This document shows, piece after piece, positions 1 through 58,690 of a DNA stretch of 58,690 bases. The stretch spans positions 1 through 58,690 of the forward strand of contig DATIYC010000066.1 in the NCBI GenBank assembly GCA_035517955.1, given 5' to 3'. Position 1 is the first letter of the stretch, and every line of letters begins with the position of its first letter. The translations under genes and the position numbers were made by a program. Below the pieces are notes generated by a model. That model was not told where the DNA came from and did no database searches. It saw nothing but the letters and a program-made list of their open reading frames with translations. Source of the stretch: Candidatus Acidiferrales bacterium. Lineage in GTDB: Archaea; Thermoproteota; Bathyarchaeia; 40CM-2-53-6.

Positions 1-74
1 CATATCTGCCTTTTTGGATATTATTATCCACGAAAGAGTAGTTGGAGTCACAATTGTTTCAAATAGATGGTTAC

Positions 75-198
75 TGGTGCCGAGGGCGGGATTTGAATCC
101 GCGATTGGGCCTACGCGTAGTGAGTAGGCGTAGTCAACCCGGTCTTCAGCTTCACCCTTACGCGAGTCGGGTGCTCTCCCAGGCTGAGCTACCTCGGC
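75..198 (-). tRNA. tRNA-Phe(GAA), two non-canonical introns, CCA encoded
   Basis: The reverse complement reads GCCGAGG-TA-GCTC..GAGC...GCGGATTCAAATCCCGC-CCTCGGC-A-CCA with a 7-bp acceptor stem. Removing a 17-nt insert (+151-167) gives the anticodon arm CCCGG/CTGAAGA/CCGGG, with GAA at +145-147. A second insert of about 30 nt (+103-134) lies before the T arm. Confidence 0.72.
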
Positions 199-385
199 AT
201 TCCTCGGCGAAACCCGGTTCTGCTGAACTGCGTAAATTAAGTCTTTTTCCTAAACAACAATGACGAGTTGACCCAGAAGCTCTTTCACGAGTCCAGTTTA
301 TGTTTGATTGCGTTTCCGATTTCGATTGGATGATTTGTGAACGAAGGCTTTTAGGCAGAGTGCAGTGGGATGAACTCGAAAGGTT

Positions 386-493
386 GGGCCGGTAGATCAG
401 CCTGGTATGAGCATCTTGAGCTGTCTATGATGCTATCACATCGTCCGCTTGGCATGCGGGAGGTCGCGGGTTCAAATCCCGCCCGGTCCACCA
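386..493 (+). tRNA. tRNA-Ala(GGC) with a 30-nt intron in the D arm, CCA encoded
   Basis: The acceptor stem is GGGCCGG/CCGGTCC with the G3:U70 alanine identity pair. The anticodon arm is TCCGC/TTGGCAT/GCGGG (GGC at 451-453) and the T arm is GCGGG/TTCAAAT/CCCGC. The D stem GATC/GATC forms only after removing 410-439, which contains the AGCATC/GATGCT hairpin. Confidence 0.85.
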
Positions 494-926
494 CTCCCAC
501 CAAAACCAAACTCTTCCGGCCCAGCCGTGAAGATTAGTTGCAATCAATTTGGAAACGTCGCGCCCAATAGTCTGTGCGTCGCTTAAAGGACGACCGAACT
601 ACTACAGTTGTCGTAATAGTTATGACCCGTTGATTATTTAGACTACGTGTTTATTAGTAGATACCAAAATAAGCGTAGTCACCAGAATTGGACGGTACCC
701 ACGTGAAGGACATGATACTAGAAACTTCACCCGATGAACTCGACTGTGCCAACAACAATGGTGAATTGGTTATGCTTTATGATTCAGCAATCAGGGCCAT
801 GCTCTCCTTTGGAGACTCCTCGAAATACGCCAAAAGCCTCCGCCCTATTCCTATTCGTAGACGGTTAGTAACTTGTGGCAAACTGCCTAGGCTGCAAGAA
901 AGTTGACGCATCAGAAGTGACACAAT

Positions 927-1391
927 TTGCCGTCGAAAATTCAGTTAGCAGTAGTTGTTGGTAAGTTCAATTCAGAGATTACTGACAAAATGCTTGACCA
1001 AGCACTGACGCACGCCTCTAATCTCGGCGCTTCCGTCCGTTACGTATGCAAAGTTCCAGGCGCATACGACATGCCTCTAATCATTCAAACCCTACTCGAG
1101 AAAGATGACGTTGACGCCGTCGTGACGCTAGGGGCAATCATCAAAGGGGAAACTAAGCACGATGAAGTGATCGCTTACACTCTCAGCAGCAAAATGGCCG
1201 ACCTTTCGCTTCGATACATGAAACCGGTTACGTTAGGCGTCGCAGGGCCAGGAGTCACTTGGGAACTAGCGGAAGCGAGGATAGTGGATTATGCGGAACG
1301 CAGTGTCTCAGCGGCCATAGATAGCGTACTCCTGCAAAGACGGCTCAAAGAGGAAACGAATGTGTCGAATCATCCATTGGTGGTTGAATGA
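927..1391 (+). CDS. ribH: 6,7-dimethyl-8-ribityllumazine synthase
   Basis: 154 aa. It has the lumazine synthase pattern (VVVGKFNSEIT..., VPGAYDMP, VVTLGAIIKGETKHDE). It uses a TTG start and its stop abuts the next ORF. Confidence 0.9.
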   Translation: MPSKIQLAVVVGKFNSEITDKMLDQALTHASNLGASVRYVCKVPGAYDMPLIIQTLLEKDDVDAVVTLGAIIKGETKHDEVIAYTLSSKMADLSLRYMKPVTLGVAGPGVTWELAEARIVDYAERSVSAAIDSVLLQRRLKEETNVSNHPLVVE

Positions 1392-2156
1392 TTGTCCGAC
1401 TTAGAGGTTCAGGTTACACTCATCCAACTCGATAACTATGGCCCCTGGACGGGGACCTTGGGAAACGATAGGGAGCACGTGCTCCAGATACTCCAAGCAA
1501 ACATATATTCCTCGATCCAACGCGCTTTCGCGGATTTAGGTGGCCTAGTTTTCTTCAACAGATTCGATGAGATGCTGGCCATAACAAACGGGATCACACT
1601 AGCTCAACATGAAGATATCAAGCGAGAAATACAGCACCAGTTTCCAGTAACTTTGAGCATGGCCATAGGCGTAGGGCATACTCCCTTCCAAGCTCAACAA
1701 AACGCTTCCAAGCTTCTGCAACGAATGGGAGGCGCACAGTCTCCAACAAGACGAAGTGTCACAGCATATGAAAGAACATTGCGTCTCGACCACTCGCACG
1801 TACAGATTATGCATTTCGATATAGATGAAGTAACGAATACGTTTACCGACCACACATCCGCATACGAGACTTCCCTTCATGTTATGACGCTGTATACGGA
1901 ACTTATGAAATTGTTCAGAGAACATCAAGCATTGATGTTCTTTTTGGGAGGAGATAATTTCATGGGTGTAGCAAACGGATTAAGCACGAAAGAAGTCAAC
2001 TCTGTAATCGAAGAATACCGCGGAAAGAACATCAGGCTCAAATGTGGAATCGGAATCGCCCAAACAGCAAGAAAAGCAGCAGAGCTTGCCGCAGAGAACT
2101 TAGACAACATCCGAAGAAACGGGGACCAATCGATTCTGTCAACTACGAAACTGTGA
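1392..2156 (+). CDS. arfA: GTP cyclohydrolase III (archaeal, formamidopyrimidine-forming)
   Basis: 254 aa. The N-terminus VTLIQLDNYGPWT...GLVFFNRFDEMLAITNG...TLSMAIGVG matches the MJ0145-type GCH III family. The start follows directly after the ribH stop. Confidence 0.88.
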   Translation: MSDLEVQVTLIQLDNYGPWTGTLGNDREHVLQILQANIYSSIQRAFADLGGLVFFNRFDEMLAITNGITLAQHEDIKREIQHQFPVTLSMAIGVGHTPFQAQQNASKLLQRMGGAQSPTRRSVTAYERTLRLDHSHVQIMHFDIDEVTNTFTDHTSAYETSLHVMTLYTELMKLFREHQALMFFLGGDNFMGVANGLSTKEVNSVIEEYRGKNIRLKCGIGIAQTARKAAELAAENLDNIRRNGDQSILSTTKL

Positions 2157-2164
2157 AGCCCTGA

Positions 2165-3400
2165 ATGTCGACCTCGATACAAAACCTCACCTTGCTCTCG
2201 GGCGGGGACTTTCAGATTATCCGAGACGGGTTCATCAGCATTGAAGATGGGAAGATTACAGAGTTTGGACAAGGGGTTCCGTCTCGCGACAAGCCTGTTG
2301 TTCTTGATGGAACCGGACTCGTGGCTATTCCAGGTTTGATAAACGCGCATGTTCACTTAGCCGATTCGATCGCGAAAGACATAGGAATTGGTTCGAGCCT
2401 CGACACCTTGGTCCATCCCATTCACGGCCTCAAGACAAAGGTTCTTCGAGAGGCGAGGATAGACGACATTTGTCAAGGAATGGCTCAGGCATCATGCACA
2501 ATGATCGCCTCAGGAATAACGACCTTCGCAGATTTTCGAGAAGGAGGGTTAGCCGGGGTCGAATTGGAGATAAAAGCGCTGAGCAAAAGTCGGCAGCGGC
2601 GCGTCATCCTTGGCCGACCCAATTATTACTTTGATCGAGACGAAGTAACCAATGAATCAAAACTATTTGCATCAAAAACAGTTGATGAATTACGCGAAAC
2701 CATCGACCTAGCTGACGGAGTGGGAGTCAGTGGCGCAAACGAATACACCACAAGCGCACTGAAACAGATCTCCGACCTATGCAAAAGAAGCGGCAAGCTT
2801 CTAGCAATTCACGTAGCCGAAAGCCCTGAGGCAACACAATTCTCAATCGAAAAATTCTCAACATCCGAAGTACACAGAGCAATGAACTTCCTCGAACCAG
2901 ACTTTGTGGTCCACCTTACCAATCCTAGTAAAGATGACCTAGACGAACTTTCCAAGAACCCGATTCCGGTCGTTTGTTGTCCAAGAGCTAATGCAATTCT
3001 TGGGTTAGGCACCCCTCCGCTCAAAGAGCTCCTCGAAAATGGTATCACTGTTGCGTTGGGCACGGACAATGTTATGTTGAATGCACCAGACATGTTTAGG
3101 GAAATGGACTACGCGTCTCGAGTCCTGAGGGCAGTGCATCGAGATGCTGGAGTGACGAGTTCAAAGGAAATTCTCAAGATGGCTACTTTGAACGGTGCGC
3201 AAGCACTTCGACTGGCCTCCAAGGTTGGCTCGATAGAGCAAGGGAAAGCGGCTGACATAGTGTTCCTTGACTTCCGATCCTCGAACTTAGCTTATTCCAA
3301 AGACACGATCGGATCAATCGTTCACAGAGCGAGCCGCGAGGATGTTAGGTGTGTGATGGTCGAGGGGGAGGTTGTGCACGGAAGCATTCCACGAGCGTAG
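2165..3400 (+). CDS. Metal-dependent amidohydrolase, COG0402 (guanine/cytosine/MTA-deaminase-like); substrate unassigned
   Basis: 411 aa. It carries HxH (NAHVHLAD), HxxE (AIHVAES), His (VVHLT) and Asp (LGTDN) deaminase-type motifs. It is embedded between arfA and arfC. Confidence 0.85.
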   Translation: MSTSIQNLTLLSGGDFQIIRDGFISIEDGKITEFGQGVPSRDKPVVLDGTGLVAIPGLINAHVHLADSIAKDIGIGSSLDTLVHPIHGLKTKVLREARIDDICQGMAQASCTMIASGITTFADFREGGLAGVELEIKALSKSRQRRVILGRPNYYFDRDEVTNESKLFASKTVDELRETIDLADGVGVSGANEYTTSALKQISDLCKRSGKLLAIHVAESPEATQFSIEKFSTSEVHRAMNFLEPDFVVHLTNPSKDDLDELSKNPIPVVCCPRANAILGLGTPPLKELLENGITVALGTDNVMLNAPDMFREMDYASRVLRAVHRDAGVTSSKEILKMATLNGAQALRLASKVGSIEQGKAADIVFLDFRSSNLAYSKDTIGSIVHRASREDVRCVMVEGEVVHGSIPRA

Positions 3401-4055
3401 GCATTCTCAGAGGCCGTATGTCATGATGAGCACAGCTATGACGCTAGATGGCAAAATAGGCACAGAATCAGGCGACTCCAGAATATCATCTCCCGCCGAC
3501 CTGAAACAGTTGCACGAGCTGCGATCTCATGTAGATGCTGTTATGATCGGAAGCGGTACGCTACTCAGCGATAACCCCCTCCTAACCGTCAGACGCGTTA
3601 AGGGCAGAAACCCGATAAGAATCATCGTCGATAGCACTGCCAAGACTCCGTCAAACTCCAAAGTCCTAACCGCTCAAGGAACAACAATCATCGCCGTATC
3701 GAACAAAGCTCCCAAACGACGAGTGAAAAAACTTCAGATGGCCGGCGCAAAGATAGTTCATTGCGGAACGAACCATGTCAACCTCAAAGCATTGATGTCA
3801 AGGCTACTCAGGATGGGAATTCGGACCGTTCTCCTGGAAGGCGGGGGAGGGCTGAATTGGCATATGCTAACAAACAACCTTGTCGATGAGTTGCGAATCA
3901 CCATCGCACCATTGCTGATTGGCGGAGAAGGCGCAAAGACATTGGTAGAGGGCACAGGAGTAGAAAAAATGAGCCAAGCGATCAAACTCACACTCAAGAG
4001 CACAACTCGAATCGAAAATGAATTGGTTCTAAGCTACAAGGTGAATGGATTGTGA
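3372..4055 (+). CDS. arfC: 2,5-diamino-6-ribosylamino-4(3H)-pyrimidinone 5'-phosphate reductase (RibD C-terminal domain only)
   Basis: 227 aa with RPYVMMSTAMTLDGKI..., NPIRIIVDS and LLEGGGGLN motifs. The TTG start at 3372 is the only canonical start that keeps the conserved PY motif. It overlaps the upstream ORF by 29 nt. Confidence 0.85.
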   Translation: MCTEAFHERRHSQRPYVMMSTAMTLDGKIGTESGDSRISSPADLKQLHELRSHVDAVMIGSGTLLSDNPLLTVRRVKGRNPIRIIVDSTAKTPSNSKVLTAQGTTIIAVSNKAPKRRVKKLQMAGAKIVHCGTNHVNLKALMSRLLRMGIRTVLLEGGGGLNWHMLTNNLVDELRITIAPLLIGGEGAKTLVEGTGVEKMSQAIKLTLKSTTRIENELVLSYKVNGL

Positions 4056-4789
4056 CTACTTGGACGGAACTAGAGGAATCTGTCAAAACCGGGAGAGTGA
4101 GCAAAGCCATACTTCCTATTGGAAGCTACGAGCAACACGGCCCCCATCTTCCCCTCTCCACGGACACCATGATAGCCGAATATGTCGCCAACAAGGTTTC
4201 CGAAAAGTGCGAAGCCTCATTCCTTCTTCCCAGCATACAGGTAGGCTGTTCAAGTGAGCACCTCGGTTTCGCAGGAACAATCTCCCTAACGCAAAAAACG
4301 ATGGCAGGTCTAATCGTCGACATTGCCCATAGTCTGACGCTCACAGGGTTCAGACGGCTCTTCATAATCAACGGCCACGGAGGAAACAAGGCCACAATAG
4401 ATTCCACGCTCATAGAAGTCAAACAACTCGTACCAGACTTGTCCATTTACTCATTCACAATCCTCGACATTGTGAAGCAAAAGTTCGACCACATAAGAAA
4501 ATCAGAACGAGGAGTTGTAGGTCACGCGGATGAAATTGAAACATCCATGATGCTTACCATTGCCCCAGACTGTGTGAACATGTCCCGCGCCGTATGCGAA
4601 AAATCATTGTTGCCCGAAAAGCTCTCTTTTGAGTCGAATAATATGACTAGAATTTCATTTGCTTGGAAAGCAAGCGAGGTTACAAAGTCAGGAGTGATCG
4701 GTGACCCCGCATCGGCAACAGCAGAGACAGGCACAATCCTACTCGATTTCGCGATTCAAGTAATCTCAGATATAATAAACGAATTATGA
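4052..4789 (+). CDS. arfB: Creatininase-fold formamide hydrolase (2-amino-5-formylamino-6-ribosylaminopyrimidinone 5'-P deformylase)
   Basis: 245 aa with LPIGSYEQHGPHLPL..D and INGHGGN creatininase family motifs. The GTG start overlaps the arfC stop by 4 nt. Confidence 0.82.
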   Translation: MTTWTELEESVKTGRVSKAILPIGSYEQHGPHLPLSTDTMIAEYVANKVSEKCEASFLLPSIQVGCSSEHLGFAGTISLTQKTMAGLIVDIAHSLTLTGFRRLFIINGHGGNKATIDSTLIEVKQLVPDLSIYSFTILDIVKQKFDHIRKSERGVVGHADEIETSMMLTIAPDCVNMSRAVCEKSLLPEKLSFESNNMTRISFAWKASEVTKSGVIGDPASATAETGTILLDFAIQVISDIINEL

Positions 4790-4801
4790 GGTTATCGGCA
4801 A

Positions 4802-5443
4802 ATGTTTTCCGGAATTGTGGAACAACTGGCGCCTGTGATTTCCATTGAGAAATCACCTGGCCAAAGCGTCTCGATCAAAGTAGATCTTGGCCGTTTGGCT
4901 GACGAGACGCGTCGTGGAGACAGCGTGTGCATCAACGGAGTTTGTCTAACGGCTACGAATAAACAAGGAAGCGTAGTGTCATTTGACGCCATCGAAGAAA
5001 CATTACGCGTTACAAACCTTGGAACCCTTGTCGCGGGCAGTAAAGTGAACGTCGAACGAAGTCTCCGCCTAAACGACAGAGTCGCGGGACACTTTGTTAC
5101 AGGTCACATCGACAAAACTGGGACGATCTTTAGAGTGGAGAAGGAACAGGACGGGTCACTGAAGATGTTCATCAAAACGGAGCAGGACGTAATGATGCTG
5201 ATGACTCGAAAGGGCTCGGTTGCCGTGGATGGTATCAGCCTCACTGTCGTAGACGTTACCAAAGATGCGTTTTCGGTTTGCCTGATACCCACAACACTAT
5301 CGCTAACAACGCTAGGTTACAAGAGAGAAGGGGACATAGTCAATATCGAGGCAGATATGATAGGCAAGTACGTCATGCGCTACCTAAACGAGATTAGCCC
5401 ACGTGACCCTTCACGACAAAATCAATTGGTTTCAGCATCATAA
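4802..5443 (+). CDS. ribE: Riboflavin synthase, bacterial/eukaryotic alpha-chain type
   Basis: 213 aa. It starts MFSGIVE and has duplicated lumazine-binding halves (GDSVCINGVCLT / GSVAVDGISLTV), plus NVERS and GHFVTGHID. Confidence 0.9.
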   Translation: MFSGIVEQLAPVISIEKSPGQSVSIKVDLGRLADETRRGDSVCINGVCLTATNKQGSVVSFDAIEETLRVTNLGTLVAGSKVNVERSLRLNDRVAGHFVTGHIDKTGTIFRVEKEQDGSLKMFIKTEQDVMMLMTRKGSVAVDGISLTVVDVTKDAFSVCLIPTTLSLTTLGYKREGDIVNIEADMIGKYVMRYLNEISPRDPSRQNQLVSAS

Positions 5444-5455
5444 AAAAAACCAAAG

Positions 5456-6040
5456 TTGACAATTTTGACTGACGAAATAAGGCAAGTAATAGTTGCTATG
5501 TCAGGAGCAAGTGGATCAATCTACGGAGTACGGCTGATTAAAGCCCTCAAGAACGCCAACGTAACCGTACACCTCACCATATCACCCTCAGCGGAAATCA
5601 ACCTTGAACTTGAGACAGGATTAACAGCGAAAAAACTCTCAAAACTTGTCGACCACATGTACCCGGCAAACGATATGACCGCTCCCATCTCGAGCGGTTC
5701 CTTCTCCGTCCATGGAATGGTGATCGCCCCTTGTAGCATGAAAACACTAGCCGCGATCGCGAATGGTTACTCTGACAGCCTGACTACTCGTGCGGCTGAC
5801 GTGACGCTGAAGGAAGAACGAACTCTAGTTCTCGTTCCTAGAGAAACGCCGCTGAACCAGATTCACCTTAGAAACATGTTAACGGCCGCTCAGGCTGGTG
5901 CCATAATACTTCCCGCGAGCCCTGGCTTCTATCACTCACCCAAGACCATCGACGAACTCATCGACCACATAGTCGGCAAGATCATGGACATCTTACACAT
6001 CGAGCATAACCTCTACCGACGCTGGTCAGGGTTACCATAG
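5456..6040 (+). CDS. ubiX: Flavin prenyltransferase UbiX
   Basis: 194 aa with VAMSGASGSIYG, IAPCSMKTLAAIANGYSDSL..RAADV.LKE and LVPRETPL motifs. Confidence 0.9.
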   Translation: MTILTDEIRQVIVAMSGASGSIYGVRLIKALKNANVTVHLTISPSAEINLELETGLTAKKLSKLVDHMYPANDMTAPISSGSFSVHGMVIAPCSMKTLAAIANGYSDSLTTRAADVTLKEERTLVLVPRETPLNQIHLRNMLTAAQAGAIILPASPGFYHSPKTIDELIDHIVGKIMDILHIEHNLYRRWSGLP

Positions 6041-6168
6041 ACCCGGTTCATGGATTCCCAACATCGAACAACCGCTCACCACATTCAGTCTGAATCAAGT
6101 TAGTCGGCAGTTTTAAAGCGACAACCAAACGTAAATCGAACAATCTAACGTACGCGTTGTGTTGAAAA

Positions 6169-6975
6169 TTGCTCGCCGAAGACGGCATCGAAAAACAGCT
6201 ACTAGAGAATCTGGGCCTTACCCCGGGCGAATCTGGCATTTACATGAAACTTCTCCTTCAGCCTGAGGGCGAAATGGTCGACAAAGTAGTCACAGCGCTC
6301 GGAATCCCAAACGTTACTGCCGAGGCTGCACTAAGATCACTCACTGATAAGGGGCTAGTAAAAATTTCCAGCAACCGCGTAGAAGTCGTCCAACCAAGAA
6401 CAGCCATCCAGAGAATTCTGGACGACAGGAAAAGAACAATGGAAAATCAAATGTCTCAAGAATCCTCAATCGCGTTGCAGCTTGAGAAAGCGCTGGAACC
6501 GATTTACTGGGAGAAAAGGCTGGGCATTAGACCTGAGGAAGTCATCGAGCCCTTACGTGACTTGCCAGACATGGAATTGAGAACAGCCCGCATACTCGGA
6601 ACAGCATCTAAGGAAGTGTTCGTTTTCGCCGAAACGTTTGGGTGGTATGACCGGGTACGGGAATCCATCTTCCAAGCACACGACAGGCACGTCAACATGA
6701 GTATTCTAATGATGGTGAAAGATGATTACACAAAATCCCGGGCTAAGGAACTTCGAACACTCGGGATAAACGTGCGTCACTGCGCAGAGGAGTGGTACCC
6801 TGTTAGAGGAACTCTCGTCGACGACCAAGAATTGGTTTTCGTCATTTGGGCGACGAAGAAGAGCGCGGTCCCGCGTCCAACCTACTTCCGCCCAAATTAC
6901 ACAAGGAATCAAGGATTAATCAGAATCTTCCGAGACGCTTTCCTCAAGAGATGGGAAGAAGCTCAGGATATCTGA
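6169..6975 (+). CDS. TrmB-like transcriptional regulator (paralogue of 11001-11822)
   Basis: 268 aa. It has an N-terminal HTH-like segment. The C-terminal block WYPVRGTLVDDQELVFVIWA...NQGLIRIFRDAFLKRW is shared with the TrmB-like ORF at 11001-11822. Confidence 0.6.
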   Translation: MLAEDGIEKQLLENLGLTPGESGIYMKLLLQPEGEMVDKVVTALGIPNVTAEAALRSLTDKGLVKISSNRVEVVQPRTAIQRILDDRKRTMENQMSQESSIALQLEKALEPIYWEKRLGIRPEEVIEPLRDLPDMELRTARILGTASKEVFVFAETFGWYDRVRESIFQAHDRHVNMSILMMVKDDYTKSRAKELRTLGINVRHCAEEWYPVRGTLVDDQELVFVIWATKKSAVPRPTYFRPNYTRNQGLIRIFRDAFLKRWEEAQDI

Positions 6976-7468
6976 TCACGCCTACACGACGAACAAATGG
7001 AGTGCCAAATTTCGCATAAAGTCCCCTTAGTTCAACCAACACTTGCTCAAGACTGAGTGAACTTGGTGGGCGAAGTAGATGACTGAAGCAATCGCAGTCG
7101 CTAGAGCCAAAATTCGAAATAGCAGGCACTGCAGGAATGGATCTAATTATTAGCTCGTTCATTTTGCACTCGAACCGTCTTGAAGAGATGACGTACGCCA
7201 CTCCCCCCACCTTACAGTACTTCGATGATGTGAGATAGTCTATGTGCCACCTCAGCGTTTTTGAGCGACGCGCGTGTCGGCTTATTCTCCCTTCTAACGA
7301 GACCGCTCCCTTGCCTAACGCAGAGCCAGTGTATAGATAGTGGCCGTCTGACAGTCTGAAGCAGCCCAACTTACCAACTCTTACGGAGACTGCTCGCCCA
7401 AAACCGAGAAGAATAGTATACGTTCCCTTCACCGTTGACTTCCCCGAAGCACAAATAGTGCAAAACAC
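6944..7468 (-). CDS. DUF123 / GIY-YIG-superfamily (Uri-like) protein
   Basis: 174 aa with GTYTILL...GHYLYTGSA...RISRH...WHIDYL...FGSSDCDC.SHL, the pattern typical of DUF123. Confidence 0.7.
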   Translation of the reverse strand: MFCTICASGKSTVKGTYTILLGFGRAVSVRVGKLGCFRLSDGHYLYTGSALGKGAVSLEGRISRHARRSKTLRWHIDYLTSSKYCKVGGVAYVISSRRFECKMNELIIRSIPAVPAISNFGSSDCDCFSHLLRPPSSLSLEQVLVELRGLYAKFGTPFVRRVGVIRYPELLPIS

Positions 7469-7492
7469 TTCCCTGATAGGCGGGTGGCGGAT

Positions 7493-8590
7493 ATGAAAGC
7501 GATTGTTCTCGCTGGAGGTTACGCGACTCGGTTAAGGCCGATAAGTTACGCTTTACCGAAACTGCTCTTTCCGGTCCTCGGCAAACCCATGATCTACAGA
7601 ACACTAGACCTTCTCCAGAAGGTTGGCGTGGATGAAGTCACGCTTGCTGTAAATTACATGGCTGAAAAGCTACGGGCCGAGGTGGGGTCGATCTATAACG
7701 GAGTGATCGTCAACTATTCACTGGAAACTGAGCCACTTGGAACCGCTGGTCCGATAAAATTAGCATCAGAAAACACCCATCTTGATGAGACGTTTTTAGC
7801 TTTGAACGGCGACGTTATCGCTCAAATCGATTTGAAAGAAATGCTTACTCAACATAAGAAAGCTGGAGCTCAGATAACGGATGCGCTTCATGAAGTGAAG
7901 AATCCTGGAAGGTTCGGTGCGGTTGAACTCGATGCTAAGAATCGGATCCAACGCTTCGTCGAGAAACCGGCAAAGAAGCAAGCACCAAGTCGACTAATCA
8001 ACGCTGGAATTTACGTAGTTGAACCAGAAGTCTTACAAATGATCCCCGACGGTCGTAAAGTCTCCTTAGAGAGGGAAATATTTCCATCTATCGCGACACA
8101 TGGTAAACTTCTTGGGTTTCCGTTTTCAGGTGAATGGTTCGATATTGGGGACTTAAAGGACTATCGAAAGGCGAACTTAGCATTACTAAGGGAAGCTCAG
8201 GCGGAATCGAAACTACCTACTGAGACCACGAACTTGGCAATAGAATACTCTGTCAAGAAGCCGATTTTCCTCGGTAACAACGCGAAGATAGGAAAAGATG
8301 CAGTTCTAGGCCCAGAAGTTATGGTAGGACAAAATGACACCATTCAGGAAGGAGCACGCGTCTCAAATTCAATACTGTTCGACCGAGTAACCGTAGGAGA
8401 AAATGCGGTCATCGCAGGAAGCATCATCGCGTCCAATGTAATCATAGGCAAGGAAGTCAGAATCGATAAGGGATGCGTCATTAGCCCTAATGTAAGAATT
8501 CATGACGGAATCAAAATTGGCCGAGGAACAATAATACATCCTTACAAAGAAATTGAACAAAACACTAAACCGGATTCTCATGTGATGTGA
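7493..8590 (+). CDS. Sugar-1-phosphate nucleotidylyltransferase with C-terminal left-handed beta-helix
   Basis: MKAIVLAGGYATRLRP...PK motif, with hexapeptide-repeat-like C-terminal region. The track ORF begins at GTG 7484, but ATG 7493 is more likely. Confidence 0.85.
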   Translation: MKAIVLAGGYATRLRPISYALPKLLFPVLGKPMIYRTLDLLQKVGVDEVTLAVNYMAEKLRAEVGSIYNGVIVNYSLETEPLGTAGPIKLASENTHLDETFLALNGDVIAQIDLKEMLTQHKKAGAQITDALHEVKNPGRFGAVELDAKNRIQRFVEKPAKKQAPSRLINAGIYVVEPEVLQMIPDGRKVSLEREIFPSIATHGKLLGFPFSGEWFDIGDLKDYRKANLALLREAQAESKLPTETTNLAIEYSVKKPIFLGNNAKIGKDAVLGPEVMVGQNDTIQEGARVSNSILFDRVTVGENAVIAGSIIASNVIIGKEVRIDKGCVISPNVRIHDGIKIGRGTIIHPYKEIEQNTKPDSHVM

Positions 8591-8680
8591 GTGCTCAGCC
8601 GTGCCAGACGACAGAAAACTCTTCGAATGTAATGGCATATGAGGAAGCATTTTCTCGATTGATGAAGAGCTGCAGGTACA

Positions 8681-9682
8681 ATGCTTGACATGACGGCGCT
8701 GACGAAGCTCGGCATCTCGTTTACCGTAAGCCTAGTAGTGACTTTCGCAACAATACCAGTAGTAGCAGATTACATGAGAGGACATGGAATCGTAGGAAAG
8801 GACGTTCACAAACTTTCGAAACCAGAGATTCCTGAAATGTGTGGCCTTGCAGTGATAATTGGGTTGATTGTCGGTCAAATAGTATGCGTGGTCATATTCC
8901 CTTCGACCATCCGCGTCGTTGCGGCATTTATTGGAACTGTCATCATAGCTGGAGGGATTGGCGTGTTTGACGATTTGCATCCTCTTGGTGGAAAAATCAA
9001 ACCCGTCCTCACTTCTATCGCGTCCCTGCCTATCTTGATTCTCGGCGCATATTCACCGTTTATTGTTATACCGTTCGTCGGTGTAGTTTCGATGACGACC
9101 GTTTACGCATTCATAGTTCCTATCGCCATCGCAGTTACCTCCAACGCCGTCAACATGATGGATGTCATGAACGGCGCAATGCCAGGAACGGTCAGCATAA
9201 TAGCTTTCACTGCGACGGCCATACTCTTCGCGTCGGGTCAGTACCAGGCTGCTGCTCTTGCTGCAGGCCTACTGGCTGCGATGCTTGCTCTCTTCTACTT
9301 CAACCATTTTCCTGCAAGAGTCTTCAGCGGAGACACAGGAAGCCTGGCGGTTGGAGCGGCGTTAGGCGCGGTTGCAATTATGGGAAAAATAGAGGCGGTT
9401 ATGATAGTGTCACTGTTGCCGCAAATCATGAATTCATTTTACGGATTATCATCCGTTGGGGGTCTCCGCGAAAGACGCGAAATCCATCAGAGGCCTACAA
9501 AATTGTTGGAAAATGAACTATTGGATGCCAGCACCGAGGTAGGAGCCCCAGTTACACTGACGCGCATCCTTCTTGGTGCTGGACCGTTATCGGAAAGACA
9601 GATCGTTAGTGTGCTAATGTTCCTTACCGCAGTCTCTTCCACGCTTGCCGTCATAACATACCTGATAATGGCGGGCCGTTAA
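8681..9682 (+). CDS. Polyprenyl-phosphate HexNAc-1-phosphate transferase (GT4 / MraY-WecA-AglH family)
   Basis: 333 aa, polytopic membrane protein. It has DDLHPLG, NAVNMMDVMNG and FSGDTGS motifs. Confidence 0.78.
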   Translation: MLDMTALTKLGISFTVSLVVTFATIPVVADYMRGHGIVGKDVHKLSKPEIPEMCGLAVIIGLIVGQIVCVVIFPSTIRVVAAFIGTVIIAGGIGVFDDLHPLGGKIKPVLTSIASLPILILGAYSPFIVIPFVGVVSMTTVYAFIVPIAIAVTSNAVNMMDVMNGAMPGTVSIIAFTATAILFASGQYQAAALAAGLLAAMLALFYFNHFPARVFSGDTGSLAVGAALGAVAIMGKIEAVMIVSLLPQIMNSFYGLSSVGGLRERREIHQRPTKLLENELLDASTEVGAPVTLTRILLGAGPLSERQIVSVLMFLTAVSSTLAVITYLIMAGR

Positions 9683-9685
9683 GCC

Positions 9686-9937
9686 TTGAAACGACTTATT
9701 CCGCTCGCCTCGATTATCGTGGTCGTCTGGCTTATTCTCCTGCTCACAATTCTAGCAATAGCCAAAGTAGCCTTCTCAATCAATTTCGGGACGAGAACAT
9801 TGATTCAATTAGCCATCACTGATACAAGTAAGATTCTTGTGTCAGCGGTGCTAGTTCTAATTTGGTTGTTGGCGTGGAAGAAGATTGCAGATGCTTATCT
9901 TCATAGAGAGCTCAGGAGAAGAACTACTGTTGCTTGA
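9686..9937 (+). CDS. Small membrane protein (2 predicted TM), hypothetical
   Basis: 83 aa with two hydrophobic stretches. It begins 4 nt after the upstream stop. No family recognised. Confidence 0.4.
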   Translation: MKRLIPLASIIVVVWLILLLTILAIAKVAFSINFGTRTLIQLAITDTSKILVSAVLVLIWLLAWKKIADAYLHRELRRRTTVA

Positions 9938-10994
9938 AGATTCTTTGAACAACGACCCTTAGTGGGTCCTCCATGCTTCGAAGTAGCCTCGCCGACTTCT
10001 TTTGGTAGTATTCGCGAAAATCAGCGCTTTTTGAAATTGCCTTGGCACGTTGCGCAATCCGACCAGGATCAAGAATACGCTCAATCAACCCGTATTTAAT
10101 CAAAAATCTTTCAACAAAGGTTGGATCACCTGGGTAATACGATATCGCAGGTACTCCTAGAAGAGCCGCTTCAGCGGTCATAGTCCCGCCACCACCAAGG
10201 AAGACGGACGATGCACGTGTCAAGGAAATAGAGTCGATAATATGCTCAGGAACAACCACTTTGTTCCCGAAGCGTTTTTTGAATCTCTCCGATTGAACAT
10301 CATACCTTGGCAGAACAACGACGTGTGAGTTCTGGCCGTCTAACTCTAAGATTTTTGAGACGACGTCAGTCACCTTGTCTGTTATCGAGGAATGGCGATC
10401 TGATAGATACGCCGCAAACTCCTCCGGAGGCCTGATAGTGACTATTGGTTTGGACGGGTCTAGATTCAGAGACTCCAGAGTCTTTGTGTTGCTTTTGTAA
10501 TTTGTCAGCCACACTATTGGATCGAGCGCTCGATATTGCACAACGTCTCTTGCAGTTATCCCATAGCGAGTCCAGGCATGGATTGGGATAATCCAGGGTG
10601 TGAAGAGTTTTTGCGAAATTGGTACAGTAAGTTTACTGACGGCTTCCGCGTGCGGTGAATCACTGATGCAATAATGTGGTATCTTAAGTCCAAATGACAC
10701 TCGCGCGGCTTCAGGAGATGAGAAGGAGATTGCAACGTCCGGCTTCTCCTCCGCTATGATTTCGGAAAGTTTGGAGATGCGTTTGGAACTTTCCGCAAGT
10801 TTGTTTCGTAGTTCGCCGCCACCATGTCGGCCTACCTCTGTAGCTTTCAAGCCTTTCAAGTCTAAGAGTTGATTCACTTCTCGGTATTCTCGAGTACTGA
10901 TGAAAGTCTTGATTCCCTTTGCTATTAGGCGGTGATGGAGTTCACCCAGGAAATTTGCTTGCTTTGGGGTAAGAATGTCTATCCACACTTTCAC
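9924..10994 (-). CDS. DUF354 protein (predicted glycosyltransferase/epimerase-fold)
   Basis: 356 aa. The N-terminus KVWIDILTPKQANF and a GGGGTMT.EAALLG.P motif are typical of the archaeal DUF354 family. Confidence 0.62.
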   Translation of the reverse strand: MKVWIDILTPKQANFLGELHHRLIAKGIKTFISTREYREVNQLLDLKGLKATEVGRHGGGELRNKLAESSKRISKLSEIIAEEKPDVAISFSSPEAARVSFGLKIPHYCISDSPHAEAVSKLTVPISQKLFTPWIIPIHAWTRYGITARDVVQYRALDPIVWLTNYKSNTKTLESLNLDPSKPIVTIRPPEEFAAYLSDRHSSITDKVTDVVSKILELDGQNSHVVVLPRYDVQSERFKKRFGNKVVVPEHIIDSISLTRASSVFLGGGGTMTAEAALLGVPAISYYPGDPTFVERFLIKYGLIERILDPGRIAQRAKAISKSADFREYYQKKSARLLRSMEDPLRVVVQRIFKQQ

Positions 10995-11000
10995 TGAAAT

Positions 11001-11822
11001 TCAACTCCTTTGAAGGGATGAACTAGATTTTGTCCATTTGTAGAGGAAGGATTCACGAAAGAGACGGATCAATCCAGGGTTTTTCGTATGGTTGGGAGTA
11101 TAGACGATCGGGTTCCAATAGCGCTTGTTCTCTTCGGCGGCCCATATTACAAAAATCAGTGCTTTATTGTCAACCAGTGTTCCTCGGACAGGATGCCACG
11201 GATCTGACGTGTCCCTTACTTGAACTCCGAAGGGATGCAATTCGTCCAATTGCTTTTTTATTTGACTGTCAGAAACTTGCATGAGAATCTTGATTTTCGC
11301 TCCTCTCCTGGCCGCATTCCTTAGTTGATCTTTCACCTTTGGAAGCCAAGAGAACAAAGCCGTAGAGATTAGGACTTCTTCTGAAGCCTCCTGCAGACAA
11401 TTACTGGTCCTCTTTTCCATGGTGTGGAGATCCTCAAGCGGCTCCAAGAGTTCCTCCGCCTTTACCTGCAAGTGGCTTTCCACGTACATGGGTTCCACCA
11501 GAGTTTGGAGGTTTCGCAAAGTTTCTTCGACTGTGATTAGGTTTGTCTCGAAGGTTTGTCGTAGATTCTTCAGGTACTCTCGCTTGGCTTGTTCTGGCGG
11601 AATAGCGTGGAATTTCTTAGGTCTACCTTGGGCTATTCTTGCAAATCCTTTTTGCATTAATTGTTCTAGCGTTCCATATACGCGAGTAATGGGAATGGAC
11701 GTTGCGAGTGATATTTCCTCGGCTGTTAACTCCTTCTTTGACAAAAGCGCAAGGTATGCTTCAGATTCGTAGGCAGTGAAGCCGGTTCTTCGGAGGTACT
11801 CGATCGTTCGCGTAGAGGACAT
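11001..11822 (-). CDS. TrmB family transcriptional regulator
   Basis: 273 aa. The N-terminal wHTH is L...GFTAYESEAYLALL...ELTAEEIS..T.IP.TRVY..LE.L..KGF. The C-terminal domain is shared with 6169-6975. Confidence 0.75.
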   Translation of the reverse strand: MSSTRTIEYLRRTGFTAYESEAYLALLSKKELTAEEISLATSIPITRVYGTLEQLMQKGFARIAQGRPKKFHAIPPEQAKREYLKNLRQTFETNLITVEETLRNLQTLVEPMYVESHLQVKAEELLEPLEDLHTMEKRTSNCLQEASEEVLISTALFSWLPKVKDQLRNAARRGAKIKILMQVSDSQIKKQLDELHPFGVQVRDTSDPWHPVRGTLVDNKALIFVIWAAEENKRYWNPIVYTPNHTKNPGLIRLFRESFLYKWTKSSSSLQRS

Positions 11823-11888
11823 ACTTAACTCAATTAGAGTTAAAAATAGTTAAATATTTCCGCCGCCGCCCTACGCAAGATAACATTC

Positions 11889-13286
11889 ATGTCAATAGCC
11901 ATACAACAACCTCCGATCTCACTCGAACCCGGAGAAATATCAGTCAGAATTAGAACCGGTGCCCTTACAGTAGGAGTTGTCGGCTTAGGCTGGATGGGGT
12001 TGCCAACCGCTTGCTTGTTCGCTGATGCTGGGGCAAGAGTAATTGGGGCAGATATGAACCCCAAAATCGTTGAAAGAGTTTCAAAAGGCGACCCCCCACT
12101 AGAAGAACCAGGTCTATCAGCGTTACTCAAGAAAGGAATCAGGTCAGGTAAGATCACCGCAACCACAAGTACCGAAGAAGCGGCTGCAAACGCCGACATA
12201 ATATTCATCGTCGTCCCAACAATGATTGACAGGCAAAAACGTGCAGACTATTCAGCGGTAGAGGATGCATGTGCGAGCCTTGGAAAAACACTAAAGAACG
12301 GCAGCCTTGTCATTTTTGAGAGCACCTGCGGGCCCGGAGTGACCGAGAGAGTCGTCAAGGCCACGCTTGAGAAATATTCCGGTCTCGTCGCTGGCCAAGG
12401 CTTCGGTCTGGCCTACAGCCCAATTCGCGCCATGGGTGGAAGAGCTCTTCAGGATATGCAAACGTACAGCAAGATCGTAGGCGCCATCGATGCGAGAAGC
12501 CTGGAAGCCGCCTGCGCAACTCTTTCAGTAATCGTAAAAGGTGAGTTGATTCGCGTCCGAGACATCAGAACCGCCGAACTTTCGAAACTTTTCGAGACTA
12601 TCTATCGAGACGTGAACATTGGGTTGGCGAACGAATTCGCACTGCTCTGCGAAGACCTCGGAGTCGATTATCTCGAAACTGTGAAGGCGGCGAATAGTCA
12701 GCCATACTCGCATCTGCATTCTACAGGTGGTGGAGTCGGAGGACATTGTCTACCAGTTTACCCATATCTTCTAGCAAGCGAAGCCTATGCGCTAGACGCG
12801 AAACTTAAGCTGGTCCTGGATGGGCGCAAAATAAATGACTTCATGCCTCGGCATGTGGCTAAACTTGCCTCGGACGGGATGCGTGTGTCTGGTAAGTCAA
12901 TCAAGAGAGCCCGCGTAGTGGTGCTAGGAATAAGCTACCGGCCTAACGTGAAAGAAATCAGATTCTCGCCTTCCCTCGAACTTATCGGAATACTGAAGAA
13001 GCGCGGTGCGCGCGTGGTCGCTTTTGACCCTTTGTTTAACGCAGCAGAGCTAGAATCGCTCGGGATTGTTTCTGAACCTACGCTCCGAAAAGCAGTGGAG
13101 AAGGCGGATTGCGTAATATTGACGATCGGCCACGACGAATTCAAGAAGATGGACACAATCGAACTCGCTGCTCACATGTCTAAGAAAGGATTGGTCGTAG
13201 ATTGTACAGGGTTGCTGGATCCTGCAAGCGTTGAGAAAAGCGGCCTAGTATACCGTGGAGTTGGCCGAGGACTTTGGACGCGCTAA
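11889..13286 (+). CDS. Nucleotide-sugar 6-dehydrogenase (UDP-ManNAc/UDP-Glc dehydrogenase family)
   Basis: 465 aa with a Rossmann motif VGVVGLGWMGLP. The catalytic Cys region is GGGVGGHCLP. C-terminal UDP-binding domain. Confidence 0.85.
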   Translation: MSIAIQQPPISLEPGEISVRIRTGALTVGVVGLGWMGLPTACLFADAGARVIGADMNPKIVERVSKGDPPLEEPGLSALLKKGIRSGKITATTSTEEAAANADIIFIVVPTMIDRQKRADYSAVEDACASLGKTLKNGSLVIFESTCGPGVTERVVKATLEKYSGLVAGQGFGLAYSPIRAMGGRALQDMQTYSKIVGAIDARSLEAACATLSVIVKGELIRVRDIRTAELSKLFETIYRDVNIGLANEFALLCEDLGVDYLETVKAANSQPYSHLHSTGGGVGGHCLPVYPYLLASEAYALDAKLKLVLDGRKINDFMPRHVAKLASDGMRVSGKSIKRARVVVLGISYRPNVKEIRFSPSLELIGILKKRGARVVAFDPLFNAAELESLGIVSEPTLRKAVEKADCVILTIGHDEFKKMDTIELAAHMSKKGLVVDCTGLLDPASVEKSGLVYRGVGRGLWTR

Positions 13287-14242
13287 GGAAGCTTCGCGTC
13301 GCGGTCATCGGAACCGGCTTCTGGGGAAAGAACCATGCCAGGATATTATCACGACTCCCCACTGCCGAACTGACATGCATATGCGACGTCAATGAGAAAA
13401 ACGCCAAGACGGTCGCAGGTGAATTTCACGTCCCACATTATACGCGATTAGAGGATGTGTTGTCTCGCACTGACGTTGACGCTGTACACATTTGCACTCC
13501 CACCGTCACGCACTACCAGTTAGCAACTCGGGCCTTGCATGCGGGAAAACACGCTCTGGTTGAGAAACCGATGACGAACACTTCGAGTGAGTCACGTGAG
13601 CTGATCAATATTGCGAAAGAACAGGGAGTTAGGCTCATGCCGGGGCATATTGAGCGTTTCAACCCCGCCGTTGATCATCTAAGATCACTACTCGATGAAA
13701 AGCGACTTGGTACAGTTACACTCTTTCATGCAAGGCGCGTAGGAAGATGGCCAGAGAGAATCGGCGACGTTGGTGTTGTGAGAGATACCGCCATACATGA
13801 CATAGACTTGGCTCGGTACATATTCAAAGACGAGGCAAACTCAGTCCATGCACGAATCGGAAGCGTGAAACACACACGAGAAGACTACGCGGAGATAATG
13901 CTCCAATTCAGAAATGGAGGGACAGCGTTCATCGACGCGAACTGGCTAACTCCACGAAAAACGCGGACTTTGATTGTGACCGGCAGCGAGGCGACTGTGG
14001 AATTGGATTACATCTCACAAGTGATCACCATAGAGGATTCGAAACAACTTGTCAGACCGTACCTGGAAACAAAAGAACCATTGAGAATTGAAATCACTCA
14101 CTTCGTTGAATCAATAGTCAATGACAGACCATTCAAAGTAAACGGAGAAGACGGTCTAAAGGCTGTTGAGATCTGCGAGGTCGTCCTGCAGTCTGGTTCA
14201 ACCGGTCAGACTGTTCCGATGACGCTGCCTTCCGCTGCTTGA
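13274..14242 (+). CDS. Gfo/Idh/MocA family oxidoreductase (sugar-nucleotide dehydrogenase-like)
   Basis: 322 aa with RVAVIGTGFWGKNHA and EKP motifs. The ORF starts at 13274 (non-ATG codon) and overlaps the upstream gene by 13 nt. Confidence 0.8.
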   Translation: MDALRKLRVAVIGTGFWGKNHARILSRLPTAELTCICDVNEKNAKTVAGEFHVPHYTRLEDVLSRTDVDAVHICTPTVTHYQLATRALHAGKHALVEKPMTNTSSESRELINIAKEQGVRLMPGHIERFNPAVDHLRSLLDEKRLGTVTLFHARRVGRWPERIGDVGVVRDTAIHDIDLARYIFKDEANSVHARIGSVKHTREDYAEIMLQFRNGGTAFIDANWLTPRKTRTLIVTGSEATVELDYISQVITIEDSKQLVRPYLETKEPLRIEITHFVESIVNDRPFKVNGEDGLKAVEICEVVLQSGSTGQTVPMTLPSAA

Positions 14243-14608
14243 GTTTCGTGAATCCCTGAAATCATGGAGGAAGTTGGCAGCAAACAAGTCAGCTCGCTTC
14301 TCCACTTGTCTGCTCCCACGAGGTTCCAAAGATCGAAGATGATGGTAGAACTCATGGAGTACCACAAAAGGGTTGATCAAGAAGTCACTATTTGAGAAAT
14401 AGATTCGCTGTTCCTTCTCCACATAACATGCCAAAACGCGTCGATGTCTCTTCACTGTACCTACACGGACGCTGGGTTCACTTATTTGATAGTGCTCCGA
14501 GAGGAGGCGTATAGCAAGCTCAACACGGCCGTCTATTATCAGTTGAACAATTCGCGCGTGAAACTCTCGACTGGAACTGTCTGTCGAATGAGCGATCATG
14601 GGTCGCAT
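14198..14608 (-). CDS. Small HExxH protein (SprT/DUF45-like putative Zn-metallopeptidase)
   Basis: 136 aa containing VVLHEFYHHL. Its 3' end overlaps the convergent oxidoreductase gene by 45 nt. Confidence 0.45.
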   Translation of the reverse strand: MRPMIAHSTDSSSREFHARIVQLIIDGRVELAIRLLSEHYQISEPSVRVGTVKRHRRVLACYVEKEQRIYFSNSDFLINPFVVLHEFYHHLRSLEPRGSRQVEKRADLFAANFLHDFRDSRNSSSGRQRHRNSLTG

Positions 14609-14673
14609 TTTTCTTAACCTCGAAAGTGGTATATTTCAGTTGACAGTTCGTGTTAAACGAAGGCCGGTTTGGA

Positions 14674-14952
14674 ATGAAGCGAAAACTCATGGATATACTA
14701 GCTTGCCCTATTGACAAGTTCTATCCACTGGAATTGCAGGTTTTTGAAGAGAAGGAGGAAGTCGTTTCAGGATTGATCACTTGCTCAAAGTGTAACCGCT
14801 GGTACCCAATTATTGACGAGATACCGCACATGTTACCGGACGAACTTCGGGAGCAAAATGAGGATGTCCCGTTTCTGCAGAAGTGGAAGGATCAAATTCC
14901 CCAGAAGACCCTACAGGAGGGGAAACCTTTCAACCTAGCCTCAAGCTCTTGA
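14674..14952 (+). CDS. Trm112-like zinc-ribbon protein
   Basis: MKRKLMDILACPIDK...ITCSKCNRWYPIIDEIPHML, the Trm112/DUF343 pattern. The track ORF starts at 14650. Confidence 0.7.
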   Translation: MKRKLMDILACPIDKFYPLELQVFEEKEEVVSGLITCSKCNRWYPIIDEIPHMLPDELREQNEDVPFLQKWKDQIPQKTLQEGKPFNLASSS

Positions 14953-14970
14953 AATGGATGGTAGAGACTC

Positions 14971-15354
14971 ATGAGCAAGACAATAGTTAGAACCAACGAA
15001 GCCCCGCAACCAATCGGACCATATTCTCAAGGCACCTTGGCAGGAGGTTTTCTCTTTGTTTCTGGCCAAGGGGCAATGGACCCGAAAATTGGGCAACTAG
15101 TTAGCGGTGACATTGAGGCGCAGACGAGGCAAGTCCTAACGAACATTAAGAGGATCGTTGAGGCCGCCGGCCTCTCGATGAGTGATGTCGTAAAGGCGTC
15201 GATCTTCTTGAGTAAGATGGACGATTTCAAAAGGATGAATGAGGTCTACAAGACTTTCTTCACTGAGAGTCCACCGGCAAGAACTACGGTCGAAGCGAAA
15301 CTGCCTCTTCCCAACATGCTGATCGAGATCGACGTGATCGCTCACCGCGGATGA
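14971..15354 (+). CDS. ridA: RidA/YjgF-family reactive enamine/imine deaminase
   Basis: 127 aa with APQPIGPYSQG, FVSGQ and ARTTVEA..LP....IEID.IA. Confidence 0.9.
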   Translation: MSKTIVRTNEAPQPIGPYSQGTLAGGFLFVSGQGAMDPKIGQLVSGDIEAQTRQVLTNIKRIVEAAGLSMSDVVKASIFLSKMDDFKRMNEVYKTFFTESPPARTTVEAKLPLPNMLIEIDVIAHRG

Positions 15355-15375
15355 CCTCGCAGTCGAAGCCTCTCA

Positions 15376-15405
15376 AATATTCTTCATATGAAGAATATTC
15401 TTCAT
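15376..15405. promoter_or_regulatory. 24-bp perfect palindrome plus an overlapping third half-site between ridA and larC
   Basis: AATATTCTTCAT|ATGAAGAATATT spans 15376-15399. The AATATTCTTCAT unit repeats at 15394-15405, creating a second palindrome GAAGAATATTCTTC (15390-15403). Confidence 0.5.
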
Positions 15406-15455
15406 TTGAATCCGTAACAAGTACAGATGCCTAAATTACCCAAATCAGGACTTTT

Positions 15456-16694
15456 GTGTTGTCACGCGTCACTCTCATTGACCCTCAGACAGCCGGCATA
15501 TCTGGCGATATGATACTGGGCGCTTTAATTGACCTAGGAGCTGAACTCGCAACAATAAAACAAGTTCTTGACCTTATACCCCGACACTTCTCCAGTTGCG
15601 AGTCTATCAGTCTTACAACCAAGGAAGTAGATCGGCATGGATTCCGATCTTGCAGGGTAGAATTAGATATCTCGGAGAGTTCGGATGAGAGTGCGGCCAG
15701 TGCCCTCGTGAATGCGACACAAACTATCTCAGATTCCTCTCTTTTGAGTAAACGCGCAAGAGCGTTTGCGATTGGTTCAGTTCAGACTTTGACTGAGGTT
15801 GAGAGTAGGCTTCATGGTGCAGATGTTTCCGAAGTGCATTTGCACGAAGCAGGATCTGCTGACACTCTAGCAGATATATTCGGGACGGCAGCAGCTTGTG
15901 ATTCATTGCACATCTTTGATGGTGAGGTGTATTGCACGCCGGTTTCAGTTGGGGCCGGTTCGGTCCGGTTTTCGCATGGAACGGTCTCAGTACCTGCGCC
16001 AGCAGTGCTCGAGATCGCGCGTCAATATGGCATTCCAATCAAAGCAGGCCCTGTGAGCGAGGAACTTGCAACACCAACAGGAGTCTCAATCTTAGCAAAT
16101 CTCACACCCATCTTCCTAGACGGATACCCCGCAATGGTGCCAGATCAGGTTGGCTACGGTGCTGGCAGAAAGGAGTACACAGACATCCCTAACGTGCTTC
16201 GTTGCGTTATAGGACGGGGGAACGCGAGCCTCACATCTGAAACAGTTCAAGTCCTCGAAACCAATGTTGATGACGTTTCGGGCGAGATACTATCTCATGC
16301 TCTGCAACTTTTGTTGGAATCAGGCGCTAAAGATGCGTGGATTACCTCCGCCCAATTCAAGAAGAACCGACCGGGACATGTCCTTCATGTGATCTGCACC
16401 TCAAACGACGTTGAAAAAATCGCTAAAATCATCATGCTAGAAACCGGGACGCTCGGAGTCAGATATCAGCAATGGAACCGCTTTGTTCTAGAACGAGAGA
16501 TAGTGACGTTAGACGTATCGATTGGGAACGGGAAGTTCAAAGTTCGCGTTAAGATTGCGAGAGACAAGTCGGGCAGGATCATAAACATAAAGCCAGAATT
16601 CGAAGATGTAGAAGCGATAGCCCGAAACCTTTCATGTCCACCACGGGAAATATCATCAATAATACTACAGGAAGCAAATCGTTCGTTGCGGTAG
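15456..16694 (+). CDS. larC: LarC-family nickel insertion protein (DUF111)
   Basis: 412 aa with the N-terminal motif IDPQTAGISGDMILGALIDLGA and HLHEAGSADTLADI. Confidence 0.85.
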   Translation: MLSRVTLIDPQTAGISGDMILGALIDLGAELATIKQVLDLIPRHFSSCESISLTTKEVDRHGFRSCRVELDISESSDESAASALVNATQTISDSSLLSKRARAFAIGSVQTLTEVESRLHGADVSEVHLHEAGSADTLADIFGTAAACDSLHIFDGEVYCTPVSVGAGSVRFSHGTVSVPAPAVLEIARQYGIPIKAGPVSEELATPTGVSILANLTPIFLDGYPAMVPDQVGYGAGRKEYTDIPNVLRCVIGRGNASLTSETVQVLETNVDDVSGEILSHALQLLLESGAKDAWITSAQFKKNRPGHVLHVICTSNDVEKIAKIIMLETGTLGVRYQQWNRFVLEREIVTLDVSIGNGKFKVRVKIARDKSGRIINIKPEFEDVEAIARNLSCPPREISSIILQEANRSLR

Positions 16695-16703
16695 CGGACC
16701 TGA

Positions 16704-19613
16704 CTAGAACTTCCGCTTTAATCGCTCAACCACTTCCAATCCCGGCATAAGGCTGCTGGCGCAAAGCGCTACCAGCACAAGGCCGGAGCTCACAAGCATC
16801 ATAGCGATGGGCACGACAAACAATTCCGCAAGGACGAAACCTGACAATAACACCGCAAAGGCAGCTCCGAATAGTAGAATCGCTGTACGCCTTATTCGAC
16901 CATTGATTCTGCGTCTCACCAGCCACAACGTAACGAGTGAAGGAAGCGCCAGGTAAACGAGGCCGATTACAGATCCCGCCAGCAATCCAGATACCAAGGC
17001 TGCCAGCTCTGGCTCAAACCCTAGAAGAGAGAACGTTGATGATGATAATTGCAGGATTTCGATTAGCGGCATAAGTACGACCTTTGCAATTCCACGTGCT
17101 GCAGGGTTAGTGTTTTCGTACATTGCGACGCTTGGGCTGAAGGAGTAATACCATGCGTTGAAAGCAATCATGAAGTTTGTGCCCGCAAATGTATGGGTGA
17201 TCTGTTGGTCGCGGAAGATCTTTAGGAATTGGACCTGTGGGGCTAACTCAGACCCATACGTGGCAGTTGCGATGAAGCATTCCGAAACCCGCAGTGTGAT
17301 TGTCGCTTGGTGAGTACGTGATGGTGTGGTGCTTGTACCCGTTATGGTGAGCTGGTATGTGCCTACGGTATTCTTCTGTGCGGTTATTTCCATGGTCGTC
17401 TGCGCGGTTCCACCGTTTGGCGATGGGGTCAACACGGTCGGAGTAAATGTCACTGTGAGCCCGTCGTTCGGGGGGGAGAAGGCTCCGCTTAGGCTAACGT
17501 TTCCATTGAAGTAACCGACCGAGGAGACTGTCAATGTAACGTCTGTCCTTGAACCTTGAACTAGAGGTACCTGAGTAACTGGTGCGGTGATGTTGAAATC
17601 ACGAAGCAACTCAGTTATCGTTAAGACTGGCGCTACAGTGTGCGCTAGTCCGGTGCTAGTCCTCCCAAGAACAGTGATCGTGTAGGTTCCGCCGGGAGAG
17701 TTCACGTCAGTGAAAATGTTGAGGGTTGAGTTGTATGTTGGCGTTCCATCGGTTTTAGTTAATGAATAGCTTGACCCTGTTGGAAGTCCGGAAACTGTTA
17801 AGTTGACTGGTTGTGGCGTTCCACTAGCTAGTGCTACGTCCAAGCCGAAAGAGGCTGAGCCGCCTTGGGGTACTGTGGCACTGGTTGGTCCTTGGATGCT
17901 CATCGTGAAATCAAAAGGAATTGGCTGCGGAGCTTGAATGTTGAGAAGTACAGTTGCAGTTACAACTTGCTGTCCGCTAGTTGCTTTAATGGCCAATGGA
18001 AAACTGCCAGTAGGTGTTGAGTTCGTAGTCGTAAGAGTGAGTGTTGACTGAAACGGTGGGTTTTGAGATTGTGGACTGAAAACAGCGGTAACGCCTGTGG
18101 CTGGGTTTACTAAGCTAAGTTGAACCGGGAGCGGAGCTCCTCCTAGGAGCGTGACATTCACAGAAAAAGTCGCAGTTTGACCAGGATTAATGGTTCTTGT
18201 GCTTGGGGTAGCTGAGACTTGGAAAACATACGGCACGCTTAATCGCGCAATCCGGTTGACCGTGACATTGTTTTCAGGGAACCAGACATTTTCTGTTGGG
18301 TCGACCGCGATGTAGGTTGGGCGAGCTGTCGAGTTAGGCAATCCATATTCCGTGATGCCGTTTATGGGTCCCTGTCGAACAGTCACGGTTACGGGAGTTG
18401 AAGGATTCTCGATCGCCGACTGCATTCCAGGCTTAGTAGTTGTGGAACTGATTATGCTAGTAGTTCTGATAGACGGAGACGGACAACTCGGGGTTCCAAT
18501 TTGAGGTAGAATTGTACAATAACTTGGAGTCATCAGTTGGCCTGCAAAAATGTTTGTGGTGTTTAGGTTCGCTATGCTGCCTACACCGTTCTCGGCGAAC
18601 CACGCCGCACTTCTTTGCGAGTCGAAGACGACTCCCATTGGATTCGCAGCATTTGTCGGTATAACGGCTTCTTGGTAGAGCGAACCTCCTCCTGTATCAT
18701 TCCCTAGTACCGAAATTTTGTTGTTCGCGTCTGTAACGATCGCTACTGGAAGTGACTGGTAAGTTCCGATGGTTATGTCGTTCGGTTGATATTGTCCTAG
18801 TCCCAATGAGTTTAGATCCCAAAGGGTTAGGCGGCTGCTATTCACCTCTAGTCGGCCAATCTTGCCACCTAAACTCTCTGTGAACCAAACAAACCTGTTG
18901 GTATAGGATGACGTTTGGACAACTTGAACGTATATTCCCCAAGGCTTCAGCAAAGGCGTGCCCGCTGTCGAAGTGGCACCTGGAAGTACCCACTCAGTCA
19001 AATTGCCAGTACTTGTCTTGAGTCTTCCAATCACGTCTCTTCCGGATTCTGTAAACCAGATATCATTATTGTCGTCAACATAAATGCCAACAGGGTGGCT
19101 TCCGGTTGGGAGAACCCATTCGGTTAGGTTGTTTGTCGAGGAATCGAATCTGGCAATTTTGCTTGAGGCGTATTCTGTGAAGAAGACCTGGGTTACTTGT
19201 ACATTTGACACGGTGACAAGTTTCGTGAAAACATTGTATGGATGGCTATTCGGGGTTGTGATGTTCCATTCGGTGAAATTGTTGGTCGAGGGATCAAACA
19301 TGGCAAGTTTGTTCGTTGCGTTTTCTGTCATCCACACATTGCCTATGGTATCCGCTGCCATACCGTAAACACTAGAGTTCACTGTGGGTATCCCCCACTC
19401 AGTGAATGCGAATTTGGAGATTGGAGTTACAGCATCCACTTGTACGCTTGAGGCAACCGGACCGGTTGTTGCGAATACATGCGGGAAGGGGAGGAAAGCG
19501 GAAAAGAGTGCCATAACAATCAGGATGGCAACTCTGGACAGGCTCATTACGGGGTAGCCACTAGACCTTTCCACGAACATTGTGCCGCACTCGGTTGGCC
19601 TCATGCGGTCCAA
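16704..19613 (-). CDS. Large secreted/anchored surface protein: Vgb-like beta-propeller repeats, Ig-like repeats, Cys motif and a multi-TM C-terminus
   Basis: 969 aa. The signal-like N-terminus starts at M23 (alternative start 19547). It has recurring N(N/G)xTEW...W(F/M)TE repeats and four PT/ST-rich Ig-like modules. These are followed by ECFIATATYGSELAPQVQFL and then 3-4 hydrophobic helices. Confidence 0.8.
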   Translation of the reverse strand: MDRMRPTECGTMFVERSSGYPVMSLSRVAILIVMALFSAFLPFPHVFATTGPVASSVQVDAVTPISKFAFTEWGIPTVNSSVYGMAADTIGNVWMTENATNKLAMFDPSTNNFTEWNITTPNSHPYNVFTKLVTVSNVQVTQVFFTEYASSKIARFDSSTNNLTEWVLPTGSHPVGIYVDDNNDIWFTESGRDVIGRLKTSTGNLTEWVLPGATSTAGTPLLKPWGIYVQVVQTSSYTNRFVWFTESLGGKIGRLEVNSSRLTLWDLNSLGLGQYQPNDITIGTYQSLPVAIVTDANNKISVLGNDTGGGSLYQEAVIPTNAANPMGVVFDSQRSAAWFAENGVGSIANLNTTNIFAGQLMTPSYCTILPQIGTPSCPSPSIRTTSIISSTTTKPGMQSAIENPSTPVTVTVRQGPINGITEYGLPNSTARPTYIAVDPTENVWFPENNVTVNRIARLSVPYVFQVSATPSTRTINPGQTATFSVNVTLLGGAPLPVQLSLVNPATGVTAVFSPQSQNPPFQSTLTLTTTNSTPTGSFPLAIKATSGQQVVTATVLLNIQAPQPIPFDFTMSIQGPTSATVPQGGSASFGLDVALASGTPQPVNLTVSGLPTGSSYSLTKTDGTPTYNSTLNIFTDVNSPGGTYTITVLGRTSTGLAHTVAPVLTITELLRDFNITAPVTQVPLVQGSRTDVTLTVSSVGYFNGNVSLSGAFSPPNDGLTVTFTPTVLTPSPNGGTAQTTMEITAQKNTVGTYQLTITGTSTTPSRTHQATITLRVSECFIATATYGSELAPQVQFLKIFRDQQITHTFAGTNFMIAFNAWYYSFSPSVAMYENTNPAARGIAKVVLMPLIEILQLSSSTFSLLGFEPELAALVSGLLAGSVIGLVYLALPSLVTLWLVRRRINGRIRRTAILLFGAAFAVLLSGFVLAELFVVPIAMMLVSSGLVLVALCASSLMPGLEVVERLKRKF

Positions 19614-19735
19614 ATAAAAGCGTTTTCAAGTAAATCTGCGGCAAAACGTGCTGATTAACACTGTTAAAGCACACAATCCTGACACAAACGAGTGTCCCGT
19701 TCAGGCAGTTTTCGGGCATACGGTGCCAATGGAAT

Positions 19736-20101
19736 TTACGGCGATTCTCCTTGAAAACGCCTTTTTTCTCTCTTTTCTTCCTTACCTTCTAAGGTACGTC
19801 CGCATTTAGCGCAGAATTTGGCTTCGAGGAGGTTCTTGTGTTTGCATACTGGGCACGTGATGGACGGAGCAGCCATTAGAGCTGACTTTGCCCTTACGAA
19901 CACCACGTCGCCAATCCTCTCAATGTCCTCAAATGGAAGAAAGAACTCATCCTCTTCACTAAGCTCTATAAGTAAAGCCAATCGACCATCCTCGGACCAA
20001 GCTAAATCTTTCGTAACGCCCAACTTCTTCGCGTCGCCGTCGATTACCTCCCGCCCGATGACTTCTTCACGTCGCCGCCATTGTACCAAAGCTGACACCA
20101 T
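19736..20101 (-). CDS. PRC-barrel domain protein with C-terminal zinc ribbon
   Basis: 121 aa. A PRC-like core (VIGREVIDGDAKKLGVTKDLAW) is followed by CPVCKHKN....FCAKCG. Confidence 0.6.
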   Translation of the reverse strand: MVSALVQWRRREEVIGREVIDGDAKKLGVTKDLAWSEDGRLALLIELSEEDEFFLPFEDIERIGDVVFVRAKSALMAAPSITCPVCKHKNLLEAKFCAKCGRTLEGKEEKREKRRFQGESP

Positions 20102-20180
20102 CTCAGCTTTTTCTTAGAGCACAGTCTGTGTATTTAGCGTTGCATTATTCGCTGGAGCTCTAACTGAGATTGGGGTTGAG

Positions 20181-21239
20181 ATGAGGGTGCGTGCGGTGAC
20201 CGTACCGAGACAGATGGCTCAACGGGGAATTGAGACATTGCGAGAAATGGGACTCATCGACAAGTCACACCAACTGAAAAAACTCGAACGGAAAATTACG
20301 ATCCCAATTATCAGAGAACCATCTTCCGCCGAAACTCAGCTTCTAAGAACGAAGCTGGGCAATTTCGTAATCTCGGAGACAAATTTTGAATCAATTGTTT
20401 CCCGTCCAAAGAGAATCCAAGATGCAATTCAAACTTCTTCAACTCTCGCTTCCAAACTCCCGCGATCATTTGACTTGATTGGAGACATAGCGATAGTTGA
20501 AATCCCATCAGACTTGGATGCTCATTCTTCAGAAATAGGGAAAGCCATTCTTCAGCTAAGCCCGCATGTGCGCTTGGTACTTCGCAAGTGCAGCGACGTA
20601 ATGGGTACGTTTCGCACGCGCAAGTTTCAAGTCATTGCTGGAACAGGGACCACAGAAACGGTTCATCATGAATTCTCATGTCAATACAATCTAGACGTTG
20701 CCGAAGTGTACTTCAATCCTCGGCTATCCAATGAGCGAATGCGCGTCGCACGACAAGTTAAACCCAATGAGACCGTAGTGGACATGTTCGCAGGCGTTGG
20801 ACCTTACTCAGTTTTGACCGCGAAATCGCAACCAACGTCGAAAGTATTTTCGATAGATATCAATCCAACTGCGATCAAATACCTGAGACAAAACACCTTC
20901 GTAAATCGGGTTGCCGATCATGTGATTCCAATGCATGGAGACTCTAGAAAACTGTCAGTGAATGAAGTGCAAGGGATCGCTGATCGTGTCATAATGAACT
21001 TGCCTTCCGAAGCTGAAAACTACATTGACGCCGCGATTCGTACGCTAAAAAAGCGGGGAGGACGAATTCATTTCTACCAGTTCGTTGATAGAGAATCCCG
21101 CCTAGATTCCCTTCAGAATTCTTTCAAAGCCATTGTCGAAGCTCAGGATAGAAAAGTTGAGGCGTTCGAATTCTGTAACGTCATCAGGGAAATCTCCCCC
21201 GGAATCGTGCAGGTAGCTATTGACGCGTTAGTAAATTAG
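20181..21239 (+). CDS. trm5: tRNA (guanine37-N1)-methyltransferase Trm5 / Met-10+ family
   Basis: 352 aa with FDLIGDIAIVEIP, VVDMFAGVGPYS and NLP motifs. Confidence 0.8.
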   Translation: MRVRAVTVPRQMAQRGIETLREMGLIDKSHQLKKLERKITIPIIREPSSAETQLLRTKLGNFVISETNFESIVSRPKRIQDAIQTSSTLASKLPRSFDLIGDIAIVEIPSDLDAHSSEIGKAILQLSPHVRLVLRKCSDVMGTFRTRKFQVIAGTGTTETVHHEFSCQYNLDVAEVYFNPRLSNERMRVARQVKPNETVVDMFAGVGPYSVLTAKSQPTSKVFSIDINPTAIKYLRQNTFVNRVADHVIPMHGDSRKLSVNEVQGIADRVIMNLPSEAENYIDAAIRTLKKRGGRIHFYQFVDRESRLDSLQNSFKAIVEAQDRKVEAFEFCNVIREISPGIVQVAIDALVN

Positions 21240-21667
21240 ATACTGTCCTCGGCCGATATTCGAACCTTTAAGATACTTTTTGGAGAAGTCAAAGCGTTGA
21301 TCAGGCTCCTTTTGATATCCCTCGCCGCCTTGTTCGCGTGAACCATTATGGTTCTATTGGAAATAAATGACGACTTTCTTCCAACCATTTCGTTCCGGTC
21401 AATAAATCTGAGACCTGGGCTTCCGGAGCCTTGAATTACATCCGTAAGGCTTCCGGCTTCTAGAAGAATTGTGATCTGCGTTCCTTCATGCCTACAAAGA
21501 TTCTTGAAGTGGAGAGAGAAATCTGACGGCGCTCTAGTTGCATTCACACCAATCACGCAATCGCCTCGTCTCGATAGATTAGGGTCTCTTGTGATCTCGA
21601 AAGTCATTGAGTGGGTTCCTAAGATGTTTTGGTGACCGTACGCTACCAATTCTTCAACCATTTTCAA
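21236..21667 (-). CDS. DUF371 domain protein
   Basis: 143 aa with the pattern A.GH.NI.GTH..T.EIT.D..L...GDCVIGV. Confidence 0.65.
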   Translation of the reverse strand: MKMVEELVAYGHQNILGTHSMTFEITRDPNLSRRGDCVIGVNATRAPSDFSLHFKNLCRHEGTQITILLEAGSLTDVIQGSGSPGLRFIDRNEMVGRKSSFISNRTIMVHANKAARDIKRSLINALTSPKSILKVRISAEDSI

Positions 21668-21745
21668 CTAGAACTCACTCTCCCGTTTGAGAAAGTCGTA
21701 ACCACGTACTTGAATGCTTATTGATCTCGCTTGTTGGATTGAGCA

Positions 21746-22438
21746 TTGGGGAAATTGCGGAACTTCGCTGAGTTGAGACAGCAAGCAGTCAGAAGACTCA
21801 AGGATGAAGGGCTTCTGAAGGATCAAGGAATCATTCGTGCAATGGAAAAGGTACCTCGCGAAGAATTTCTCCCATATGAGTCAAAATCGTATGCTTACAT
21901 AGATTCTCCCATATCAATCGGTTGGGGGCAGACTACCAGTGCTCTCCACATGACAGCTCTCTTCTGCGAATATGGTAAAATTCGTGTTGGATTGCGAGTC
22001 CTAGAAGTTGGCGCAGGTTGCGGGTACATGAGTTGTGTTTACGCAGAAGTAGTGGCTCCCTCAGGAGAGCCTAGCAAGTCCCGGGGTCACGTTTGGGCGG
22101 CAGAAATCGTAAAGGAGTTGGCCGAGTTTGGAAAAGCAAATGTGGAACGATTAGGCTACGCGAATCGAGTGACGTTCGTTTCAGCCGATGCATCCGAGGG
22201 ATTGAAGGAATGGAGTCCGTATGACTTGATAATCGTGGCCAGCGCGTCTCCCGACATCCCTAACGAGATGACAAAACAACTGGCGCCAAGTGGCATACTC
22301 CTGATCCCTGTCGGCGGAGCCCATTTTTACCAAGAGCTAATTCGAATCACGAAAATGAGTGATGGAAGCCTGTCTAGAGAGAACCTAGGAGGAGTTGCCT
22401 TTGTTCCCCTCAGGGGAAAACGTGGATGGAAGAGTTAG
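21746..22438 (+). CDS. pcm: Protein-L-isoaspartate O-methyltransferase
   Basis: 230 aa with PREEFLP, ISIGWGQTTSALHM, VLEVGAGCGY and VPLRG. Confidence 0.85.
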   Translation: MGKLRNFAELRQQAVRRLKDEGLLKDQGIIRAMEKVPREEFLPYESKSYAYIDSPISIGWGQTTSALHMTALFCEYGKIRVGLRVLEVGAGCGYMSCVYAEVVAPSGEPSKSRGHVWAAEIVKELAEFGKANVERLGYANRVTFVSADASEGLKEWSPYDLIIVASASPDIPNEMTKQLAPSGILLIPVGGAHFYQELIRITKMSDGSLSRENLGGVAFVPLRGKRGWKS

Positions 22439-22468
22439 CCACGTGCGTTGTAGCGAGTTCCGATGCAC

Positions 22469-23521
22469 TTAACCGAGGAAGGAGTCCAAAGTACTCTTCG
22501 CGCTCGGTTGAGTCTTAGATGTCCTCATTTTGGAAACGGCTTTTCTAACGCGATCCTCTGAAAAGTCACGTTCTCCACAAAGGAAAGAGACGACTTGTTC
22601 CTCGTTCGGCTCAGACCACTTAAGTGAATAGTTAGAGGTTACTTCTGGCTGAACAAAGATTTTCCTGACCTGGGGAACTCCTGGAATTGTTATTTCCGGG
22701 TCACTGGTCATTATGCTCTCCAAGTTTCCATTCTCATGAAGCAGCTTCAAAGCGGTCTTTGGCCCAATGCCCTTTACACCGTCAGGATTGAAGTCGGTTC
22801 CAATCAATATTCCTAGATCAATTAGTTGTTCTCTGGTTAGAGACAACTCTTCCAGCACCTTAGCCAAATCGATAAGCTTCGGTTCAACCTCAACGTAAGT
22901 GTTCCTTCGTGGGAGTTTTCTTCGACCGGTTATCGCTAGGTTTTTGATCATTCTTGGTGTTCCGAAGAGTAGTGAGTCGTGATCCTGAGACGCAACAGCC
23001 CAGACGTCTCCTTTCGAAGCCATGAAGGAAGCCTGCGCTTCCCCCTCCGACGGTGCCTGTATCCACGCGATCCCTAACGAGTCGAGAAGCCTCTTTGAAT
23101 CGTCAACCATCAAGTCCTTAAGTGATGAAGTAGCCTGAGCATAGGTGCGTGCCTCCTCGAGTTTGCCTTCCCTCAGAGCCTGATCATATCTCACGGCCGC
23201 CTCTTGCTTGATTCTGCGGCGTCTATGAATCTCCATTTCCTTCAATTCAGGTGGTTTGCCATCGAACACAAATGCCAGTCTGATCCCTCGTTCTACAAGG
23301 TTAGATGTTCTGTAGAGGAGGCCGCTGAGGTGGCTTGTGATTCGTCCACTTTTGTCTTTTAGTGGTGTTCCATCGGGTTGGCGAATTATCGCTAAAAACT
23401 GGTATAGAGTATTGTACGCGTCCACTGCAAGAGTTTTGTTTGACAAGCTTTCTAGGGTGATCGTCTGTTCTGGAATGATATCTGCGAGGTCAACTCCCAA
23501 GTCGGTTCGCTCCAATGACAT
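22469..23521 (-). CDS. fen: Flap endonuclease 1
   Basis: 350 aa with an XPG-N/XPG-I pattern (AVDAYNTLYQFL, FVFDGKPPELK, APSEGEAQ, SQDHDSLLFG, GTDFNP.GVKGIGPKTA). Confidence 0.93.
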   Translation of the reverse strand: MSLERTDLGVDLADIIPEQTITLESLSNKTLAVDAYNTLYQFLAIIRQPDGTPLKDKSGRITSHLSGLLYRTSNLVERGIRLAFVFDGKPPELKEMEIHRRRRIKQEAAVRYDQALREGKLEEARTYAQATSSLKDLMVDDSKRLLDSLGIAWIQAPSEGEAQASFMASKGDVWAVASQDHDSLLFGTPRMIKNLAITGRRKLPRRNTYVEVEPKLIDLAKVLEELSLTREQLIDLGILIGTDFNPDGVKGIGPKTALKLLHENGNLESIMTSDPEITIPGVPQVRKIFVQPEVTSNYSLKWSEPNEEQVVSFLCGERDFSEDRVRKAVSKMRTSKTQPSAKSTLDSFLG

Positions 23522-23827
23522 CTAATAGTGCTAACTGCTGTTACAAAACATGTTCATCGGGCAGGCATTTATCTCAAGAATAGTATTCTTCTCTGCGACT
23601 TACGATTATCTCTCGCAGTTCCCCCTTCTCGAAAATTTTGATTATTCTCCACTTCCCGTGTACGTACCGTTGTTCTAGGATTGTAGCCCTGCGAACTTCA
23701 TGTTCAAGCCGCAATGTGTAGTCTACACAATTCGACAGCCTCCAACTTCTAGATTAGAAGTCTGAACTCTAGCGACGCAAACTCGGTCTTGTATCAGGAA
23801 CCTAGGGGGCAGTGATGTGATAGTGTA

Positions 23828-24283
23828 TTACGTGTCAGCGAAGGCCTCGTGGATCGTGCCCGCAGGTTCCTTTTCCTCTTGAGGCTCTGATTCGGACTCG
23901 GATTCTCGGTCTGCGATAGCGTATGATTCTGGTAGGGCTTGTGAGGCGAATAGGTTGACGAGTGTGTTCGGGCTCGCGTCACCGCTGAGCCTACCGATCT
24001 GTCCCTTCAAGTGACGCCACTTCAATTGTGTTCGTCCGCTCTTCGAGTTGTAGATTATCCCTAAAACATTTGAGACCCGCGTGAATCTAATTTCCCGTAT
24101 TTGTTGCATCGTCTCCTTATCTTCGGCCTCAACGTACATTGTACCCTTGTCAGAGGATCGCTCTGGGTAGATGGTTTCGTCTTGGTCGAGGTCGAGAGGA
24201 ATGTATGATTGGCAAGTGCTCATTATCATGAACCTTCTGAACCTATCGAGCTCGCAAACAGAATCTATTTTGACCAACGCCAT
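23828..24283 (-). CDS. Hypothetical protein with acidic SE-rich tail
   Basis: 151-aa ORF with no recognised family. The C-terminal ESESESEPQEEKE stretch is low complexity. Confidence 0.35.
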   Translation of the reverse strand: MALVKIDSVCELDRFRRFMIMSTCQSYIPLDLDQDETIYPERSSDKGTMYVEAEDKETMQQIREIRFTRVSNVLGIIYNSKSGRTQLKWRHLKGQIGRLSGDASPNTLVNLFASQALPESYAIADRESESESEPQEEKEPAGTIHEAFADT

Positions 24284-24444
24284 CCCATCCCACGGCGGGC
24301 TGCCGTGTTTTGACTTGCGAATTGGTAGTCTGCTGTTTGAATCTGTCGGTTGATTGAAATCGTTGAATTGTTGACAAGTTTAGCAATCAGCAATCAATTT
24401 ATAACTTGCCCTAGCCAGCCTGTGCAACCCTCAAGGTATTCGAA

Positions 24445-24645
24445 ATGAGCGCAATCACTACAAGTACAGAGAAAACCATCCGCATGCCCACTTGCACATG
24501 GTGCGCACGCACTATACTTCCCGGCGAAGGCGCAGTGAAGTTCCCTTGCCCAAGCTGCGGCGAGGTTACAATCTGGCGTTGCGAGAAATGCCGAATGTTT
24601 GGTCGCCCCTACCGCTGCATAAAATGCGGTTATACAGGACCCTAA
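24445..24645 (+). CDS. Double zinc-ribbon protein (COG2888/DUF1610-like) upstream of aEF-1beta
   Basis: 66 aa with CTWC...CPSCG...CEKC...CIKCG. Its position immediately upstream of aEF-1beta is the conserved archaeal arrangement. Confidence 0.7.
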   Translation: MSAITTSTEKTIRMPTCTWCARTILPGEGAVKFPCPSCGEVTIWRCEKCRMFGRPYRCIKCGYTGP

Positions 24646-24666
24646 GACAAACGTGGCTGAAGTTAG

Positions 24667-24936
24667 ATGGCGAAAGTGCTAGCTCTGATTAAGATATTCC
24701 CAAACGATGCCAACATTGATTTGAGTGCTCTCAAAACCAGAATCCAGTCAGCACTTCCGACTGGTTTCTCAGTGCAAAAGTTTGATGAAGAGCCGGTGGC
24801 CTTCGGATTGGTTGCACTAATCGCTCATGTGGTCATGCCCGAGGACGCTGAAGGAGTAATGGACAAAGCTGAGGTTGCCATTCGAGGCGTGGATCAAGTC
24901 AGTGAGATTGAGGTTCTTAGGGTCGGAAGATTCTAA
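24667..24936 (+). CDS. Translation elongation factor aEF-1 beta
   Basis: 89 aa with P.D.......L...I...LP.G......EEPVAFGL.AL...V...D.EG..D..E. Confidence 0.85.
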   Translation: MAKVLALIKIFPNDANIDLSALKTRIQSALPTGFSVQKFDEEPVAFGLVALIAHVVMPEDAEGVMDKAEVAIRGVDQVSEIEVLRVGRF

Positions 24937-24938
24937 CC

Positions 24939-24988
24939 TGTTACTTCCGGTAACACTTAAATCGGCGTTCTGTTACTTCTAGTAACAG
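24939..24988. promoter_or_regulatory. Two tandem TGTTAC-N5-GTAACA palindromes between aEF-1beta and cdc48
   Basis: TGTTACTTCCGGTAACA lies at 24939-24955 and CTGTTACTTCTAGTAACAG at 24970-24988. The centres are 32 bp apart. Confidence 0.45.
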
Positions 24989-25142
24989 ACGTGTGGAAAA
25001 GAAAGATGCATTGCGCCACAATGACGCACATGGAATCAACAGAAAATAGGAGAAGAAGACAATCTGACGGAAGGAACTTTAATAGCCGCAACTACCGACA
25101 GAACCCCTGTACGACCCGCATACCATTCGGTGGAGCCTGATT

Positions 25143-27323
25143 ATGAGTAGTCGAGAATCATCCTTGAGAGTAGCCGACGCCAGACAACGCGATGTTGGAC
25201 ACGGAAAAGTACGCATAGACAACGACACGATGCAGAAGCTAGGCATTACCGCAGGAGACTTCGTCGAAATCCACGGAAAGAAGATGACAGTAGCAGTTGC
25301 ATGGCCCGCCTATGCTGAAGACCAAGGACAAGAAATCATACGTATGGACGGACTCATTCGAAGAAACGCAGGAGTAGCCCTAAACGAATACGTTAGCGTA
25401 AGAAAAGCAGACGTCAAGGATGCACAGGCGATAATCTTCGCTCCCACAGACGTTCGCCTAAGCGTCGACGAAGAATTCGTAAGCTTCGTTAAACGTCGTT
25501 TCATGGACATGCCATTCATCGAGGGAGACATGACCCTCCTCTCGATCTTCGGAAGCGCTGTGCCACTAATCGTCACAAGGACACGACCACACGGCCCCGT
25601 CAAGATTACAGAAACAGCTCACGTGCAGGTTCTGAGCGAACCAACGCCCGAGAAGAAAGGGATCCCAATCGTTACTTACGAAGACATCGGCGGCCTTCAC
25701 GAAGAGATCCAAAGAATTCGGGAGATGGTCGAGCTACCACTGAGGCATCCAGAACTCTTCCAAAGGCTCGGGATCGAGCCCCCCAGAGGCGTATTCCTCT
25801 ATGGTCCCCCTGGATGCGGCAAAACGCTCCTAGCTAAAGCAGTAGCAAATGAGTCAGACGCGAACTTCTACGTCATCTCAGGCCCCGAGATAATGTCGAA
25901 GTTCTATGGCGAATCCGAAGCACGCTTGCGCGAAATATTCCAAAAGGCGCAAGAAACATCACCCAGCATCATATTCATCGACGAAATGGACGCCATAGCA
26001 CCAAAACGAGAAGAGGTGACAGGCGAAGTCGAACGACGCGTCGTCGCTCAGCTGCTATCACTCATGGACGGTATGGGCTCGCGCGGAAACATCATAGTCA
26101 TCGGAGCAACCAATCGCCCCAACGCAATAGACCCAGCTCTTAGACGACCAGGAAGATTTGATAGAGAAATAGAAATTGGCGTACCGGATAAGGCGGGAAG
26201 GTTTGAAGTTCTCCAAATTCACACACGAAACATGCCCCTAGCAGAAGACCTAGACCTCAAAAGACTATCCGACGTTACCCACGGGTACACGGGAGCGGAC
26301 ATCGCCTCCCTTTGCCGCGAAGCCGCAATGAAAGCGTTGAGACGGTACATACCGGAAATCAACCTTGAGGAAGAACGCATTCCACCAGAAACCTTGGAGA
26401 AGATGGTGGTCAAAATGGACGACTTCATGTCCGCCTACCGTGAAATCACACCAACAGCCATGCGAGAAGTCTACGTCGAAGTCCCACAAGTTCACTGGAC
26501 TGAGGTAGGTGGCCTGAAGGACGTCAAACAGGAACTCATGGAATCCGTCGAATGGCCACTCAAGAAACCTGAAGTATTCGTAAAGATGGGCATCAAACCG
26601 CCAAGAGGAGTACTGGTCTACGGACCACCGGGATGCGGTAAAACATTACTCGCACGGGCAGTAGCGACCGAAAGCGAAGCCAACTTCATTTCAATTAAAG
26701 GACCAGAAATATTCTCAAAATGGGTCGGAGAATCCGAAAAGGCGATCCGCGAAGTATTCAGAAAGGGACGAACTGCCGCCCCAGCCATAATCTTCTTCGA
26801 CGAACTCGACGCAATCGTGCCCAAGCGCGGCTTGGGTTACGCAGACTCCGGCGCGAGTGAACGCGTCATCAGTCAACTACTAACAGAGATCGACGGAATC
26901 GAAAGCCTTCAGAACGTCCTAGTAATCGCCGCCACCAACCGTCCCGACATTCTAGACCCAGCCGTCCTAAGACCCGGACGCTTCGACAGACTAATCTACG
27001 TACCAGCCCCCGACTTCGACTCGCTAAAGGAGATATTCAAAATCCACTCCCACGACATGCCACTCTCCAGAGACATAATCATCGACGAACTCGCCAGAAA
27101 AGCTCAAGGATACTCAGGTGCCGACATTGAAGCCATATGCCGCGAAGCAGCCATCACCGCCCTACGCGAAAACATAGATGCCACCGAAGTATCTAGACGT
27201 GACTTCGACATAGCCATGGAGCGAGTTGGCCCAAGCATCACCCCCGAAGACGACTCATGGTACCAGAAATTCGCTAAACGACTTAGAAGAGAACGAGCGG
27301 CAGCCCCAACACCAGTAGCATAA
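25143..27323 (+). CDS. cdc48: CDC48/VCP-type AAA+ ATPase (two AAA domains)
   Basis: 726 aa with an N-domain and two Walker A motifs ([11 protein letters not shown], twice). It also has two DE(M/L)DA Walker B motifs and SRH regions. Confidence 0.95.
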
Positions 27324-27343
27324 CCCAAACACGCGATGTTAGC

Positions 27344-27583
27344 ATGGAAAAAGTCTGGGGCCCCCGCCCCCTACAGCTCTTCGTCCTAGACCTCATAGAA
27401 CGCAAAGGTCCACTAACCGACGACGAACTACTACGAGAAATAAAAAACGGAAAGGAAGAGCTCAGCTTCCGCGAACTCAACCGAATCTTACTCAAACTTG
27501 AAGTAAACGGCCTAGTTAGAGTCTCACGCCAAATGAAAGGAAAAAGACGAGTAGAGATCGCGGAACAACGTACGATTCGCTAA
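27344..27583 (+). CDS. Small winged-helix-like protein, hypothetical
   Basis: 79 aa. LDLIERKGPLTDDELL...LLKLEVNGLV resembles a wHTH. It lies 20 nt downstream of cdc48. Confidence 0.45.
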   Translation: MEKVWGPRPLQLFVLDLIERKGPLTDDELLREIKNGKEELSFRELNRILLKLEVNGLVRVSRQMKGKRRVEIAEQRTIR

Positions 27584-27647
27584 GAACGCTATCCATCCGG
27601 TAGGTTCAGATTCACCGACTCCCTAGTCTCGAATCAAGAAGAGAAAA

Positions 27648-28877
27648 TTGCCGCCTACATCAGTAGACGTAGCCGTCGTCGGGTGCGGCGTTAGCGGCGC
27701 AACAGCTGGACTTGCCGCAACCCGGAGTGGAGCGACCGTCTCAGTTTTCGAGGAACACCCCGAAATCGGTATACCATCACATTGCTCCGGCCACGTTGGC
27801 ATCCAAGCCTTCAAAGAATTCAGCCCCTCAATCCCCTCCGATATAATTGAGAACAAGATCAAAGGCGCAGTGCTGCACCCCCCCTCCGCCAACCCCTTGA
27901 CATTGTCCAGATCATCCCCAGTAACCTGGGTCCTGAACCGCGCGAAATTCGACGCCCACCTCGCAGAATTGGCAAGCAAGAATGGTGCTAACATACAACT
28001 CAACTCCCGCATCGACAATTATAGACGCGAAGACGAAAGAATAAAACTCAGGATTTCCGGAGCGCAACAATTTGACGTTACGTGCCGTGTCCTAATTGAC
28101 GCTAGTGGATGCGCGGCCTCGATTGGAAAGTATGCCGGCCTCCCAAGACAAGGCAGAAAACTACTGGTGAACTCGGCTCAGTTCAGCGTCGAGAACTTGA
28201 AAGATGTTGACGAGGATTACGTGGAGGTTTATTTCGGTCAGCGGTTTGCTCCAGGCTTTTTCGGCTGGATTATTCCAAGGCGTGACGGGACGGCGAAGGT
28301 GGGGATAGCAGCAGGCGCGAGAACAAACGTTAGACACTGTTTTGAAAAATTCATTCGAAAACATCCCGTAGTCTCAGCGAAGATGAGACAAGCGAGACAG
28401 TTCTCTCCTATCGTGTTTCATCCTATACCGGTGGGAGGAGCAGCGAGTCGCACGTATGCCGATGGTTTGCTCGCTGTGGGTGACGCAGCTTCGCAGGTGA
28501 AGGCAACGACAGGCGGAGGCATCGTCTTTAGCTTACTCTGTGGGAAACTTGCGGGCGAAACAGCCGCCAACGCAGCAAAGGAAAGTAATGTTTCCGCTGC
28601 GAGGATGAGAAATTACGAGGATTCCTGGCGGCGAATGATTGGCTTCGACTTACGAACAATGTCCTGGTTACGTCGACTACTTTACAACCTTCCTGACAGA
28701 AATCTTGACAGGATCTTCACCATAGCAAATGAGTTGAACGTTGATCAGGTTCTGAACAGAACGGCAGACATCGATTTCCAGGGAAGAACGATACTATCCA
28801 TGGCACGTGACCCACGCATATTCTTCACTCTGCTATCGGCGTCCGTTCTCTCGGTTCCCTCACTGATTCGAACCTAG
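27648..28877 (+). CDS. Geranylgeranyl-reductase-family FAD-dependent oxidoreductase
   Basis: 409 aa with DVAVVGCGVSGATAG (a dinucleotide fold), PEIGIPSHCSG and GDAA motifs. Confidence 0.8.
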   Translation: MPPTSVDVAVVGCGVSGATAGLAATRSGATVSVFEEHPEIGIPSHCSGHVGIQAFKEFSPSIPSDIIENKIKGAVLHPPSANPLTLSRSSPVTWVLNRAKFDAHLAELASKNGANIQLNSRIDNYRREDERIKLRISGAQQFDVTCRVLIDASGCAASIGKYAGLPRQGRKLLVNSAQFSVENLKDVDEDYVEVYFGQRFAPGFFGWIIPRRDGTAKVGIAAGARTNVRHCFEKFIRKHPVVSAKMRQARQFSPIVFHPIPVGGAASRTYADGLLAVGDAASQVKATTGGGIVFSLLCGKLAGETAANAAKESNVSAARMRNYEDSWRRMIGFDLRTMSWLRRLLYNLPDRNLDRIFTIANELNVDQVLNRTADIDFQGRTILSMARDPRIFFTLLSASVLSVPSLIRT

Positions 28878-28924
28878 TGAAGAACTAGACACAGTGTTGC
28901 CGGAAGAATCCACTCGTGTTTCGC

Positions 28925-29902
28925 TTAGGATTTGCCTGACTGTTTCATTGCATCCGTTAATGCTGGAATCATCTCATACAGGTCAGCAACTACATTGTAG
29001 TCACTAAATTCGAATATAGGCGCCTTAGGATCATTGTTTACTGCGACGATCACGCGGCTTCCCCTGATGCCTGTAAGATGCTGAATTTGCCCAGAGATGC
29101 CGAGCGCGAAGTACAGCTTTGGGTTCACCTTCTGCCCTGATAAGCCGATGTATTGATCCTCAGGGAGCCACCTCAAATCCTCTGCAATGGGCCTTGAGCA
29201 GCCGATCACTCCGCCTACGTTTTTGGCAAACTGCTCAATCAGGGCCATGTCCTCCTTCTTTCTCACCCCACGCCCGAATGAAACTATTATTGACGCGTCG
29301 CTTAACTTCACGCCTTTTGCCGGCTTGGGTTTTGTTTCGATGAGTTTCGTGCTTGGAGGCTTGAATTTCGGGACCACCGCAATGACCTCACCCTTTCGAG
29401 ATGTATCTGCTGGAAGTTGTGAGAACAGTCCTTTGGGAATAGTAGCGATTAGTGGTTTCGCTTTCGAAGTCTGGGTCTCGGTCAAGTTACCGCCCATAGT
29501 TACCCGCTGCACTAGCAATGTCTTCTTGTCAGCGTCAAGCTCAAGCTTGGTCGCTTCGGTAACGCACCCAGTCTTGAGTCGCTCGGCTAAACGAGGGGCG
29601 AACTCTAACCCGTTTCGTGTAGCTCCGATTAAGATTGCGTCAGGTTTACGTTCGGTTGCTAAGTTAGCAAGGGTGTCGGTGTATACGTCTACTTGGAATT
29701 GGTTCAACGCTTGATCTGAGATTGCGAGGACTTTGTCTGCCCCCTGATGAACTAGTTTCTGCGCCTCTTCGCCCGAGGCTTTAGAAATTGCGACCAATTC
29801 AGCTCCACTATTGTTAGCTAGCTCTCTGCCTTTGCCGAGCAATTCGAGAAGGAGTTGAGGGGATTCAGAGAATACCCAGATTCCCTTGGCTTCTTGCGCC
29901 AT
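28925..29902 (-). CDS. etfA: Electron transfer flavoprotein alpha subunit
   Basis: 325 aa. The C-terminal FAD motif is YFALGISGQIQHLTG...VIVAVNNDPKAPIF. Confidence 0.9.
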   Translation of the reverse strand: MAQEAKGIWVFSESPQLLLELLGKGRELANNSGAELVAISKASGEEAQKLVHQGADKVLAISDQALNQFQVDVYTDTLANLATERKPDAILIGATRNGLEFAPRLAERLKTGCVTEATKLELDADKKTLLVQRVTMGGNLTETQTSKAKPLIATIPKGLFSQLPADTSRKGEVIAVVPKFKPPSTKLIETKPKPAKGVKLSDASIIVSFGRGVRKKEDMALIEQFAKNVGGVIGCSRPIAEDLRWLPEDQYIGLSGQKVNPKLYFALGISGQIQHLTGIRGSRVIVAVNNDPKAPIFEFSDYNVVADLYEMIPALTDAMKQSGKS

Positions 29903-29904
29903 CT

Positions 29905-30702
29905 TTAGTGCCCCTTCAAAACTCCTTCCTGTGCAAGCAGTGTAGCAAGTTTAGGAGCTATCTCCTTAGCCTGTCCTTGAAGCATCACTCTTTTTCGTTC
30001 TCCGACAGATACCGTGCTTCTGAGGATTTCGATTAATGATCCGTTGAAGCCTATCTCGTCAGCGGTGAGGTTCAGGTCGGCAGCGGTCCAAGTCTTCGTC
30101 GGTTTCTTCGACGCGGCCATAATAGCCATGAGGGTGGGAAGGCGAGGTTCATTGATCTCTCTTCCAACCGTAACTAAGCAAGGAAGCTTGCTTTCAACGG
30201 TCTGCCTCTCATCCTCCAGGTCTCTTTCCACTATTACCTTACCCGTCTCAAGGGACAGTTTGGCGGCATACGTTATCTGGGGTAAGTTGCAGATCTCGGC
30301 GATTCGTGGCCCAACTTGAAATGCAAAGGCATCTTCAGAGTATGCGCCGCAGAGGATTAGGTCATAGTCTAAGATCTTTGTAATTGCTGCAGCGAGTACG
30401 TTCGCGGTTGCGTGGGCATCTGAACCGTCGAACTGTGGATCGGTGATTAGGCAGGCCTCGTCAACGCCCATGGCAAGAGCTTCTCGCAAAGCCTCTTTTC
30501 CTTCTGGTGGCCCCATGCTTATTGCAGTAATCTTTCCACCATTCTTCTCTTTGATTCTAACAGCTTCCTCAATCGCGTTTTTGTCAGTTTCACTGATAAC
30601 CCTCGGCACACCTTGAGTTATGATACTCTTAGTGCTGCGGTCCACTTTCAGATCCGCGGTTTGAAGCACTTGTTTGACAAGTACAATTATGTTTGCCATC
30701 AC
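29905..30702 (-). CDS. etfB: Electron transfer flavoprotein beta subunit
   Basis: 265 aa with NIIVLVKQV, N..D.NAIEEA..IKE and DLILCG. It lies 2 nt upstream of etfA. Confidence 0.9.
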   Translation of the reverse strand: MMANIIVLVKQVLQTADLKVDRSTKSIITQGVPRVISETDKNAIEEAVRIKEKNGGKITAISMGPPEGKEALREALAMGVDEACLITDPQFDGSDAHATANVLAAAITKILDYDLILCGAYSEDAFAFQVGPRIAEICNLPQITYAAKLSLETGKVIVERDLEDERQTVESKLPCLVTVGREINEPRLPTLMAIMAASKKPTKTWTAADLNLTADEIGFNGSLIEILRSTVSVGERKRVMLQGQAKEIAPKLATLLAQEGVLKGH

Positions 30703-30752
30703 TCATCCCGGGAGAGTTCTTAGCTCAAACGCGCTATGCAATTAATACGTTA

Positions 30753-32768
30753 CTAGGCTTCAATCTGGTCTGCTACGAGTTCGGAAATGTCACGAACTGT
30801 TACCGCGTCCTTTGTTCCAGCCGAGACGCTGGCATCCTCAAGCATGGATGTGCAGAATGGGCATGCTGTAGCGATTATATTGGCTCCCGTTTGCTGAGCT
30901 TCTTCGAGGCGAATTGCATCCACTCTCTTCTTTTTCTCAACCTTGTACCAGAAGTTTGCACCCCCGGCCCCGCAGCAGAAGCTGTTTTCGCGGGAACGCG
31001 GCATTTCCCTTAGTTCCATACTTCCTAAGGAGGAAATTATGTTTCTGGGAGAATCAATTACTCCGTTGTAACGGGCCAAGTAGCAAGGGTCATGAAACGT
31101 TGCCAGCCCCTTTGATTGAGCTTTGAGTTTTAGTTTTCCAGTCGTCATCAATTGTTCTATGAATTGCGTGTGATGAACCACTGTGAAGTCACCCCCAAAT
31201 TCCGGGTATTCGTTTTTGAAAGTGTTGTAGCAGTGTGGGCATTGGGTGAGGACAGTTTTCACGTTATACTTCTTGAAGACCTCTACTAGTTCCAGTGCGC
31301 TCTGCTGGAAACGCCCTTCTTCTCCCAACCGCCTGGCTACTTCACAGTTACATTTCTCCTCCGTCCCTAGAACTGCGAAACTGACGTTTGCGGCCTTGAG
31401 GATTTTAGCGATGGCTCGTGATACGTTCTGGTTTCGAGGATCGTAGGAGCCGGAACATCCAACCCAGTATAAGACCTCAAAGTTAGGTTGTTGTTGGGCG
31501 GTTTTGACGTCTAGTCCTTCTGCCCACTTCATTCGATCGGCCTGGGGGAGTCCGTATGGGTTTGAAACATTGTTCAAATTGTTCAGCAGATCCCTTTTGC
31601 CTCTGTCGAGTTTTCCTTCGGCGATCAAGTGTCTTCTCATATCAACGATCGAGTCTACGTGGTCGATTAGGACGGGACACTCGTTAACGCATGCCCTGCA
31701 CGTGGTGCAAGCCCAAAGCTCCTCTGGATTGACAATGTCGGGGATTACGAGGCTTCCTCCATCAGCGTGACTTTGAGCCAACATCACGTTTCTCAATTTC
31801 AGTATCAGGTGCATTGGTGAAAGAAGTGTGCCAGCGGCCGTAGCTGGGCACGCGTTTGTGCACCGTCCGCATTGAGTACATGAGTCGAAAGATAATCGTT
31901 GTTGCCAGGAGAAATCACCAATGGTTGCGGCTCCGACCTTAACATCGAAACTTCCAGTAGCCAAAACTTGCCTTAGGTCGAAAGGCGTGCTCAATTGCCC
32001 TTTGGGTCTCTGATGTGCAAAGAGCGCGTTTAGTGGTGAGGTGAATAGGTGGAAGAGTTTCGTGTATGGTATGCTTGCCACTCCAATGAAAGCCAGTAGA
32101 GCGTGGAACCACCATAAGTACTGATAAAACGTAACAGTCCCGGGTCCGACCAGGCCTTGGCTGGTTAGGTAGAGCGCGACTCGGTATCCGACGAAAGACC
32201 ATGGAGCCCATGGCGGCTTATCAACAGCTAACCTGATACCCTCCAGTAAATAGCCCGTAGGCAAAATGATGAGCAGAATTGTGAAGATGAAAACGTCATC
32301 GCGAGAGGTTGGAAGATTCGATGGACGCGAAATCGCCCTTCTGACTAGAGCAATGATGAGTCCGGCTATAGCCACCAAGCCGAAAGCGTCCAGGAAAAAC
32401 TCGAAGGACAAGTAGAAATTCCCGATCAGAAACTGGTGATGGAAGAGAGGCTGCCAGAAGTCATTATCCGTCATTACGAGAGTTGTTCCAATAAAGAGCA
32501 CTAGTATGCCGCTGTAGATCAGCAGATGCATGATACCGGGATAAGTCTTCTTTACAACCTTTCGCTGCGCAAAGGCGTTAACAACCGCTCTCCTAACCCG
32601 CTCCTGAATTTGGTCGAATTTTGGTGGTGCCGATCCGCGGAAGTAGACTCTTAAGCGCCTGTAGAAGCCATAAACGAATGCGACTGCGAAACCGGACATG
32701 ATTGCGTACATGAAAAGGTATGTTAGCGGAGGCATGAGGTCGTAGGTTATGCGGTGCGGCTCGGACAA
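30753..32768 (-). CDS. Membrane-bound FeS oxidoreductase: NarI/HdrE-like TM domain fused to an HdrD/GlpC-like 2x[4Fe-4S] + 2xCCG domain
   Basis: 671 aa with an N-terminus of about 6 TM helices. Cluster motifs are CTQCGRCTNACP and CTTCRACVNECP. The cysteine-rich CCG-type motifs are CPHCYNTF, CCGAGG and CPFC. Confidence 0.8.
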   Translation of the reverse strand: MSEPHRITYDLMPPLTYLFMYAIMSGFAVAFVYGFYRRLRVYFRGSAPPKFDQIQERVRRAVVNAFAQRKVVKKTYPGIMHLLIYSGILVLFIGTTLVMTDNDFWQPLFHHQFLIGNFYLSFEFFLDAFGLVAIAGLIIALVRRAISRPSNLPTSRDDVFIFTILLIILPTGYLLEGIRLAVDKPPWAPWSFVGYRVALYLTSQGLVGPGTVTFYQYLWWFHALLAFIGVASIPYTKLFHLFTSPLNALFAHQRPKGQLSTPFDLRQVLATGSFDVKVGAATIGDFSWQQRLSFDSCTQCGRCTNACPATAAGTLLSPMHLILKLRNVMLAQSHADGGSLVIPDIVNPEELWACTTCRACVNECPVLIDHVDSIVDMRRHLIAEGKLDRGKRDLLNNLNNVSNPYGLPQADRMKWAEGLDVKTAQQQPNFEVLYWVGCSGSYDPRNQNVSRAIAKILKAANVSFAVLGTEEKCNCEVARRLGEEGRFQQSALELVEVFKKYNVKTVLTQCPHCYNTFKNEYPEFGGDFTVVHHTQFIEQLMTTGKLKLKAQSKGLATFHDPCYLARYNGVIDSPRNIISSLGSMELREMPRSRENSFCCGAGGANFWYKVEKKKRVDAIRLEEAQQTGANIIATACPFCTSMLEDASVSAGTKDAVTVRDISELVADQIEA

Positions 32769-32932
32769 CTCACATCTATTACCCTCGCTCTCTGGGCATG
32801 CTAAAAGAGGTTTTCGCGCTTACTGTATGCATAGCAATTGAATCTCTTTTGCGTCAGTCCCTAACTATTCGGATACCGACATGGAGCAGGAAATGTAACC
32901 TATCAGAGTTATTCAATACGGTCTGTGATCCG

Positions 32933-34288
32933 TTATGATGAAGACCTTGGAGCGGACGCTTGTCGTTTCACGAATTTCTCTATCGTCTCGGCTAGATGAT
33001 CCACATCGGCGTCGGTGTGCGCATAGCTTATGGAGCCATGCAGCATTTCTGGAACAACCATTAGGATTCCGTTCTCAAGGAAGAAGCCGAAAATCCGTTT
33101 TGATTCTTCGTGGTCACTGTATGCGAAAGATCTCACATCGCGAATTGGCTTCTTCGACGTGGTGTGAATGCCAAAGAGTGATCCAATTCCGGAGGTTTGA
33201 GCAGGGAAATCGTAACGGTTGAAAATGCCGTTTATCGCTCTTCGCGTCTTCTCGCCAAGTTTGTTAACGTGTTGGTAAACGGGTGTTTGCTCCAGCACGT
33301 TGATTGTGGCTATTCCCGCCGCTAATGTGATCGCGTTACCTGCGAATGTGCCCCCGTGGTATGCATACTCTGTTCCGGAGTATTTTGTGTGATCCATTCT
33401 GTTCATTATTTCCTGGTTGCCTGCGACAAGGCCGATTGGGAGACCGCCACCAATGATTTTGCCCATGACCGTTACATCGGATTTTACGCCGTAATGCTCC
33501 TGCGCGCCCCCTAGTCCCAATCTGAAACCTGTAATGACTTCATCAAAAATCAGTTGTGCGCCCGATTCGTCACAGTACTCTCTTAACCCTCTAAGGAACT
33601 CTCTCTCCGCGGGAATCATTCCTCCGGCTCCCATAACGGGCTCAAGGATTACGCAGGCTAATGATTCACCCTTAACTCGGCTTAAGAATGCGTCGAGATC
33701 GTTGTATTGGGCGACGATTGTGTCTGCTTGGGAAGATCTCGGTATTCCACCCGAGAGTGGTTTGTTGAACGGTGGTCTAATGTCAAGATGTACCGGGTCA
33801 TAGGCGCCGTGCCAACACCCTTCAAACTTCGCGATTTTATCTCGTTTCGTGAACGTTCTAGCTAAGCGAATAGCGTAGAAGTTAGCCTCACTTCCGGAAC
33901 TCGTGTAACGAAATAACTCTGCGCTGGGTACATGTTTTCTTATTGTTTCAGCGAGTTCTATCTCCAACTTGTGTGCTAGTCCGAAGTGCCACCCTTTTTC
34001 AGCTTGGGATTTGATTGCTTGCATTACAACTGGATTGGCATGGCCAAGTATCATCGCGAAGTGAGTGCACCAATAATCAGTGTACTCATTATCGTCGATA
34101 TCGATTAGTTTCGCGCCACGGGCTTCCTTAACGAAGAAAGGGTATGGTTCAAAGTGCCTAAATCTGTAAGAGACCCCTGCGGGCTCGATTTTTCTTGCGC
34201 GCTCAAACATTAGATTGGAGAGTTTGGTACGCCTTACATATTCGCTACCGGCATGCACTTCCGCCATGAGCACACACGAACAACCCAC
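32933..34288 (-). CDS. Class III aminotransferase, glutamate-1-semialdehyde aminomutase-like
   Basis: 451 aa with SGSEAN, FDEVITGFR and GK.IGGG.P motifs. An alternative start lies at 34267. Confidence 0.8.
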   Translation of the reverse strand: MGCSCVLMAEVHAGSEYVRRTKLSNLMFERARKIEPAGVSYRFRHFEPYPFFVKEARGAKLIDIDDNEYTDYWCTHFAMILGHANPVVMQAIKSQAEKGWHFGLAHKLEIELAETIRKHVPSAELFRYTSSGSEANFYAIRLARTFTKRDKIAKFEGCWHGAYDPVHLDIRPPFNKPLSGGIPRSSQADTIVAQYNDLDAFLSRVKGESLACVILEPVMGAGGMIPAEREFLRGLREYCDESGAQLIFDEVITGFRLGLGGAQEHYGVKSDVTVMGKIIGGGLPIGLVAGNQEIMNRMDHTKYSGTEYAYHGGTFAGNAITLAAGIATINVLEQTPVYQHVNKLGEKTRRAINGIFNRYDFPAQTSGIGSLFGIHTTSKKPIRDVRSFAYSDHEESKRIFGFFLENGILMVVPEMLHGSISYAHTDADVDHLAETIEKFVKRQASAPRSSS

Positions 34289-34434
34289 TTGCAGAACCCA
34301 ATTTCAGGTTTTCCAATGCTTTCCATAACCTTGCTTGGACTTTGTAATTATCCTCCAGCAATTCCTCTTCAATTTGGCAAGTATGACAGCGAAATATCAA
34401 AATGAAAAAACGGTTCTCTCCAACTTGATGACGG

Positions 34435-34551
34435 TTGCCATTTGCATCAGCGTACATAAAGTGCGGTTATTGTTCTCAGATTATACCTCGTGAGAGCCCC
34501 TATTGTCCTTACTGCCAAAAGAAATTTCTTTTTAGAGGCCTCGGACTCTAA
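34435..34551 (+). CDS. Possible 38-aa zinc-ribbon micro-protein (below the ORF-track cutoff)
   Basis: A TTG-initiated ORF reads ...IKCGYCSQIIPRESPYCPYCQKKF... (CxxC-N10-CxxC) and ends at TAA 34549-34551. It sits in a 277-nt gap with no credible ORF. Confidence 0.3.
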   Translation: MPFASAYIKCGYCSQIIPRESPYCPYCQKKFLFRGLGL

Positions 34552-34565
34552 CCCACCCTCGCGAT

Positions 34566-35777
34566 TCACTGCCGCTTCGTGTACCCATCAGTAACCGCCG
34601 AGTAGTTGAATTCCCCTTTACGAGTTAATTGCAGTAGAGCCTGTTCGATCTCCTGCGTTTTGAAGCCTTCCTTCAGACTCAGTGTTAGAAGATCTCCCCT
34701 TTCGTATGTATATTCAGGTATCTCAACAATTTTTCGGAGCGCATCCTCACACAGTGCAACTCTTTCTTGATCAATTTTCGTCTCAACAGCTCTCCGTGAT
34801 CGAACCTCCCTGGCTAACTCTCGTCCGATCATTCCAAATTTCTTTGATACGAGTTCCGCAAGGATTTTACTACCTCCTCTAAAAGTGAGAACAGTTTTAG
34901 GGCGAGTTTCTTGCACAAACCGTAACAATTGTTCCAAGTCTGCTTGGTCGGAAAGTGTGAAGACGCGATCCTCCGCTCCCCTGGTCAGATTCGGCCAACC
35001 GGTCACGTTGGCAACTCTGAAGTCACCGAACCGGGTAGCGTCGAATCTCTTCGGCACTAAGACTATACACTCATCGTGTCCTACCAGCGATTGAGCATCT
35101 ACGGAGGATGAATCGACGTATCGGAGCCCAACGTCGTTTTCAACGTACACTTTGTTTACACGCGCTATCTGCGGATGAACGACGACTGACAACTCTGTCC
35201 AAGTGTTGAAAACTCTTGTGAGCTCTTGGGCGATTCCGAGTGAGTCGACCGCGAAGGTGGGAATTCGTTTGTCATGAATGCACTCGAGAGTCCACTTGAC
35301 CATTTCCGCGATGACATGTTCTCGTGGTGGAAGCGACATGCCTGGAGCTGGAAACGTAGCTTCGATAACTAGGGTTTCACAAGGTGCAACCTCTGCAGCA
35401 CGCGAGGTTAGCGTGTCTGTGAAGTTGATGTGACTCGCATAAACGATGTTTCCCTCTGGGGTGATCACCTCATACTGGACAGATCCTAGGACATGGCCTG
35501 CGTCGTGAGCTTCTACTTCGACCTCCCCGAGTTTCAATCTTCGGCCAACACGGATTGGTTGCCAGTTTCCTACCACTTGGCTGGATTGGGCTTCGTAAAT
35601 TTGCTTAGTTTCGTTTGTTGAGTATTTCTTCTGTGTTGGGAACTGAAAACCCTTTGAATGATCAAAGTGAGCGTGGCTTATGAATAGGTTCGGTATTGTC
35701 GGGTCGCTTTCGGCCGCATCAAAGAGGATCCTGCAATCATTGTAGCGAATCGCAACGCCGTTAGACCAGCGAACCAA
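34566..35777 (-). CDS. Metallo-beta-lactamase fold, beta-CASP-like protein with C-terminal winged-helix-like tail
   Basis: 403 aa with SHAHFDHS (HxHxDH), HDAGHVLGS and LVIEATF (motif A). Confidence 0.6.
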   Translation of the reverse strand: MVRWSNGVAIRYNDCRILFDAAESDPTIPNLFISHAHFDHSKGFQFPTQKKYSTNETKQIYEAQSSQVVGNWQPIRVGRRLKLGEVEVEAHDAGHVLGSVQYEVITPEGNIVYASHINFTDTLTSRAAEVAPCETLVIEATFPAPGMSLPPREHVIAEMVKWTLECIHDKRIPTFAVDSLGIAQELTRVFNTWTELSVVVHPQIARVNKVYVENDVGLRYVDSSSVDAQSLVGHDECIVLVPKRFDATRFGDFRVANVTGWPNLTRGAEDRVFTLSDQADLEQLLRFVQETRPKTVLTFRGGSKILAELVSKKFGMIGRELAREVRSRRAVETKIDQERVALCEDALRKIVEIPEYTYERGDLLTLSLKEGFKTQEIEQALLQLTRKGEFNYSAVTDGYTKRQ

Positions 35778-35852
35778 AGGTTTCAGTTCGTAGCCCCCAA
35801 TACCTCTGAGCTTGGGGGCTTGAATTTGTGTCTGTACCTGACGCCTTGACTC

Positions 35853-36797
35853 TCAAGCAGGTATTGTAACTTCTTTTTGCTCTTCCAAGTATGCGAGAGC
35901 GTCTAGGGCGGCTTTGCAACCTTCCCCAGCAGCTGTCACAGCCTGCCGATACTTGTGGTCGTGCACATCGCCTGCAACGAAAACCCCGCGTACACTTGTC
36001 TCCGTCACATTTCGAGTGACCGTGTACCCTTTTTCGTCGAGTTCGATCTGGCCCTTGAAGACCTTCGTGTTAGGCTCGAAGCCTATTGCTACGAAGACGC
36101 CGTCGCTGGCAATTATTGAGACTTCGCCTGTCTTGACATTTCTGACCTTGACTCCCTCAACTTTCTGATCTCCAGAAATTTCCTCGACAACTGAATTCCA
36201 CACGAACTTGATCTTGGGGTTGGCCATGGCTCTCTTCTGCATGATCTTGCTAGCACGAAGCACCTCGCGCCGGTGGATAACACTCACTTCGCTCGCATAC
36301 TTGGTCAGGAAGAGAGCTTCCTCAATTGCCGTGTCTCCTCCTCCAACCACAACCACGCGTTTGCCCCTGAAGAAGTAACCATCACAAGTGGCGCAGCTTG
36401 AAACTCCACGACCCCTCATTCTAACCTCCGATGGCAGCCCTAACCATTTTGCCGACGACCCAGTGCTAATAATCACGGCCTTCGACGAGTACGATTTTCC
36501 AGCGACTTTGATCTGGAAAGGATCATTCGAGAAATCAACTGATTCCGTATCCTCGTCAATAATCTTGGCCCCGAATCGTTCGGCTTGTTTTCGCATTTCC
36601 TGCATCAGAACCGGGCCCTGAATACCGTCGGGGAAACCCGGGAAATTCTCAACCCCGCTTGTAAGCATTAATTGTCCGCCTGAAAGACGCCCACCAATAA
36701 CCAATGTGTTGAGTAGTGCCCGGCCAGTGTAGATCGCGGCCGTCAGACCTGCGGGACCAGATCCAACGATTATCACGTCGTAATCGTAATCTGCCAT
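35853..36797 (-). CDS. trxB: Thioredoxin-disulfide reductase
   Basis: 314 aa with DVIIVGSGPAG, redox-active CATCDG, and GGGDTAIEEA. Confidence 0.92.
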   Translation of the reverse strand: MADYDYDVIIVGSGPAGLTAAIYTGRALLNTLVIGGRLSGGQLMLTSGVENFPGFPDGIQGPVLMQEMRKQAERFGAKIIDEDTESVDFSNDPFQIKVAGKSYSSKAVIISTGSSAKWLGLPSEVRMRGRGVSSCATCDGYFFRGKRVVVVGGGDTAIEEALFLTKYASEVSVIHRREVLRASKIMQKRAMANPKIKFVWNSVVEEISGDQKVEGVKVRNVKTGEVSIIASDGVFVAIGFEPNTKVFKGQIELDEKGYTVTRNVTETSVRGVFVAGDVHDHKYRQAVTAAGEGCKAALDALAYLEEQKEVTIPA

Positions 36798-36889
36798 GCT
36801 ACTTCTGATCCATGGTTCGTGGCGGTGAAATTATAAGTGGCACCCTTGAGCGGTTGAAACGGAAATGACGTGTTCAAGCTATGTGAGGT

Positions 36890-37387
36890 TTAGGCTTCTC
36901 GCAGATATCCATTCTTCGCCTCAGTGTGCATTGGTTTTCCAATGTAAATTACGATTGTTCGCGAGAGACGATTGAACAGCCGCTGCCGTAATGGTCTACA
37001 GGGCGAATAGATCCAACCTATCAAACAGTCCAGTGGAAGAAGCAGCGACTTTCCTATACTCTGCACCGCGGCTGATCGGAGACTCGCATTTCGTCCGCCT
37101 GCCTCAACGAGCCTCAAGTTGAGCAAGAGCTGTCCTATTGATCTTCCAACGTACCATTCGGATAGCGTCCAGTAGAGGAAGAAGATTAGAACAGATAGTG
37201 GGGACCAGATTGAGATATCGGACCCGGGCAGTTTTGGTAGTAGAAATTGAGGGATGAGTTTGGTTTCTAGGGATTCGAGGTTGAAGTAGGCGAGCAGGGA
37301 ATTGACGATCAAGTAGTCAATGAACCATGCTATGAAACGTCTGCCCCAATTAGCTAGAATAGGCGTGTCGGCCTGAGACCCGCTCAT
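36890..37387 (-). CDS. RDD-family membrane protein
   Basis: 165 aa with A.WGRRF.A..ID and three hydrophobic segments. Confidence 0.65.
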   Translation of the reverse strand: MSGSQADTPILANWGRRFIAWFIDYLIVNSLLAYFNLESLETKLIPQFLLPKLPGSDISIWSPLSVLIFFLYWTLSEWYVGRSIGQLLLNLRLVEAGGRNASLRSAAVQSIGKSLLLPLDCLIGWIYSPCRPLRQRLFNRLSRTIVIYIGKPMHTEAKNGYLREA

Positions 37388-37419
37388 TTGGGATCAGGCC
37401 GACTAGATTGTTCCGTTGC

Positions 37420-38490
37420 TTACTTTCGTTTCTTTGTTGGTCGGCCGCCCATCACCATTGCCATGACGGCTTTCTGAACATGGAGACGGTCCTCTGCCTG
37501 TTCGAAGTAGAGTGAGTAGTTCATGTTGTCGATTACTTCGTCGGTGACTTCTTGTCCCCGGTCTGCAGGTCCGCAATGTGTGTACTTGCCATGGTTTGTT
37601 AGGTCCATCATTTCTTGCGTACAGATCCAGTCCTTGAACTTGTCTTGGTAAGTCGTGGCTCCTGTTTTATCCACTGCGTTGCTGTGCGGCGGCAGGTAGC
37701 CCTTTGGAGACCATGCCTTGGGATAGACAACATCTGCGTCCTCGAAAGCCTCTTTCATGTTGTTTACTACTTTGAATCCTCCACCGTATCTGTCGGCGTT
37801 GGCTTTGGCGGCGTCGGTTACTACATCTTCGAGTTCGAAACCTGGAGGGTGTGCCAAGACGACGTCCATGCCCATCTGAGTTCCTATCAGAATCTCACTC
37901 TGTGGAACGGCGAGTGGTTTGAGGCCCCCTGAGTAGGCGTAGGAGACTACGAGCCTTTTTCCCTGGAGTTTCGGTATCGCTGCTCTCATAGCTTGCGCAT
38001 CCGCGAGCGCCTGAAACGGGTGATACATGTCATCCTCCATATTCAGAACGGGTATCGTAGCATGTTTGGCGAATTCTTGGACGACCTTGTGTCCCCTCCC
38101 GATGATCCATTTCGCGGCGTCTCCGTAAATGCGAATTGCAATGGCGTCACCGTATCGGCTTAGAACGCGAGCTACGTCCGAGATGGCCTCGGTTTGGTAG
38201 GCAACCATGTCTTCAGGTAAGGCTGGCGTGTAGACGTCCTGTGGGCTGAGAAAGTGCGCGTGCCCCCCAAGCTGGTACATGCCAGCTTCGAATGAGTTCC
38301 TCGTTCTGAGCGAACGGTTATAGAACATCATGAAAAGTGTTTTTCCGGGCAGGTACTCATGTTTCCTGCGTGCCCGAAACTGCTTCCTTAACTCGTCCGC
38401 AGCATTTAGGATCTTCTTGACTTCTTCTTGCGAGAAGTCGTTGGTATCAAGGAAATGTTTGCCGCTCCATAAACCTACGAAAGAAACCAA
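37420..38490 (-). CDS. YgeW-like (AOTC/SOTC-like) carbamoyltransferase, variant motifs
   Basis: 356 aa with SLRTR (in place of STRTR), HPFQALAD, PLAVPQSE, VVYPKAWSP, KDWICT and HCGP. It has no DxxxSMG ornithine loop. A TTG start is preceded by a GAGGGG SD-like element. Confidence 0.8.
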   Translation of the reverse strand: MVSFVGLWSGKHFLDTNDFSQEEVKKILNAADELRKQFRARRKHEYLPGKTLFMMFYNRSLRTRNSFEAGMYQLGGHAHFLSPQDVYTPALPEDMVAYQTEAISDVARVLSRYGDAIAIRIYGDAAKWIIGRGHKVVQEFAKHATIPVLNMEDDMYHPFQALADAQAMRAAIPKLQGKRLVVSYAYSGGLKPLAVPQSEILIGTQMGMDVVLAHPPGFELEDVVTDAAKANADRYGGGFKVVNNMKEAFEDADVVYPKAWSPKGYLPPHSNAVDKTGATTYQDKFKDWICTQEMMDLTNHGKYTHCGPADRGQEVTDEVIDNMNYSLYFEQAEDRLHVQKAVMAMVMGGRPTKKRK

Positions 38491-38557
38491 ATTTGCATAC
38501 CCCTCTTTTTCGATAGTTTTTGGGAATCTGACTTAAACCTTGGCTTTTATGCTTGCA

Positions 38558-39511
38558 TTAAACCTTAGGCGCGACTATGTGGGTGCCTGCCTTGTTCTCA
38601 AGTGCTTCAGTTAACTTCCCGAGAGATGCGATTATGGCCTGATCGCCTCCGCTTTCGACAAAACGTATCGCAGCCTCTATCTTTGGTGCCATGCTTCCTT
38701 CTTTGAATTGGCCGTCCTTCAAGTAGTTCTTCAGCTTCCCTGTACTGATCTCAGTGATTAACTCCTGTTTGGGCGTCCCGTAGTTCACGTACGCCCCTTC
38801 CACATCAGTCAAGACAACGAAAATATTCGCCCCGATCAGGGTTGCTAGCCTCTGTCCCGCCAAGTCCTTATCGATAACAGCCTCAACGCCGACTGCTTTG
38901 TCCTCCTCCTCGATTATTGGTATCCCTCCCCCGCCGCAAGCGACGACAATGAACCCCGAATCGACCAGCGCTCTGATTGCTAGGCGTTCAGCAATTATCT
39001 TCGGGTCAGGCGAGGCCACCACGCGCCTAAACCCTCGCCCAGCATCCTCCTTTACGACCAGTTCCGGTCTTTGTTGTTGGATCTTCTCCGCCTCCTCCTT
39101 AGAATAGAAGGGACCTACTGGTTTCGTTGGATGCTGAAACGCTGAATCATGTTTGTCGACGATCACTCTGGTTATCACCGTGACGACGAATTTGTCGACT
39201 CCTCGCGACTTCAACTCGTTCCGCAACGCCTGTTGTATCATGTAGCCAATGAAACCTTGAGTTTCAGCGCCGCATGCATCGAGTGGGAAAGGTGGAACGA
39301 TGTTCTTTGCCGCCTCGTGCCTGAGCATTGTTGCGCCAACTTGTGGCCCGTTACCATGAACCAGGACCATTTTGTGCCCACGCTCTATAAGATCAGCCAT
39401 TTTCGCCACGGTGGACTTAACGTTCTGATATTGTTCCTCGAAGGTACCCTTTTGCCCCCGTTGCAGAAGGGCGTTGCCGCCAAGTGCAATCACTATGAGA
39501 TTTTCGACCAA
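38558..39511 (-). CDS. arcC: Carbamate kinase
   Basis: 317 aa with IALGGNAL, VHGNGPQVG, ACGGGGIP, IDKDLA and MAPKIEAA. Confidence 0.92.
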   Translation of the reverse strand: MVENLIVIALGGNALLQRGQKGTFEEQYQNVKSTVAKMADLIERGHKMVLVHGNGPQVGATMLRHEAAKNIVPPFPLDACGAETQGFIGYMIQQALRNELKSRGVDKFVVTVITRVIVDKHDSAFQHPTKPVGPFYSKEEAEKIQQQRPELVVKEDAGRGFRRVVASPDPKIIAERLAIRALVDSGFIVVACGGGGIPIIEEEDKAVGVEAVIDKDLAGQRLATLIGANIFVVLTDVEGAYVNYGTPKQELITEISTGKLKNYLKDGQFKEGSMAPKIEAAIRFVESGGDQAIIASLGKLTEALENKAGTHIVAPKV

Positions 39512-39602
39512 TCACAAGCCCTCAATTGAATTGAAGAACGAAAAATCATCCGGTTTGACCTTATCAACTTTCACAGTCTTTTCAACGCAAGCGGAGGAAA
39601 TC

Positions 39603-39637
39603 ATATTTACGAGGTCAATTTCCTGTTTCAAAACAGG
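39603..39637 (+). promoter_or_regulatory. TATA-like box plus 7-2-7 palindrome upstream of carbamoyltransferase 2
   Basis: ATATTTA lies at 39603-39609. CCTGTTT-CA-AAACAGG lies at 39622-39637, ending 8 nt before the TTG start at 39646. Confidence 0.35.
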
Positions 39638-39645
39638 TAAACGAG

Positions 39646-40677
39646 TTGCCTAAAGTTGACCTTACTGGCAGAGACCTGATTACGACCCAAGATTGGTCAA
39701 TGGAGGAGCTGCAAACCACTCTAAAACTTGCAGCCGAATTCAAAACTAAATACCACAAGGGCACAGTGCCCCCTCTTCTTCGAAACAAGACATTCTTCGC
39801 CCTTTTCTATGCTCCATCAACTAGAACGAGAGCGGCTTTCGAGGCTGGGATGACCTACCTTGGCGGCCACGCGCAGTACATCGACGTATCAACGACGCGC
39901 CTCGGCTCTGGGGAGGCTCCGAAAGATGTCGCGAAGATGTACGAAAAATACGGGCATGGGCTCGGGGTCAGAATCTTGGATTCCGCAATAGATTACGTCA
40001 GCGGCGCAGGAGTTTCCGTAGTCCGTGAATACGCAAGGCACGCCGAAATCCCTGTCATTAACATGGCTTGTTGTACATATCATCCCACACAAGGTCTCGC
40101 TGATTTAATGACAACGCAAGAATCGTTCGGTCGACTTCGCGGTAAGAAGTACGTGATAATGTGGGGTTACGCTAGAAGCTTCCGGGGTCGATGCAGCATA
40201 CAAGAGGAGGCGCTGATAATGCCTCGGTTTGGAATGGACACGATACTAGCTCACCCGCCTGGTTTCGAGATTGACTCCGAGATTCTTCAGCAAGCGAAAG
40301 CGAACGCAAAGGAATCAGGGGGAACGTTCGAAGTCACGAATGACCTGAATTCGGCTCTGGACGGAGCGAACGCGGTTTTTCCAAGAAATTGGGCTTCGAA
40401 CGCGTTACTAACAGTGGGAGCTGGTAAGTTTGGAAAAGATCGGGAATTAGAATTGCATGAGAAACATCGGGATTGGATGTTGACTGAGAGAAGATTGGAT
40501 AAGATGGATAAGAAGGCTATAGTGACGCATGTTCTGCCGGCTCTTCGTGGGGAAGAGGCCAGCGATGAAGTGATGGATGGCCCGCACTCAGTGATTTACC
40601 CCCAAGCAGAGAACGGCATGTATACGAAAATGGCGGCAATGGCGCTTACGATGGGCGGAAAGAAGAAACGGACCTGA
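39646..40677 (+). CDS. YgeW-like carbamoyltransferase (second, divergent paralogue)
   Basis: 343 aa with STRTR, HPTQGLADL, AVFPRNWAS, RDWMLT and HVLP. It has no SMG loop. It shares the basic C-terminal tail MGG(K/R)..KKR with 37420-38490. Confidence 0.82.
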   Translation: MPKVDLTGRDLITTQDWSMEELQTTLKLAAEFKTKYHKGTVPPLLRNKTFFALFYAPSTRTRAAFEAGMTYLGGHAQYIDVSTTRLGSGEAPKDVAKMYEKYGHGLGVRILDSAIDYVSGAGVSVVREYARHAEIPVINMACCTYHPTQGLADLMTTQESFGRLRGKKYVIMWGYARSFRGRCSIQEEALIMPRFGMDTILAHPPGFEIDSEILQQAKANAKESGGTFEVTNDLNSALDGANAVFPRNWASNALLTVGAGKFGKDRELELHEKHRDWMLTERRLDKMDKKAIVTHVLPALRGEEASDEVMDGPHSVIYPQAENGMYTKMAAMALTMGGKKKRT

Positions 40678-40822
40678 CAGGCTAATATTTGAAGAGCGAT
40701 GCCACGCACATACGGTGCCTAGACTTTTACTTCTATGAGGTAGCGGAGCGTTTGTAGTTGGGTTAATGAGGATGTGCGTTAGTTGGATGGGGTGATTTTG
40801 GCGGTTTGGTAGTGACTGTTCG

Positions 40823-40829
40823 TTTTTTT
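40823..40829 (+). terminator. Oligo-T tract (T7), candidate archaeal terminator
   Basis: The TTTTTTT run lies in the convergent gap between carbamoyltransferase 2 and the thrC-like gene. Confidence 0.3.
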
Positions 40830-40914
40830 CGCAGCGAAGATGTAAGTACTAGTGATGATCCCCCCAGATGACGTCGGATTACCTTCACGAACCAGTGGCA
40901 GGCCGCTGCTGCTA

Positions 40915-42168
40915 TTACGCTAGAGCCTGATCTAGTTCTTTGATTGAGGGGTTGATTGTTGTTGCTTGGCCGGCTGCCTTCACTGCGGACGGTACGTCCT
41001 TAAGGCCATTGCCGGTAACAACAACCACAACTTCCTCGTCAGAATCGACGATGCCACTATGAACCGCTTTCACTAGACCCGCATACCCTGTTGCCCCGGC
41101 TGGTTCAGCAAACACTGCCGCGCCCCGAGCGAGTTTTCGCATCGCATCTAGCACTTCGTCGTCGCTAACTGTGATGTATGCGCCTTTAGTTTCTCGGACG
41201 GCGCGGACGGCCCGAGTGCCATCTCGAGGTAAACCTACGCAGATTGAGTCGGCAATTGTGTGAGCGTTGACTGGTGTGATTTTTTCAATGCCGACCCTCC
41301 ATGCGTTGTAGCAGGCCGCTGCGCCCTCGGCCTGTACTCCCATAAGTTTAGGCATCCTCGTAATCCAGCCCAACGCAACCAAATCCTTTAGACCCTTCCA
41401 AATTCCGGTTATGATATTTCCGTCTCCGACGGCGACGAATATTCTATCGGGAGCGCGCCACTGGTCTCGCTTACTTTCCATCGTTCCTAGTTGTTCGCAG
41501 ATTTCGAAGGAAGCCGTCTTCTTCCCCTCCACAGTGTATGGGTTGTAGCCTGTATTTCGGGAGTACCAACCAAATTTCTCGGACGCTTCGAGACATAGAT
41601 CGAAGGCTTGATCGTAGGTACCCTTCACCAAGAATACGTGGGCCCCGAAGATTAGCAGTTGTGCGACTTTAGCGGGTGGAGCGGTTTGGGGTACGAACAC
41701 GTAAGCAGGCATCTGTGCACTGGCCGATAATCCTGCTAGAGCGGCGCCCGCGTTTCCACTGCTTGCGGTAGTAATGGCGTCGACTTGGAGTTCCTTAGCT
41801 TTTGCTACGACTACGGCACTTGCCCGGTCCTTGAGGGAAGCTGTAGGGTTGAGCCCATCGTCTTTAATGAAGAGCCTGTTTAGGAACAGTTCTTTTCCGA
41901 GATTAGATGCGTGATAGAGTGGCGTCCAGCCGACTCGCAGTGGTGGAATGCTAGCACAACTCTTTACGGGTAATAGCTCCCAATATCTCCAGATAGAGGA
42001 GTCATTAGAAACTGAGATTTGACCTGAAGACGTCCGTGACTTGATCGCCTCATAATCATATAGCACGTCCAATAAGCCGCTGTTCCCATGCTTAGGACAA
42101 ACATATCGAACTTGATCTGGCTCATAGTTTGCATTACAGATTGAACATTGAAGATGACTGACGTTCAT
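40915..42168 (-). CDS. thrC: Threonine-synthase-family PLP enzyme with N-terminal zinc ribbon
   Basis: 417 aa with CSIC....CPKHG at the N-terminus, NPTASLKDR (PLP lysine) and SSGNAG. Confidence 0.8.
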   Translation of the reverse strand: MNVSHLQCSICNANYEPDQVRYVCPKHGNSGLLDVLYDYEAIKSRTSSGQISVSNDSSIWRYWELLPVKSCASIPPLRVGWTPLYHASNLGKELFLNRLFIKDDGLNPTASLKDRASAVVVAKAKELQVDAITTASSGNAGAALAGLSASAQMPAYVFVPQTAPPAKVAQLLIFGAHVFLVKGTYDQAFDLCLEASEKFGWYSRNTGYNPYTVEGKKTASFEICEQLGTMESKRDQWRAPDRIFVAVGDGNIITGIWKGLKDLVALGWITRMPKLMGVQAEGAAACYNAWRVGIEKITPVNAHTIADSICVGLPRDGTRAVRAVRETKGAYITVSDDEVLDAMRKLARGAAVFAEPAGATGYAGLVKAVHSGIVDSDEEVVVVVTGNGLKDVPSAVKAAGQATTINPSIKELDQALA

Positions 42169-42199
42169 TTCAGATCGGAATCCAAGTTTGAAACGGTTT

Positions 42200-42221
42200 A
42201 CGTATTATGAATTTAATACGT
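42200..42221. promoter_or_regulatory. 8-6-8 palindrome in the divergent thrC-like / PLP-enzyme intergenic region
   Basis: ACGTATTA-TGAATT-TAATACGT lies 32 nt from the thrC-like start codon. Confidence 0.35.
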
Positions 42222-42361
42222 TGCCCTCGCCGTGGTCAACGCAGAAAACATAAGTTATGGCAAGTGTTTAGCGCCAACTTAGTTTCGTTGACCGCGGAGG
42301 TTCGAGCTCAAAATGTTTGCGCGAATAAATTCACGCACCTGCATGAAAGAGGAACATTTTA

Positions 42362-43828
42362 TTGATTGATCTTACCATAAATGAAAAAGGACTCCAGAGA
42401 ACCGTTCAGGCTTGTAGAAGTAGAAACATAATCATACCCACATTTTCTCAACTCAAAGCCCCGGAGAGTACCCCTGAGAAAATTAAGGGAGAATTAAGAA
42501 ACACAAGTCTTTGGGATATAGCACCACAGAACTTATTCCGAATCACATGGAAGAATGACCCCGCTGCCAAAGGCGGGCTCTTTCGCCCAATCGCAAACTA
42601 CCTAGAGCTACCACCAGAACTTACTGGCGTTGAGGCACGCATAATTGCCCTGGTTGGGAAATGGTTCCCTACAGGATCGCACAAAGTTGGAGCATCTTTC
42701 GGTTGCTTAGTGCCCCCCCTTGTCACTGGCCAGTTTGACCCAACGGTGCATAAAGCCGTCTGGCCTAGCACAGGAAACTTTTGCAGAGGAGGAGCCTACG
42801 ACGCGAAACTACTCGGTTGCGATAGCATCGCCATTCTTCCAGAGCAAATGTCACAGGAACGTTTCCAATGGCTCAGAACTGTTGCAAGCGAGATAATTGC
42901 CACGCCCGGAAGCGAAAGCAATGTGAAAGAAATCTATGACAAGGTCTGGGAACTAAGAGGCACGCGCAAGGATATTTTCGTATTCAACCAATTTGCTGAG
43001 TTCGGAAACTACCTGTTTCACTACGAAGTAACAGGGCACGCAATGCAGGAAGTTATCAACAAAGAGATTAGCGGGGGACAATTTCGCGGAGTATGTTTAA
43101 CCACTGGATCGGCAGGAACAATCGCCTCCGGCGACTACCTCAAGCAAGCTTACCCCACATCGAAGATCGCAGCTGGAGAAGCCGCCCAGTGCCCGACTCT
43201 CCTACTCAACGGATATGGCGTCCACAGGATTGAAGGAATCGGTGACAAACATGTACCGTGGATACATAACATAAGAAACACGGACATAGCGATTGGAATC
43301 GACGACAATGATCCGATGAGCTTGATGAGGCTTTTCAACGAACCAACAGGACGGGAATACCTCATTCGCGAAATAGGCGTTCCAGAAGAATTGGTTTCCA
43401 AACTTGACCTACTTGGCATTTCCAGTATAGCAAACGTGCTCATGGCGATTAAATTCGCGAAGTACTTTGAATTAACACGCAAAGACATCGTCATCACCGT
43501 GTTTACTGATTCTATGGAGTTGTACCAATCGAGACTGAAAGAGTCAAGAGAACAGCACCCTCAATACGGCAAAGAGCAAGCGGACAGCGATTTCCACAGG
43601 CACCTCATGGCGATAAAAACAGACTCAATGATGGAACTCACCTATCCAGACAGAAAGAGAATTCATAACCTAAAGTACTTCACGTGGATTGAACAACAGA
43701 AAAGTGACCTGAACGAATTGAACCGCCAATGGGACGACTATGAAGCCTATTGGAGCGGAATCCAGAAACTGACGCCAAGAATAGACGACCTCATAACAGA
43801 ATTCAACCGAAAAGTTGGATTGATCTAA
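42362..43828 (+). CDS. Fold-type II PLP-dependent enzyme, unassigned (TrpB/CysK superfamily; lyase/thiolase-like)
   Basis: 488 aa with FPTGSHKVGASF (candidate PLP lysine), STGNFCRGGAY and TTGSAGT. It has a long helical C-terminal extension. Confidence 0.65.
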   Translation: MIDLTINEKGLQRTVQACRSRNIIIPTFSQLKAPESTPEKIKGELRNTSLWDIAPQNLFRITWKNDPAAKGGLFRPIANYLELPPELTGVEARIIALVGKWFPTGSHKVGASFGCLVPPLVTGQFDPTVHKAVWPSTGNFCRGGAYDAKLLGCDSIAILPEQMSQERFQWLRTVASEIIATPGSESNVKEIYDKVWELRGTRKDIFVFNQFAEFGNYLFHYEVTGHAMQEVINKEISGGQFRGVCLTTGSAGTIASGDYLKQAYPTSKIAAGEAAQCPTLLLNGYGVHRIEGIGDKHVPWIHNIRNTDIAIGIDDNDPMSLMRLFNEPTGREYLIREIGVPEELVSKLDLLGISSIANVLMAIKFAKYFELTRKDIVITVFTDSMELYQSRLKESREQHPQYGKEQADSDFHRHLMAIKTDSMMELTYPDRKRIHNLKYFTWIEQQKSDLNELNRQWDDYEAYWSGIQKLTPRIDDLITEFNRKVGLI

Positions 43829-44039
43829 ACGAACCTGACCCGAAAAATACTATTTTCTATTCGCTTACTGGACAAGAAAGAAACGCGATAATGACTTAAC
43901 GAATCAGCAATCCACTCTCCAACCATACCAAAGGATTTCATACGCAAGGCCTCAGCATCAGCTACCATCGCATAGAATCATCAAGTTCAGGAACTGGGTA
44001 GTAACCCTATTAGGTTAAGCTAAGGTTCAACAATCGAAG

Positions 44040-45392
44040 TTGACGCTCATGGTTCAAACGGCTGAGCGAGAAGACGTTGTAAGTTTAACGAAGCAGCATA
44101 CGTACGGGACATGGCGGGCGCAAAAAAGTTGGATTCCTCGAGAGGTTGTGAGTGCAGAAGGATGCTACTTCAAGGACGCTTCGGGTCAAGAATTCCTGGA
44201 TTTCTCGTCACAATTAATGTGCTCGAATCTGGGCCACGGTAACAAAGCGGTTATTGACGCAATATGTGAACAAGCTAGGAAGCTTCCCTACGCTGCCCCA
44301 GGCTTCACAACTGAAGCACGAGCGAAACTCACGGCAGCATTGGCAGAGGTCATGCCACATGGTTTGGAGAAATTTTTCTATGCTACGTCAGGAACTGAAG
44401 CAAATGAAGCTGCATTCAAAATTGCTAGGCAATTCACAGGCAAGTACAAAATAATCTCAAGATATGCATCATACCATGGCTCAACGGCGGGTTCGATAGC
44501 TGCTACCGGCGACCCTCGCCGATATCCAATTGAACCTTCAGGAAAAATGGAAGGTGTTCTATTCGGACCTGACGCATACTGCTATCGCTGTCCATTCGGA
44601 TTGAAGTATCCCGACTGTGGTATTGCATGCGCAGACTACTTGGAATACATGATTAAGCATGAATCCAACGTCGCAGCCGTCATCGTAGAACCTGTTGTAG
44701 GCACGAACGGCGTCATTGTCCCGCCTGACGAGTACTTGCCGCGTCTTCGTGAAGTCACCGAGGAAAACGATGTCTTACTGATCTGTGACGAAGTCATGTC
44801 TGGCTGGGGACGAACTGGTGAATGGTTCGCGGTTAATCATTGGAAAGTCAAGCCTGATATCCTAACGACCGCAAAGGGTGTCACTGGGGCGTATGTTCCG
44901 CTGAGTGTTACCGCAACAACTCGCAACATCTCTGACTATTTCGAGGAACATTACTTTGCTCACGGTCATACGTATGAAGCTCATCCAATGACTCTCGCGC
45001 CGGGAATTGCTGCGATTAGTGAGTACAAGCGATTGAACCTCATCGAGAGGGCACGAACAATGGGACAATATACGGGGAAGAAACTTACGGCTCTCCAAGA
45101 GAAGCATCCGTCGGTTGGAGATGTACGCGGAATAGGCTTATTCTGGTCACTAGAGCTTGTAAGAAACAGGAACAATAAAACGCCCTTCAACACCGGCGAG
45201 GAGAAACTTCAAGGTAAACCAATGGTCTCGGACGGGGTTGCCGCAGAATGCATGAAGAATGGCACTTACGTAATGTCGTGGCTCAATTACATGATAATTG
45301 CTCCACCATTGATAGTCACGCCCGAAGAGATCGACAAAGGCGTTGCCGCCCTTGACAAAGGACTGACGGTCGCTGACAAAGAAGTCGTCTAA
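44040..45392 (+). CDS. Class III (omega-type) aminotransferase
   Basis: 450 aa with SGTEANE, CDEVMSGWGRTG and TTAKG (PLP lysine). Confidence 0.85.
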   Translation: MTLMVQTAEREDVVSLTKQHTYGTWRAQKSWIPREVVSAEGCYFKDASGQEFLDFSSQLMCSNLGHGNKAVIDAICEQARKLPYAAPGFTTEARAKLTAALAEVMPHGLEKFFYATSGTEANEAAFKIARQFTGKYKIISRYASYHGSTAGSIAATGDPRRYPIEPSGKMEGVLFGPDAYCYRCPFGLKYPDCGIACADYLEYMIKHESNVAAVIVEPVVGTNGVIVPPDEYLPRLREVTEENDVLLICDEVMSGWGRTGEWFAVNHWKVKPDILTTAKGVTGAYVPLSVTATTRNISDYFEEHYFAHGHTYEAHPMTLAPGIAAISEYKRLNLIERARTMGQYTGKKLTALQEKHPSVGDVRGIGLFWSLELVRNRNNKTPFNTGEEKLQGKPMVSDGVAAECMKNGTYVMSWLNYMIIAPPLIVTPEEIDKGVAALDKGLTVADKEVV

Positions 45393-45422
45393 TCAGTAGA
45401 CGCACTCACTCAACAAAAGCAA

Positions 45423-46814
45423 TCAAGTGTAACTCCACTTAGACTTGACGCTGATCCCAGCTCTTTCAAGTAGCCTCGCAGCTCTTGCGTTAGCCTCCTG
45501 TATGATCGCACTTTCGTTAAGTGTCCTTATCTGACCGCGCGCCATCAGAATTTTCCCATCCACAATTACCGTATCAACGTCAGAGCCCTCACCAGAATAG
45601 ACGAGGTGAGAAATTGGATTCAGGGTCGGTGTCAGGTGCGGACTATCTAACCGAACTATAGCCAAATCAGCCTTCTTCCCGACCTCTAGAGAACCAATTT
45701 CATTATCCAATCCTAACGCCTTGGCTCCGTTAATTGTCGCCAACTCAAGTACGTCTTCCGCGCTCATGACAATGGGATCGTATAATCTCACTTTTTGAAT
45801 CAGTGATGCGAGTTTCATTTCACGGATCATATCATAGCAGTTGTTACTTGGACCCCCATCGCAACCTAGGCCAACGTTTACGCCATGCTTGATCATTTCA
45901 GGTACGGGTGCAATCCCAGAAGCTAATTTCGTGTTGGAGGATGGGCAGTGGGCCACTGTTGCGCCCTTTGCGGCTAGTATTTTCCACTCCTTTTCAGCCA
46001 ACCAGACTCCATGCGCGAAGACAACCTTCGGTCCCATCACCCCTACTTGATCCATGAACTCAGCAGGCAGTTTCGCGAACTCCTTGTTTGCGTATTTTAC
46101 GTCCTCTTGGACTTCGCCGAGATGCATCGTGATACCGATTTTGAGTCGTTTGGCACCCTCCGCGATTCGGCTGTACAGTTCGGGTGTACACGCTCCTAGT
46201 GAACGAGCCCCATACCATACCTGTACCCGTCCACCCGCTTTACCATTCCAACGATTGTAGTAGGTCTCGACTTCGCGAAGGCATGTTTCCGCATCCTCGA
46301 TCATGCCCCTGTGCATGATGCTCTTCTCCGTTCCATAGCTAGGCATGCCCATCACAGTCTTTGAAAGAATTCCGCGCATTCCTGACCGTTCAACAGCCTT
46401 CGCGATTCCATCGAACCCATAGCGCGTGTGCAGGAGGCTTTCTAGGAAAGTGGTTGTCCCAGATTTGATCATCTCTAGCATGCACAATTCAGCGCTCACT
46501 CTTCCGTCCTGCGCGTCGAAATTTCCTTGGAGTGGCCAAACGAATTTCTGAAGCCAATCAATCAATGAGGTGTCATCCGCGCAGCCGCGGATTAGGGCTT
46601 GAGCGAGGTGAACATGAGTATCAATCAGCCCTGGTAGCACAATCTTCCCGGTGGCATCAATTTCGAATTCTGCACGACTTCTAGGCCTTACCTCATCTAC
46701 CTTTCCGATTAGCGATATGCCGCTGTCTTCTATGAGAATGGCGCCATCTCGAATTACTCGTCGATGGGCATCCATAGTGATTATGGTTCCGCCCTTTATG
46801 AGAACTGTCGACAT
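45423..46814 (-). CDS. COG0402 amidohydrolase/deaminase (MTA/SAH-, guanine- or SsnA-like)
   Basis: 463 aa with PGLIDTHVHLAQ, TMHLGE, FAHGVW and LGCDG. Confidence 0.85.
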   Translation of the reverse strand: MSTVLIKGGTIITMDAHRRVIRDGAILIEDSGISLIGKVDEVRPRSRAEFEIDATGKIVLPGLIDTHVHLAQALIRGCADDTSLIDWLQKFVWPLQGNFDAQDGRVSAELCMLEMIKSGTTTFLESLLHTRYGFDGIAKAVERSGMRGILSKTVMGMPSYGTEKSIMHRGMIEDAETCLREVETYYNRWNGKAGGRVQVWYGARSLGACTPELYSRIAEGAKRLKIGITMHLGEVQEDVKYANKEFAKLPAEFMDQVGVMGPKVVFAHGVWLAEKEWKILAAKGATVAHCPSSNTKLASGIAPVPEMIKHGVNVGLGCDGGPSNNCYDMIREMKLASLIQKVRLYDPIVMSAEDVLELATINGAKALGLDNEIGSLEVGKKADLAIVRLDSPHLTPTLNPISHLVYSGEGSDVDTVIVDGKILMARGQIRTLNESAIIQEANARAARLLERAGISVKSKWSYT

Positions 46815-46917
46815 CTGAACCAGTTGACCTTGGACTTCAACCCTCTACTTACCCTTATTGAGTCGACGTCCGGAGATCGAGGTCACAGCGAATGCACAGG
46901 ACCTTGATTTCGATTGG

Positions 46918-47502
46918 CTAAGACCTTCGATCGTTTTCTTTTCGAAAGTCTTCAAGAGCTCTGTTCAAGGTTACAACTGCTCCCTTTTGTAAATGTTCAA
47001 TTGCAGCCAGCGCGGCTCGATGAGCGTCTTTACTTGTTCCAGCAACGCAGTCCTCAAGAACCTTGACCCTAAAATCGAATTGATGCGCATCCATAGCAGT
47101 AAGGTAGACACAGACGTCAGTTGCCGCACCCGTAATATAGAGCGTGTCTACGTTCAAACCACTCAGAAGTACTTGCAGGTCGGTTCCAAAGAAGCCACTA
47201 TAACGCCTCTTCGTTACCACATAATCCAAATCAGTTGGCACTAATTCTTCGACTATCCTCGCTCCAATGCTACCCTCGACGCAATGAAGTGGCTCATCGC
47301 CATCCAACTCTCTACCGAAGTCTACCTTCTGAGCCCTATGCACTTCCTGAGTAAATATGCACGGAATGCCCGCATCGTGCGCTTCCGCGATTAATTGCCG
47401 GATTTTCGGCACAATTTGTGTTGCTCCCTCGCATGGGACTGGTCCGGAGGGGTCAACGAAGTCATGTTGCATGTCAATTATCAATAATGCCGGTCTACTC
47501 AT
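46918..47502 (-). CDS. Isochorismatase-family cysteine hydrolase (amidase type)
   Basis: The D-K-C triad context is ALLIIDMQHDF, VVTKRRYSGF and TGAATDVCV. The start is taken at MSRPALLIID; the track ORF extends to 47619. Confidence 0.78.
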   Translation of the reverse strand: MSRPALLIIDMQHDFVDPSGPVPCEGATQIVPKIRQLIAEAHDAGIPCIFTQEVHRAQKVDFGRELDGDEPLHCVEGSIGARIVEELVPTDLDYVVTKRRYSGFFGTDLQVLLSGLNVDTLYITGAATDVCVYLTAMDAHQFDFRVKVLEDCVAGTSKDAHRAALAAIEHLQKGAVVTLNRALEDFRKENDRRS

Positions 47503-47706
47503 GTTAAGGCGCCCTGGTTTCAAAAGTATACCTTTGCTAGGATTCGATCGGCCACCTAAATGAAACTTTGACGAACCATAAAATCGAAGAAGATTACGAT
47601 GAATTTTAGCTTGGCACAATGCGTATCGTTTTTTACCTGTGTATTTACCTTGGGCGACCGGAACATGCGAAAGTGTTAAATTCGAAATCTGCGTCGCCCC
47701 TAAGTT

Positions 47707-49248
47707 ATGACAAGCGAACCGACGGCTTTTGTTAGGAAGGCTTCAGGTCTCCGAAGAGACGTTTCGTTACTGGATGTAGTTAGTCTAAACCTCAGCAACA
47801 TGTCCGGAGGAGCAGCTCTCGGAACCATCGGATTCACTACAGTGCTTCTCACGTCGATGTCTGGGGTGAACTTGGTATACGGTTCGATACTCGCATGGTT
47901 CCTAACGATTCCGGAAGTCGTTGTTTATACTATGATGACGTCTCGAGTGAGTCGGACTGGAGGAGATTACGTGTGGGTTTCGAGAGTCTATGGCGGAGCA
48001 TTCGGTGGACCCCTCTCGTTCATGGGATACACAATCGAGACTATGGCCTACATGGCACTCATCGCCTTAGCCGCGGTAACGGCAATCGGATCCGTTGGGG
48101 TGTCGCTTGGTTACTCTAACATGCTCCAGTTCGCGCTGCCCGGAAACCTTCCCGGCGCCAACTTGGCTGGCCAATTCGCTATAGCAGCCATCATTTTCGT
48201 CGTACTTATCGCTGCTAACATGCTCAAACCAAAACTGGGCTTCAAGATCGTTGCAATCGCAGTGCTGATTGCAATAGTTGCAACGTTTGTTGGAATCTTC
48301 TCTCTCCTGGCCGCCGGGACCAACGGCGTACAAGGGTACATGAGTTTCCTTAACTCGATCGGAGACAACACAACGTATACTGCAGTCGCAAACTCTTACA
48401 CCGGCCCAACGTTCGACTTTGGTGCAACTATCTTTATGCTGCCCTTCTTTGCCATCTTCGTTTATCCATGGCTAAATGCCGGCCCTGCAGTGGCCTCCGA
48501 AATCAAAGGTAAGTCCGCACTCAAGTATAACGTGGCAATCTCATCCGTCGTAAGCCTCATAATCGTAACATCGGCATTCGCGGCCATGTACTACGCCGGG
48601 GGTTTCAACTTCATCAATGGCGCATTATCCAACCCGGGCCTCGTATACGACTGGTCCTTCAACTTCTGGACCCTGGCGATGGGAGTTTCCAGCACACCTG
48701 TAGCTTGGTTCATTGGATTAGGGTGGATATTATGGAACGTCGCTGTCATTGCCTATGCGATCATCGTCCTATCTCGCTATCTCTTCGCCCAATCATTCGA
48801 CCGCTTCTTGCCGGAAAAAATCTCCTACGTCAGCAAATATGGCTCACCCACGGTAGCGTTTACGATTAACCTAGTCTGCACCTTGGTGCTAATTGCGCTC
48901 GCGTCATTCTTCTATGGAACCCTAGTGTCCCTATACGGAGCCGTCATTGCCTCAATGATTTACTTCTTCTTCATCGGAATAGCGGCCGTACGCTACGCAA
49001 TCAAGAACGAGAAAGGAACCTCAAAGGGCATCTTGGCTACGGCTGGCCTCCTAATGACGATCGTCTTCGCGTATATAACATACCAATTCATCGCATACTA
49101 TACAATCTGGGGAGGAACATTGCTTGGGACAGGATGGGCTGTTGGCAGCTTCATTGTTGGAGTTGCAATTTACTTCATCTCGAAATCGTACTACGGCAAA
49201 CGCGGAATCGATATAACTCTGGCGTACAAAGAACTACCACCCCTATAA
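47707..49248 (+). CDS. APC-superfamily permease
   Basis: 513 aa with about 12 or more hydrophobic helices. The N-terminal pattern is typical of amino acid/polyamine/organocation transporters. Confidence 0.75.
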   Translation: MTSEPTAFVRKASGLRRDVSLLDVVSLNLSNMSGGAALGTIGFTTVLLTSMSGVNLVYGSILAWFLTIPEVVVYTMMTSRVSRTGGDYVWVSRVYGGAFGGPLSFMGYTIETMAYMALIALAAVTAIGSVGVSLGYSNMLQFALPGNLPGANLAGQFAIAAIIFVVLIAANMLKPKLGFKIVAIAVLIAIVATFVGIFSLLAAGTNGVQGYMSFLNSIGDNTTYTAVANSYTGPTFDFGATIFMLPFFAIFVYPWLNAGPAVASEIKGKSALKYNVAISSVVSLIIVTSAFAAMYYAGGFNFINGALSNPGLVYDWSFNFWTLAMGVSSTPVAWFIGLGWILWNVAVIAYAIIVLSRYLFAQSFDRFLPEKISYVSKYGSPTVAFTINLVCTLVLIALASFFYGTLVSLYGAVIASMIYFFFIGIAAVRYAIKNEKGTSKGILATAGLLMTIVFAYITYQFIAYYTIWGGTLLGTGWAVGSFIVGVAIYFISKSYYGKRGIDITLAYKELPPL

Positions 49249-49396
49249 CAATCGAGCGAATACAAACTCGAAGCCCGAACACAGCCTACCGAGCTCTACT
49301 CAGAGCTCAGCCTAAACATTTGGATAGTGACTCAAGTAGACTCGCGTCGTTGGCATGTCTACACAGCTGCTGTCGCTTAGACTCCACCCACGGCGA

Positions 49397-50374
49397 CTAC
49401 CCGGAAGTGAGTTGGAAGCTGAGAATCTTCTTGTCGGCTATATTGACGATGGCTCCTCGTAGCATTCCTTCGGGGTAATCACTACCCGGATTCACTACAA
49501 GTGTCTTTCCAATTCTTGTTGTTCCTCTAGATTCGTGCACGTGACCGCAAAGGTGCAGAAGGGGTTGGTGTTTTTCGATCTCCTTGCGGATGGAAGTACT
49601 ACCGGCTCCGAACATGACTGCCTGTCCTTTATCGAAGACAGGCTTCGGAGGATAAACCGAAGCATCCAACTTTGGCACAGTATCCAGGCCACAATCAATT
49701 GGTGGAACGTGAATGTTGAAGACACAGTTCTGAACGTCGCTGACAGATGCAAGCATGTTCTCTGTGGCAGCGAGTAATTCCTCTTCCGTGTGATCTCGAG
49801 GACATTTCCAAGGCGTGGGGTTGCTCCACCCTAGGTTCACCATCTCGTGAAGCCCGTCGATCTTGAGCACCTTATTGTCAGCATTCTTGACGTGAGGCGT
49901 ATCCTTGATGTCGTCGATAATCTCCTGATAATCATCGTTCCCACCTGTTAGATAACAGGTAACACCAAGGTTGCCCAAGAAAGATTCAGCGCGATCAACC
50001 CATTTTATCAGCGAATCTTTCATAACACTCATGAAAAGCTTGTCAACTTTTTCTTTCGAGGCATTGAGCTCATCCATTTCAGTTTTCCCGCAATGATACG
50101 GGTAGTAGCCACTATTTGTGATTTCAAGCTCCAAAGCTTTGACCTCATCAGGTCCATGCAAGGTTTTGACTCCAACGTAATCCGCCTTGAAAGTGCCGTC
50201 ACCCATGTCCACTATGGGAACAAGCATCTTTCCGGTCAAGTCGCCCCCCAGAACCAACACGTCCACCTTGTAGAACTTCGCTGCACTTAGCAACTTATCA
50301 TAGCAACGCGTCGAACCGTGAAGATCGGTTGCAAAGAATATTTTCGTGAATTTCTTTTCTGGCATACCTCTCAA
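49397..50374 (-). CDS. Calcineurin-like metallophosphoesterase
   Basis: 325 aa with FFATDLHGS, LGGDLTGK, GGNDD and CGHVHES. Confidence 0.75.
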   Translation of the reverse strand: MRGMPEKKFTKIFFATDLHGSTRCYDKLLSAAKFYKVDVLVLGGDLTGKMLVPIVDMGDGTFKADYVGVKTLHGPDEVKALELEITNSGYYPYHCGKTEMDELNASKEKVDKLFMSVMKDSLIKWVDRAESFLGNLGVTCYLTGGNDDYQEIIDDIKDTPHVKNADNKVLKIDGLHEMVNLGWSNPTPWKCPRDHTEEELLAATENMLASVSDVQNCVFNIHVPPIDCGLDTVPKLDASVYPPKPVFDKGQAVMFGAGSTSIRKEIEKHQPLLHLCGHVHESRGTTRIGKTLVVNPGSDYPEGMLRGAIVNIADKKILSFQLTSG

Positions 50375-50627
50375 ACTTTCGTAATTTATCCGTGGTAATA
50401 GGAGTTATCCTTCCCAAGACACTGAGTGCAGAGTTATTCAATTCATAGAAAATGTTCACCTGGGCGATGAACAAAAGTCGGAAGAGGCACGGAAGACTAC
50501 CTGAGACACCAGTAATCCTATTTGTAATACCGAAGACTCTACTGCATGTTTAGTCCCAAAAAAAGTAACTAGATTGCACTCAAACCATGATGACTAAACG
50601 AAATCACAATTCGAGAGATTTGAAGAG

Positions 50628-52424
50628 TTGTTCGAATTCGATGGTCGAAGACCACTGCACGAAATGACACGGACACTCGTAGATACTGCGATGGGACGAA
50701 GCAAGGCAGATTTGGTGGTTCAAAACGCATCGATTGTAAACGTAAACTCCGGCGAAATACTAGAGAATGTGAACATAGCCACTAAAGAAGACAGAATCGC
50801 ACTGATTGGAAACGTCAAGCACACGATTGGTCCAAACACCGAAGTGGTTGACGTGAAAGGAAAATACGTAAGCCCAGGATTCATCGACGGACACTGCCAC
50901 GTCGAGAGTGCACTCGTCACCGGAACTGGATATGCGAAAGCGGTCCTACCACATGGAACAACCACCGTATTTATCGACCCTCACGAAATCACTAACGTCC
51001 TCGGATTGGAGGGCGTAAGGTTCTTCCTTGACGAAGCACGCGCCCTTCCTCTCAAAATGCTGGTCACATTTCCTTCCTGCGTCCCCGCGGCACCCGGCTT
51101 CGAAACTAGTGGTGCTTCGATTGGGCCAAGTGAGGTTGCTGAGGCAATGAGCTGGAAGGGGATCGTAGCGCTAGGTGAAGTGATGAACTATCCCGGCGTA
51201 CTCGCCTCCGACGCTAATGTACACGGCGAGATTGCTGCCACCCTCAGGCATGGAAGGGTTGTTGAAGGACATGCAGTCGACTTATTGGATCGAGACTTGG
51301 CTGCATACGCCGCTGCTGGAATCACATCATGCCACGAATCGACAAAGGCAATTCAAGCCATGCAGAAAATCAGAGATGGAATGTATGCAATGTTGAGGGA
51401 AGCATCTGGTGCACGAAATGTTGCCGAAACAATACGAGCGATTACCATTGAGAAACTTAACCCGCGTCATGTCTGTCTGGTCACCGATGACCGTGAGCCT
51501 GGCGACCTCCTACGCGAAGGGCACATTGACCATGCCATCCGTAGAGCTATCCAGGAAGGCGTGGACCCAATCGTAGCAATACAAATGGCAACCCTGAATA
51601 CCGCGGAACATTTTGAATGTGCAAGAGAGATCGGCAGTATAGCCCCTGCCCGGTTCGCCGATATGGTTATCCTGAATAAACTTGAAACAATCGATATAGA
51701 TTCAGTCATTGCAAACGGAAGATTCGTTAGCCATCACGGCAGACTTACAAACGAAATAGCGTACCCCAAGTTCCCTGAACGGGCAAGGAATTCCGTCCAC
51801 CTCAAACACTCCCCGGCCAGTGACGATTTGATCATCAAGACGAAAACGAGAGACGGCTCGGTCAGAGCACGAGTCATCGGAGTTCTGCCTACCGAGATCT
51901 CCACACGGAATCTCGAACTTGAGGTCCCTGTGAAAAATGGACAGGCATTAGCTAATGCTAATGAAGATATTGCAAAAATAGCAGTCTTTGAGCGCCACTC
52001 AGCTACCGGTAACGTTGCTGCCGGTTTCATAAAAGGACTCGGACTCAAGCGTGGAGCTGTGGCTTCGACCGTTGGACATGACAGCCACAACCTTGTCGCA
52101 GCAGGCATGGAAGACAAAGACATTACCGCTGCTGCCAACGCACTCGCGCGTATTGGAGGAGGCATGGTAGTTGTGAAAGATCAGAGAACTATCGCAATTG
52201 TTCCTCTACCCATTGCCGGACTAATGTCGGACAAGCCCGTTGAAACAGTCTCAGCAGAGATCGACCAATTGAAGAAGGCATGGTCAGACCTGGGCTCAAC
52301 TCTTCCCTCACCGTACATGACTCTTGCCTTCACAACGCTCTCCGTGATCCCTGAACTCAGAATCACCGACAAAGGAGTGCTGGATACGGTTCAATTCAAG
52401 TTCGTGAATCCAATCATAGAGTAA
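50628..52424 (+). CDS. ade: Adenine deaminase (amidohydrolase superfamily, long form)
   Basis: 598 aa with SPGFIDGHCHVES, GHA, TDD and HDSHN motifs and the C-terminal adenine deaminase domain. Confidence 0.82.
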   Translation: MFEFDGRRPLHEMTRTLVDTAMGRSKADLVVQNASIVNVNSGEILENVNIATKEDRIALIGNVKHTIGPNTEVVDVKGKYVSPGFIDGHCHVESALVTGTGYAKAVLPHGTTTVFIDPHEITNVLGLEGVRFFLDEARALPLKMLVTFPSCVPAAPGFETSGASIGPSEVAEAMSWKGIVALGEVMNYPGVLASDANVHGEIAATLRHGRVVEGHAVDLLDRDLAAYAAAGITSCHESTKAIQAMQKIRDGMYAMLREASGARNVAETIRAITIEKLNPRHVCLVTDDREPGDLLREGHIDHAIRRAIQEGVDPIVAIQMATLNTAEHFECAREIGSIAPARFADMVILNKLETIDIDSVIANGRFVSHHGRLTNEIAYPKFPERARNSVHLKHSPASDDLIIKTKTRDGSVRARVIGVLPTEISTRNLELEVPVKNGQALANANEDIAKIAVFERHSATGNVAAGFIKGLGLKRGAVASTVGHDSHNLVAAGMEDKDITAAANALARIGGGMVVVKDQRTIAIVPLPIAGLMSDKPVETVSAEIDQLKKAWSDLGSTLPSPYMTLAFTTLSVIPELRITDKGVLDTVQFKFVNPIIE

Positions 52425-52445
52425 TCGAAGCCGATCAAGCAACCG

Positions 52446-53477
52446 CTAGCTAGAGGCATTGAAAGCGTTGATCATGGCGTGCACATCGTCAGCCAAAGGG
52501 TAGAGCACTGGACACGTGCAACCAGTGGCAGTGTATTCGCCAATTTTCTTAAGACAATCTTCGGCTGTTCCACTCGCCGAGATTAGGCGCACCAGTTTGT
52601 CGTCAACGAGTGCTTTTGCCTTCTCTAGACCACCAGGTTTTGCAGGCCACCCTCCAAGCGCTGTTTTGACCTCCTCGATTAAGGACTCCTTCACTCCGCT
52701 CGCTTTCGCGATGTGAGGCTGTTGCCCTAGGTACTGAGCGATTAGTGGACGAGCGCTGTCAAGTGCCTTGTCCGCATCGTCATCGAGTGAGCATACAACC
52801 AGCTGTGGTCTGTCGATGTCCTCCAACTTTCGACCTTCTTCCTTGGCGCCCTCTTTGAGGTATTCCAGTGCTTTTCGGTTATAGTCTGGAGAGACCAAGT
52901 AGTTCAGGAGGAGCCCGTCGGCCAACTCACCCGTCATCCTAATCATGTCCCAGCCTGTTGCGCCAATGTAGATTGGGATGTGGCGTGGGGTTGAGGGATC
53001 ACCATAAACCACATCAAGCCTGATGTCCCTCACGTTCACAAACTCACCCTCGTATGTCACGTTCTCCATTCGGAATAATCGTTGAAGAACGGTCACGTAT
53101 TCACGCATAGCCTTGAGAGGTTTCTTTCGATCGATCCCAACCTTCCAAGCAAGTGGATCCCACCAGGCACCTATGCCAAGCAATGCTCGACCTTCGGATA
53201 GCTCATCTAGCGTTAGAAAAGATGCCGCCGTTAACCCGACATTGCGGGTCCAATTGTTTATGACTCCTGTGCCAAGTTTGATCTTCTTCGTTACTGCCGA
53301 GATTGCAGCTAGGGGTATGAGTGCGTCACGCGCAAGGCGCGATTCTGCGTGCCAAATAGCTTCGAATCCCTTTTGTTCAGCGTACTGGCAAAGCTCCATC
53401 TCTTCCTTTACCCGATGCTTATCCTGAAGGTAGAGGGCGACACGTTTCATGGGAGCATTGTGGGAAGGCTTAGACAA
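52446..53477 (-). CDS. Luciferase-like monooxygenase (LLM) class, F420-dependent-type oxidoreductase
   Basis: 343 aa with the TIM-barrel LLM pattern (FEAIWHAE, KLGTGV.N...RN). It is divergent from the XDH operon. Confidence 0.78.
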   Translation of the reverse strand: MSKPSHNAPMKRVALYLQDKHRVKEEMELCQYAEQKGFEAIWHAESRLARDALIPLAAISAVTKKIKLGTGVINNWTRNVGLTAASFLTLDELSEGRALLGIGAWWDPLAWKVGIDRKKPLKAMREYVTVLQRLFRMENVTYEGEFVNVRDIRLDVVYGDPSTPRHIPIYIGATGWDMIRMTGELADGLLLNYLVSPDYNRKALEYLKEGAKEEGRKLEDIDRPQLVVCSLDDDADKALDSARPLIAQYLGQQPHIAKASGVKESLIEEVKTALGGWPAKPGGLEKAKALVDDKLVRLISASGTAEDCLKKIGEYTATGCTCPVLYPLADDVHAMINAFNASS

Positions 53478-53631
53478 TAGTATTGCGCAGACAAGTAATC
53501 ATTGAGTTCAATCAACGAGAAGCAACGCAACCTGAAGAATGCGGTTCGTGAGAGTACCTGGTGAATGGTTAAGAGTGACGCGTTTAAGCTCCCGTAAAGC
53601 TTACCAAACTTTGCTTGTAGGAGTAGTTGCG

Positions 53632-54117
53632 GTGCGAGTAGAGCAGACTATTAGTTTCAAGCTTAACGGACAGCCCGTATCCGTGAGTTGCCCCCCTGCG
53701 TATACTCTACTCGAGGTTCTGCGAGACCAACTCCATGTCACAGGCCCTAAGGAGGATTGCGCGAAGGGAGAGTGCGGCGCGTGCACCGTGATTATGAATG
53801 GCGTTCCAGTATGTTCATGCCTCGTTCTTATTTCGCAGGCGGACGGATCTGAGGTCGTCACTTCCGAGGGGCTAGTTAAAGATGGTAAATTGAACCCAGT
53901 TCAGGAAGCGTTTCTTGAGGAGGGGGCCGTGCAGTGCGGGCACTGTATCCCCGGCATGATAGTCTCCGCTACAGCGCTTCTCATGCGAAACTCTAACCCA
54001 TCAACAGACGAAATCAGAACAGCGCTTTCAGGGAATCTTTGCAGATGTACGGGTTACACGAAGATAATCGCCGCGGTTCAGAGAGCCGCGAACAATTGGA
54101 GTCACCAGAAGCCATGA
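53632..54117 (+). CDS. Xanthine dehydrogenase/CO dehydrogenase family, [2Fe-2S] small subunit
   Basis: FKLNGQPV..., CAKGECGACTV and CGHC.PG....CRCTGY motifs. The track ORF starts at 53539, but GTG 53632 fits the usual N-terminus better. Confidence 0.88.
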   Translation: MRVEQTISFKLNGQPVSVSCPPAYTLLEVLRDQLHVTGPKEDCAKGECGACTVIMNGVPVCSCLVLISQADGSEVVTSEGLVKDGKLNPVQEAFLEEGAVQCGHCIPGMIVSATALLMRNSNPSTDEIRTALSGNLCRCTGYTKIIAAVQRAANNWSHQKP

Positions 54118-54998
54118 TGCGATACGAAATAGAAGTGATAACGCCGAGGATTCTAGCCGAGGCGTTGAACATATTGGCCAAGAATGAACCTGGAACCAGG
54201 ATTGTAGCCGGCGGCTCAGACGTTATTGTCCAATTGAGGGACGGGGTATTGCGGGCGAAAAAGCTTCTAAACATTCTACCATTGAAGGAATTGAGGTTTA
54301 TCAGAAGCGATCGTGATACCGTTCACATTGGTTCACTTGCAACGTATAGTGACATCGTGCATTCTCCGATAACTCAAGATCATGCTTGGCCCTTGGTTGA
54401 GGCGGCTAAACAAATAGGAGCAGTCCAACTCCAGAACACAGCCACGCTGGGAGGTAATTTGGGAAACGCCTCACCCGCAGGCGACAGCATACCCTCGCTG
54501 TATGCACTTGATGCAACTGTCTCGACACGAAGCCGAGATGGCACACGCAAAATTCCTATCGAGCAGTTTTTTCAAAGCTATCGAAAAATAGACCTCAAAC
54601 CTGACGAATTGATCGAGGAAGTTTACTTCAAGGGATTAGGGAACAGGGACCGAGGTTGTTACGTCAAGCTGGGCTTGCGAGATGCTAATGCAATCTCCAT
54701 CGTAGACGTTGCTGTTGTATTACGGGATGAAAGAGAGGATAAATCGTTCAAAGAAGCCAGAGTTGCTTTGGGAGCAGTGGCACCAACAATCCGACGTTCC
54801 CGAAGATGCGAAGAAACACTTGAATCGATTCCGCTGACTCCTGACCTCTTAAAGAAAGCAGCAAACTTGGTCGCTGACGATGTCTCTCCGATAGACGATA
54901 TTCGAGGATCAGCCGAATACAGGAAAGAAGTTGTAGTCTCAATCACCTACGAAGCCCTTTATCGAGCCGTTTACGCGGAGGAGGAACATCGTGGATAG
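54114..54998 (+). CDS. XDH/CODH family FAD-binding medium subunit
   Basis: VAGGSDVIVQLRDG, ATLGGNLGNASPAGD and the C-terminal IDDIRGSAEYR. The ATGA start/stop overlaps the small subunit gene. Confidence 0.85.
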   Translation: MMRYEIEVITPRILAEALNILAKNEPGTRIVAGGSDVIVQLRDGVLRAKKLLNILPLKELRFIRSDRDTVHIGSLATYSDIVHSPITQDHAWPLVEAAKQIGAVQLQNTATLGGNLGNASPAGDSIPSLYALDATVSTRSRDGTRKIPIEQFFQSYRKIDLKPDELIEEVYFKGLGNRDRGCYVKLGLRDANAISIVDVAVVLRDEREDKSFKEARVALGAVAPTIRRSRRCEETLESIPLTPDLLKKAANLVADDVSPIDDIRGSAEYRKEVVVSITYEALYRAVYAEEEHRG

Positions 54999-55230
54999 AT
55001 TCGTCCACGTCAGAGTGAAGGTTTTCGGCGCACCATCTTTCGCGCTTGAAGGCAAGGAGCTTACTGTAGAGTTGAAGGAAAACGCTACTACTGATGACCT
55101 GTTAAGAACAATTCAAGTCAAAGACCCGAGCTACCTCTACGTTGTGCGTGAAGGAATCCGACTAAACGGATCCTCCAAGCTCAATGACGGCGACGAGATA
55201 CTTGTAGTTCCGCCGATCGCGGGAGGTTAA
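54991..55230 (+). CDS. MoaD/ThiS-family ubiquitin-like protein ending in Gly-Gly
   Basis: 79 aa ending ...LNDGDEILVVPPIAGG* (MoaD consensus dGDEvaffPPvsGG). The GTG start overlaps the FAD-subunit stop. Confidence 0.75.
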   Translation: MDRFVHVRVKVFGAPSFALEGKELTVELKENATTDDLLRTIQVKDPSYLYVVREGIRLNGSSKLNDGDEILVVPPIAGG

Positions 55231-57554
55231 TTGGTACGACAGAAACACTGACAACAAAAGAATTCTCACTGAAATGGGTCGGTAAACCGATTCGACGAAA
55301 AGACGGGGAAGGCAAAGTCACCGGCCAAACGAAATTCTTCTCAGATATGAAACTGCCAAACATGCTCTACGCCAAGGTTAAACGCAGCAAATACCCGCAT
55401 GCCCTGATTAAGAGCATCGATACGAAGCGAGCAGAGACTGCTCCAGGCGTAGTTGCAGTGCTTACATACAAGGATGTTCCGGCAACCAACGGATTTGGAA
55501 TTCTCATCCCTGACCAGCCGGTACTCTGCTGGGAAAAAGTGAGGTACATGGGAGACGCGGTGGCAGTAGTTGCCGCCGAAACCCCAGAGGCGGCCGAAGA
55601 AGCTACCAACCTGGTAGAGGTCGAGTACTCACCACTTCCTGTAATATCGGAACCGCTTGAAGCCATGAAGCACGACGCTCCTAAAGTCCATGAAAAGGGC
55701 AACATTCTACGACACTCTCGAGTAACTGTAGGGAATGTGGATGAGGCATTCCGAAACGCTGCCTTCGTGGTTGAGAACACGTACAGAACGGGCCGGCAGA
55801 TGCACATGTATCTTGAAACCGAGGCGGGAGTTGGAATGCTTGACGAGAACGGAAAACTTGTTCTCTACTCGGGTGGCCAGTCACCCTACAGGGACCAGAT
55901 GCAAATTTCACGGGCACTGGGCATCAAAGCTGAGGATATTCGGGTTATCTCCACACCAGTAGGAGGTGCATTTGGAGGAAAGGAGGAGAATACCGTCCAA
56001 ATTCACCTCGCCCTCCTAGTAACGAAAACAAAACGTCCTGTAAAAATGGTTTGGAGTAGGGAGGAATCTGGCTCCGCTGGAATGAAGCGCCACCCAATGG
56101 TCGTAACTATGAAAACTGCCGCGGACCAAGAAGGACGGCTGGTGGCGAACCAAGTTCGAATTCTTGCCGACACTGGGGCATATGCATCCCTCGGTCCTAC
56201 AGTTCTGGACGTTGCGATTGAGAATTCATGTGGACCGTACCGTATTCCCAACGTAGACATCGACGCCTACTCGGTGTATACAAACAACGGGGTTGCAGGT
56301 GCTTTCCGCGGCTTCGGCTCCCCTCAAGTAAATTTCGCTTTAGAGTCGAACATAGACATTCTAGCGGAAAAACTACACATAGATAGATTGGAAATACGGA
56401 AGAAGAACGTGGTTCGTAAGGGAGACACTGGACCCCTCGGCCAGAAATTACAAGATAGCGTAGGCATTTATGAAACACTTCAGAAAGCCGAGAGTTCGGA
56501 CCTCTGGAATAATCGAGAAAAATACAAGGCACAAACCTCGGCACCATGGTGTAAACGCGGAATCGCCGTCTCGACCGCGGTCAAAGGATTCGGTTTTGGA
56601 GCTCTCCCAGACTTCGCTGCAGCCTCGATCCAGATTACCCCAACGGGAAAATTCGTGGTTGGCGTCAGCTGCCCAGAAATTGGCCAAGGCGCAATAACGG
56701 CATACGCGCAAATTGCCGCGGAAGCACTACATTGCGACATTGCAGACGTTTACATCGCCTCAGCCGATTCTGGCCTCGCACCTGACTCAGGCACCTCGTC
56801 TGCATCAATGGGATTAGTGAGAGGGGGCAACGCCATACTAACAACCGCTCCTAAAATGAATGAGCTATTGCTCGAAACAGCAAGCAAGATAATAGCAGAA
56901 CAGAAGGCCGATCTCGAATTCCAGGAATCACAAATCATTAGCAAAAGAAACCCAAAGAAGACTGTAAACTACATTGACATAGCGCAGTATCTTTACAACT
57001 CAAGTTCAGAGACCAGAATCGTTGCTGGGTACAACGTTCCTCGAGCCGACAAACCGGTGGAGGGAAGCATCGAAATTCCCCACTTGGCCTACATGTACGG
57101 CACGGCCATCGCCCTAGTGGAAGTCGATACTTTGACGGGATCAACGAAAGTGCTCAAGTTCTTTCTCTCGACAGACTCAGGCAAGATGATCAACCCTCAA
57201 TCATACACAGGCCAATGCGAGGGTGCTATAGTTCAGGGACTGGGATTCGCCTTAACTGAAGAAACACAAATCAATGAGGGCATAACCAAAACAAACAACT
57301 TCACAACATACATCATTCCAACAATCTGCGATGTCCCGGAGATTCAAATTGACCCTGTAGAAACGTACGAGAAAGTCGGTCCGTTCGGCGCCAAAGGATT
57401 AGGAGAAATAGGAATAATCCCCGTCGGATCTGCCGTAGCCAACGCAATATACGACGCCACCGGAGAAAGGGTCTTCACCCTACCTGCCACACCAGAGCGA
57501 GTATACAAGGCTATGAATGAGAGGAGAAACAGTGCCACCAAAAGTAACCGTTAG
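55230..57554 (+). CDS. XDH/aldehyde oxidoreductase family molybdopterin-binding large subunit (5' end uncertain, no canonical start)
   Basis: Family motifs are GGAFGGKE and AKGLGE. The conserved N-terminus KWVGKPIRRKDGEGKVTGQTKFFSDM is encoded at 55272-55349, upstream of the first ATG (55347). The frame is open from 55188 with no ATG/GTG/TTG, so ATT 55230 is a tentative start. Confidence 0.88.
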   Translation: MGTTETLTTKEFSLKWVGKPIRRKDGEGKVTGQTKFFSDMKLPNMLYAKVKRSKYPHALIKSIDTKRAETAPGVVAVLTYKDVPATNGFGILIPDQPVLCWEKVRYMGDAVAVVAAETPEAAEEATNLVEVEYSPLPVISEPLEAMKHDAPKVHEKGNILRHSRVTVGNVDEAFRNAAFVVENTYRTGRQMHMYLETEAGVGMLDENGKLVLYSGGQSPYRDQMQISRALGIKAEDIRVISTPVGGAFGGKEENTVQIHLALLVTKTKRPVKMVWSREESGSAGMKRHPMVVTMKTAADQEGRLVANQVRILADTGAYASLGPTVLDVAIENSCGPYRIPNVDIDAYSVYTNNGVAGAFRGFGSPQVNFALESNIDILAEKLHIDRLEIRKKNVVRKGDTGPLGQKLQDSVGIYETLQKAESSDLWNNREKYKAQTSAPWCKRGIAVSTAVKGFGFGALPDFAAASIQITPTGKFVVGVSCPEIGQGAITAYAQIAAEALHCDIADVYIASADSGLAPDSGTSSASMGLVRGGNAILTTAPKMNELLLETASKIIAEQKADLEFQESQIISKRNPKKTVNYIDIAQYLYNSSSETRIVAGYNVPRADKPVEGSIEIPHLAYMYGTAIALVEVDTLTGSTKVLKFFLSTDSGKMINPQSYTGQCEGAIVQGLGFALTEETQINEGITKTNNFTTYIIPTICDVPEIQIDPVETYEKVGPFGAKGLGEIGIIPVGSAVANAIYDATGERVFTLPATPERVYKAMNERRNSATKSNR

Positions 57555-57807
57555 ACTGTTTCATGAATTAAGAGAAAGCCTTGGCCAAAGCCAACTGGAA
57601 GTCGAGGCTGACACACTTGGAGACGTCGTAGCTTCCCTTATTTCGAAAAAAGATTCAGTAAGAGACTTAATCTTTGATTCCCGTGGTAAAATTCGGACGT
57701 ATACGACGGTTTACATCAATAACGCAGCTCAAACTCCCCCTGAATTCTCGAGGAAACTAAATGACGGAGACATAATCCTACTTGTTCCTACTGCCGCGGG
57801 CGGATGA
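57532..57807 (+). CDS. Second MoaD/ThiS-family ubiquitin-like protein ending in Gly-Gly
   Basis: It ends ...LNDGDIILLVPTAAGG*. It overlaps the large-subunit 3' end. GTG 57532 or ATG 57517 could be the start. Confidence 0.7.
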   Translation: MPPKVTVRLFHELRESLGQSQLEVEADTLGDVVASLISKKDSVRDLIFDSRGKIRTYTTVYINNAAQTPPEFSRKLNDGDIILLVPTAAGG

Positions 57808-57829
57808 AAAATAGTTGCGACGATTTGAC

Positions 57830-58690
57830 ATGTACGTCCCAATGAATCAGATGGACCTTCTCCATTACATCAACGAACACCAGACCGGCGTACAACTAAT
57901 AGCGAACGGAAGCGACCTCATCAACCGGATCCAGCGTCGGCAAGTGAATCCGAAAGTGCTTGTCGACCTGACTGGGCTTACGGAATTGAGTTATGTCGAG
58001 AAGGAAAATGGTACCTTCAAAATAGGAGCAATGACAACAATAGCTGAACTTATAGCATCACCACTCTTTGACTCAAAATACGAAGCCATAAGAGAAGTGG
58101 CAAGAAAGTTTGGTGGCCCATCCATTGTCAATGTTGCAACGGTTGGAGGAAACGTGTGCTCTGCGTCTTCCTCAGAAGATCTGTTACCGTTGCTGTTAGT
58201 GCTTGACGCACAGGTTCGAACCCGGAGCGTAAAGGGAGACCGCGTAGTGCGGCTAGAGGATTTTCTCAAAGGAAAACGCATGGTTGACTTAAGCCCTAAC
58301 GAAATAATGGTAGAGGCAACGTTCTCAGATATTGATCAGAATGCTAGGTGCGCCTTTGAGAAGGTCGGCATGAGAAACTCTCTCATAACGGCTTTCGTCA
58401 ACTGCGCGATTTATTTGAAACTTGCAACGAAAACAAATCGAATCGAGGACATTCGAATAGCATTCAACCGAGTCAACGGTAAGATCCCGGCCCGCGCTAA
58501 GAATACGGAAGAAAAGATGCGAGATAAGCCACTTGATCATAAGCGCCTGACAATGTCGATCGACGCGTTAAGAAACGAACTTCGGCTCACGTCGGACTTT
58601 AGAGCCTCACAAGAATACAGGATGGAGGTTGCATGTGCACTATTCAAGAGAACGCTTACCAGGTGCGTAGATGGGTTGACTGGAGAGAAG
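57830..58690 (+). CDS. Second XDH/CODH-family FAD-binding subunit, 3'-truncated by the window end (absent from the ORF track)
   Basis: From ATG 57830 the frame is open for 287 codons to the last base. Motifs are IANGSDLINRIQ, ATVGGNVCSASSSEDL and SDFRASQEYR. Confidence 0.75.
   Translation, partial: MYVPMNQMDLLHYINEHQTGVQLIANGSDLINRIQRRQVNPKVLVDLTGLTELSYVEKENGTFKIGAMTTIAELIASPLFDSKYEAIREVARKFGGPSIVNVATVGGNVCSASSSEDLLPLLLVLDAQVRTRSVKGDRVVRLEDFLKGKRMVDLSPNEIMVEATFSDIDQNARCAFEKVGMRNSLITAFVNCAIYLKLATKTNRIEDIRIAFNRVNGKIPARAKNTEEKMRDKPLDHKRLTMSIDALRNELRLTSDFRASQEYRMEVACALFKRTLTRCVDGLTGEK

Follow-up and report, generated by a model that had tools for sequence, protein, structure and literature searches.

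To our knowledge, two steps of the archaeal route to riboflavin and F0/F420, the deamination of the 2-amino group and a dephosphorylation, have no experimentally assigned enzyme, and in lineages such as haloarchaea we know of the ArfB deformylase only as a predicted candidate. For the deamination, a role termed "Pyrimidine deaminase archaeal predicted" was entered in SEED (Osterman et al, 2010), and an archaeal candidate, 'PyrD', was put forward because it clusters and co-occurs with riboflavin genes where the RibD deaminase domain is missing (Rodionova et al, 2017; PMC5397151). More recently, HVO_2483 and MJ0699 were named as the archaeal pyrimidine deaminase candidate (Pfeiffer & Dyall-Smith, 2021; PMC8305020). 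The initial annotation of the locus described here had stated that this step lacks a firmly assigned enzyme. In agreement with this, the searchable literature yielded no biochemical or genetic test of MJ0699, HVO_2483 or the family of the gene studied here (gene X). A 2026 review of riboflavin mechanisms contains no characterisation of the archaeal deaminase, and an RB-TnSeq preprint on M. maripaludis does not mention the gene.

Gene X is found in a 58.7-kb stretch of DNA (58,690 nucleotides; the window) from an uncultured Nitrososphaerota/Bathyarchaeia-like archaeon. It starts with ATG, ends with TAG and belongs to an operon in which all genes lie on one strand in the order ribH-arfA-X-arfC-(creatininase-type arfB)-ribE-ubiX, with successive gaps of 0, 8, −29, −4, 12 and 12 nt (Table 1). 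The ribH stop directly abuts the arfA start, and both the 8-nt spacing between arfA and X and the 29-nt overlap of arfC with the end of X were measured as first described. Profile searches with Pfam and NCBIfam models found RibD_C alone in the arfC product, with no deaminase domain, which agrees with its earlier description as a reductase-only RibD homologue of 227 aa. The following gene had been presented as an ArfB-type gene overlapping arfC. The overlap was confirmed and amounts to 4 nt, between the GTG start at 4052 and the stop of arfC, whereas the 'ArfB' label rests on family and context, because the product scored 41.9 bits against the ArfB model NF033501, far under the cut-off of 180. 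A creatininase-family gene occupies the same operon position in two relatives (L087 and L001). The gene order ribH-arfA-X-arfC-arfB-ribE given in the initial annotation also stood, but the unit had been drawn too short, as ubiX was overlooked. This last gene is absent from the same position in L087, the closest relative, where the order is ribB-ribH-arfA-X-arfC-creatininase-ribE.

Table 1. Features of the gene X operon, motifs within X and a paralogue in the same window. Residue numbers are those of the X product.
Feature	Position	Strand	Remarks
ribB N-terminus, putative remnant, ~29 codons	718..795	+	tblastn 52% identity over 29 aa, E = 0.13; weak, placed mainly by position
ribH, 6,7-dimethyl-8-ribityllumazine synthase, 154 aa	927..1391	+	PF00885 116.5 bits; TIGR00114 123.5 bits (cut-off 84.6)
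arfA, GTP cyclohydrolase III, 254 aa	1392..2156	+	PF05165 (GCH_III) 259 bits
X, COG0402-type amidohydrolase-superfamily deaminase, 411 aa	2165..3400	+	Candidate 2,5-diamino-6-ribitylamino-4(3H)-pyrimidinone 5′-phosphate deaminase ('PyrD')
HxH metal-binding motif of X, H62-V-H64 (NAHVHLAD)	2348..2356	+	35/35 family members
D67-S68 of X, after HxH	2363..2368	+	Family-invariant
DFREGG motif of X, D123-G128, with R125	2531..2548	+	Family-specific; C-terminal end of barrel strand
HxxE motif of X, H216-V-A-E219 (AIHVAES)	2810..2821	+	Predicted metal ligand and proton-shuttle Glu, typical of superfamily deaminases
H250 of X (VVHLT)	2912..2914	+	Predicted catalytic His after barrel strand 6
GTDNVM segment of X (LGTDN)	3059..3076	+	Predicted metal-ligand/catalytic D301, then family-specific N302-V303-M304
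arfC, archaeal-type pyrimidine reductase, 227 aa	3372..4055	+	TIGR01508 223.5 bits (cut-off 186.45); PF01872
Creatininase-family hydrolase, 245 aa	4052..4789	+	Candidate ArfB formamide hydrolase; PF02633 226 bits
ribE, riboflavin synthase, trimeric (bacterial/eukaryotic) type	4802..5443	+	TIGR00187 202 bits; PF00677
ubiX, flavin prenyltransferase	5456..6040	+	TIGR00421 249 bits
DadD-like COG0402 paralogue of X	45426..46844		

Upstream of ribH, we noted what may be left of ribB, at the place where an intact ribB heads the operon in L087. As for regulation, the thaumarchaeal RbkR operator has the consensus TTAC-N10-GTAA (PMC5397151). No exact copy of it was found in the window, and sites with one mismatch numbered 17, compared with 14.5 expected; the lone one upstream of the operon (599–616) is at chance level, and no convincing palindrome was found between 494 and 930. 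A 152-nt segment with 90% conservation (342–493) was considered as a regulatory RNA of the operon and rejected, since it is accounted for by a tRNA gene with an intron, together with the promoter of that gene.

We regard the overlap between X and arfC as real because the TTG start of arfC at 3372 is supported by start scanning, profiles, orthologue alignments and the sequence preceding it. No other in-frame start precedes the conserved N-terminus of ArfC, profile matches begin at residues 15 (Pfam RibD_C) and 13 (TIGR00227) of the product, alignments to orthologues begin at residues 4–17 (mostly 12–14), and a GAGGGGGAGG run lies immediately 5′ of the TTG. The ATG at 3423, which would abolish the overlap, was rejected as the start, because translation from there would leave out the conserved N-terminal RPYV segment. 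Since the coding region of X extends into arfC, X and ArfC are probably made together by co-translation.

The X protein matched PF01979 (Amidohydro_1) over residues 54–404 with 179.5 bits (cut-off 25), and NCBIfam model NF005552 (PRK07213) with 366.2 bits, above the equivalog cut-off of 294. The latter match runs end to end, with residues 5–399 of X aligned to profile positions 4–377 of 382. The name of this model, 'chlorohydrolase', is a historical homology label that does not reflect the riboflavin context of X. In the AlphaFold model (pLDDT 91, pTM 0.92), X is a (β/α)8 barrel with a small β-sandwich domain, and Foldseek comparisons with COG0402 structures, including 4gbd, 3ls9, 7ww2 and 6ohb, gave TM-scores of 0.8–0.86, the sequence identity to solved structures being at most 25%.

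All four deaminase motifs quoted in the initial annotation (HxH, HxxE, His and Asp) are present in X. Their residues H62, H64, H216, E219, H250 and D301 are located at predicted strand ends and are invariant in 35 X orthologues from Nitrososphaerota, Bathyarchaeia, methanogens and haloarchaea. The family also has invariant residues of its own, namely D67, S68, K90, F124-R125-E126, S189, R274, N302-V303-M304 and R388. In the AlphaFold model, the DFREGG motif lies at the end of a predicted strand (residues 118–125); its residues F124, R125, E126 and G128 are kept in 34 of the 35 members, compared with S-L-L-x-T at the same place in a DadD-like paralogue encoded in the window. With regard to the cytidine deaminase (CDA) fold, we did not find the zinc signature [HC]AE...PCxxC in six-frame ORFs of at least 60 aa from the window, nor PF00383 in X, and the earlier statement that the operon contains no RibD/Rib2-type domain of this fold thereby extends to the whole 58.7 kb.

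Linkage of X orthologues to riboflavin genes in other genomes, on which the initial annotation had made its proposal depend, was seen in several archaeal phyla and also involves F0 genes. In comparison loci of at most 15 kb each, ribH, arfA, arfC or ribE flanked X at 21 of the 28 archaeal orthologue loci, as against 0 of the 52 loci of bacterial COG0402 homologues. Loci from Nitrososphaera, Nitrosopumilus, Nitrosotalea and Bathyarchaeota mostly show the order ribH-arfA-X-arfC, and arfC is found near X in Methanosarcinaceae and Methanotrichaceae. At one locus (L022), arfC-cofG-cofH-X adjoins ribE-arfA-ribH-ribB, an arrangement that ties X to 5-amino-6-ribitylaminouracil, the precursor shared by riboflavin and F0. 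No riboflavin gene was found within ~7 kb of X at the other seven archaeal loci (Haloferax, Salinigranum, Halodesulfurarchaeum, Chewarchaeum, Methanobrevibacter, Methanocellales and one uncultured archaeon), where the genes after X encode Usp and CBS proteins.

The Haloferax orthologue (P0128) shares 35% identity with X along its entire length and scored 205 bits against X versus 53 against the DadD-like paralogue. The H. gibbonsii locus reads cofD, 86 aa, 200 aa, HD, HD, X, Usp, BirA, biotin carboxylase and asd, and the two end genes carry the numbers HVO_2479 (cofD) and HVO_2487 (asd) in H. volcanii (PMC8305020). The Haloferax X gene is thus located downstream of cofD and four genes upstream of asd, and counting back from asd gives HVO_2483. 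For the forward count from cofD to arrive at the same number, the 86-aa ORF must have no number of its own; X is the sole deaminase-like gene between the two. Judged by this synteny, the Haloferax orthologue of X maps to HVO_2483; the link between X and MJ0699 rests on the 34% identity of HVO_2483 to MJ0699 (PMC8305020).

On these grounds we consider it likely that X is the pyrimidine deaminase of the archaeal riboflavin/F420 pathway, a mononuclear-metal TIM-barrel amidohydrolase of the COG0402 type with a predicted substrate. Independent comparative genomics (PMC5397151) led to the same prediction, which we count in favour of this assignment. Acting after the ArfC reductase, X would hydrolyse the 2-amino group of 2,5-diamino-6-ribitylamino-4(3H)-pyrimidinone 5′-phosphate, yielding 5-amino-6-ribitylamino-2,4(1H,3H)-pyrimidinedione 5′-phosphate and ammonia. 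If X works like the guanine, isocytosine and adenosine deaminases of this fold, H62, H64, H216 and D301 would hold a metal-bound water, E219 of the HxxE motif would protonate the ring nitrogen beside C2, H250 and D301 would accept the proton of the attacking hydroxide, and collapse of the tetrahedral intermediate would release ammonia. Residues D67, S68, K90, R125, E126, S189, R274 and N302, which we assigned to the pocket from their sequence position and the predicted secondary structure, may recognise the pyrimidinone ring and the ribityl 5′-phosphate. Extending this to the family, X, MJ0699 and HVO_2483 are probably true diaminopyrimidinone-phosphate deaminases, non-homologous to RibD/Rib2, with a family-specific recognition of the ribityl phosphate (D67, K90, R125, E126, R274 and N302) and a possible co-translated pairing with ArfC.

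Three other readings of X were weighed. The one that survives best, which we still find unlikely, is that X performs another hydrolytic step, either deformylation of the ArfA product, in the role of ArfB, in lineages whose operon has no creatininase-type ArfB beside it, or deamination of related or side-product pyrimidines as metabolite repair of reactive riboflavin intermediates. Amidohydrolase-superfamily enzymes are able to hydrolyse amides, most thaumarchaeal ribH-arfA-X-arfC operons have no arfB-like gene in their flanks, and the 'ArfB' of the window is weak on the curated model, as described above. However, X and the creatininase-family gene are both in the operon here, in L087 and in L001, so that both roles are covered at this locus, and making X a deformylase would leave the deaminase step unfilled. 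Moreover, within the superfamily, an HxxE-His-Asp arrangement combined with a single metal site is characteristic of the deaminase/dehalogenase group and not of amide hydrolases.

We judged it very unlikely that X serves as a general deaminase of purines or nucleosides (for 5′-deoxyadenosine, MTA/SAH, adenosine or guanine) that lies by chance in the riboflavin operon of this lineage. The low identity to solved structures argues against it, even if the nearest of these include MTA/SAH and adenosine deaminases (4f0r, 4dyk/4gbd, TM0936) as well as AtzA, and even if public annotations of the family read 'cytosine/adenosine deaminase-related hydrolase' or 'chlorohydrolase'. X also scored far under the curated cut-offs of those families, with 142 bits against the 5′-deoxyadenosine deaminase model (DadD, NF005557; cut-off 522), 89.5 bits against the MTA/SAH deaminase model (MtaD, NF012037; cut-off 779) and 92 bits against the guanine deaminase model (TIGR02967; cut-off 375.4). 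In addition to an adenine deaminase, the window encodes the separate DadD-like paralogue, which is much nearer to characterised enzymes than X is (185–241 bits to PDB entries versus 55–119 bits), and every X orthologue matches X much better than this paralogue. The conserved residues on the active-site face of the X family differ from those of the paralogue, in which the invariants proper to the family are absent. The residue-level comparison of the pocket covered this paralogue and the listed alignments to 4f0r, 4dyk and 3lnp. In it, the Glu of the 'WPxEG' segment of 4f0r aligned with a variable position in X, H87; in TM0936 this residue is Glu84, which presumably binds the ribose hydroxyls. 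For guanine deaminases, we take a Gln in an HxHxxQ motif to be characteristic. Pocket identity to MTA/SAH or 5′-deoxyadenosine deaminases, named beforehand as an observation that would speak against the proposal, is therefore at odds with both the differing conserved residues and the missed cut-offs. Finally, the synteny with rib genes is kept across archaeal phyla and absent from bacterial homologues.

Least probable of the three is that X performs the same chemistry on another form of the substrate. This could be the ribosyl compound, deaminated ahead of the reduction as in bacteria (EC 3.5.4.26 proper), or a compound without its phosphate. SEED and Rodionova et al (2017; PMC5397151) do label the candidate EC 3.5.4.26, and the sequence does not show which of the two steps comes first, but reduction comes before deamination in M. 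jannaschii (PMC5397151), ArfC here matches TIGR01508, a reductase equivalog named for the diamino-ribosylamino substrate, and the invariant basic residues K90, R125, R274 and R388 would fit a phosphorylated substrate.

The assignment of X as the archaeal pyrimidine deaminase thus gained comparative support, whereas the novelty implied in the initial annotation did not hold, as the candidate had already been proposed by Osterman et al (2010) and Rodionova et al (2017; PMC5397151). The case of X is a rediscovery of a standing prediction, and only experimental proof would be new; with both the candidate and the argument available in SEED from about 2010 and published in 2017, the value of this finding is limited. 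If confirmed, the X family would close the deamination gap in the archaeal riboflavin/F420 pathway and provide a clear instance of non-homologous enzyme replacement, with a TIM-barrel amidohydrolase taking the place of the cytidine deaminase fold. It would also allow thousands of 'chlorohydrolase' or 'amidohydrolase family protein' labels to be corrected in archaea, including ammonia oxidisers and methanogens.

Compared with known systems, X belongs to the same protein family as the PyrD/HVO_2483 candidate, and nothing essential differs between them. X has 411 aa versus 337 aa in haloarchaea, whose orthologues are shorter by ~25 residues that follow strand 3 in X and by a segment downstream of HxxE. 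The fold and the HxH/HxxE/His/Asp set are shared with COG0402 deaminases of known structure (TM0936/4f0r for MTA/SAH, 2uz9/6ohb for guanine), with the isocytosine deaminase Vcz (7ww2) and with the triazine hydrolases AtzA and TrzN; from the COG0402 enzymes of known structure X is set apart by its low identity and by its scores under the MTA/SAH, DadD and guanine deaminase cut-offs. Guanine and isocytosine (2-amino-4-pyrimidinone) deaminases act on the same 2-amino-4-oxo-pyrimidine chemistry that is proposed for X. The N-terminal deaminase of RibD and fungal Rib2 (PF00383) carry out the step equivalent to the one proposed here, in the case of Rib2 also on the same ribityl, post-reduction substrate, but their fold and zinc site (H/C-A-E ... 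P-C-x-x-C) are unrelated to those of X. If its function is confirmed, X would stand in for the CDA-fold domain of bacterial RibD and fungal Rib2 as an analogous, not a homologous, replacement.

X, an amidohydrolase-superfamily ORF of the riboflavin operon, probably encodes the archaeal riboflavin-pathway pyrimidine deaminase, as the initial annotation interpreted it, and the observation behind that interpretation was confirmed in every detail. All genes from ribH to ubiX lie on the same strand, with junctions of 0, +8 (arfA/X), −29 (X/arfC), −4 (arfC/"arfB"), +12 and +12 nt, in agreement with all coordinates originally reported, and the four motifs quoted for X are present (H62-x-H64, H216-x-x-E219, H250 and D301). 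We accepted the 29-nt overlap because the TTG at 3372, the only in-frame start 5′ of the conserved N-terminal RPYV segment of ArfC, directly follows a GAGGGGGAGG run and fits both the profile matches, which begin at residue 15 (Pfam RibD_C) and residue 13 (TIGR00227), and most orthologue alignments (residues 12–14). ArfC is reductase-only, as had been claimed: RibD_C is its sole domain, and it scores 223.5 bits on the archaeal reductase equivalog TIGR01508 (cut-off 186.45). The label "ArfB" (formamide hydrolase) rests on family and position, since the curated ArfB model gives the creatininase-family product only 41.9 bits (cut-off 180); its scores on the mycofactocin peptidase MftE (144 bits) and creatininase (125 bits) models are also under the cut-offs. 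The presence of such a gene after arfC here, in the close relative L087 and at another orthologue locus, L001, suggests a divergent ArfB outside the curated model's coverage.

Features of the riboflavin operon, its surroundings and the paralogue cluster (window positions)
Feature	Position	Strand	Remarks
tRNA gene, intron-containing	75-198	-	Rfam tRNA, 38.7 bits
tRNA gene, intron-containing	386-493	+	partial tmRNA-model match only; CCA end encoded
ribB-like remnant	718-795	+	~29 codons, resembles RibB N-terminus, E = 0.13
ribH	927-1391	+	Pfam/NCBIfam identity
arfA	1392-2156	+	Pfam/NCBIfam identity
X	2165-3400	+	411 aa, ATG start; Pfam Amidohydro_1 (profile search)
arfC	3372-4055	+	RibD_C alone; TIGR01508
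creatininase-family gene ("arfB")	4052-4789	+	label from family and position
ribE	4802-5443	+	Pfam/NCBIfam identity
ubiX, flavin prenyltransferase	5456-6040	+	12 nt 3′ of ribE
TrmB-family HTH gene	6169-6975	+	3′ of operon
class-III aminotransferase	44019-45389	+	
COG0402 paralogue	45426-46844	-	top NCBIfam match 5′-deoxyadenosine deaminase, 444 bits (cut-off 522); has HxHxxQ
isochorismatase-family hydrolase	46921-47742	-	
adenine deaminase	50598-52421	+	
F420-dependent LLM-class oxidoreductase	52449-53498	-	Mer-like, below cut-off

Neither of the two tRNA genes 5′ of the operon was called by ARAGORN at default settings; allowing introns recovered both, though the structures were odd and the identities (Val-CAC, His-ATG) unreliable. 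Positions 342–493, comprising the second tRNA gene and an upstream CTTTTA box, share 90% identity with L087, whereas the genes on either side share about 72%. L087 retains an intact ribB at the operon head (6029–6748), followed by a ribH called as two fragments (6771–7236; 74 and 65 aa), probably through a frameshift or assembly error. The window has apparently lost ribB at this site; if riboflavin is made by this organism, its ribB has to lie elsewhere. The product of ubiX is an FMN consumer; the gene is absent at the corresponding position in L087, which marks it as a recent addition to the operon. The TrmB-family gene, whose product may regulate the operon or the sugar-nucleotide genes downstream of it, has a counterpart in L087 (11375–12181), likewise 3′ of the operon and on its strand; a search of the window upstream of ribH gave no RbkR-type operator. 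An F420-dependent oxidoreductase is encoded; F420 is probably used by the organism, whose need for 5-amino-6-ribitylaminouracil would then extend to F0 in addition to riboflavin.

Among NCBIfam equivalogs, X passes NF005552/PRK07213, for historical reasons called "chlorohydrolase", at 366 bits (cut-off 294). Its scores are well short of the cut-offs on the models for 5′-deoxyadenosine deaminase (142 against 522 bits), MTA/SAH deaminase (89.5 against 779) and guanine deaminase (92 against 375). The Glu of "WPxEG" in the MTA/SAH deaminase 4f0r, which we take to be the ribose-hydroxyl-holding Glu of TM0936, is absent from the aligned segment of X. The paralogue is much nearer to the characterised enzymes than X, with which it shares 27% identity, and all tested orthologues score 197–345 bits to X and 48–105 bits to the paralogue. 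Together with its neighbours, including an adenine deaminase gene, the paralogue may form a cluster for purine/pyrimidine or triazine-like salvage or catabolism. Catalytic residues are conserved throughout a 35-member family alignment covering four archaeal groups, and at least 34 of the 35 also keep D67, S68, K90, F124, R125, E126, G128, S189, R274, N302, V303, M304 and R388. In the paralogue the matching positions read Q (D67), A (S68), a gap (K90), S-L-L-x-T (F124–G128), R (S189), S (R274), G-G-P (N302–M304) and S (R388). Most family-conserved residues are predicted to lie at or just past the C-terminal ends of the barrel strands, on the active-site face, except K90 (modelled in a flexible lid) and R388 (C-terminal domain). 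Judging from sequence, the invariant basic residues would fit a phosphorylated substrate.

With one genome taken per species, clear orthologues (E ≤ 1e-49, or truncated by a contig end) were present at 28 archaeal loci and remoter COG0402 homologues at 52 bacterial ones; the neighbourhood of each was searched with the window's RibH, ArfA, ArfC, ArfB-like and RibE proteins. Riboflavin genes lay in the flanks of X at 21 of the archaeal loci and at none of the bacterial ones, bearing out the expected linkage. Nitrososphaera, Nitrosopumilus, Nitrosotalea and Bathyarchaeota mostly show ribH-arfA-X-arfC, with X and arfC often abutting or overlapping, and L087, at 73% identity the closest of the relatives represented by a long contig, shows the order ribB-ribH-arfA-X-arfC-creatininase-ribE. 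At one Methanotrichaceae locus X and arfC are divergent. In an uncultured archaeon (L022, 390–7813), arfC-cofG-cofH-X stands divergent from ribE-arfA-ribH-ribB, which brings the F0 synthase genes together with those for riboflavin; on NF005552 the X of this archaeon reaches 244 bits, under the cut-off of 294. Since CofH uses 5-amino-6-ribitylaminouracil, this cluster points specifically to that branch-point precursor, in whose synthesis the missing deaminase takes part. The other seven archaeal loci, where riboflavin genes are absent from the 7 kb or so around X, belong to haloarchaeal Haloferax, Salinigranum, Halodesulfurarchaeum and Chewarchaeum, to Methanobrevibacter and Methanocellales, and to one uncultured archaeon. 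A universal-stress-protein (Usp) gene regularly follows X in Euryarchaeota (L016, L017, L018, L024; Haloferax L019 and L081); in methanogens a gene for a four-CBS-domain, HhpR-like protein comes next, and then arfC in Methanosarcinaceae (X-Usp-CBS-arfC).

The candidate itself is a rediscovery of a standing database and literature prediction (2010–2017) and not a new lead; the deaminase reading is probably right, its implied novelty unsupported. RibD deaminase-domain orthologues are apparently missing in Archaea (Rodionova et al, 2017; PMC5397151); these authors listed the candidate PyrD in 15 RbkR regulons, citing Osterman, Overbeek and Rodionov (2010) for a prediction that "remains to be tested". 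Pfeiffer and Dyall-Smith (2021; PMC8305020) named HVO_2483 and MJ0699 as this candidate and called for experimental confirmation. We equate the Haloferax X orthologue (337 aa, "amidohydrolase domain protein") with HVO_2483 by synteny with cofD (HVO_2479) and asd (HVO_2487) of H. volcanii (PMC8305020): the H. gibbonsii order is cofD, 86 aa, 200 aa, HD, HD, X, Usp, BirA, biotin carboxylase, asd, where X is the sole deaminase-like gene; counting back from asd gives HVO_2483, and the forward count from cofD gives the same result provided that the 86-aa ORF carries no locus number. Searches of the literature up to 2026, which took in a mechanistic review of the pathway from that year, yielded no biochemical or genetic test of the candidate; as initially stated, the step still lacks a firmly assigned enzyme. 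The present work adds an independent count of syntenic loci that includes a negative control, the arfC-cofG-cofH-X cluster, a set of residues specific to the family and contrasted with a paralogue on the same genome fragment, and a confident structural model.

By analogy with COG0402 deaminases, H62, H64, H216 and D301 would bind a single metal and its water, H250 and D301 would take a proton from that water, and E219 would give one to the ring nitrogen next to C2, which the hydroxide would attack with loss of ammonia. The substrate is most likely 2,5-diamino-6-ribitylamino-4(3H)-pyrimidinone 5′-phosphate, the ArfC product, because reduction precedes deamination in Archaea (PMC5397151) and ArfC here is of the archaeal reductase type. 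We infer this substrate, the residue roles and any X–ArfC complex; X may perform the same deamination on a different substrate form. Where no arfB-like gene is nearby, X may instead serve another step (deformylation or metabolite repair), but in the window X is accompanied by a creatininase-type gene, and its site, of the HxxE type, is that of a deaminase. A general nucleoside or base deaminase is unlikely, given rib-gene synteny across phyla, a separate paralogue in the window and scores under those families' cut-offs.

The pyrimidine deaminase assignment also agrees with the predicted fold. No close relative of X was found among the PDB matches, the best of which are at most 25% identical and comprise AtzA, MTA/adenosine deaminases, TrzN, 8-oxoguanine/isocytosine deaminase and guanine deaminases. 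An AlphaFold model built from 15 orthologues (pLDDT 91, pTM 0.92) superposes on the best-matching structures with TM-scores of 0.8–0.86. These include Vcz, which deaminates isocytosine (2-amino-4-pyrimidinone), and guanine deaminases, so this fold is known to strip the same amino group from the same ring system.

Follow-up and report, generated by a model that had tools for sequence, protein, structure and literature searches.

Genetic organization of the locus

Which ureido compounds could supply a carbamate kinase whose gene lies between two carbamoyltransferase genes? This question is raised by a 58,690-nt stretch of Bathyarchaeia DNA that seems to be an entire contig (referred to here as the window), in which the three genes, abbreviated T1, CK and T2, are all intact open reading frames:

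37420..38490, minus strand: T1, 356 aa, knotted-branch carbamoyltransferase with OTCace_N and OTCace domains, clade weakly sister to YgeW
38558..39511, minus strand: CK, 317 aa, carbamate kinase of the arcC/YqeA type (TIGR00746)
39512..39645: 134-nt intergenic region between divergent CK/T1 and T2
39646..40677, plus strand: T2, 343 aa, knotted-branch carbamoyltransferase with OTCace_N and OTCace domains, forming its own clade

The identities of the genes, the clades into which T1 and T2 fall, their active-site residues and the conservation of the neighbouring genes were determined directly in this work. The locus is a probable archaeal carbamoyl-phosphate ATP module of purine fermentation: a CK gene between genes of two uncharacterised carbamoyltransferases, within an island of purine-breakdown genes. 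This sediment archaeon can probably gain ATP from each of the two urea-like groups that a purine yields on degradation. It is concluded, with moderate confidence, that T1, CK and T2 form a ureido-cleaving, ATP-yielding module belonging to an archaeal variant of reductive (2,8-dioxopurine) purine degradation. From sequence and gene context we infer that T1 would perform the YgeW step and that T2 would act in place of the hydrolase YgeY, giving 2 ATP per purine. Within the literature searched, this would be the first archaeal version of the 2,8-dioxopurine ATP module; the parent pathway has been known since 2025 from gut bacteria, and the archaeal locus would be a variant of it.

An earlier note on this DNA had called CK canonical, which was borne out by its score with the TIGR00746 arcC model (432 bits, cut-off 358). 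The reaction predicted from its family is the conversion of carbamoyl phosphate and ADP into ATP, CO2 and NH3. The adjacency of CK and T1 was also reported correctly, but their spacing is 67 nt and not 68 nt; the 134 nt given for the region separating the start codons of CK and T2, which are transcribed divergently, was exact.

Family assignment and active sites of T1 and T2

No curated NCBIfam cut-off for OTC, AOTC, PTC or YgeW was reached by either transferase. The best match of T1 was AOTC (NF003384; 272.9 bits, cut-off 288), and its scores against the YgeW models were 158–164 bits (cut-offs 453–500). T2 matched OTC best (206 bits, cut-off 280.85) and scored 198.3 bits with NF003384 (cut-off 288); the PTC model gave 202 and 183 bits for the two transferases (cut-off 500). 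Aligned over 348 residues, the two transferases share 37% identity, in line with the 35–40% estimated previously.

The phylogenetic placement proposed in the earlier note was carried out with a neighbour-joining (NJ) tree with bootstrap, which included OTC, AOTC and YgeW sequences and did not include those of PTC, SOTC, DPTCase and UGTCase. T1 and T2 were placed outside the OTC branch and inside the knotted AOTC/YgeW branch (bootstrap 100), where they form separate clades (bootstrap 91 and 99, respectively); T2 was never sister to T1. The T1 clade was weakly sister to a clade of YgeW and Anaerolineae YgeW-like proteins (bootstrap 62), and true AOTC homologues (loci L068 and L078) formed their own clade (bootstrap 100). 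The label “YgeW-like”, applied earlier to both proteins, fits T1 in its pocket residues; however, neither belongs to the YgeW family and T2 represents a different clade.

The carbamoyl-phosphate site (SxRTR, R106, HPxQ) is kept in both transferases. As previously noted, the DxxxSMG ornithine/putrescine loop is missing from both, together with OTC residues N167 and D231; AOTC residues E92, W77 and K302 are likewise absent. T1 has pocket residues in common with YgeW (K203, K270, D334, E344, the KP[LI]xVPQ loop and HCxPAD). T2 carries Arg at the YgeW K203 and K270 positions, and its characteristic features are the CSIQE loop and, within the 80s loop, an Arg; archaeal T2 proteins lack OTC R319. 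The YPK.W, KDW..T and PL.VPQ motifs, ascribed earlier to both proteins, were found in T1 (YPKAW, KDW..T, KPLAVPQ) but not in T2 (FPRNW, RDW..T, RGRCSIQE), in which the proline-rich loop is missing. Both basic tails (MGGRPTKKRK, MGGKKKRT) were confirmed, and are not kept outside close Bathyarchaeia (loci L006, L013 and L004 have other ends).

The closest solved structure is that of AOTC (Xanthomonas campestris, PDB 3kzc, and others), for T1 by sequence and fold (TM 0.80–0.87) and for T2 by fold (TM 0.75–0.79). The likeness extends to the long 120s loop and, in T1, to equivalents of AOTC E144 and K252; however, the AOTC specificity residues listed above are not conserved and no arginine-biosynthesis context was seen. 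T1 and T2 are not members of the OTC, PTC, AOTC or YgeW families, yet they are carbamoyltransferases with conserved carbamoyl-phosphate residues, and are predicted to be active. The earlier exclusion of OTC and PTC is supported by the missed cut-offs, the knotted-branch placement and the purine-catabolic context in archaea and bacteria.

Purine-breakdown genes in the window

The genes surrounding the module are as follows:

35853..36797, minus strand: thioredoxin reductase (TIGR01292, 410 bits, cut-off 343)
36890..37387, minus strand: small RDD-family membrane protein (PF06271, 49.6 bits)
40915..42168, minus strand: threonine-synthase-like (ThrC-like) PLP enzyme with an N-terminal Cys-rich extension (NF006050, 318 bits, cut-off 303)
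42362..43828, plus strand: divergent CysK-like PLP enzyme, 488 aa, partner of the ThrC-like gene (PALP domain, 46 bits)
44040..45392, plus strand: class-III aminotransferase (PF00202, 290 bits; under all NCBIfam cut-offs)
45423..46814, minus strand: amidohydrolase of the TRZ/ATZ, SsnA and guanine-deaminase group (Amidohydro_1, 274 bits)
46918..47619, minus strand: isochorismatase-family cysteine hydrolase (PF00857, 160 bits)
47707..49248, plus strand: amino-acid/polyamine-type permease (PF13520), also in Bathyarchaeia islands L001 and L002
49397..50374, minus strand: metallophosphoesterase (PF14582), also in island L001
50628..52424, plus strand: adenine deaminase, adenine to hypoxanthine (TIGR01178, 552 bits, cut-off 472.5)
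52446..53477, minus strand: luciferase-like (LLM) F420-type oxidoreductase (PF00296, 226 bits)
53539..54117, plus strand: xanthine-dehydrogenase-family (XDH) 2Fe-2S subunit (Fer2 and Fer2_2; 47% identical to E. coli XdhC)
54039..54998, plus strand: XDH-family FAD subunit (FAD_binding_5 and CO_deh_flav_C; 34% identical to XdhB)
55347..57554, plus strand: XDH-family molybdopterin subunit (Ald_Xan_dh_C, MoCoBD_1, MoCoBD_2)
57815..58690, plus strand: start (FAD subunit) of a second XDH paralogue, cut by the window end (28% identical to E. coli XdhB, E 6e-36)

The ThrC-like protein matches PDB threonine synthases (4e-64). Its gene was found in 42 of the 80 related loci, frequently as the next one behind CK, and YgeX in none of the 80; the ThrC-like protein is a candidate for processing the C3 diamine product. 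Its CysK-like partner matches PDB cysteine synthases and is 32% identical to a 350-aa CysK-like protein following T1 in other archaea, and 40–67% identical to the product of the gene adjoining the ThrC-like gene in Anaerolineae clusters. The amidohydrolase scored 444 bits with the DadD model (cut-off 522) and 226 bits with the SsnA model (cut-off 444), and showed 31%, 27% and 25% identity to the L006 SsnA-like protein, E. coli GuaD and E. coli SsnA, respectively; it may be either a guanine deaminase or a ring-opening SsnA equivalent. Mer-like and F420 LLM models match the LLM protein, all under cut-off. An LLM gene adjoins SsnA in loci L012 and L021 and is also present in L006. The LLM protein of the window is a candidate 2,8-dioxopurine reductase in place of YgfK or UacX. 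The molybdopterin subunit (605 bits with the pucD model, cut-off 784) is about 30% identical to XdhA and XdhD. Homologues of adenine deaminase occur in L006, in L012 and in 16 of the 80 loci, and two XDH sets are present in L006 as well.

The position of the class-III aminotransferase gene is not conserved among related loci, and its membership in the system is doubtful. The isochorismatase-family protein, a weak match to biuret amidohydrolase (83 bits, cut-off 370), is possibly an amide or ureido hydrolase. It could be an alternative, hydrolytic ureido cleaver, as could an ArgE/DapE-type M20 protein encoded near L001. No clear SsnA orthologue, hydantoinase, racemase or M20 hydrolase was found in the window; thus, part of the pathway must be encoded elsewhere in the genome, or the pathway differs.

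Related loci in archaea and bacteria

Comparative analysis revealed that related archaeal and bacterial loci add SsnA, hydantoinase, UacX-like reductase and nucleoside uptake genes. Locus L006 contains, within 21 kb, genes for adenine deaminase, XDH, T1, CysK-like and ThrC-like enzymes, a second XDH, T2, an SsnA-like protein, LLM and CK. L012 (Caldarchaeales) combines T1, LLM, SsnA, ThrC-like, HyuA and adenine deaminase. In L013 and L015 (Desulfurococcales), the order (T2)-T1-CK-SsnA is followed by the gene of a DHO_dh protein that carries two 4Fe-4S clusters and thereby has the architecture of UacX. L004 encodes PNP, CK, T1, CysK-like and ThrC-like enzymes, a racemase-family protein, a hydantoinase-like protein and T2, and L001 encodes a Bmp-type nucleoside ABC transporter. 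CK, labelled by best BLAST match, was present in 56 of the 80 loci.

T2 accompanies T1 in half of the T1 loci (11 of 22), often as a T1>T2>CK operon; such operons were found in bacterial and Thorarchaeota loci, with a T1–T2 gap of 1 nt in L025. A YgeY homologue was found in none of the 22. Anaerolineae loci vary in what lies in the upstream slot beside the YgeW-like gene: YgeY in 16 loci, an ATCase-like transferase bearing the HSLP motif of UGTCase in 23, and both in 5. Purine genes lie within 10 kb in only 9 of the 22 T1 loci, which counts against the proposal. One T1 orthologue, on a MAG contig and named Desulfurococcus amylolyticus ornithine carbamoyltransferase by NCBI, stands alone beside NTPase_I-T, PGM/PMM and CitMHS.

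Proposed pathway and comparison with known systems

The purine-gene surroundings of T1, CK and T2 allowed identification of the system, which matches the reductive 2,8-dioxopurine pathway. Since the intermediate of that pathway, 2,3-diureidopropanoate, has exactly two ureido groups, the candidate substrates could be narrowed. In E. coli and Clostridium sporogenes, YgeW and YqeA yield ATP from 2,3-diureidopropanoate; the second ureido group is hydrolysed by YgeY, as in E. coli (10.1101/2025.04.24.650524; PMC12507026; PMC12990295).

The archaeal scheme is predicted in all its substrates, its catabolic direction, the ureido group taken by each transferase and its ATP yield: (i) adenine deaminase, a guanine-deaminase/SsnA-type amidohydrolase and two molybdenum hydroxylases would funnel purine bases into the pathway; (ii) the F420-type luciferase-like reductase, or a UacX-like flavoprotein in Desulfurococcales, would reduce the ring; (iii) SsnA-type and hydantoinase-type amidohydrolases would open the rings to give 2,3-diureidopropanoate; (iv) T1, the YgeW counterpart, would use phosphate to cleave one ureido group, releasing carbamoyl phosphate; (v) T2 would phosphorolyse the remaining group, the step of YgeY in E. 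coli; (vi) CK would turn both carbamoyl phosphates into ATP, CO2 and NH3, giving 2 ATP per purine instead of 1; and (vii) the leftover 2,3-diaminopropanoate would pass to the ThrC-like and CysK-like PLP enzymes, stand-ins for YgeX. Two published studies are at odds over the ureido group attacked by YgeW (PMC12990295), and which of the groups would fall to T1 and which to T2 is therefore left without assignment. An F420 LLM variant has been proposed for Chloroflexota by Li et al. (PMC12507026). Ureido-group phosphorolysis is thermodynamically unfavourable (PMC12507026), which counts against the proposal.

The locus resembles YgeW/YqeA in having a knotted-branch transferase adjoining CK (45.5% identical to E. 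coli YqeA), in the T1 pocket, and in its location in a purine-catabolic cluster with XDH paralogues, an SsnA-type amidohydrolase and a ring reductase. However, the identity between T1 and YgeW is only 33.5%, and T1 lacks the extra N- and C-terminal helices and 240s-loop insertions of YgeW. The window also differs in that (i) a second transferase, T2, is present, (ii) YgeY and YgeX homologues are absent, with the ThrC-like and CysK-like enzymes replacing YgeX, (iii) the F420-type LLM replaces YgfK, and (iv) the host is an archaeon, archaea being mentioned in neither PMC12507026 nor 10.1101/2025.04.24.650524.

A precedent from purine catabolism for CK-coupled phosphorolysis, with the diureido acid allantoate as the compound cleaved, is UGTCase of Rubrobacter xylanophilus with its adjacent CK (PMC4016543). 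Unlike UGTCase, T1 and T2 belong to the knotted branch; a UGTCase-like partner (T3) occurs in Anaerolineae clusters and not in the window. Two transferases in a purine cluster have already been seen, since Nocardioides carries a pseudo-ATCase beside a ygeW homologue and xdhABC (PMC4016543). The arginine deiminase (catabolic OTC and CK) and agmatine deiminase (PTC and CK) pathways share the sequence of ureido compound plus phosphate, carbamoyl phosphate and ATP, but differ in transferase clade, substrate-binding residues and the presence of a deiminase.

The earlier reading of T1 and T2 as putative catabolic transferases with two ureido substrates, feeding CK, is supported by all sequence and context evidence gathered. 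The accompanying idea of substrate-level phosphorylation is supported as well; its substrates, given then as unknown, are now narrowed by context to the groups of 2,3-diureidopropanoate.

Alternative explanations

Less probably, T1 and T2 serve separate nucleobase or ureide pathways with a shared CK, instead of each taking a ureido group from the same molecule. In one such case, T1 would act on purine-derived diureidopropanoate and T2 on N-carbamoyl-beta-alanine/beta-aminoisobutyrate (reductive pyrimidine breakdown), allantoate or oxalurate. In favour of this alternative, the import encoded by related loci is for nucleosides in general (Bmp ABC transporter, PNP), the L004 hydantoinase-like protein obtains equal scores as dihydropyrimidinase, allantoinase and dihydroorotase, UacX-like proteins share a common architecture with clostridial PydA, and carbamoyl transfer on allantoate has the precedent cited above (PMC4016543). 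The class-III aminotransferase of the window could accept beta-alanine, but related loci do not conserve it. Against this alternative, T1 and T2 often lie translationally adjacent in a single operon that includes CK, neither dihydropyrimidine dehydrogenase nor allantoin genes were observed next to them, and a single shared pathway would fit the way in which YgeY alternates with a second transferase in Anaerolineae. Furthermore, allantoin formation via uricase requires oxygen, which is not available to these anaerobes.

An anabolic or urea-cycle role, in which CK supplies carbamoyl phosphate (cf. the Pyrococcus CK-like enzyme) and T1 and/or T2 serve arginine synthesis as unusual carbamoyltransferases of ornithine or N-acyl-ornithine, is improbable. 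Public annotation does name such proteins OTC (“ornithine carbamoyltransferase”) or AOTC, the solved structures nearest to them are those of AOTC and P. furiosus OTC, and T1 keeps the E144 and K252 equivalents. T1 is also strongly conserved in a housekeeping-like manner (61–89% identity across classes of Thermoproteota), and the orthologue named after D. amylolyticus lies outside a purine cluster. Against this, every curated OTC and AOTC cut-off was missed, the OTC and AOTC residues listed above are absent, and T1/T2 have purine genes at their flanks, but arg genes in none of about 90 loci. Moreover, a genuine OTC (DxxxSMG, HCLP) is encoded separately, beside T1, in L014 and L015 of the Desulfurococcales.

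A deiminase-type pathway, in which a catabolic OTC or PTC would phosphorolyse citrulline or carbamoylputrescine for ATP synthesis by CK with the deiminase encoded elsewhere, has the classical arcBC or aguBC layout of CK adjoining a carbamoyltransferase in its favour, but is highly improbable given the PTC scores, the missing OTC signature residues, the placement of T1 and T2 outside the OTC branch (bootstrap 100), and the finding, as the earlier note had it, of no arginine or agmatine deiminase by domain search of window ORFs of at least 130 aa, nor in the Pfam domain lists precomputed for related loci.

Conserved flanking features

The RDD protein gene just downstream of T1 is conserved in Bathyarchaeia and has the same position in L001–L003 and L009. 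The thioredoxin reductase gene also keeps its position in these loci; its membership in the system is uncertain. The T2 start codon is TTG, which aligns with ATG in L001, and the intergenic region contains a block, TTAT(C/G)AACTTTCA, conserved with Bathyarchaeia loci L001 and L003.

Organization of the two-transferase module

The window comes from a Bathyarchaeia archaeon, a name also borne by its closest homologues. The module consists of three ORFs, in which the gene of a carbamate kinase (CK) is flanked by those of two carbamoyltransferases (T1 and T2):

37420–38490 (−), T1, carbamoyltransferase ORF
38558–39511 (−), CK, full-length arcC equivalog
39646–40677 (+), T2, carbamoyltransferase ORF

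The intergenic gaps are 67 nt (CK/T1) and 134 nt (CK/T2), and T2 starts with a TTG codon, which is aligned to ATG in one related contig. CK matched the arcC equivalog model TIGR00746 over its full length (432.2 bits; cut-off 358.25), and T1 and T2 share 37% identity. These results bear out an earlier note on this DNA with respect to the three-ORF arrangement, the kinase assignment and the T1/T2 identity, estimated there by eye as about 35–40%; its remark that no deiminase is nearby also holds for the whole window.

The divergent intergenic region (39512–39645) contains a block, TTAT(C/G)AACTTTCA, that is kept in related Bathyarchaeia contigs and may represent a putative promoter or regulator site. 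A scan for sigma-70 promoters and terminators around the module gave counts near shuffle expectation, the sigma-70 model being uninformative for an archaeon. Downstream of T1, Bathyarchaeia loci invariably contain genes for an RDD-family membrane protein (36890–37387, −, in the window) and a thioredoxin reductase (35853–36797, −).

Classification of T1 and T2

Genes of this type are named "ornithine carbamoyltransferase" in databases, a name that would suggest arginine or urea-cycle metabolism. Comparison with curated models revealed that T1 and T2 each score below the cut-offs of the OTC, AOTC, PTC and YgeW families.

Scores of T1 and T2 against curated carbamoyltransferase models
Model; cut-off; T1; T2
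OTC, TIGR00658; 280.85; 230.8; 206
OTC, NF001986; 306; 231.3; 199
AOTC, NF003384; 288; 272.9; 198.3
PTC, TIGR04384; 500; 202.2; 182.7
YgeW, TIGR03316; 500; 157.9; 130.5
YgeW, NF005538; 453; 163.7; 136.4

A neighbor-joining (NJ) tree was constructed for 133 carbamoyltransferases from related loci together with references, and bootstrap values were obtained with 47 sequences (300 replicates, NJ on Kimura-corrected distances), the tree containing no PTC sequence. The T1 and T2 clades were recovered with 91% and 99% support, respectively, and the whole knotted branch (T1, T2, AOTC, and YgeW with AnaT, the YgeW-like transferases of Anaerolineae) with 100%. YgeW and AnaT grouped together in 74% of replicates and were joined by T1 in 62%, so that the T1–YgeW grouping is only moderately supported; a sister grouping of T1 and T2 received 0%. 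The best structural matches of the AlphaFold models of T1 and T2 (pLDDT 76 and 73.5, with low-confidence loops in the N-terminal domain) were AOTC in Foldseek searches.

To compare active-site residues, T1 and T2 were aligned with E. coli ArgI, PyrB and YgeW, P. furiosus OTC and X. campestris AOTC. The carbamoyl-phosphate site (SxRTR, R106, HPxQ, HxxP) is intact in both proteins, as SLRTR, R, HPFQ and HCGP in T1 and as STRTR, R, HPTQ and HVLP in T2. The ornithine-binding residues N167 (A in T1, C in T2) and D231 (K in T1, R in T2) are lost, the DxxxSMG loop (D231, S235, M236) lacks SMG in both, and the position of OTC R319 is occupied by G in archaeal T2. The AOTC specificity residues are likewise replaced: E92 by T in T1 and G in T2, W77 by T and L, and K302 by E in both proteins.

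Among the residues proposed to bind the second substrate of YgeW (Q98, D124, Q160, S200, K203, K270, D334 and E344; Shi et al. 2015), T1 keeps K203, K270, D334 and E344, with Y, K, E and G at positions 98, 124, 160 and 200. T2 keeps D124, S200 and E344, with R at positions 98, 203 and 270, A at 160 and L at 334. T1 has the KP[LI]xVPQ loop and HCxPAD in common with YgeW, whereas the extra terminal helices and the 240s-loop insertion of YgeW are absent from T1 and T2 in the alignment. Both proteins have an extended 120s loop. The knotted-branch motifs that the earlier note ascribed to both transferases are present in T1 (YPKxW and a proline-rich KPLAVPQ loop, matching KPLxVPQ) but not in T2, which carries FPRNW and RGRCSIQE instead and has no prolines at the place of that loop. 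The basic C-terminal tail shared by T1 and T2 is not conserved beyond close relatives and was dismissed as a functional feature.

Purine-catabolic genes in the window

Downstream of T2, the window contains genes for two PLP enzymes, resembling threonine synthase (ThrC-like) and cysteine synthase (CysK-like), followed by an aminotransferase, a TRZ/ATZ/SsnA/GuaD-type amidohydrolase and an isochorismatase-family hydrolase. Further downstream lie genes for a permease, a metallophosphoesterase, an adenine deaminase (552 bits; cut-off 472), a luciferase-like F420-type oxidoreductase (LLM), a three-subunit xanthine dehydrogenase (XDH) and the start of a second XDH paralogue:

40915–42168 (−), ThrC-like PLP enzyme
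42362–43828 (+), CysK-like PLP enzyme, divergent
52446–53477, LLM (PF00296), ring-reductase candidate by inferred function
53539–57554, three-subunit XDH-family molybdenum hydroxylase
57815–58690 (+), FAD subunit of the second XDH paralogue, cut by the window end

From this gene content, the region between about 36 kb and the window end is therefore a purine-catabolic island. The two XDH sets would fit the candidate roles of a xanthine dehydrogenase and a 2,8-dioxopurine-forming enzyme. Against the models of SsnA, the marker enzyme of the reductive 2,8-dioxopurine pathway, the amidohydrolase scored 226 (TIGR03314; cut-off 444) and 214 (NF005540; cut-off 455). No clear SsnA, hydantoinase (HyuA), racemase, YgeY hydrolase or YgeX diaminopropionate ammonia-lyase was found in the window, which spans the entire contig.

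Proposed role in purine fermentation

In the reductive pathway described in two 2025 studies (Li et al., PMC12507026; bioRxiv 10.1101/2025.04.24.650524), urate is converted to 2,8-dioxopurine by XdhD or XdhAC and then to the dihydro form by YgfK or UacX, an F420 LLM having been proposed for Chloroflexota (PMC12507026). SsnA and HyuA yield ureidomethylhydantoin and 2,3-diureidopropanoate, respectively. YgeW converts the latter, which carries exactly two ureido groups, into a mono-ureido intermediate and carbamoyl phosphate, from which YqeA forms ATP. Diaminopropanoate is then released hydrolytically by YgeY and converted to pyruvate by YgeX. The two studies disagree on the ureido group attacked by YgeW (commentary PMC12990295), and neither mentions archaea or two-transferase clusters. 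A literature search for an earlier description of the module in Bathyarchaeia gave nothing relevant, the single match being on Hydrogenophaga.

Judging from sequence and gene context, the module is on balance probably an archaeal form of the YgeW/YqeA ATP module with two transferases. This supports, and sharpens by gene context, the earlier reading of T1 and T2 as phosphorolytic enzymes feeding CK for ATP synthesis. More tentatively, both ureido groups of one molecule would be used, giving two ATP: T2 would replace YgeY, and the ThrC-like and CysK-like enzymes would replace YgeX. It is possible, and put forward with the same reserve, that Bathyarchaeia and other anaerobic archaea (Caldarchaeales, Desulfurococcales, Thorarchaeota and Hadarchaeota) have a 2,8-dioxopurine pathway of their own for purine fermentation. 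Two dedicated carbamoyltransferase families, T1 and T2, would then conserve both ureido groups as carbamoyl phosphate, doubling substrate-level ATP, and an F420-dependent reductase and the ThrC-like/CysK-like pair would stand in for YgfK and YgeX.

In anoxic sediments and peat, few archaea are as abundant as Bathyarchaeia, and to our knowledge their energy conservation is poorly known. If the proposal is true, they would gain ATP from purine fermentation of nucleic-acid debris, the 2,8-dioxopurine pathway would not be confined to bacteria, and the substrates of two carbamoyltransferase clades could be predicted in testable form. The pathway would then appear tunable in its energy yield: no ATP where both ureido groups are hydrolysed, as proposed for C. 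difficile, one with YgeW and YgeY as in E. coli, and two with two transferases. The activities of T1 and T2 may also help to settle which ureido group is attacked by YgeW-type enzymes.

Comparison of related loci

A scan of GTDB species genomes identified T1 in Nitrososphaerales, Caldarchaeales, Desulfurococcales, Thorarchaeota, Chloroflexota and Thermoanaerobaculales. Other Bathyarchaeia share the order TrxR-RDD-T1-CK, T2 and ThrC-like-CysK-like-amidohydrolase, together with a Bmp nucleoside ABC transporter. A "Nitrososphaerota" MAG (locus L004) contains PNP, CK, T1-CysK-like-ThrC-like, a racemase-family gene, a hydantoinase-like amidohydrolase and T2. The 21-kb locus L006 comprises adenine deaminase, XDH, T1-CysK-like-ThrC-like, a second XDH, T2, an SsnA-like gene (366, still below the cut-off of 444), LLM and CK. 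In Caldarchaeales (L012), T1 occurs with LLM, SsnA, ThrC-like, HyuA and adenine deaminase genes. SsnA homologues are present in L012 and in two Desulfurococcales loci, L013 and L015, and HyuA-like genes in L004 and L012; the SsnA-like genes of such related archaeal loci are closer to SsnA than the window amidohydrolase is.

The Desulfurococcales loci have the order (T2)-T1-CK-SsnA. The gene directly after SsnA encodes a DHO_dh protein carrying two 4Fe-4S clusters, an architecture like that of C. difficile UacX (PF01180; Li et al., PMC12507026):

L013, 13622–14836, UacX/PydA-like DHO_dh protein
L015, 16088–17335, UacX/PydA-like DHO_dh protein

Since the candidate ring reductase is an F420 LLM in some archaea and of the UacX type in others, the ring reductases would differ among archaea. 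T1 orthologues also carry the names of Desulfurococcus amylolyticus, Thermosphaera and Staphylothermus. The copy named for D. amylolyticus does not provide a cultured host of the full cluster: on MAG contigs (L090 and L091) it is solitary, with no CK, T2 or SsnA within 10 kb. Its neighbours there encode an NTPase of the ITPase/XTPase family, a mutase of the PGM/PMM family and a CitMHS transporter.

Comparatively, the case for T2 acting in place of YgeY rests mainly on a gene slot that alternates between YgeY and a second carbamoyltransferase. Directly upstream of the YgeW-like transferase of Anaerolineae lies YgeY (16 loci), an ATCase-like transferase termed T3 (23), both (5) or neither (12). 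T3, a "pseudo-ATCase" in this position in 28 of the Anaerolineae loci L042–L083 (e.g. L064, 8908–9909), scored 238.6 bits against the ATCase model (cut-off 236.95) and its PDB matches are ATCases; it carries the HSLP motif described as characteristic of UGTCase. The substrate that UGTCase phosphorolyses, allantoate, is the lower homologue of diureidopropanoate (PMC4016543). T3 with the YgeW-like gene suggests a second, independent two-transferase solution. If the proposal is true, the use of two transferases appears to have evolved on at least two occasions: as T1 with T2, and as a YgeW-like with a UGTCase-like gene in Anaerolineae.

Among the 22 T1 loci, T2 is present in 11 and a YgeY homologue in none. 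Hydrolytic cleavage of one ureido group could alternatively be carried out by an M20 hydrolase, encoded in L001, or by an isochorismatase-family hydrolase such as that encoded downstream of T2 in the window. An anabolic role of CK is a less probable alternative. Purine genes lie within 10 kb in only nine of the 22 T1 loci. Tight T1>T2>CK operons occur in bacterial and Thorarchaeota loci. The identification of T2 as a diaminopropionate carbamoyltransferase (DPTCase) was rejected, because it has no HDLP or (T/S)RWQTTG motif and belongs to another branch.

The C3 diamine is probably processed by the ThrC-like and CysK-like enzymes. In archaea as well as Anaerolineae, their genes form a pair beside those of the transferase and CK (L001, L004, L006, L031 and others). 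YgeX was found in none of 80 related loci; after CK, ThrC-like genes occur in 42 of them and CysK-like genes in 29. The window enzymes are 52–67% identical to their Anaerolineae homologues (window, L001, L009 and L031–L088 compared), but share only 39% (ThrC-like) and 32% (CysK-like) identity with their counterparts in other module-bearing archaea. This closer relationship to Anaerolineae suggests that the sub-module may have been exchanged between Chloroflexota and Bathyarchaeia.

Other features of the window

A 121-nt tRNA (78–198, −; Rfam, 38.7 bits) was not reported by ARAGORN, which is consistent with an archaeal tRNA that contains an intron, its probable nature. An archaeal riboflavin cluster (927–6040, +) encodes lumazine synthase, GTP cyclohydrolase III, RibD_C, a creatininase-family (ArfB-like) protein, riboflavin synthase and a flavoprotein, with an extra 411-aa amidohydrolase (2165–3400) inside it. 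The region 27648–32768 encodes a geranylgeranyl-reductase-like flavoprotein, both subunits of ETF and an HdrD/TfrB-like membrane Fe-S protein of 671 aa with CCG domains, which may form a candidate electron-transfer complex.

Follow-up and report, generated by a model that had tools for sequence, protein, structure and literature searches.

Why purine deaminases, molybdenum enzymes of the xanthine dehydrogenase (XDH) family, carbamoyltransferases, a carbamate kinase and pyridoxal phosphate (PLP) enzymes should be encoded side by side in an archaeon is the question raised by contig DATIYC010000066.1. The window analyzed here, the whole stretch of 58,690 nucleotides, comes from an archaeal host, as an intron-bearing tRNA, CDC48 and a GGR-like gene on the contig indicate, and its closest genomes are all Bathyarchaeia; the contig comes from peat or soil members of this group. 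A sequence-only reading of this DNA had proposed a route in which bases are deaminated, hydroxylated by a molybdenum enzyme and opened reductively and hydrolytically to ureido intermediates that yield carbamoyl phosphate and ATP, with PLP enzymes handling the carbon skeleton, and had considered such a route undescribed in archaea. The searchable literature indeed holds no archaeal description, and the route is essentially that of a pathway described for bacteria in 2025, although the two ring-opening enzymes of that pathway are absent here. On balance, we lean toward the view that the island is the Bathyarchaeial form of an anaerobic system for reductive purine degradation (urate or 2,8-dioxopurine-type), and it seems to be a hitherto undescribed archaeal variant of the bacterial pathway. 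Every gene family listed in the earlier reading was confirmed in place by Pfam and NCBIfam scans (Table 1).

Table 1. Features of the island, with the family evidence for each.
Feature	Position	Strand	Evidence
CT1, knotted-class carbamoyltransferase with YgeW-type motifs	37420..38490	-	OTCace_N and OTCace domains
Carbamate kinase (CK)	38558..39511	-	TIGR00746 arcC, 432 bits (cut-off 358)
CT2, second, more divergent carbamoyltransferase	39646..40677	+	OTCace domains
ThrC-like fold-type II PLP enzyme, N-terminal Cys-rich segment	40915..42168	-	PALP, 258 bits
Long CysK/TrpB-like PLP protein, 488 aa	42362..43828	+	weak PALP, 46 bits; CysK, 83 bits
Class-III (omega) aminotransferase	44040..45392	+	Aminotran_3, 290 bits
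AH402, COG0402 amidohydrolase	45423..46814	-	best NCBIfam DadD, 444 bits (cut-off 522)
Isochorismatase-family hydrolase	46918..47619	-	Isochorismatase, 160 bits
APC-superfamily permease	47707..49248	+	AA_permease_2, 59 bits
Metallophosphoesterase (MPE)	49397..50374	-	Metallophos_3, 40 bits
Adenine deaminase	50628..52424	+	TIGR01178, 552 bits (cut-off 472.5); Adenine_deam_C domain
Mer-like luciferase-family (LLM) oxidoreductase	52446..53477	-	Bac_luciferase, 226 bits
XDH-1 2Fe-2S subunit	53539..54117	+	Fer2_2 and Fer2 domains; XdhC, 180 bits
XDH-1 FAD subunit	54114..54998	+	FAD_binding_5 and CO_deh_flav_C; gene call from 99.9% identical contig L002
ThiS/MoaD-like 79-aa ORF ending GG, within XDH-1 operon	54991..55230	+	translation; ThiS (weak) on L001 and L002
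XDH-1 molybdopterin subunit	55230..57554	+	Ald_Xan_dh_C, MoCoBD_1 and MoCoBD_2 domains
MoaD/SAMP-like 96-aa ORF ending GG	57517..57807	+	ThiS, 29 bits
XDH-2 FAD subunit, cut by window end	57851..58690	+	FAD_binding_5 and CO_deh_flav_C

The end of the island lies shortly beyond the window. Contig L001, which matches the window end at 99.8% identity, shows the continuation beyond 58,690, and on it the second XDH-family enzyme, of which only the start had been visible to the earlier reading, is complete (FAD, 283 aa; 2Fe-2S, 159 aa; Mo, 774 aa) and is followed by unrelated genes. The island switches strand many times; it is not one operon and is made up of several transcription units. The MoaD-like proteins of the earlier reading are present as two ThiS/MoaD-like ORFs ending in GG: the 79-aa ORF is 73-79% identical in L009, L016 and L036, and the 96-aa ORF scores 46 bits against both MoaD_arch (cut-off 49.5) and SAMP1 (cut-off 60). 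The XDH-1 molybdopterin subunit has a conserved N-terminus upstream of the ATG at 55,347, a region with no canonical start codon.

The bacterial reductive uric acid/2,8-dioxopurine pathway (bioRxiv 10.1101/2025.05.19.654654; bioRxiv 10.1101/2025.04.24.650524) is encoded in E. coli by xdhD-ygfM, ygfK, ssnA, hyuA, ygeW, yqeA, ygeY as well as ygeX, with variants in C. sporogenes and C. difficile described in the same preprints, and this 2025 work showed that YgeW and YqeA generate ATP from 2,3-diureidopropionate. The island shares with it XDH-family molybdenum enzymes, a carbamoyltransferase and carbamate kinase for substrate-level ATP formation, PLP enzymes of fold-type II and purine deaminases encoded at the same locus; in related archaeal clusters these are joined by SsnA-like and HyuA-like hydrolases. 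It differs in having a Mer-like LLM protein where bacteria have YgfK/UacX, two carbamoyltransferases but not the YgeY peptidase, PLP enzymes of the ThrC/CysK type in place of YgeX, ThiS/MoaD-like ORFs in the molybdenum operon, and two three-subunit molybdenum enzymes, both of which lack, in an active-site alignment, the XdhD-specific insertion carrying E606. The window has neither SsnA nor HyuA, and identities to the E. coli proteins span 21-46%. In the parallel drawn earlier with the E. coli ygeV-ygfT region, identity is substantial for CK alone (46% to YqeA) and low for YgeW (29-34%), SsnA (25%) and YgeX (21%), and orthologues of YgfK, YgeY and YgeX are absent.

Close relatives keep the gene order, which the earlier reading had proposed to examine, but unrelated flanking genes (RDD, TrxR, ETF) are conserved as well, so that this synteny is partly plain collinearity and constitutes weak evidence. 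Stronger evidence comes from distant archaeal contigs, where the same families occur together again in shuffled order, so that their co-localization goes beyond chance; the shared core comprises two molybdenum enzymes, a Mer-like LLM protein, two carbamoyltransferases, CK and ThrC/CysK-type PLP enzymes. These family assignments and their recurrent co-localization are observed. A compact cluster on L091 holds adenine deaminase, an XDH-2-like enzyme, CT1 (74%), CysK, a ThrC-like enzyme, an XDH-1-like enzyme, CT2 (54%), an SsnA-like gene (best NCBIfam family SsnA, 366 bits), LLM (55%) and CK. Two Nitrososphaerales-type contigs, L093 and L094 (L094 being from a Nitrososphaerales MAG), carry a partial ThrC-like gene at their start, upstream of XDH genes and CT2, together with MPE, APC permease, LLM, SsnA-like, HyuA-like (40% to E. 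coli HyuA), AH402-like (53%) and CK genes. In contigs of this type LLM is the immediate neighbor of the SsnA-like hydrolase, the HyuA-like hydantoinase and the AH402 homologue. At locus L031, CT1, a ThrC-like gene and AH402 are linked with genes for a Bmp binding protein, for a PGM of the phosphopentomutase type and for DeoC, and a Bmp-type nucleoside ABC transporter is inserted in the island of relatives. Since related archaeal clusters match the bacterial reductive urate pathway step by step, the island is best read as an archaeal variant, probably dependent on F420, in which phosphorolytic ureido cleavage would lead to ATP.

The top NCBIfam matches of the LLM protein are all F420 LLM families (Mer, 196 bits against 276), and its nearest PDB entries are F420-dependent Mer, so that it is probably F420-dependent; it is a candidate dearomatizing reductase. 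Orthologues at 54-55% identity directly adjoin SsnA-like genes in L091, L093 and L094, with a gap of only 5 bp in the latter two, mirroring the E. coli ygfK-ssnA pair. In Chloroflexota, a variant SsnA cluster that includes a putative F420-dependent reductase of the luciferase family has been noted bioinformatically (Li et al., 2025); it likewise places a PF00296 LLM protein adjoining SsnA where YgfK stands, but is described for bacteria only and as neighborhood coloring only. The two Chloroflexota AH402 homologues retrieved (L035, L037) show no link to any island gene.

Scores for the carbamoyltransferases, LLM and XDH proteins all fall under curated cut-offs. No gene of the island is more strongly conserved than CT1, which reaches 74-77% identity in the distant clusters L088 and L091, and its motifs KPLAVPQS, YPKAWSP and HCGPAD resemble those of YgeW. 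The YgeW-like label of the earlier reading thus holds for the motifs of CT1, but neither protein is a YgeW orthologue, as both score 131-164 bits against YgeW models (CT1, 158-164) with cut-offs of 453-500. CT2 is 37% identical to CT1, has the motifs FPRNWAS and HVLPAL, falls under the cut-off of every NCBIfam model (best OTC, 206 against 281) and has orthologues at 52-66% identity in L088, L091, L093 and L094. Both keep the carbamoyl-phosphate motifs. CK is 75-77% identical in L093 and L094.

With respect to ring opening, AH402 was considered as SsnA and rejected. It scores 226 bits against the NCBIfam SsnA model (cut-off 444), matches E. coli GuaD (155 bits) above SsnA (91 bits), and groups in a neighbor-joining tree with unlinked Hadarchaeota and Asgard proteins; because its clade is deaminase-like and other contigs (L093, L094) carry it alongside SsnA-like and HyuA-like genes, it is not the ring opener. 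It is probably an aminopurine or nucleoside deaminase, judging from these relationships, and the SsnA equivalent suggested earlier falls away. Neither the 58.7-kb window nor 17 closely related Bathyarchaeia loci, covered to a distance of 10 kb from AH402, contain a homologue of SsnA or HyuA; these hydrolases would therefore have to be encoded elsewhere or replaced.

The pathway that these assignments suggest would begin with uptake of purines or nucleosides by the APC permease, joined in relatives by the Bmp-type transporter, and proceed through deamination of aminopurines by adenine deaminase and AH402 to ring hydroxylation or dehydroxylation by the two XDH-family enzymes. The resulting oxopurine would be dearomatized by the LLM protein, probably with F420H2, in the role of bacterial YgfK/UacX. 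After ring opening, the two knotted carbamoyltransferases would cleave ureido groups with phosphate, possibly giving as many as two carbamoyl phosphates, and CK would convert carbamoyl phosphate to ATP; the ThrC/CysK-type PLP enzymes could then convert a C3 diamino acid to pyruvate and ammonia. All substrates, the involvement of F420 and the flux direction are predicted here from sequence.

Three other explanations have to be weighed. The island might instead be two independent modules lying side by side, one for purine salvage or oxidation (permease, phosphoesterase, adenine deaminase, AH402, both XDH enzymes and LLM) and one yielding ATP from ureido compounds (CT1, CT2, CK and PLP enzymes acting on citrulline, N-carbamoyl amino acids or hydantoin-derived substrates). 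Such a module does occur without any XDH in L088-L090, which encode CK, CT1 (77%), CysK-like and ThrC-like enzymes, a hydantoin-racemase-family protein, a hydantoinase/allantoinase-like protein, CT2 (66%) and an ECF transporter; the lack of SsnA and HyuA to join the halves, the strand switches and the general collinearity of close relatives point the same way. We nonetheless hold this to be somewhat unlikely, as in L091, L093 and L094 the carbamoyltransferase and CK genes are interspersed among those for XDH, LLM and SsnA-like proteins, forming compact runs on the same strand, and L031 ties CT1 and the ThrC-like gene to nucleoside catabolism.

Less probable still are two readings that change the end product or the substrate. 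Carbamoyl phosphate is made by carbamate kinase in Pyrococcus, as has been proposed, and CK here might likewise supply arginine synthesis through AOTCase/OTCase-like CT1 and CT2, the purine neighbors being incidental. CT1 nearly reaches the AOTCase model, its best NCBIfam match (273 bits against 288); its best PDB match is Xanthomonas AOTCase, the best PDB matches of the carbamoyltransferases being AOTCase and P. furiosus OTCase; its top 120 matches are all at least 73% identical, as might be the case for a housekeeping protein; and the sources annotate such proteins as ornithine or N-acetylornithine carbamoyltransferase. Yet both proteins lack the ornithine DxxxSMG motif, have an altered HCLP and lie under all OTC cut-offs, while no arg gene occurs in any cluster examined, the partners being XDH, LLM, SsnA-like and hydantoinase-like proteins, nucleoside transporters and DeoC, all of which makes a biosynthetic role improbable. 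A non-purine N-heterocycle (nicotinate, pterin or an s-triazine-like compound) as the substrate of the molybdenum enzymes, LLM and hydrolases seems to us similarly improbable. The sequence-only reading had counted a grouping of the molybdenum enzyme with nicotinate dehydrogenases against itself, and by PDB sequence the nearest solved structure of the XDH-1 molybdopterin subunit is indeed E. barkeri nicotinate dehydrogenase, whereas NCBIfam instead ranks PucD and selenium-dependent XDH first for both large subunits (PucD, 605 bits for XDH-1 against a cut-off of 784 and 552 bits for XDH-2). In an alignment anchored on a human sequence, XDH-1 has the E802-type Glu without the R880-type Arg and XDH-2 the reverse, so that neither has the full pair; moreover, AH402 finds atrazine chlorohydrolase as its best PDB match, and biuret hydrolase is the best match of the isochorismatase. 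Against these stand a bona fide adenine deaminase in the island, Bmp nucleoside transporters, DeoC and phosphopentomutase in relatives, SsnA-like and HyuA-like genes in related clusters, and two carbamoyltransferases with CK, an arrangement for which nicotinate or triazine routes have no need.

Other known systems resemble the reductive purine degradation favored here in part. Fermentations of the arginine/agmatine deiminase type (catabolic OTCase or PTCase with CK) share ureido phosphorolysis followed by ATP formation through CK, but the island has no deiminase, and its carbamoyltransferases lack the ornithine SMG motif and lie under OTC and PTC cut-offs. Classical clostridial purine fermentation, which runs from xanthine through 4-ureido-5-imidazolecarboxylate and 4-aminoimidazole to formiminoglycine, had no genes assigned as of PMC3519856. 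A cluster in Lutispora, Caloramator and Alkaliphilus shares AH402-like (41-45%), isochorismatase (34-35%), adenine-deaminase-like and XDH genes; it differs by its UbiD/UbiX, BMC protein and xanthine permease genes and by its lack of carbamoyltransferase, CK and LLM, while the archaeal island lacks UbiD/UbiX.

Several island genes are less firmly tied to the pathway. The isochorismatase, which the earlier reading had listed in the island, is accessory or doubtful: no homologue occurs in any archaeal relative examined, making it specific to this contig, and its BiuH and RutB matches are far under cut-off. The aminotransferase (PRK06062, 430 bits against 472) is likewise accessory or doubtful, with orthologues (86-87%) only in L007 and L009. 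Both claimed fold-type II PLP enzymes are present, but they fare differently. The ThrC-like one passes threonine-synthase models (PRK08197, 318 bits against 303) and adjoins CT1 in L031, L088, L091 and L013-type loci; the membership of the long one is uncertain, its family being very abundant and 76-83% conserved, with a 76% homologue in an unrelated context in L095. MPE has no match among PDB sequences and carries the metal-ligand motifs DLHG, GGDLTG, GGNDD and GHVHE. Its pairing with the permease is conserved at 78-89% in Bathyarchaeia, and in L093 and L094 MPE (44-47%) again adjoins the permease (49-50%).

All of the protein families that the sequence-only reading had placed in the gene set at 37420-58690 (the island) are present at their sites, as judged by ORF listing with translation, Pfam and NCBIfam, and they are collected with their coordinates in the table below. 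The adenine deaminase exceeds the equivalog cut-off of TIGR01178 and carries the Adenine_deam_C domain, as expected of this enzyme. Six metagenomic contigs match the window end at 99.8-99.9% identity, and only one of them (L001) extends beyond it; there, the second xanthine-dehydrogenase-family Mo enzyme (XDH-2), of which just the start had been noticed, proved complete, with FAD (283 aa), 2Fe-2S (159 aa) and Mo (774 aa) subunits. Since Band7/NfeD, HhH-GPD and MFS genes come next on L001, the island ends after XDH-2. We lean, by a modest degree, toward reading the island as an archaeal, probably F420-dependent variant of reductive purine degradation with an ATP-yielding lower part of two carbamoyltransferases and a carbamate kinase; the substrates of all island enzymes and the use of F420 as a cofactor are ones that we infer.

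Features of the island, with strand and main family evidence
Feature	Position	Strand	Evidence
CT1, carbamoyltransferase	37420-38490	-	carbamoyltransferase domains
CK, carbamate kinase	38558-39511	-	arcC 432 bits, cut-off 358
CT2, carbamoyltransferase	39646-40677	+	carbamoyltransferase domains
ThrC-like PLP enzyme	40915-42168	-	PRK08197 318 bits, cut-off 303
CysKL, long PLP protein, 488 aa	42362-43828	+	weak PALP match
Class-III aminotransferase	44040-45392	+	Aminotran_3
AH402, COG0402 amidohydrolase	45423-46814	-	Amidohydro_1
Isochorismatase	46918-47619	-	Isochorismatase
APC permease	47707-49248	+	AA_permease_2
MPE, metallophosphoesterase	49397-50374	-	Metallophos_3
ADE, adenine deaminase	50628-52424	+	TIGR01178 552 bits, cut-off 472.5; PF13382 (Adenine_deam_C) 218 bits
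LLM, Mer-like luciferase-family oxidoreductase	52446-53477	-	Bac_luciferase
XDH-1	53539-57554	+	2Fe-2S, FAD and Mo subunits
ThiS/MoaD/SAMP-like small ORF, Gly-Gly end	54991-55230	+	inside XDH-1 operon
ThiS/MoaD/SAMP-like small ORF, Gly-Gly end	57517-57807	+	just past XDH-1 operon
XDH-2 FAD subunit	57851-window end	+	FAD_binding_5

The comparator is the bacterial reductive urate/2,8-dioxopurine pathway described in two 2025 preprints (bioRxiv 10.1101/2025.05.19.654654 and 10.1101/2025.04.24.650524). In this pathway, XdhD converts urate to 2,8-dioxopurine, which is dearomatised by YgfK or by the PydA-like UacX; the hydantoin is opened by HyuA, one ureido group is converted to ATP via YgeW and the carbamate kinase YqeA while the other is taken off by YgeY, and YgeX turns diaminopropionate into pyruvate. 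A putative F420-dependent luciferase-family enzyme replaces YgfK in Chloroflexota clusters (Li et al., 2025). Archaea are mentioned in neither preprint, and the searchable literature held no archaeal description of such a pathway. XDH-family enzymes, a carbamoyltransferase with carbamate kinase and fold-type II PLP enzymes are common to the bacterial pathway and the island, whereas the E606 insertion of XdhD, YgfK/UacX, SsnA, HyuA, YgeX and YgeY have no counterpart in the latter; as in the Chloroflexota variant, a luciferase-family enzyme is the candidate for the place of YgfK. BLAST of the E. coli pathway proteins against the window gave weak correspondence and no counterpart of YgfK, HyuA or YgeY; in the archaeal loci as well, the M20 peptidase YgeY was without a match and no YgfK homologue was found. 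The purine-degradation interpretation of the sequence-only reading is partly supported, by the families and by pathway logic, but not in the SsnA and HyuA steps within the window; the counterparts of YgeW, SsnA and YgeX are not clear orthologues.

The decisive evidence that these genes are associated comes from clusters in distant archaea. A 171-kb contig (L091) holds, in one run, ADE, an XDH-2-like enzyme, CT1 (74%), a CysK scoring above the cysK model cut-off, a ThrC-like enzyme, an XDH-1-like enzyme, CT2 (54%), an SsnA-like amidohydrolase, for which SsnA is the top NCBIfam family (366 bits, below cut-off), LLM (55%) and CK. Two further clusters, L093 and the Nitrososphaerales MAG L094, carry ThrC-like, XDH, CT2 (52-53%), MPE (44-47%), APC (49-50%), LLM (54-55%), AH402-like (53%) and CK (75-77%) genes together with SsnA-like and HyuA-like genes (the latter scoring 311 bits against E. 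coli HyuA at 40% identity); a gap of just 5 bp divides LLM from the SsnA-like gene. In hot-spring archaeal MAGs (L088-L090), CK, CT1 (77%), CT2 (66%), CysK-like and ThrC-like genes are accompanied by MTAP, an Asp/Glu (hydantoin) racemase-family gene, a hydantoinase/allantoinase-like amidohydrolase and an ECF transporter, and another Bathyarchaeon (L031) groups CT1 (58%), a ThrC-like gene and AH402 (51%) with a Bmp binding protein, a phosphopentomutase-type PGM and DeoC. Because gene order varies in all of these clusters and the RDD/TrxR/ETF flank of the window is found in none, what persists is a core, consisting of CT1, CT2, CK, ThrC-like (and CysK-type) PLP enzymes, an XDH-type enzyme, LLM, ADE/AH402, MPE and APC. 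Fuller clusters add SsnA-like and HyuA-like hydrolases to this core, and with these additions it parallels the bacterial pathway step by step.

Among closer relatives, synteny was assessed by tblastn, with every island protein as query and 80 AH402-anchored genome loci as targets. The closest genomes among the matches listed are all peat/soil Bathyarchaeia MAGs (AH402 at 69-76% identity), and the 120 closest listed matches in homology searches of island proteins are all archaeal-type. At about 17 Bathyarchaeia loci, XDH-1, LLM, ADE, MPE and APC lie to one side of AH402, and the PLP genes, then CT2, CK and CT1, to the other; L036 retains nearly the whole island in unchanged order. The island is also present in near-complete genomes of Bathyarchaeia, among them CAVSBL010000002.1 (2.36 Mb), CAVTBR010000001.1 (1.57 Mb) and JBEKFP010000001.1 (1.41 Mb). 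The expectation that the genes would be syntenic in related MAGs was therefore borne out, but not as decisive support for linkage: unrelated genes on the left side of CT1 (RDD, TrxR, MBL, aminotransferase, HdrD-like and ETF) are syntenic as well, so that part of this conservation is ordinary collinearity, and we have downgraded it for that reason. Outside these genomes, Hadarchaeota, Asgard archaea and Chloroflexota have homologues of AH402 (47-55% identity) that lack island neighbours. Two members of the island are sparsely distributed: an orthologue of the aminotransferase occurs in L007 and L009 only, and the isochorismatase, being absent from every archaeal relative in the 80-locus search, may be a recent acquisition. 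As listed, the isochorismatase ORF begins at a TTG and includes an extra 38 aa that the Pfam domain does not cover, and its true start is likely the ATG at about 47505 (MSRPALLIIDMQ…).

Several close loci have a Bmp-family nucleoside-type ABC transporter inserted between APC and AH402, and several have a different CysK and ThrC-like pair. One MAG (MFD04408.bin.2.179) contains three paralogous MPE-APC-(Bmp ABC transporter)-AH402 segments (L012, L017, L020) and another (MFD02248.bin.2.124) two (L007, L039), with 70-76% of residues identical to the window protein; the presence of two or three copies in single Bathyarchaeia MAGs suggests expansion of the system. Extra genes also lie inside the islands of relatives (L036 14591-15640, L009 17690-19596, L010 5598-6518), encoding Ldh_2-family (PF02615, malate/L-lactate dehydrogenase family), D-2-hydroxyacid dehydrogenase and xylose-isomerase-like TIM-barrel proteins, which may process a C3 product or alternative ureido intermediates.

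In the lower part of the proposed pathway, CK is 46% identical to YqeA by direct BLAST with the E. coli protein. Ornithine carbamoyltransferases (OTCases) are recognized by STRTR and HPxQ, which serve carbamoyl phosphate, and by DxxxSMG and HCLP, which serve ornithine. The carbamoyl-phosphate motifs S-x-R-T-R and H-P-x-Q are kept in both CT1 and CT2; in an alignment anchored on what we take to be the ArgI sequence, DxxxSMG is absent (YPKAWSP in CT1, FPRNWAS in CT2) and HCLP is altered to HCGP or HVLP. With the ornithine motifs missing and scores of 231 (CT1) and 206 bits (CT2) on the OTC model TIGR00658 against a cut-off of 281, the two do not qualify as canonical OTCases of the ArgF/ArgI type. 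The proteins are 34% (CT1) and 29% (CT2) identical to E. coli YgeW by BLAST and score 131-164 bits on the NCBIfam YgeW models against cut-offs of 453-500, so that they would not be orthologues of YgeW; the kinase stands, as does a resemblance of CT1 to E. coli YgeW in the KPLxVPQ (knot) loop and in YPKxWxP, KDWxCT and HCxPAD. By HMM and PDB sequence searches, the closest families are N-acetylornithine carbamoyltransferase for CT1 and P. furiosus OTCase for CT2, all below cut-off. On sequence grounds, we would class both as orphan members of the knotted class, neither YgeW orthologues nor canonical OTCases.

The ThrC-like protein is only 21% identical to E. coli YgeX; the island has fold-type II PLP enzymes of other kinds. 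One of these, CysKL, bears a TrpB-like GSHK motif. Among 8000 candidate homologues scored, all had E <= 1e-10 and the best 120 of these were 76-83% identical; a homologue is also present in an unrelated gene context. This abundance and conservation, together with that context, render a role for CysKL in the pathway doubtful. No characterised relative was found, the sources giving no closer label than 'cysteine synthase' or 'PLP-dependent enzyme'. An AlphaFold model of CysKL from a shallow 21-sequence alignment (mean pLDDT 53.5) was too poor for a fold search. CysKL is probably an important uncharacterised enzyme of Bathyarchaeia.

Purine-hydroxylating xanthine dehydrogenases possess substrate-binding Glu802 and Arg880 and catalytic Glu1261 (bovine numbering). 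In an alignment anchored on what we take to be a fragment of human XDH, a lead and not a test, position 802 is Glu in XDH-1 and Ser in XDH-2, position 880 is Val in XDH-1 and Arg in XDH-2, and FRGFG and the catalytic Glu are retained in both. The best NCBIfam model for the Mo subunits is PucD-type XDH, below cut-off, and their nearest solved relative in the PDB is E. barkeri nicotinate dehydrogenase. Identity of the XDH-family enzymes to E. coli XdhD is 28-30%; the XdhD segment containing E606, a residue singled out by Li et al. (2025 preprint), aligns as an insertion that is missing from the large subunits of both XDH-1 and XDH-2.

At the N-terminus of the XDH-1 large subunit, some 36 conserved residues (…KWVGKPIRRKDGEGKVTGQTKFFSD; 55194-55347, +) are encoded in frame 5' of the ATG at 55347, with no ATG, GTG or TTG start in frame; an ATT at 55230 is the sole in-frame start candidate near a GGAGGT motif, and the L036 orthologue begins with ATG. 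The missing start is probably not a sequencing error, because the window is matched there by six contigs of 99.8-99.9% identity from other samples. An exact look-up of the subunit from ATG 55347 returned no match, and the neighbouring MoaD-like ORF was matched. That ORF (54991-55230) is 73-79% conserved in Bathyarchaeia relatives, and no ThiS-family genes were called in the L091, L093 or L094 clusters. The two ThiS/MoaD-like ORFs could provide a dedicated MoaD for Moco supply or be ubiquitin-like modifiers.

With respect to the upper part of the pathway, AH402 could be considered a substitute for SsnA, a bacterial ring-opening hydrolase to which it is 25% identical by BLAST (91 bits); E. coli GuaD gives 27% and 155 bits. 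AH402 reaches 214-226 bits on SsnA models against cut-offs of 444-455, deaminase models score higher, its best NCBIfam models are of DadD/MtaD type, and its best PDB matches are AtzA and MTA/SAH deaminase. A crude NJ tree puts it among archaeal homologues without linkage to island genes, apart from the SsnA clade. L093/L094 contain an AH402-type gene as well as SsnA-like and HyuA-like ones, and the canonical Denitrovibrio cluster L079 contains one next to SsnA, HyuA and YgfK genes. We reject substitution for SsnA on account of this coexistence and grouping; AH402 would be a deaminase that supplies the pathway. The Mer-like LLM is a candidate substitute for YgfK/UacX, as suggested for Chloroflexota: its eleven best NCBIfam matches are F420 LLM families, all below cut-off (Mer 196 vs. 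276), and its nearest PDB entries are F420-dependent Mer. Neither an SsnA-like nor a HyuA-like gene is present in the 58.7-kb window or the 17 close Bathyarchaeia loci, and a HyuA-type hydantoinase occurs in the related clusters; the ring openers would therefore be encoded elsewhere in the genome or replaced. The island as seen is an incomplete or modular version.

A further cluster is common to Clostridia (Lutispora, Caloramator, Alkaliphilus) and one Calditrichales genome, exemplified by Lutispora saccharofermentans (L051 1-17000; also L048, L049, L059, L063, L064 and L067). Its order is amidohydrolase, isochorismatase, UbiX, UbiD, BMC, ADE-like, xanthine permease, AH402-like, XDH (with the large subunit split in two) and ADE, a predicted content that fits classical clostridial purine fermentation, in which ureido-imidazolecarboxylate hydrolysis is followed by decarboxylation and deamination. 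The genes of that fermentation were unassigned as of 2012 (PMC3519856), and our literature search for assigned ones yielded nothing usable. The island has only the AH402, isochorismatase, ADE and XDH families in common with this cluster, and Pfam detects neither UbiD nor UbiX in it.

Bathyarchaeia, uncultured but numerous in peat, soils and sediments, obtain their energy in ways that are debated. Through its coupling of purine breakdown to substrate-level ATP synthesis, a conserved island, present in some genomes in several copies, would offer them a concrete niche as fermenters of what nucleic acids break down to. If true, the reductive purine reading would carry the bacterial pathway of 2025 over to archaea, and its enzymes would be candidates for the F420-dependent dearomatisation that has been proposed and for a lower pathway that gains more ATP by using two carbamoyltransferases. 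A bolder version, which we regard as unlikely, is that peat/soil archaea (Bathyarchaeia and Nitrososphaerales-type) ferment purines by an F420-dependent reductive route, with two dedicated knotted carbamoyltransferases cleaving both ureido groups by phosphorolysis for up to 2 ATP per purine via CK, and with Bathyarchaeia ring openers unrelated to SsnA/HyuA.

Elsewhere in the window, the sole other amidohydrolase (2165-3400, +; COG0402-type, PRK07213 'chlorohydrolase' 366 bits, cut-off 294) lies about 35 kb from the island. A PDB sequence search with MPE gave no relative. Rfam places a 121-nt tRNA at 78-198 (-; 38.7 bits) where an ARAGORN scan called no tRNA, its length suggesting an archaeal intron, and CDC48 and a geranylgeranyl-reductase (GGR)-like gene likewise point to an archaeal source. 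Left of the island (27648-37387) lie a GGR-like FAD oxidoreductase, ETF alpha and beta, a membrane HdrD/CCG-type Fe-S protein, a second class-III aminotransferase, an MBL-fold protein, thioredoxin reductase and an RDD protein, syntenic with the CT1-adjacent regions of L008, L010, L011, L013 and L020. These genes, to which L010 adds a 2,4-diaminopentanoate-dehydrogenase-like gene, may form an amino-acid fermentation or electron-transfer module.

Follow-up and report, generated by a model that had tools for sequence, protein, structure and literature searches.

Two MoaD-type Gly-Gly proteins encoded among the subunit genes of two tandem xanthine-oxidase-family molybdenum hydroxylases in a wetland archaeon

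The window analysed here is a stretch of 58,690 nucleotides from a wetland archaeon (Bathyarchaeia), which carries two molybdenum purine-hydroxylase enzymes in one operon. Of an eight-gene operon with the order FeS1-FAD1-Ubl1-Mo1-Ubl2-FAD2-FeS2-Mo2, the locus includes the first five genes and part of the sixth. The contig of the window stops inside FAD2; relatives and contig C81, which belongs to the same genome, supplied the full gene order. In tandem, the operon carries the genes of two distinct molybdenum hydroxylases of the xanthine-oxidase (XO) family, each with three subunits, and it is located within a purine-breakdown island. Pfam searches identified all three subunit types of the xanthine dehydrogenase (XDH) family in the host operon, and the second set was found on C81 and in relatives. 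The features are as follows:

50628..52424, + strand: adenine deaminase (TIGR01178, 552 bits against a cut-off of 472.5)
53539..54117, + strand: FeS1, [2Fe-2S] small subunit of enzyme 1 (Pfam Fer2_2, 3.9e-31, and Fer2)
54114..54998, + strand: FAD1, FAD-binding medium subunit of enzyme 1 (Pfam FAD_binding_5, 2.2e-43; CO_deh_flav_C, 6.8e-22)
54991-55230, + strand: Ubl1, MoaD/ThiS-family beta-grasp protein of 79 aa, GTG start, ending in VVPPIAGG before the stop (PF02597, 32.2 bits)
55248..57554, + strand: Mo1, molybdopterin large subunit of enzyme 1 (Pfam Ald_Xan_dh_C, MoCoBD_1 and MoCoBD_2)
57532-57807, + strand: Ubl2, MoaD/SAMP1-like beta-grasp protein of 91 aa, GTG start, ending in LVPTAAGG before the stop (PF02597, 29.0 bits)
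57815..58690, + strand, cut by the contig end: FAD2, FAD-binding subunit of enzyme 2 (Pfam FAD_binding_5, 1e-39)
Contig C81: the last 48 aa of FAD2, FeS2 at 146-625 and Mo2 at 627-2951

Adenine deaminase lies upstream of the operon in five of the six longer orthologous loci, which places the operon in a context of purine catabolism. FeS1 is 75-87% identical across 18 loci, and its orthologues begin near residue 32 of the listed ORF. A preliminary description of this DNA held that all junctions overlap or nearly touch. This is true of FeS1/FAD1, where the ATG of FAD1 overlaps the stop of FeS1 in a shared ATGA, of FAD1/Ubl1 and Mo1/Ubl2, which overlap by 8 and 23 nt, respectively, and of Ubl2/FAD2, with a gap of 7 nt, but not of the step from Ubl1 to Mo1, where a canonical start is missing. 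The same description had the two Ubls bracketing the Mo subunit, and their positions are indeed correct. However, they lie within two tandem enzyme sets and not simply around one Mo subunit, and the idea of two Ubls serving a single Mo subunit is not established, as the unit contains two complete sets and Ubl2 may serve either enzyme.

From the Ubl1 stop (55230) to the conserved N-terminus of Mo1, the sequence contains no ATG, GTG, or TTG. The first ATG of Mo1, at 55347, falls inside the conserved N-terminal segment, while CTG 55248 occupies the position of the ATG in orthologues and is the probable, near-cognate start. The Mo1 sequence is the same in independent contigs. The best NCBIfam match of Mo1 is pucD (605 bits, under its cut-off of 783.65), and the score against Se_dep_XDH is 523 bits (cut-off 830). 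Mo1 carries the motifs GGAFGGKE, FRGFG, and GLGE, with GPKS in Mo2 where Mo1 has GGKE. A glutamate that we take to be the catalytic one of the XO family is retained at one aligned position in each of the five Mo subunits encoded by the genome. Enzymes of this family with that glutamate use a sulfurated cofactor. In this respect, the enzymes look like standard XO-family catalysts.

Both Ubls exceed the gathering score of PF02597 (22.5 bits). The listed ORF of Ubl2 begins at ATG 57517 and has 96 aa; its orthologues start with M-x-x-KVKVRLFHEL, so GTG 57532 is taken as the true start. AlphaFold models of Ubl1 and Ubl2 have a mean pLDDT of 81.9 and 88.2, respectively, and both display the beta-grasp topology. 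Foldseek matched them to MoaD, SAMP1, SAMP3, CysO, Urm1, and ubiquitin at a probability of 1.00. The best matches of Ubl1 are MoaD (6jbz_B), SAMP3 (2m19), and ubiquitin, and those of Ubl2 are SAMP1 (3po0) and 2l52 (TM ~0.8). Neither protein reaches the cut-off of archaeal MoaD (TIGR01687 moaD_arch, 49.5 bits; Ubl1 27.8, Ubl2 46.3) or of the SAMP1 model (NF041918, 60 bits; 23.4 and 45.7), and Ubl1 scores 21.2 bits on the MoaD model TIGR01682 against a cut-off of 66.15. A Pfam search revealed no match to the XdhC/CoxI domains PF02625 and PF13478 in either protein. The two Ubls share 31-38% identity, and each is kept as a separate orthologous group. Ubl1 and Ubl2 are lineage-specific extra paralogues in the MoaD/SAMP sulfur-carrier family, distinct from the other MoaD-like genes of the cell. 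The presence of two MoaD/ThiS-like proteins with Gly-Gly termini, described earlier from the DNA, was thus borne out by the PF02597 scores, by the PPIAGG and PTAAGG ends, and by structure prediction, which gave the proposed beta-grasp fold for both.

The C-terminal tail is the most constrained part of these proteins. IAGG is the C-terminal end in 116 of 120 Ubl1 homologues, and 14 of 18 Ubl2 orthologues end in GG; three more carry two extra residues, and one is frameshifted. Among 29 Ubl1 sequences, P74, P75, G78, and G79 never vary, and at least 90% retain I76 and A77. In Ubl2, P86 and G90 never vary, and at least 90% of the sequences retain A88 and G91. This constraint fits adenylation by an E1 enzyme with insertion of the tail into the active site. 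Sporadic tails of 1-3 residues past the Gly-Gly (GGR, GGRA, GGRC, GGHC, GGKR, and GGCI) resemble the tail of QbsE, which a JAMM protease presumably removes (PMC5925218). The genome has three JAB genes.

Searches turned up the operon in just two genera, both belonging to the same Bathyarchaeia family. All 18 loci carrying a Ubl1 orthologue on genome contigs have an identical gene order, as do all six longer loci; the loci examined in genus g5 also share it, as far as their contigs reach. Within the genus of the host genome, 19 of 22 genomes encode Ubl1. The preliminary description had made its reading depend on whether the small ORFs are kept beside XDH genes in relatives, and they are. The conservation of the tails and of the gene order indicates that the Ubl ORFs are not due to chance. 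Mean p-distances are 0.33 for Ubl1, 0.39 for Ubl2, 0.38 for FAD1, 0.39 for FAD2, and 0.27 for Mo1. By this measure, conservation of the Ubls matches that of the enzyme subunits, which points to purifying selection.

In two species of a sister genus, Ubl1 and Mo1 are fused in frame (PPVAGG-E(G/R)D-LRWVGK). One fusion comes from a long contig and the other from a short one, and in both, PPVAGG is followed by a 3-residue linker. The G026 fusion is without about 13 residues of the Ubl domain, which may be a sign of decay or of a solely structural function. A search of a large protein database returned no fused Ubl1-Mo1 forms. Fusions of carrier and target are known for MoaD-MoaE, and MoaX must be cleaved after the Gly-Gly to function (PMC4326299).

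The absence of MoaE, E1, and XdhC genes had earlier been used as an argument. It is true of the window, but the argument fails because the window stops at the contig end, inside FAD2. Elsewhere, the genome encodes one MoaE (contig C168, unlinked to the operon), two E1s (C90 and C27), three XdhC proteins, separate MoaD paralogues, and a cysteine desulfurase (529 bits), so the MoaE and E1 genes whose location had been called for were found. One E1 adjoins a ThiI-like gene, and a complete, separate system of the ubiquitin type is encoded on contig C27. All 18 orthologous loci lack a MoaE gene within 6 kb, and no MoaE, MoaA, MoaC, or MoeA gene stands beside the Ubls in any locus examined; other Bathyarchaeia MoaD genes do adjoin MoaE. 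XdhC directly follows Mo2 as a ninth gene in five of the six longer orthologous loci. Therefore, the Ubls do not replace XdhC, and the earlier implication that they stand in for it is weakened, the more so with three XdhC genes in the genome.

Several known systems resemble this arrangement in part. MoaD genes strictly linked to tungsten aldehyde oxidoreductase (AOR) genes, including an AOR-MoaD fusion in Azoarcus, were described by Iyer, Burroughs and Aravind in 2006 (PMC1779556), and TK1065/UblC of Thermococcus kodakarensis is an AOR-linked MoaD gene (PMC11323500). There, as in the present operon, an extra MoaD-family Gly-Gly protein is encoded strictly beside a gene for a pterin-cofactor enzyme, apart from the general cofactor operon, and a fusion to the enzyme is known. 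The host genome also has its own AOR-linked MoaD paralogue (C131:18017-18304). In contrast, Ubl1 and Ubl2 are flanked by XDH-family subunit genes in every locus, and the partner is an XO-family molybdenum hydroxylase (FeS, FAD, and Mo subunits) and not a tungsten AOR. Here, two different Ubls occur per operon, without a MoeB, MoaE, or radical-SAM gene, and the fused Ubl is N-terminal to the enzyme with the Gly-Gly internal, whereas the Azoarcus fusion is C-terminal. XDH-linked MoaD copies are mentioned in neither PMC1779556 nor PMC2948915.

MoaD (MoaD2-MoaE2) and MoaX of Mycobacterium tuberculosis (PMC4326299) share with the Ubls the beta-grasp fold, the DGD...PPxxGG tail, and probable activation by an E1. 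As in MoaX, the carrier is fused N-terminally to a partner in some species with the Gly-Gly kept at the junction. However, the Ubls score under the MoaD equivalog and archaeal MoaD cut-offs, their genes are unlinked to MoaE, the fusion partner of Ubl1 is a hydroxylase large subunit, and cleavage is putative here. SAMP1 and SAMP3 of Haloferax volcanii, archaeal Gly-Gly Ubls that carry sulfur for the molybdenum cofactor and modify proteins, are the closest solved structures to Ubl2. They differ in that the Ubls score under the SAMP1 cut-off and are embedded in an enzyme operon, with conjugation only putative. The XdhC/PaoD chaperones of cofactor insertion and sulfuration are likewise accessory proteins encoded together with XO-family enzymes, and an active, sulfurated cofactor is presumed to require them. 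Their fold and family are unrelated, however, and most orthologous operons contain both XdhC and the Ubls, which makes the Ubls an addition to XdhC. TmoB is another small ThiS/MoaD-like beta-grasp protein, and its gene lies among those for the subunits of toluene-4-monooxygenase, a multi-component oxidoreductase of a different enzyme class. Unlike the Ubls, TmoB is not known to end in a conserved Gly-Gly.

The favoured explanation, to which we give about an even chance, is that the Ubls are E1-activated sulfur carriers dedicated to cofactor maturation of the enzymes of the operon. Translational coupling would tie the production of each Ubl to that of the enzyme subunits. A MoeB/UbaA-type E1 of the genome would then adenylate the Ubl at its C-terminal Gly-Gly, and the adenylated form would be converted to a thiocarboxylate, which would supply sulfur for maturation of the molybdenum cofactor of the cognate enzyme. 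The sulfur may be destined for the dithiolene, via the single MoaE, or for the terminal Mo=S ligand. The latter is somewhat more likely because of the Ubl1-Mo1 fusions, and the Ubl would in that case act directly on the Mo subunit or on the XdhC-bound cofactor. As the Gly-Gly is internal in the fused forms, the carrier model needs their putative cleavage. Several points stand against the carrier view. The cysteine desulfurase and XdhC provide a classical sulfuration route, and nothing forces a route through the Ubls; the only MoaE is unlinked; both Ubls fall below the NCBIfam MoaD and SAMP1 cut-offs; and two distinct Ubls are hard to explain as merely generic sulfur donors.

Alternatively, the Ubls may be beta-grasp adaptors with a structural or assembly role, binding the Mo or a neighbouring subunit non-covalently and without sulfur chemistry to stabilize or chaperone the apo-enzyme or to mediate partner binding. 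Two distinct Ubls fit such partner-specific docking, the genes lie between subunit genes and are translationally coupled as for stoichiometric subunits, and the two species with fusions demonstrate that attachment to the N-terminus of Mo1 is compatible with Ubl1 function. This explanation is nevertheless rather unlikely, since a passive domain needs neither a flexible PPxAGG tail as its most conserved part nor a stop right after the Gly-Gly in 116 of 120 Ubl1 and 14 of 18 Ubl2 sequences, and the protein database held no fused forms. We also know of no beta-grasp subunit of this kind in solved XO-family enzymes. A ThiS/MoaD-like subunit of an oxidoreductase complex does exist in TmoB (Table 1 of PMC1779556).

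An activated Gly-Gly tail could also serve conjugation, with the Ubls as SAMP-type modifiers bound by isopeptide linkage to lysines of XDH subunits or cofactor-synthesis proteins to regulate activity, assembly, or turnover. The SAMP1 score of Ubl2 and its nearest structures, SAMP1 and SAMP3, point in this direction, as do the E1 and JAB genes of the genome and the three T. kodakarensis Ubls, which serve as sulfur carriers and are also conjugated (PMC11323500). However, both proteins stay under the 60-bit SAMP1 cut-off, no target lysine is indicated by anything in the analysis, a regulator need not be made one-for-one in a structural operon, and contig C27 already provides a ubiquitin-type system; modification is accordingly judged distinctly improbable. 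The lowest probability, a slight one, is given to ordinary MoaD copies that raise local molybdopterin supply through the single MoaE upon enzyme induction, with no enzyme-specific interaction. Each molybdopterin needs two MoaD-SH, so demand grows on induction, and the Ubls agree with MoaD in family and tail motif; this is also the published interpretation of AOR-linked MoaD genes (PMC1779556). One copy would be enough for supply, whereas Ubl1 and Ubl2 form divergent orthologous groups. Moreover, the fusion with Mo1 and not with MoaE points to the enzyme as the partner, and the Ubls are accompanied by none of the cofactor-synthesis genes MoaE, MoaA, MoaC, and MoeA in the loci examined.

A literature search retrieved no published description of an operon pairing Ubl1 and Ubl2 with XDH-family enzymes. 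The pairing of two such enzymes with two MoaD-type Gly-Gly Ubls in this archaeon probably marks a step in enzyme activation.

The genes of the xanthine dehydrogenase (XDH)-family operon in the window were assigned with Pfam and are listed below. Ubl1 and Ubl2 are its two small Gly-Gly-ended proteins of MoaD/ThiS type, and both score above the ThiS/MoaD gathering score of 22.5 bits.

XDH-family genes in the window (all recognized by Pfam)
53539-54117, plus strand: FeS1, ORF of the [2Fe-2S] subunit
54114-54998, plus strand: FAD1, FAD subunit
54991-55230, plus strand: Ubl1, 79 aa, C-terminus ...VVPPIAGG before the stop; ThiS/MoaD, 32.2 bits
55347-57554, plus strand: Mo1, molybdopterin large subunit, listed from ATG 55347
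57517-57807 as listed, plus strand: Ubl2, C-terminus ...LVPTAAGG before the stop; ThiS/MoaD, 29.0 bits
57815-58690, plus strand: FAD2, second FAD subunit, open at the contig end

Comparison with orthologues places the true start of Ubl2 at GTG 57532, which gives a protein of 91 aa. FeS1 and FAD1 meet at a common ATGA, FAD1 and Ubl1 overlap by 8 nt, Mo1 and Ubl2 overlap by 23 nt, and a gap of 7 nt separates Ubl2 from FAD2. No terminator-like sites were found on the plus strand within the unit from FeS1 to FAD2. The window also encodes an adenine deaminase, which is above its model cut-off, an amidohydrolase, a PLP enzyme, and a permease, and no genes for molybdenum cofactor (Moco) biosynthesis were found in it. 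An AA_permease_2 transporter with a calcineurin-like metallophosphoesterase occurs at 47707-50374 and again on contig C154 of the same genome (15866-18757). This pair flanks both the XDH operon of the window and a third XDH-family set on C154, and its repetition hints at a common uptake or processing module.

The window is a whole contig (C66) of a Bathyarchaeia MAG with 219 contigs and 95% completeness, and the contig ends inside FAD2. The gene order in six longer loci of relatives is FeS1-FAD1-Ubl1-Mo1-Ubl2-FAD2-FeS2-Mo2, and the rest of the window's operon lies on contig C81, which carries the FAD2 tail, FeS2 (146-625), and Mo2 (627-2951). The operon is a set of two complete enzymes with the Ubls amid the subunit genes. 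Therefore, the bracketing of one Mo subunit by two Ubls, as given in the preliminary description, arises from the contig break. No operon combining a single enzyme set with a single Ubl was found among approximately 200 Bathyarchaeia genomes.

Mo1 and Mo2 share only approximately 38% identity. Three motifs, which we take to be markers of xanthine-oxidase active-site residues, were compared between them. Mo1 has GGAFGGK-E, FRGFG, and GLGE, whereas in Mo2 the first site reads GPKS, with FRGFG and GLGE retained. Because of this difference at the first motif, the two enzymes probably differ in substrate. Judged by their sequences, both resemble standard hydroxylases, for which a sulfurated cofactor would be required.

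An XdhC gene (XdhC_CoxI plus XdhC_C) directly follows Mo2 in five of the six longer loci. In the sixth and in G170, another genome of that genus, it is found on the opposite strand at a distance of a few kb. In the window's genome, Band7/NfeD genes, not XdhC, follow Mo2, and three XdhC genes are on other contigs. In most relatives XdhC lies between Mo2 and Band7/NfeD, and one genome (G017) adds a BlaI/BlaR-like pair; the gene is absent from C81:2951-4101 when this segment is compared with 12730-13545 of the related locus L021. The idea that the Ubls replace XdhC was ruled out, given that most orthologous operons have XdhC after Mo2.

For Ubl1, 137 homologues share 60-87% identity with it, and those with names are Bathyarchaeia MoaD/ThiS proteins. 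The IAGG C-terminus is present in 116 of the 120 homologues listed from these 137. Within the window's genus, 19 of 22 genomes carry Ubl1, the three without it being 67-89% complete, and it also occurs in a second genus of the same family (g5). A GTDB scan with one genome per species gave a true Ubl1 orthologue at 18 loci, and the gene order is the same at all 18; conservation of the small ORFs beside XDH genes in relatives thus holds, as the preliminary description required. For remote C-terminal Ubl1-like matches in Acidobacteriaceae and others, no XDH gene was found within 6 kb. Among 200 genomes sampled from the class, only those of these two genera contain Ubl2 orthologues, and the gene invariably sits between Mo1 and FAD2. 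The nearest relatives of Ubl2 beyond its orthologues are MoaD genes linked to E1 (MoeB/UbaA/ThiF-type activating enzyme) or to aldehyde:ferredoxin oxidoreductase (AOR), and a tblastn search of plasmids with Ubl2 gave one unrelated MoaD match.

The Ubls evolve at approximately the rate of the FAD subunits, with mean p-distances of 0.33 (Ubl1), 0.39 (Ubl2), 0.38 (FAD1), 0.39 (FAD2), 0.27 (Mo1), and 0.20 (FeS1). Rate covariation was used to ask whether Ubl2 goes with enzyme 1 or enzyme 2; the raw correlations were all 0.86-0.98, and the residuals were all approximately zero or negative. Two contigs among the 18 loci, deposited in Methylomirabilota and Acidoferrum MAGs (DATKOK010000059.1 and DASQZS010000108.1, respectively), contain the Bathyarchaeia operon; the synteny is identical, and the proteins share 60-78% identity. 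With this synteny and 64-65% identity for the Ubl1 orthologues, they are probably mis-binned contigs.

Each Ubl was folded with an alignment of its own orthologues. Both models have beta-grasp topology (mean pLDDT 81.9 for Ubl1 and 88.2 for Ubl2), so that the fold expected earlier is predicted for both proteins, and Foldseek matches them to MoaD and SAMP. The top matches of Ubl1 are mycobacterial MoaD 6jbz_B, SAMP3 2m19, ubiquitin, and SAMP1; those of Ubl2 are SAMP1 3po0, 2l52, and 4hro (TM approximately 0.8), SAMP3, CysO 3dwg, and MoaD. Neither Ubl passes the cut-off of an equivalog model. Ubl2 scores 46.3 bits against the archaeal MoaD subfamily model, just below the cut-off of 49.5, and 45.7 bits against the SAMP1 model, below the cut-off of 60; Ubl1 is more divergent, with 27.8 bits against archaeal MoaD. 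Ubl1 and Ubl2 are members of the MoaD/SAMP branch of the superfamily. The PPxAGG tail is the best-conserved segment in the orthologue alignments, and some sequences have short extensions past Gly-Gly (GGR, GGRA, GGRC, GGHC, GGHR, GGKR, and GGCI). Extra residues after Gly-Gly are likewise found in QbsE, and trimming of its tail has been attributed to the JAMM protease QbsD (PMC5925218).

In g5, Ubl1 and Mo1 share one reading frame. A single stop codon separates them in three species (G034, G036, and G170), where the junctions read ...PPVTGGRC-stop-EMSTLRWVGK, ...GGRA-stop-QM..., and ...GGR-stop-WKIAG.... Two other g5 species have a stop-free in-frame Ubl1-Mo1 fusion. In locus L044 (6031-6600) it reads ...DGDELLVFPPVAGG-EGD-LRWVGKSVTKRD..., and in genome G026 (locus L132; contig C165, minus strand, about 1-950) it reads ...PPVAGG-ERD-LRWVGKSVTKRD..., with a Ubl domain that is short by approximately 13 residues. 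An assembly artefact can be dismissed, since the fusion occurs in contigs of two assemblies, one of 346 kb and the other of 3.7 kb. The fusion is a "Rosetta stone", a physical link between Ubl1 and Mo1. Fused forms were not found among the longer proteins of a large protein database searched with the window's Ubl1, which is weak evidence as the search relies on shared words.

The conserved N-terminus of Mo1, FSLKWVGKPIRRKDGEGKVTGQTKFFSD, is encoded upstream of the first ATG in the window, and no in-frame ATG, GTG, or TTG precedes it there (55230-55349). In 15 orthologues, an ATG, GTG, or TTG for Mo1 is located 0-17 nt past the Ubl1 stop. CTG 55248 occupies this position in the window and ATA in one relative (locus L029, genome G020), which suggests that Mo1 may use a near-cognate start that depends on ribosomes that have just completed Ubl1. 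An assembly error at this junction is countered by two separately built public contigs of approximately 15x with zero differences, both of which may come from the source samples.

The window's genome has eight ThiS-family matches, Ubl1 and Ubl2 included. One copy, on C131, is directly upstream of a tungsten-type AOR, another is on C34, and three odd matches are on C170, C174, and C192. The copy at C154:15461-15739 adjoins FAD3-FeS3 of the third XDH-family set. It is probably a housekeeping-type MoaD since its orthologues in other genomes adjoin MoaE or AOR, and it was ruled out as a third XDH-linked Ubl, the XDH adjacency not being conserved. The C170 match (11351-11764; L136:2352-2765) is a protein of 137 aa whose N-terminus, MTSRRNFLRLAG..., is twin-arginine-like and whose C-terminal ThiS-family domain ends in LTAGG. 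It directly follows a multicopper-oxidase/cupredoxin protein, an odd setting for a Gly-Gly beta-grasp protein. The genome contains five large subunits of the xanthine oxidase (XO) family (Mo1, Mo2, two on C154, and one on C132). With at least three genes of AOR type as well, its set of molybdo/tungsto-enzymes is large for a 2.6-Mb archaeon.

The MoaE and E1 genes that the preliminary description missed in the window were located in the genome. There is one MoaE, unlinked to the Ubls, and two E1s, one adjoining a ThiI-like gene and one within a ubiquitin/E2/JAB operon. The latter operon (C27:7027-10720; L135:5028-8721, minus strand) encodes a 514-aa JAB/MPN protein, a UQ_con E2-like protein, an E1 with an N-terminal ubiquitin domain, and a 90-aa ubiquitin-family protein ending ...IIGGSC. 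It recalls the ubiquitin system of archaea that was solved from Caldiarchaeum. Three JAB proteins, a cysteine desulfurase, and rhodaneses were found. SelD had no match above cut-off in the genome; therefore, the idea of a selenium-dependent hydroxylase with a Ubl as selenium carrier was dropped.

A strict linkage of MoaD genes to tungsten AOR genes is known, with a fused AOR-MoaD of Azoarcus among the cases (PMC1779556), and TK1065/UblC of T. kodakarensis is an example of an AOR-linked MoaD (PMC11323500). This is the nearest described system to the XDH-embedded Ubls. The word "xanthine" is absent from the text of PMC1779556 and of the archaeal Ubl survey PMC2948915, and full-text literature searches yielded no publication that describes MoaD-like genes within operons of the XDH family. 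The XDH-embedded Ubl pair is real and conserved, and it is apparently undescribed before.

A terminus conserved exactly at Gly-Gly, a tail of MoaD type, an E1 available in the genome, and the known biology of the family suggest that the Ubls would be activated by an E1 and then thiocarboxylated. The presence of two distinct Ubls, the coupling of each with subunit synthesis, and the fusion of Ubl1 to Mo1, not MoaE, in two species point to a direct enzyme-specific interaction over a generic boost of molybdopterin supply. That the Ubls are plain extra MoaD copies is very improbable, and their use as SAMP-type conjugated modifiers is distinctly unlikely. A role as permanent structural components is rather unlikely.

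In MoaD-MoaE fusions, the carrier is joined to the protein whose active site takes its tail, and here Ubl1 is joined to Mo1. By this analogy, the fusion suggests that the Mo subunit may be the site of Ubl1 action, and the terminal sulfido ligand would then be the most attractive target. A co-occurring XdhC could hold the cofactor. It is conceivable, if unlikely, that Ubl1 and Ubl2 are enzyme-specific thiocarboxylate donors whose Gly-Gly-COSH tail enters the Mo subunit or the XdhC-bound cofactor and installs or reinstalls the terminal Mo=S, the donor being in some species a cleavable N-terminal pro-domain of its enzyme. The MoaD-MoaE fusion MoaX must be cleaved after Gly-Gly (PMC4326299).

If true, the thiocarboxylate-donor role would represent a ubiquitin-like route of Moco sulfuration, separate from the cysteine-desulfurase/XdhC and ABA3/MOCOS routes. 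To our knowledge, acquisition and upkeep of the labile sulfido ligand of prokaryotic XO-family enzymes are understood in a few XdhC- or PaoD-dependent bacteria and in no archaea. The conserved Ubl pair and the natural fusion to a catalytic subunit provide a concrete, testable candidate for a new maturation step, and the theme of a dedicated MoaD would extend from tungsten AORs to molybdenum hydroxylases. The Ubls should be co-expressed in heterologous expression of these archaeal purine hydroxylases. The operon is relevant to how Bathyarchaeia of wetland and peat soils degrade purines anaerobically.
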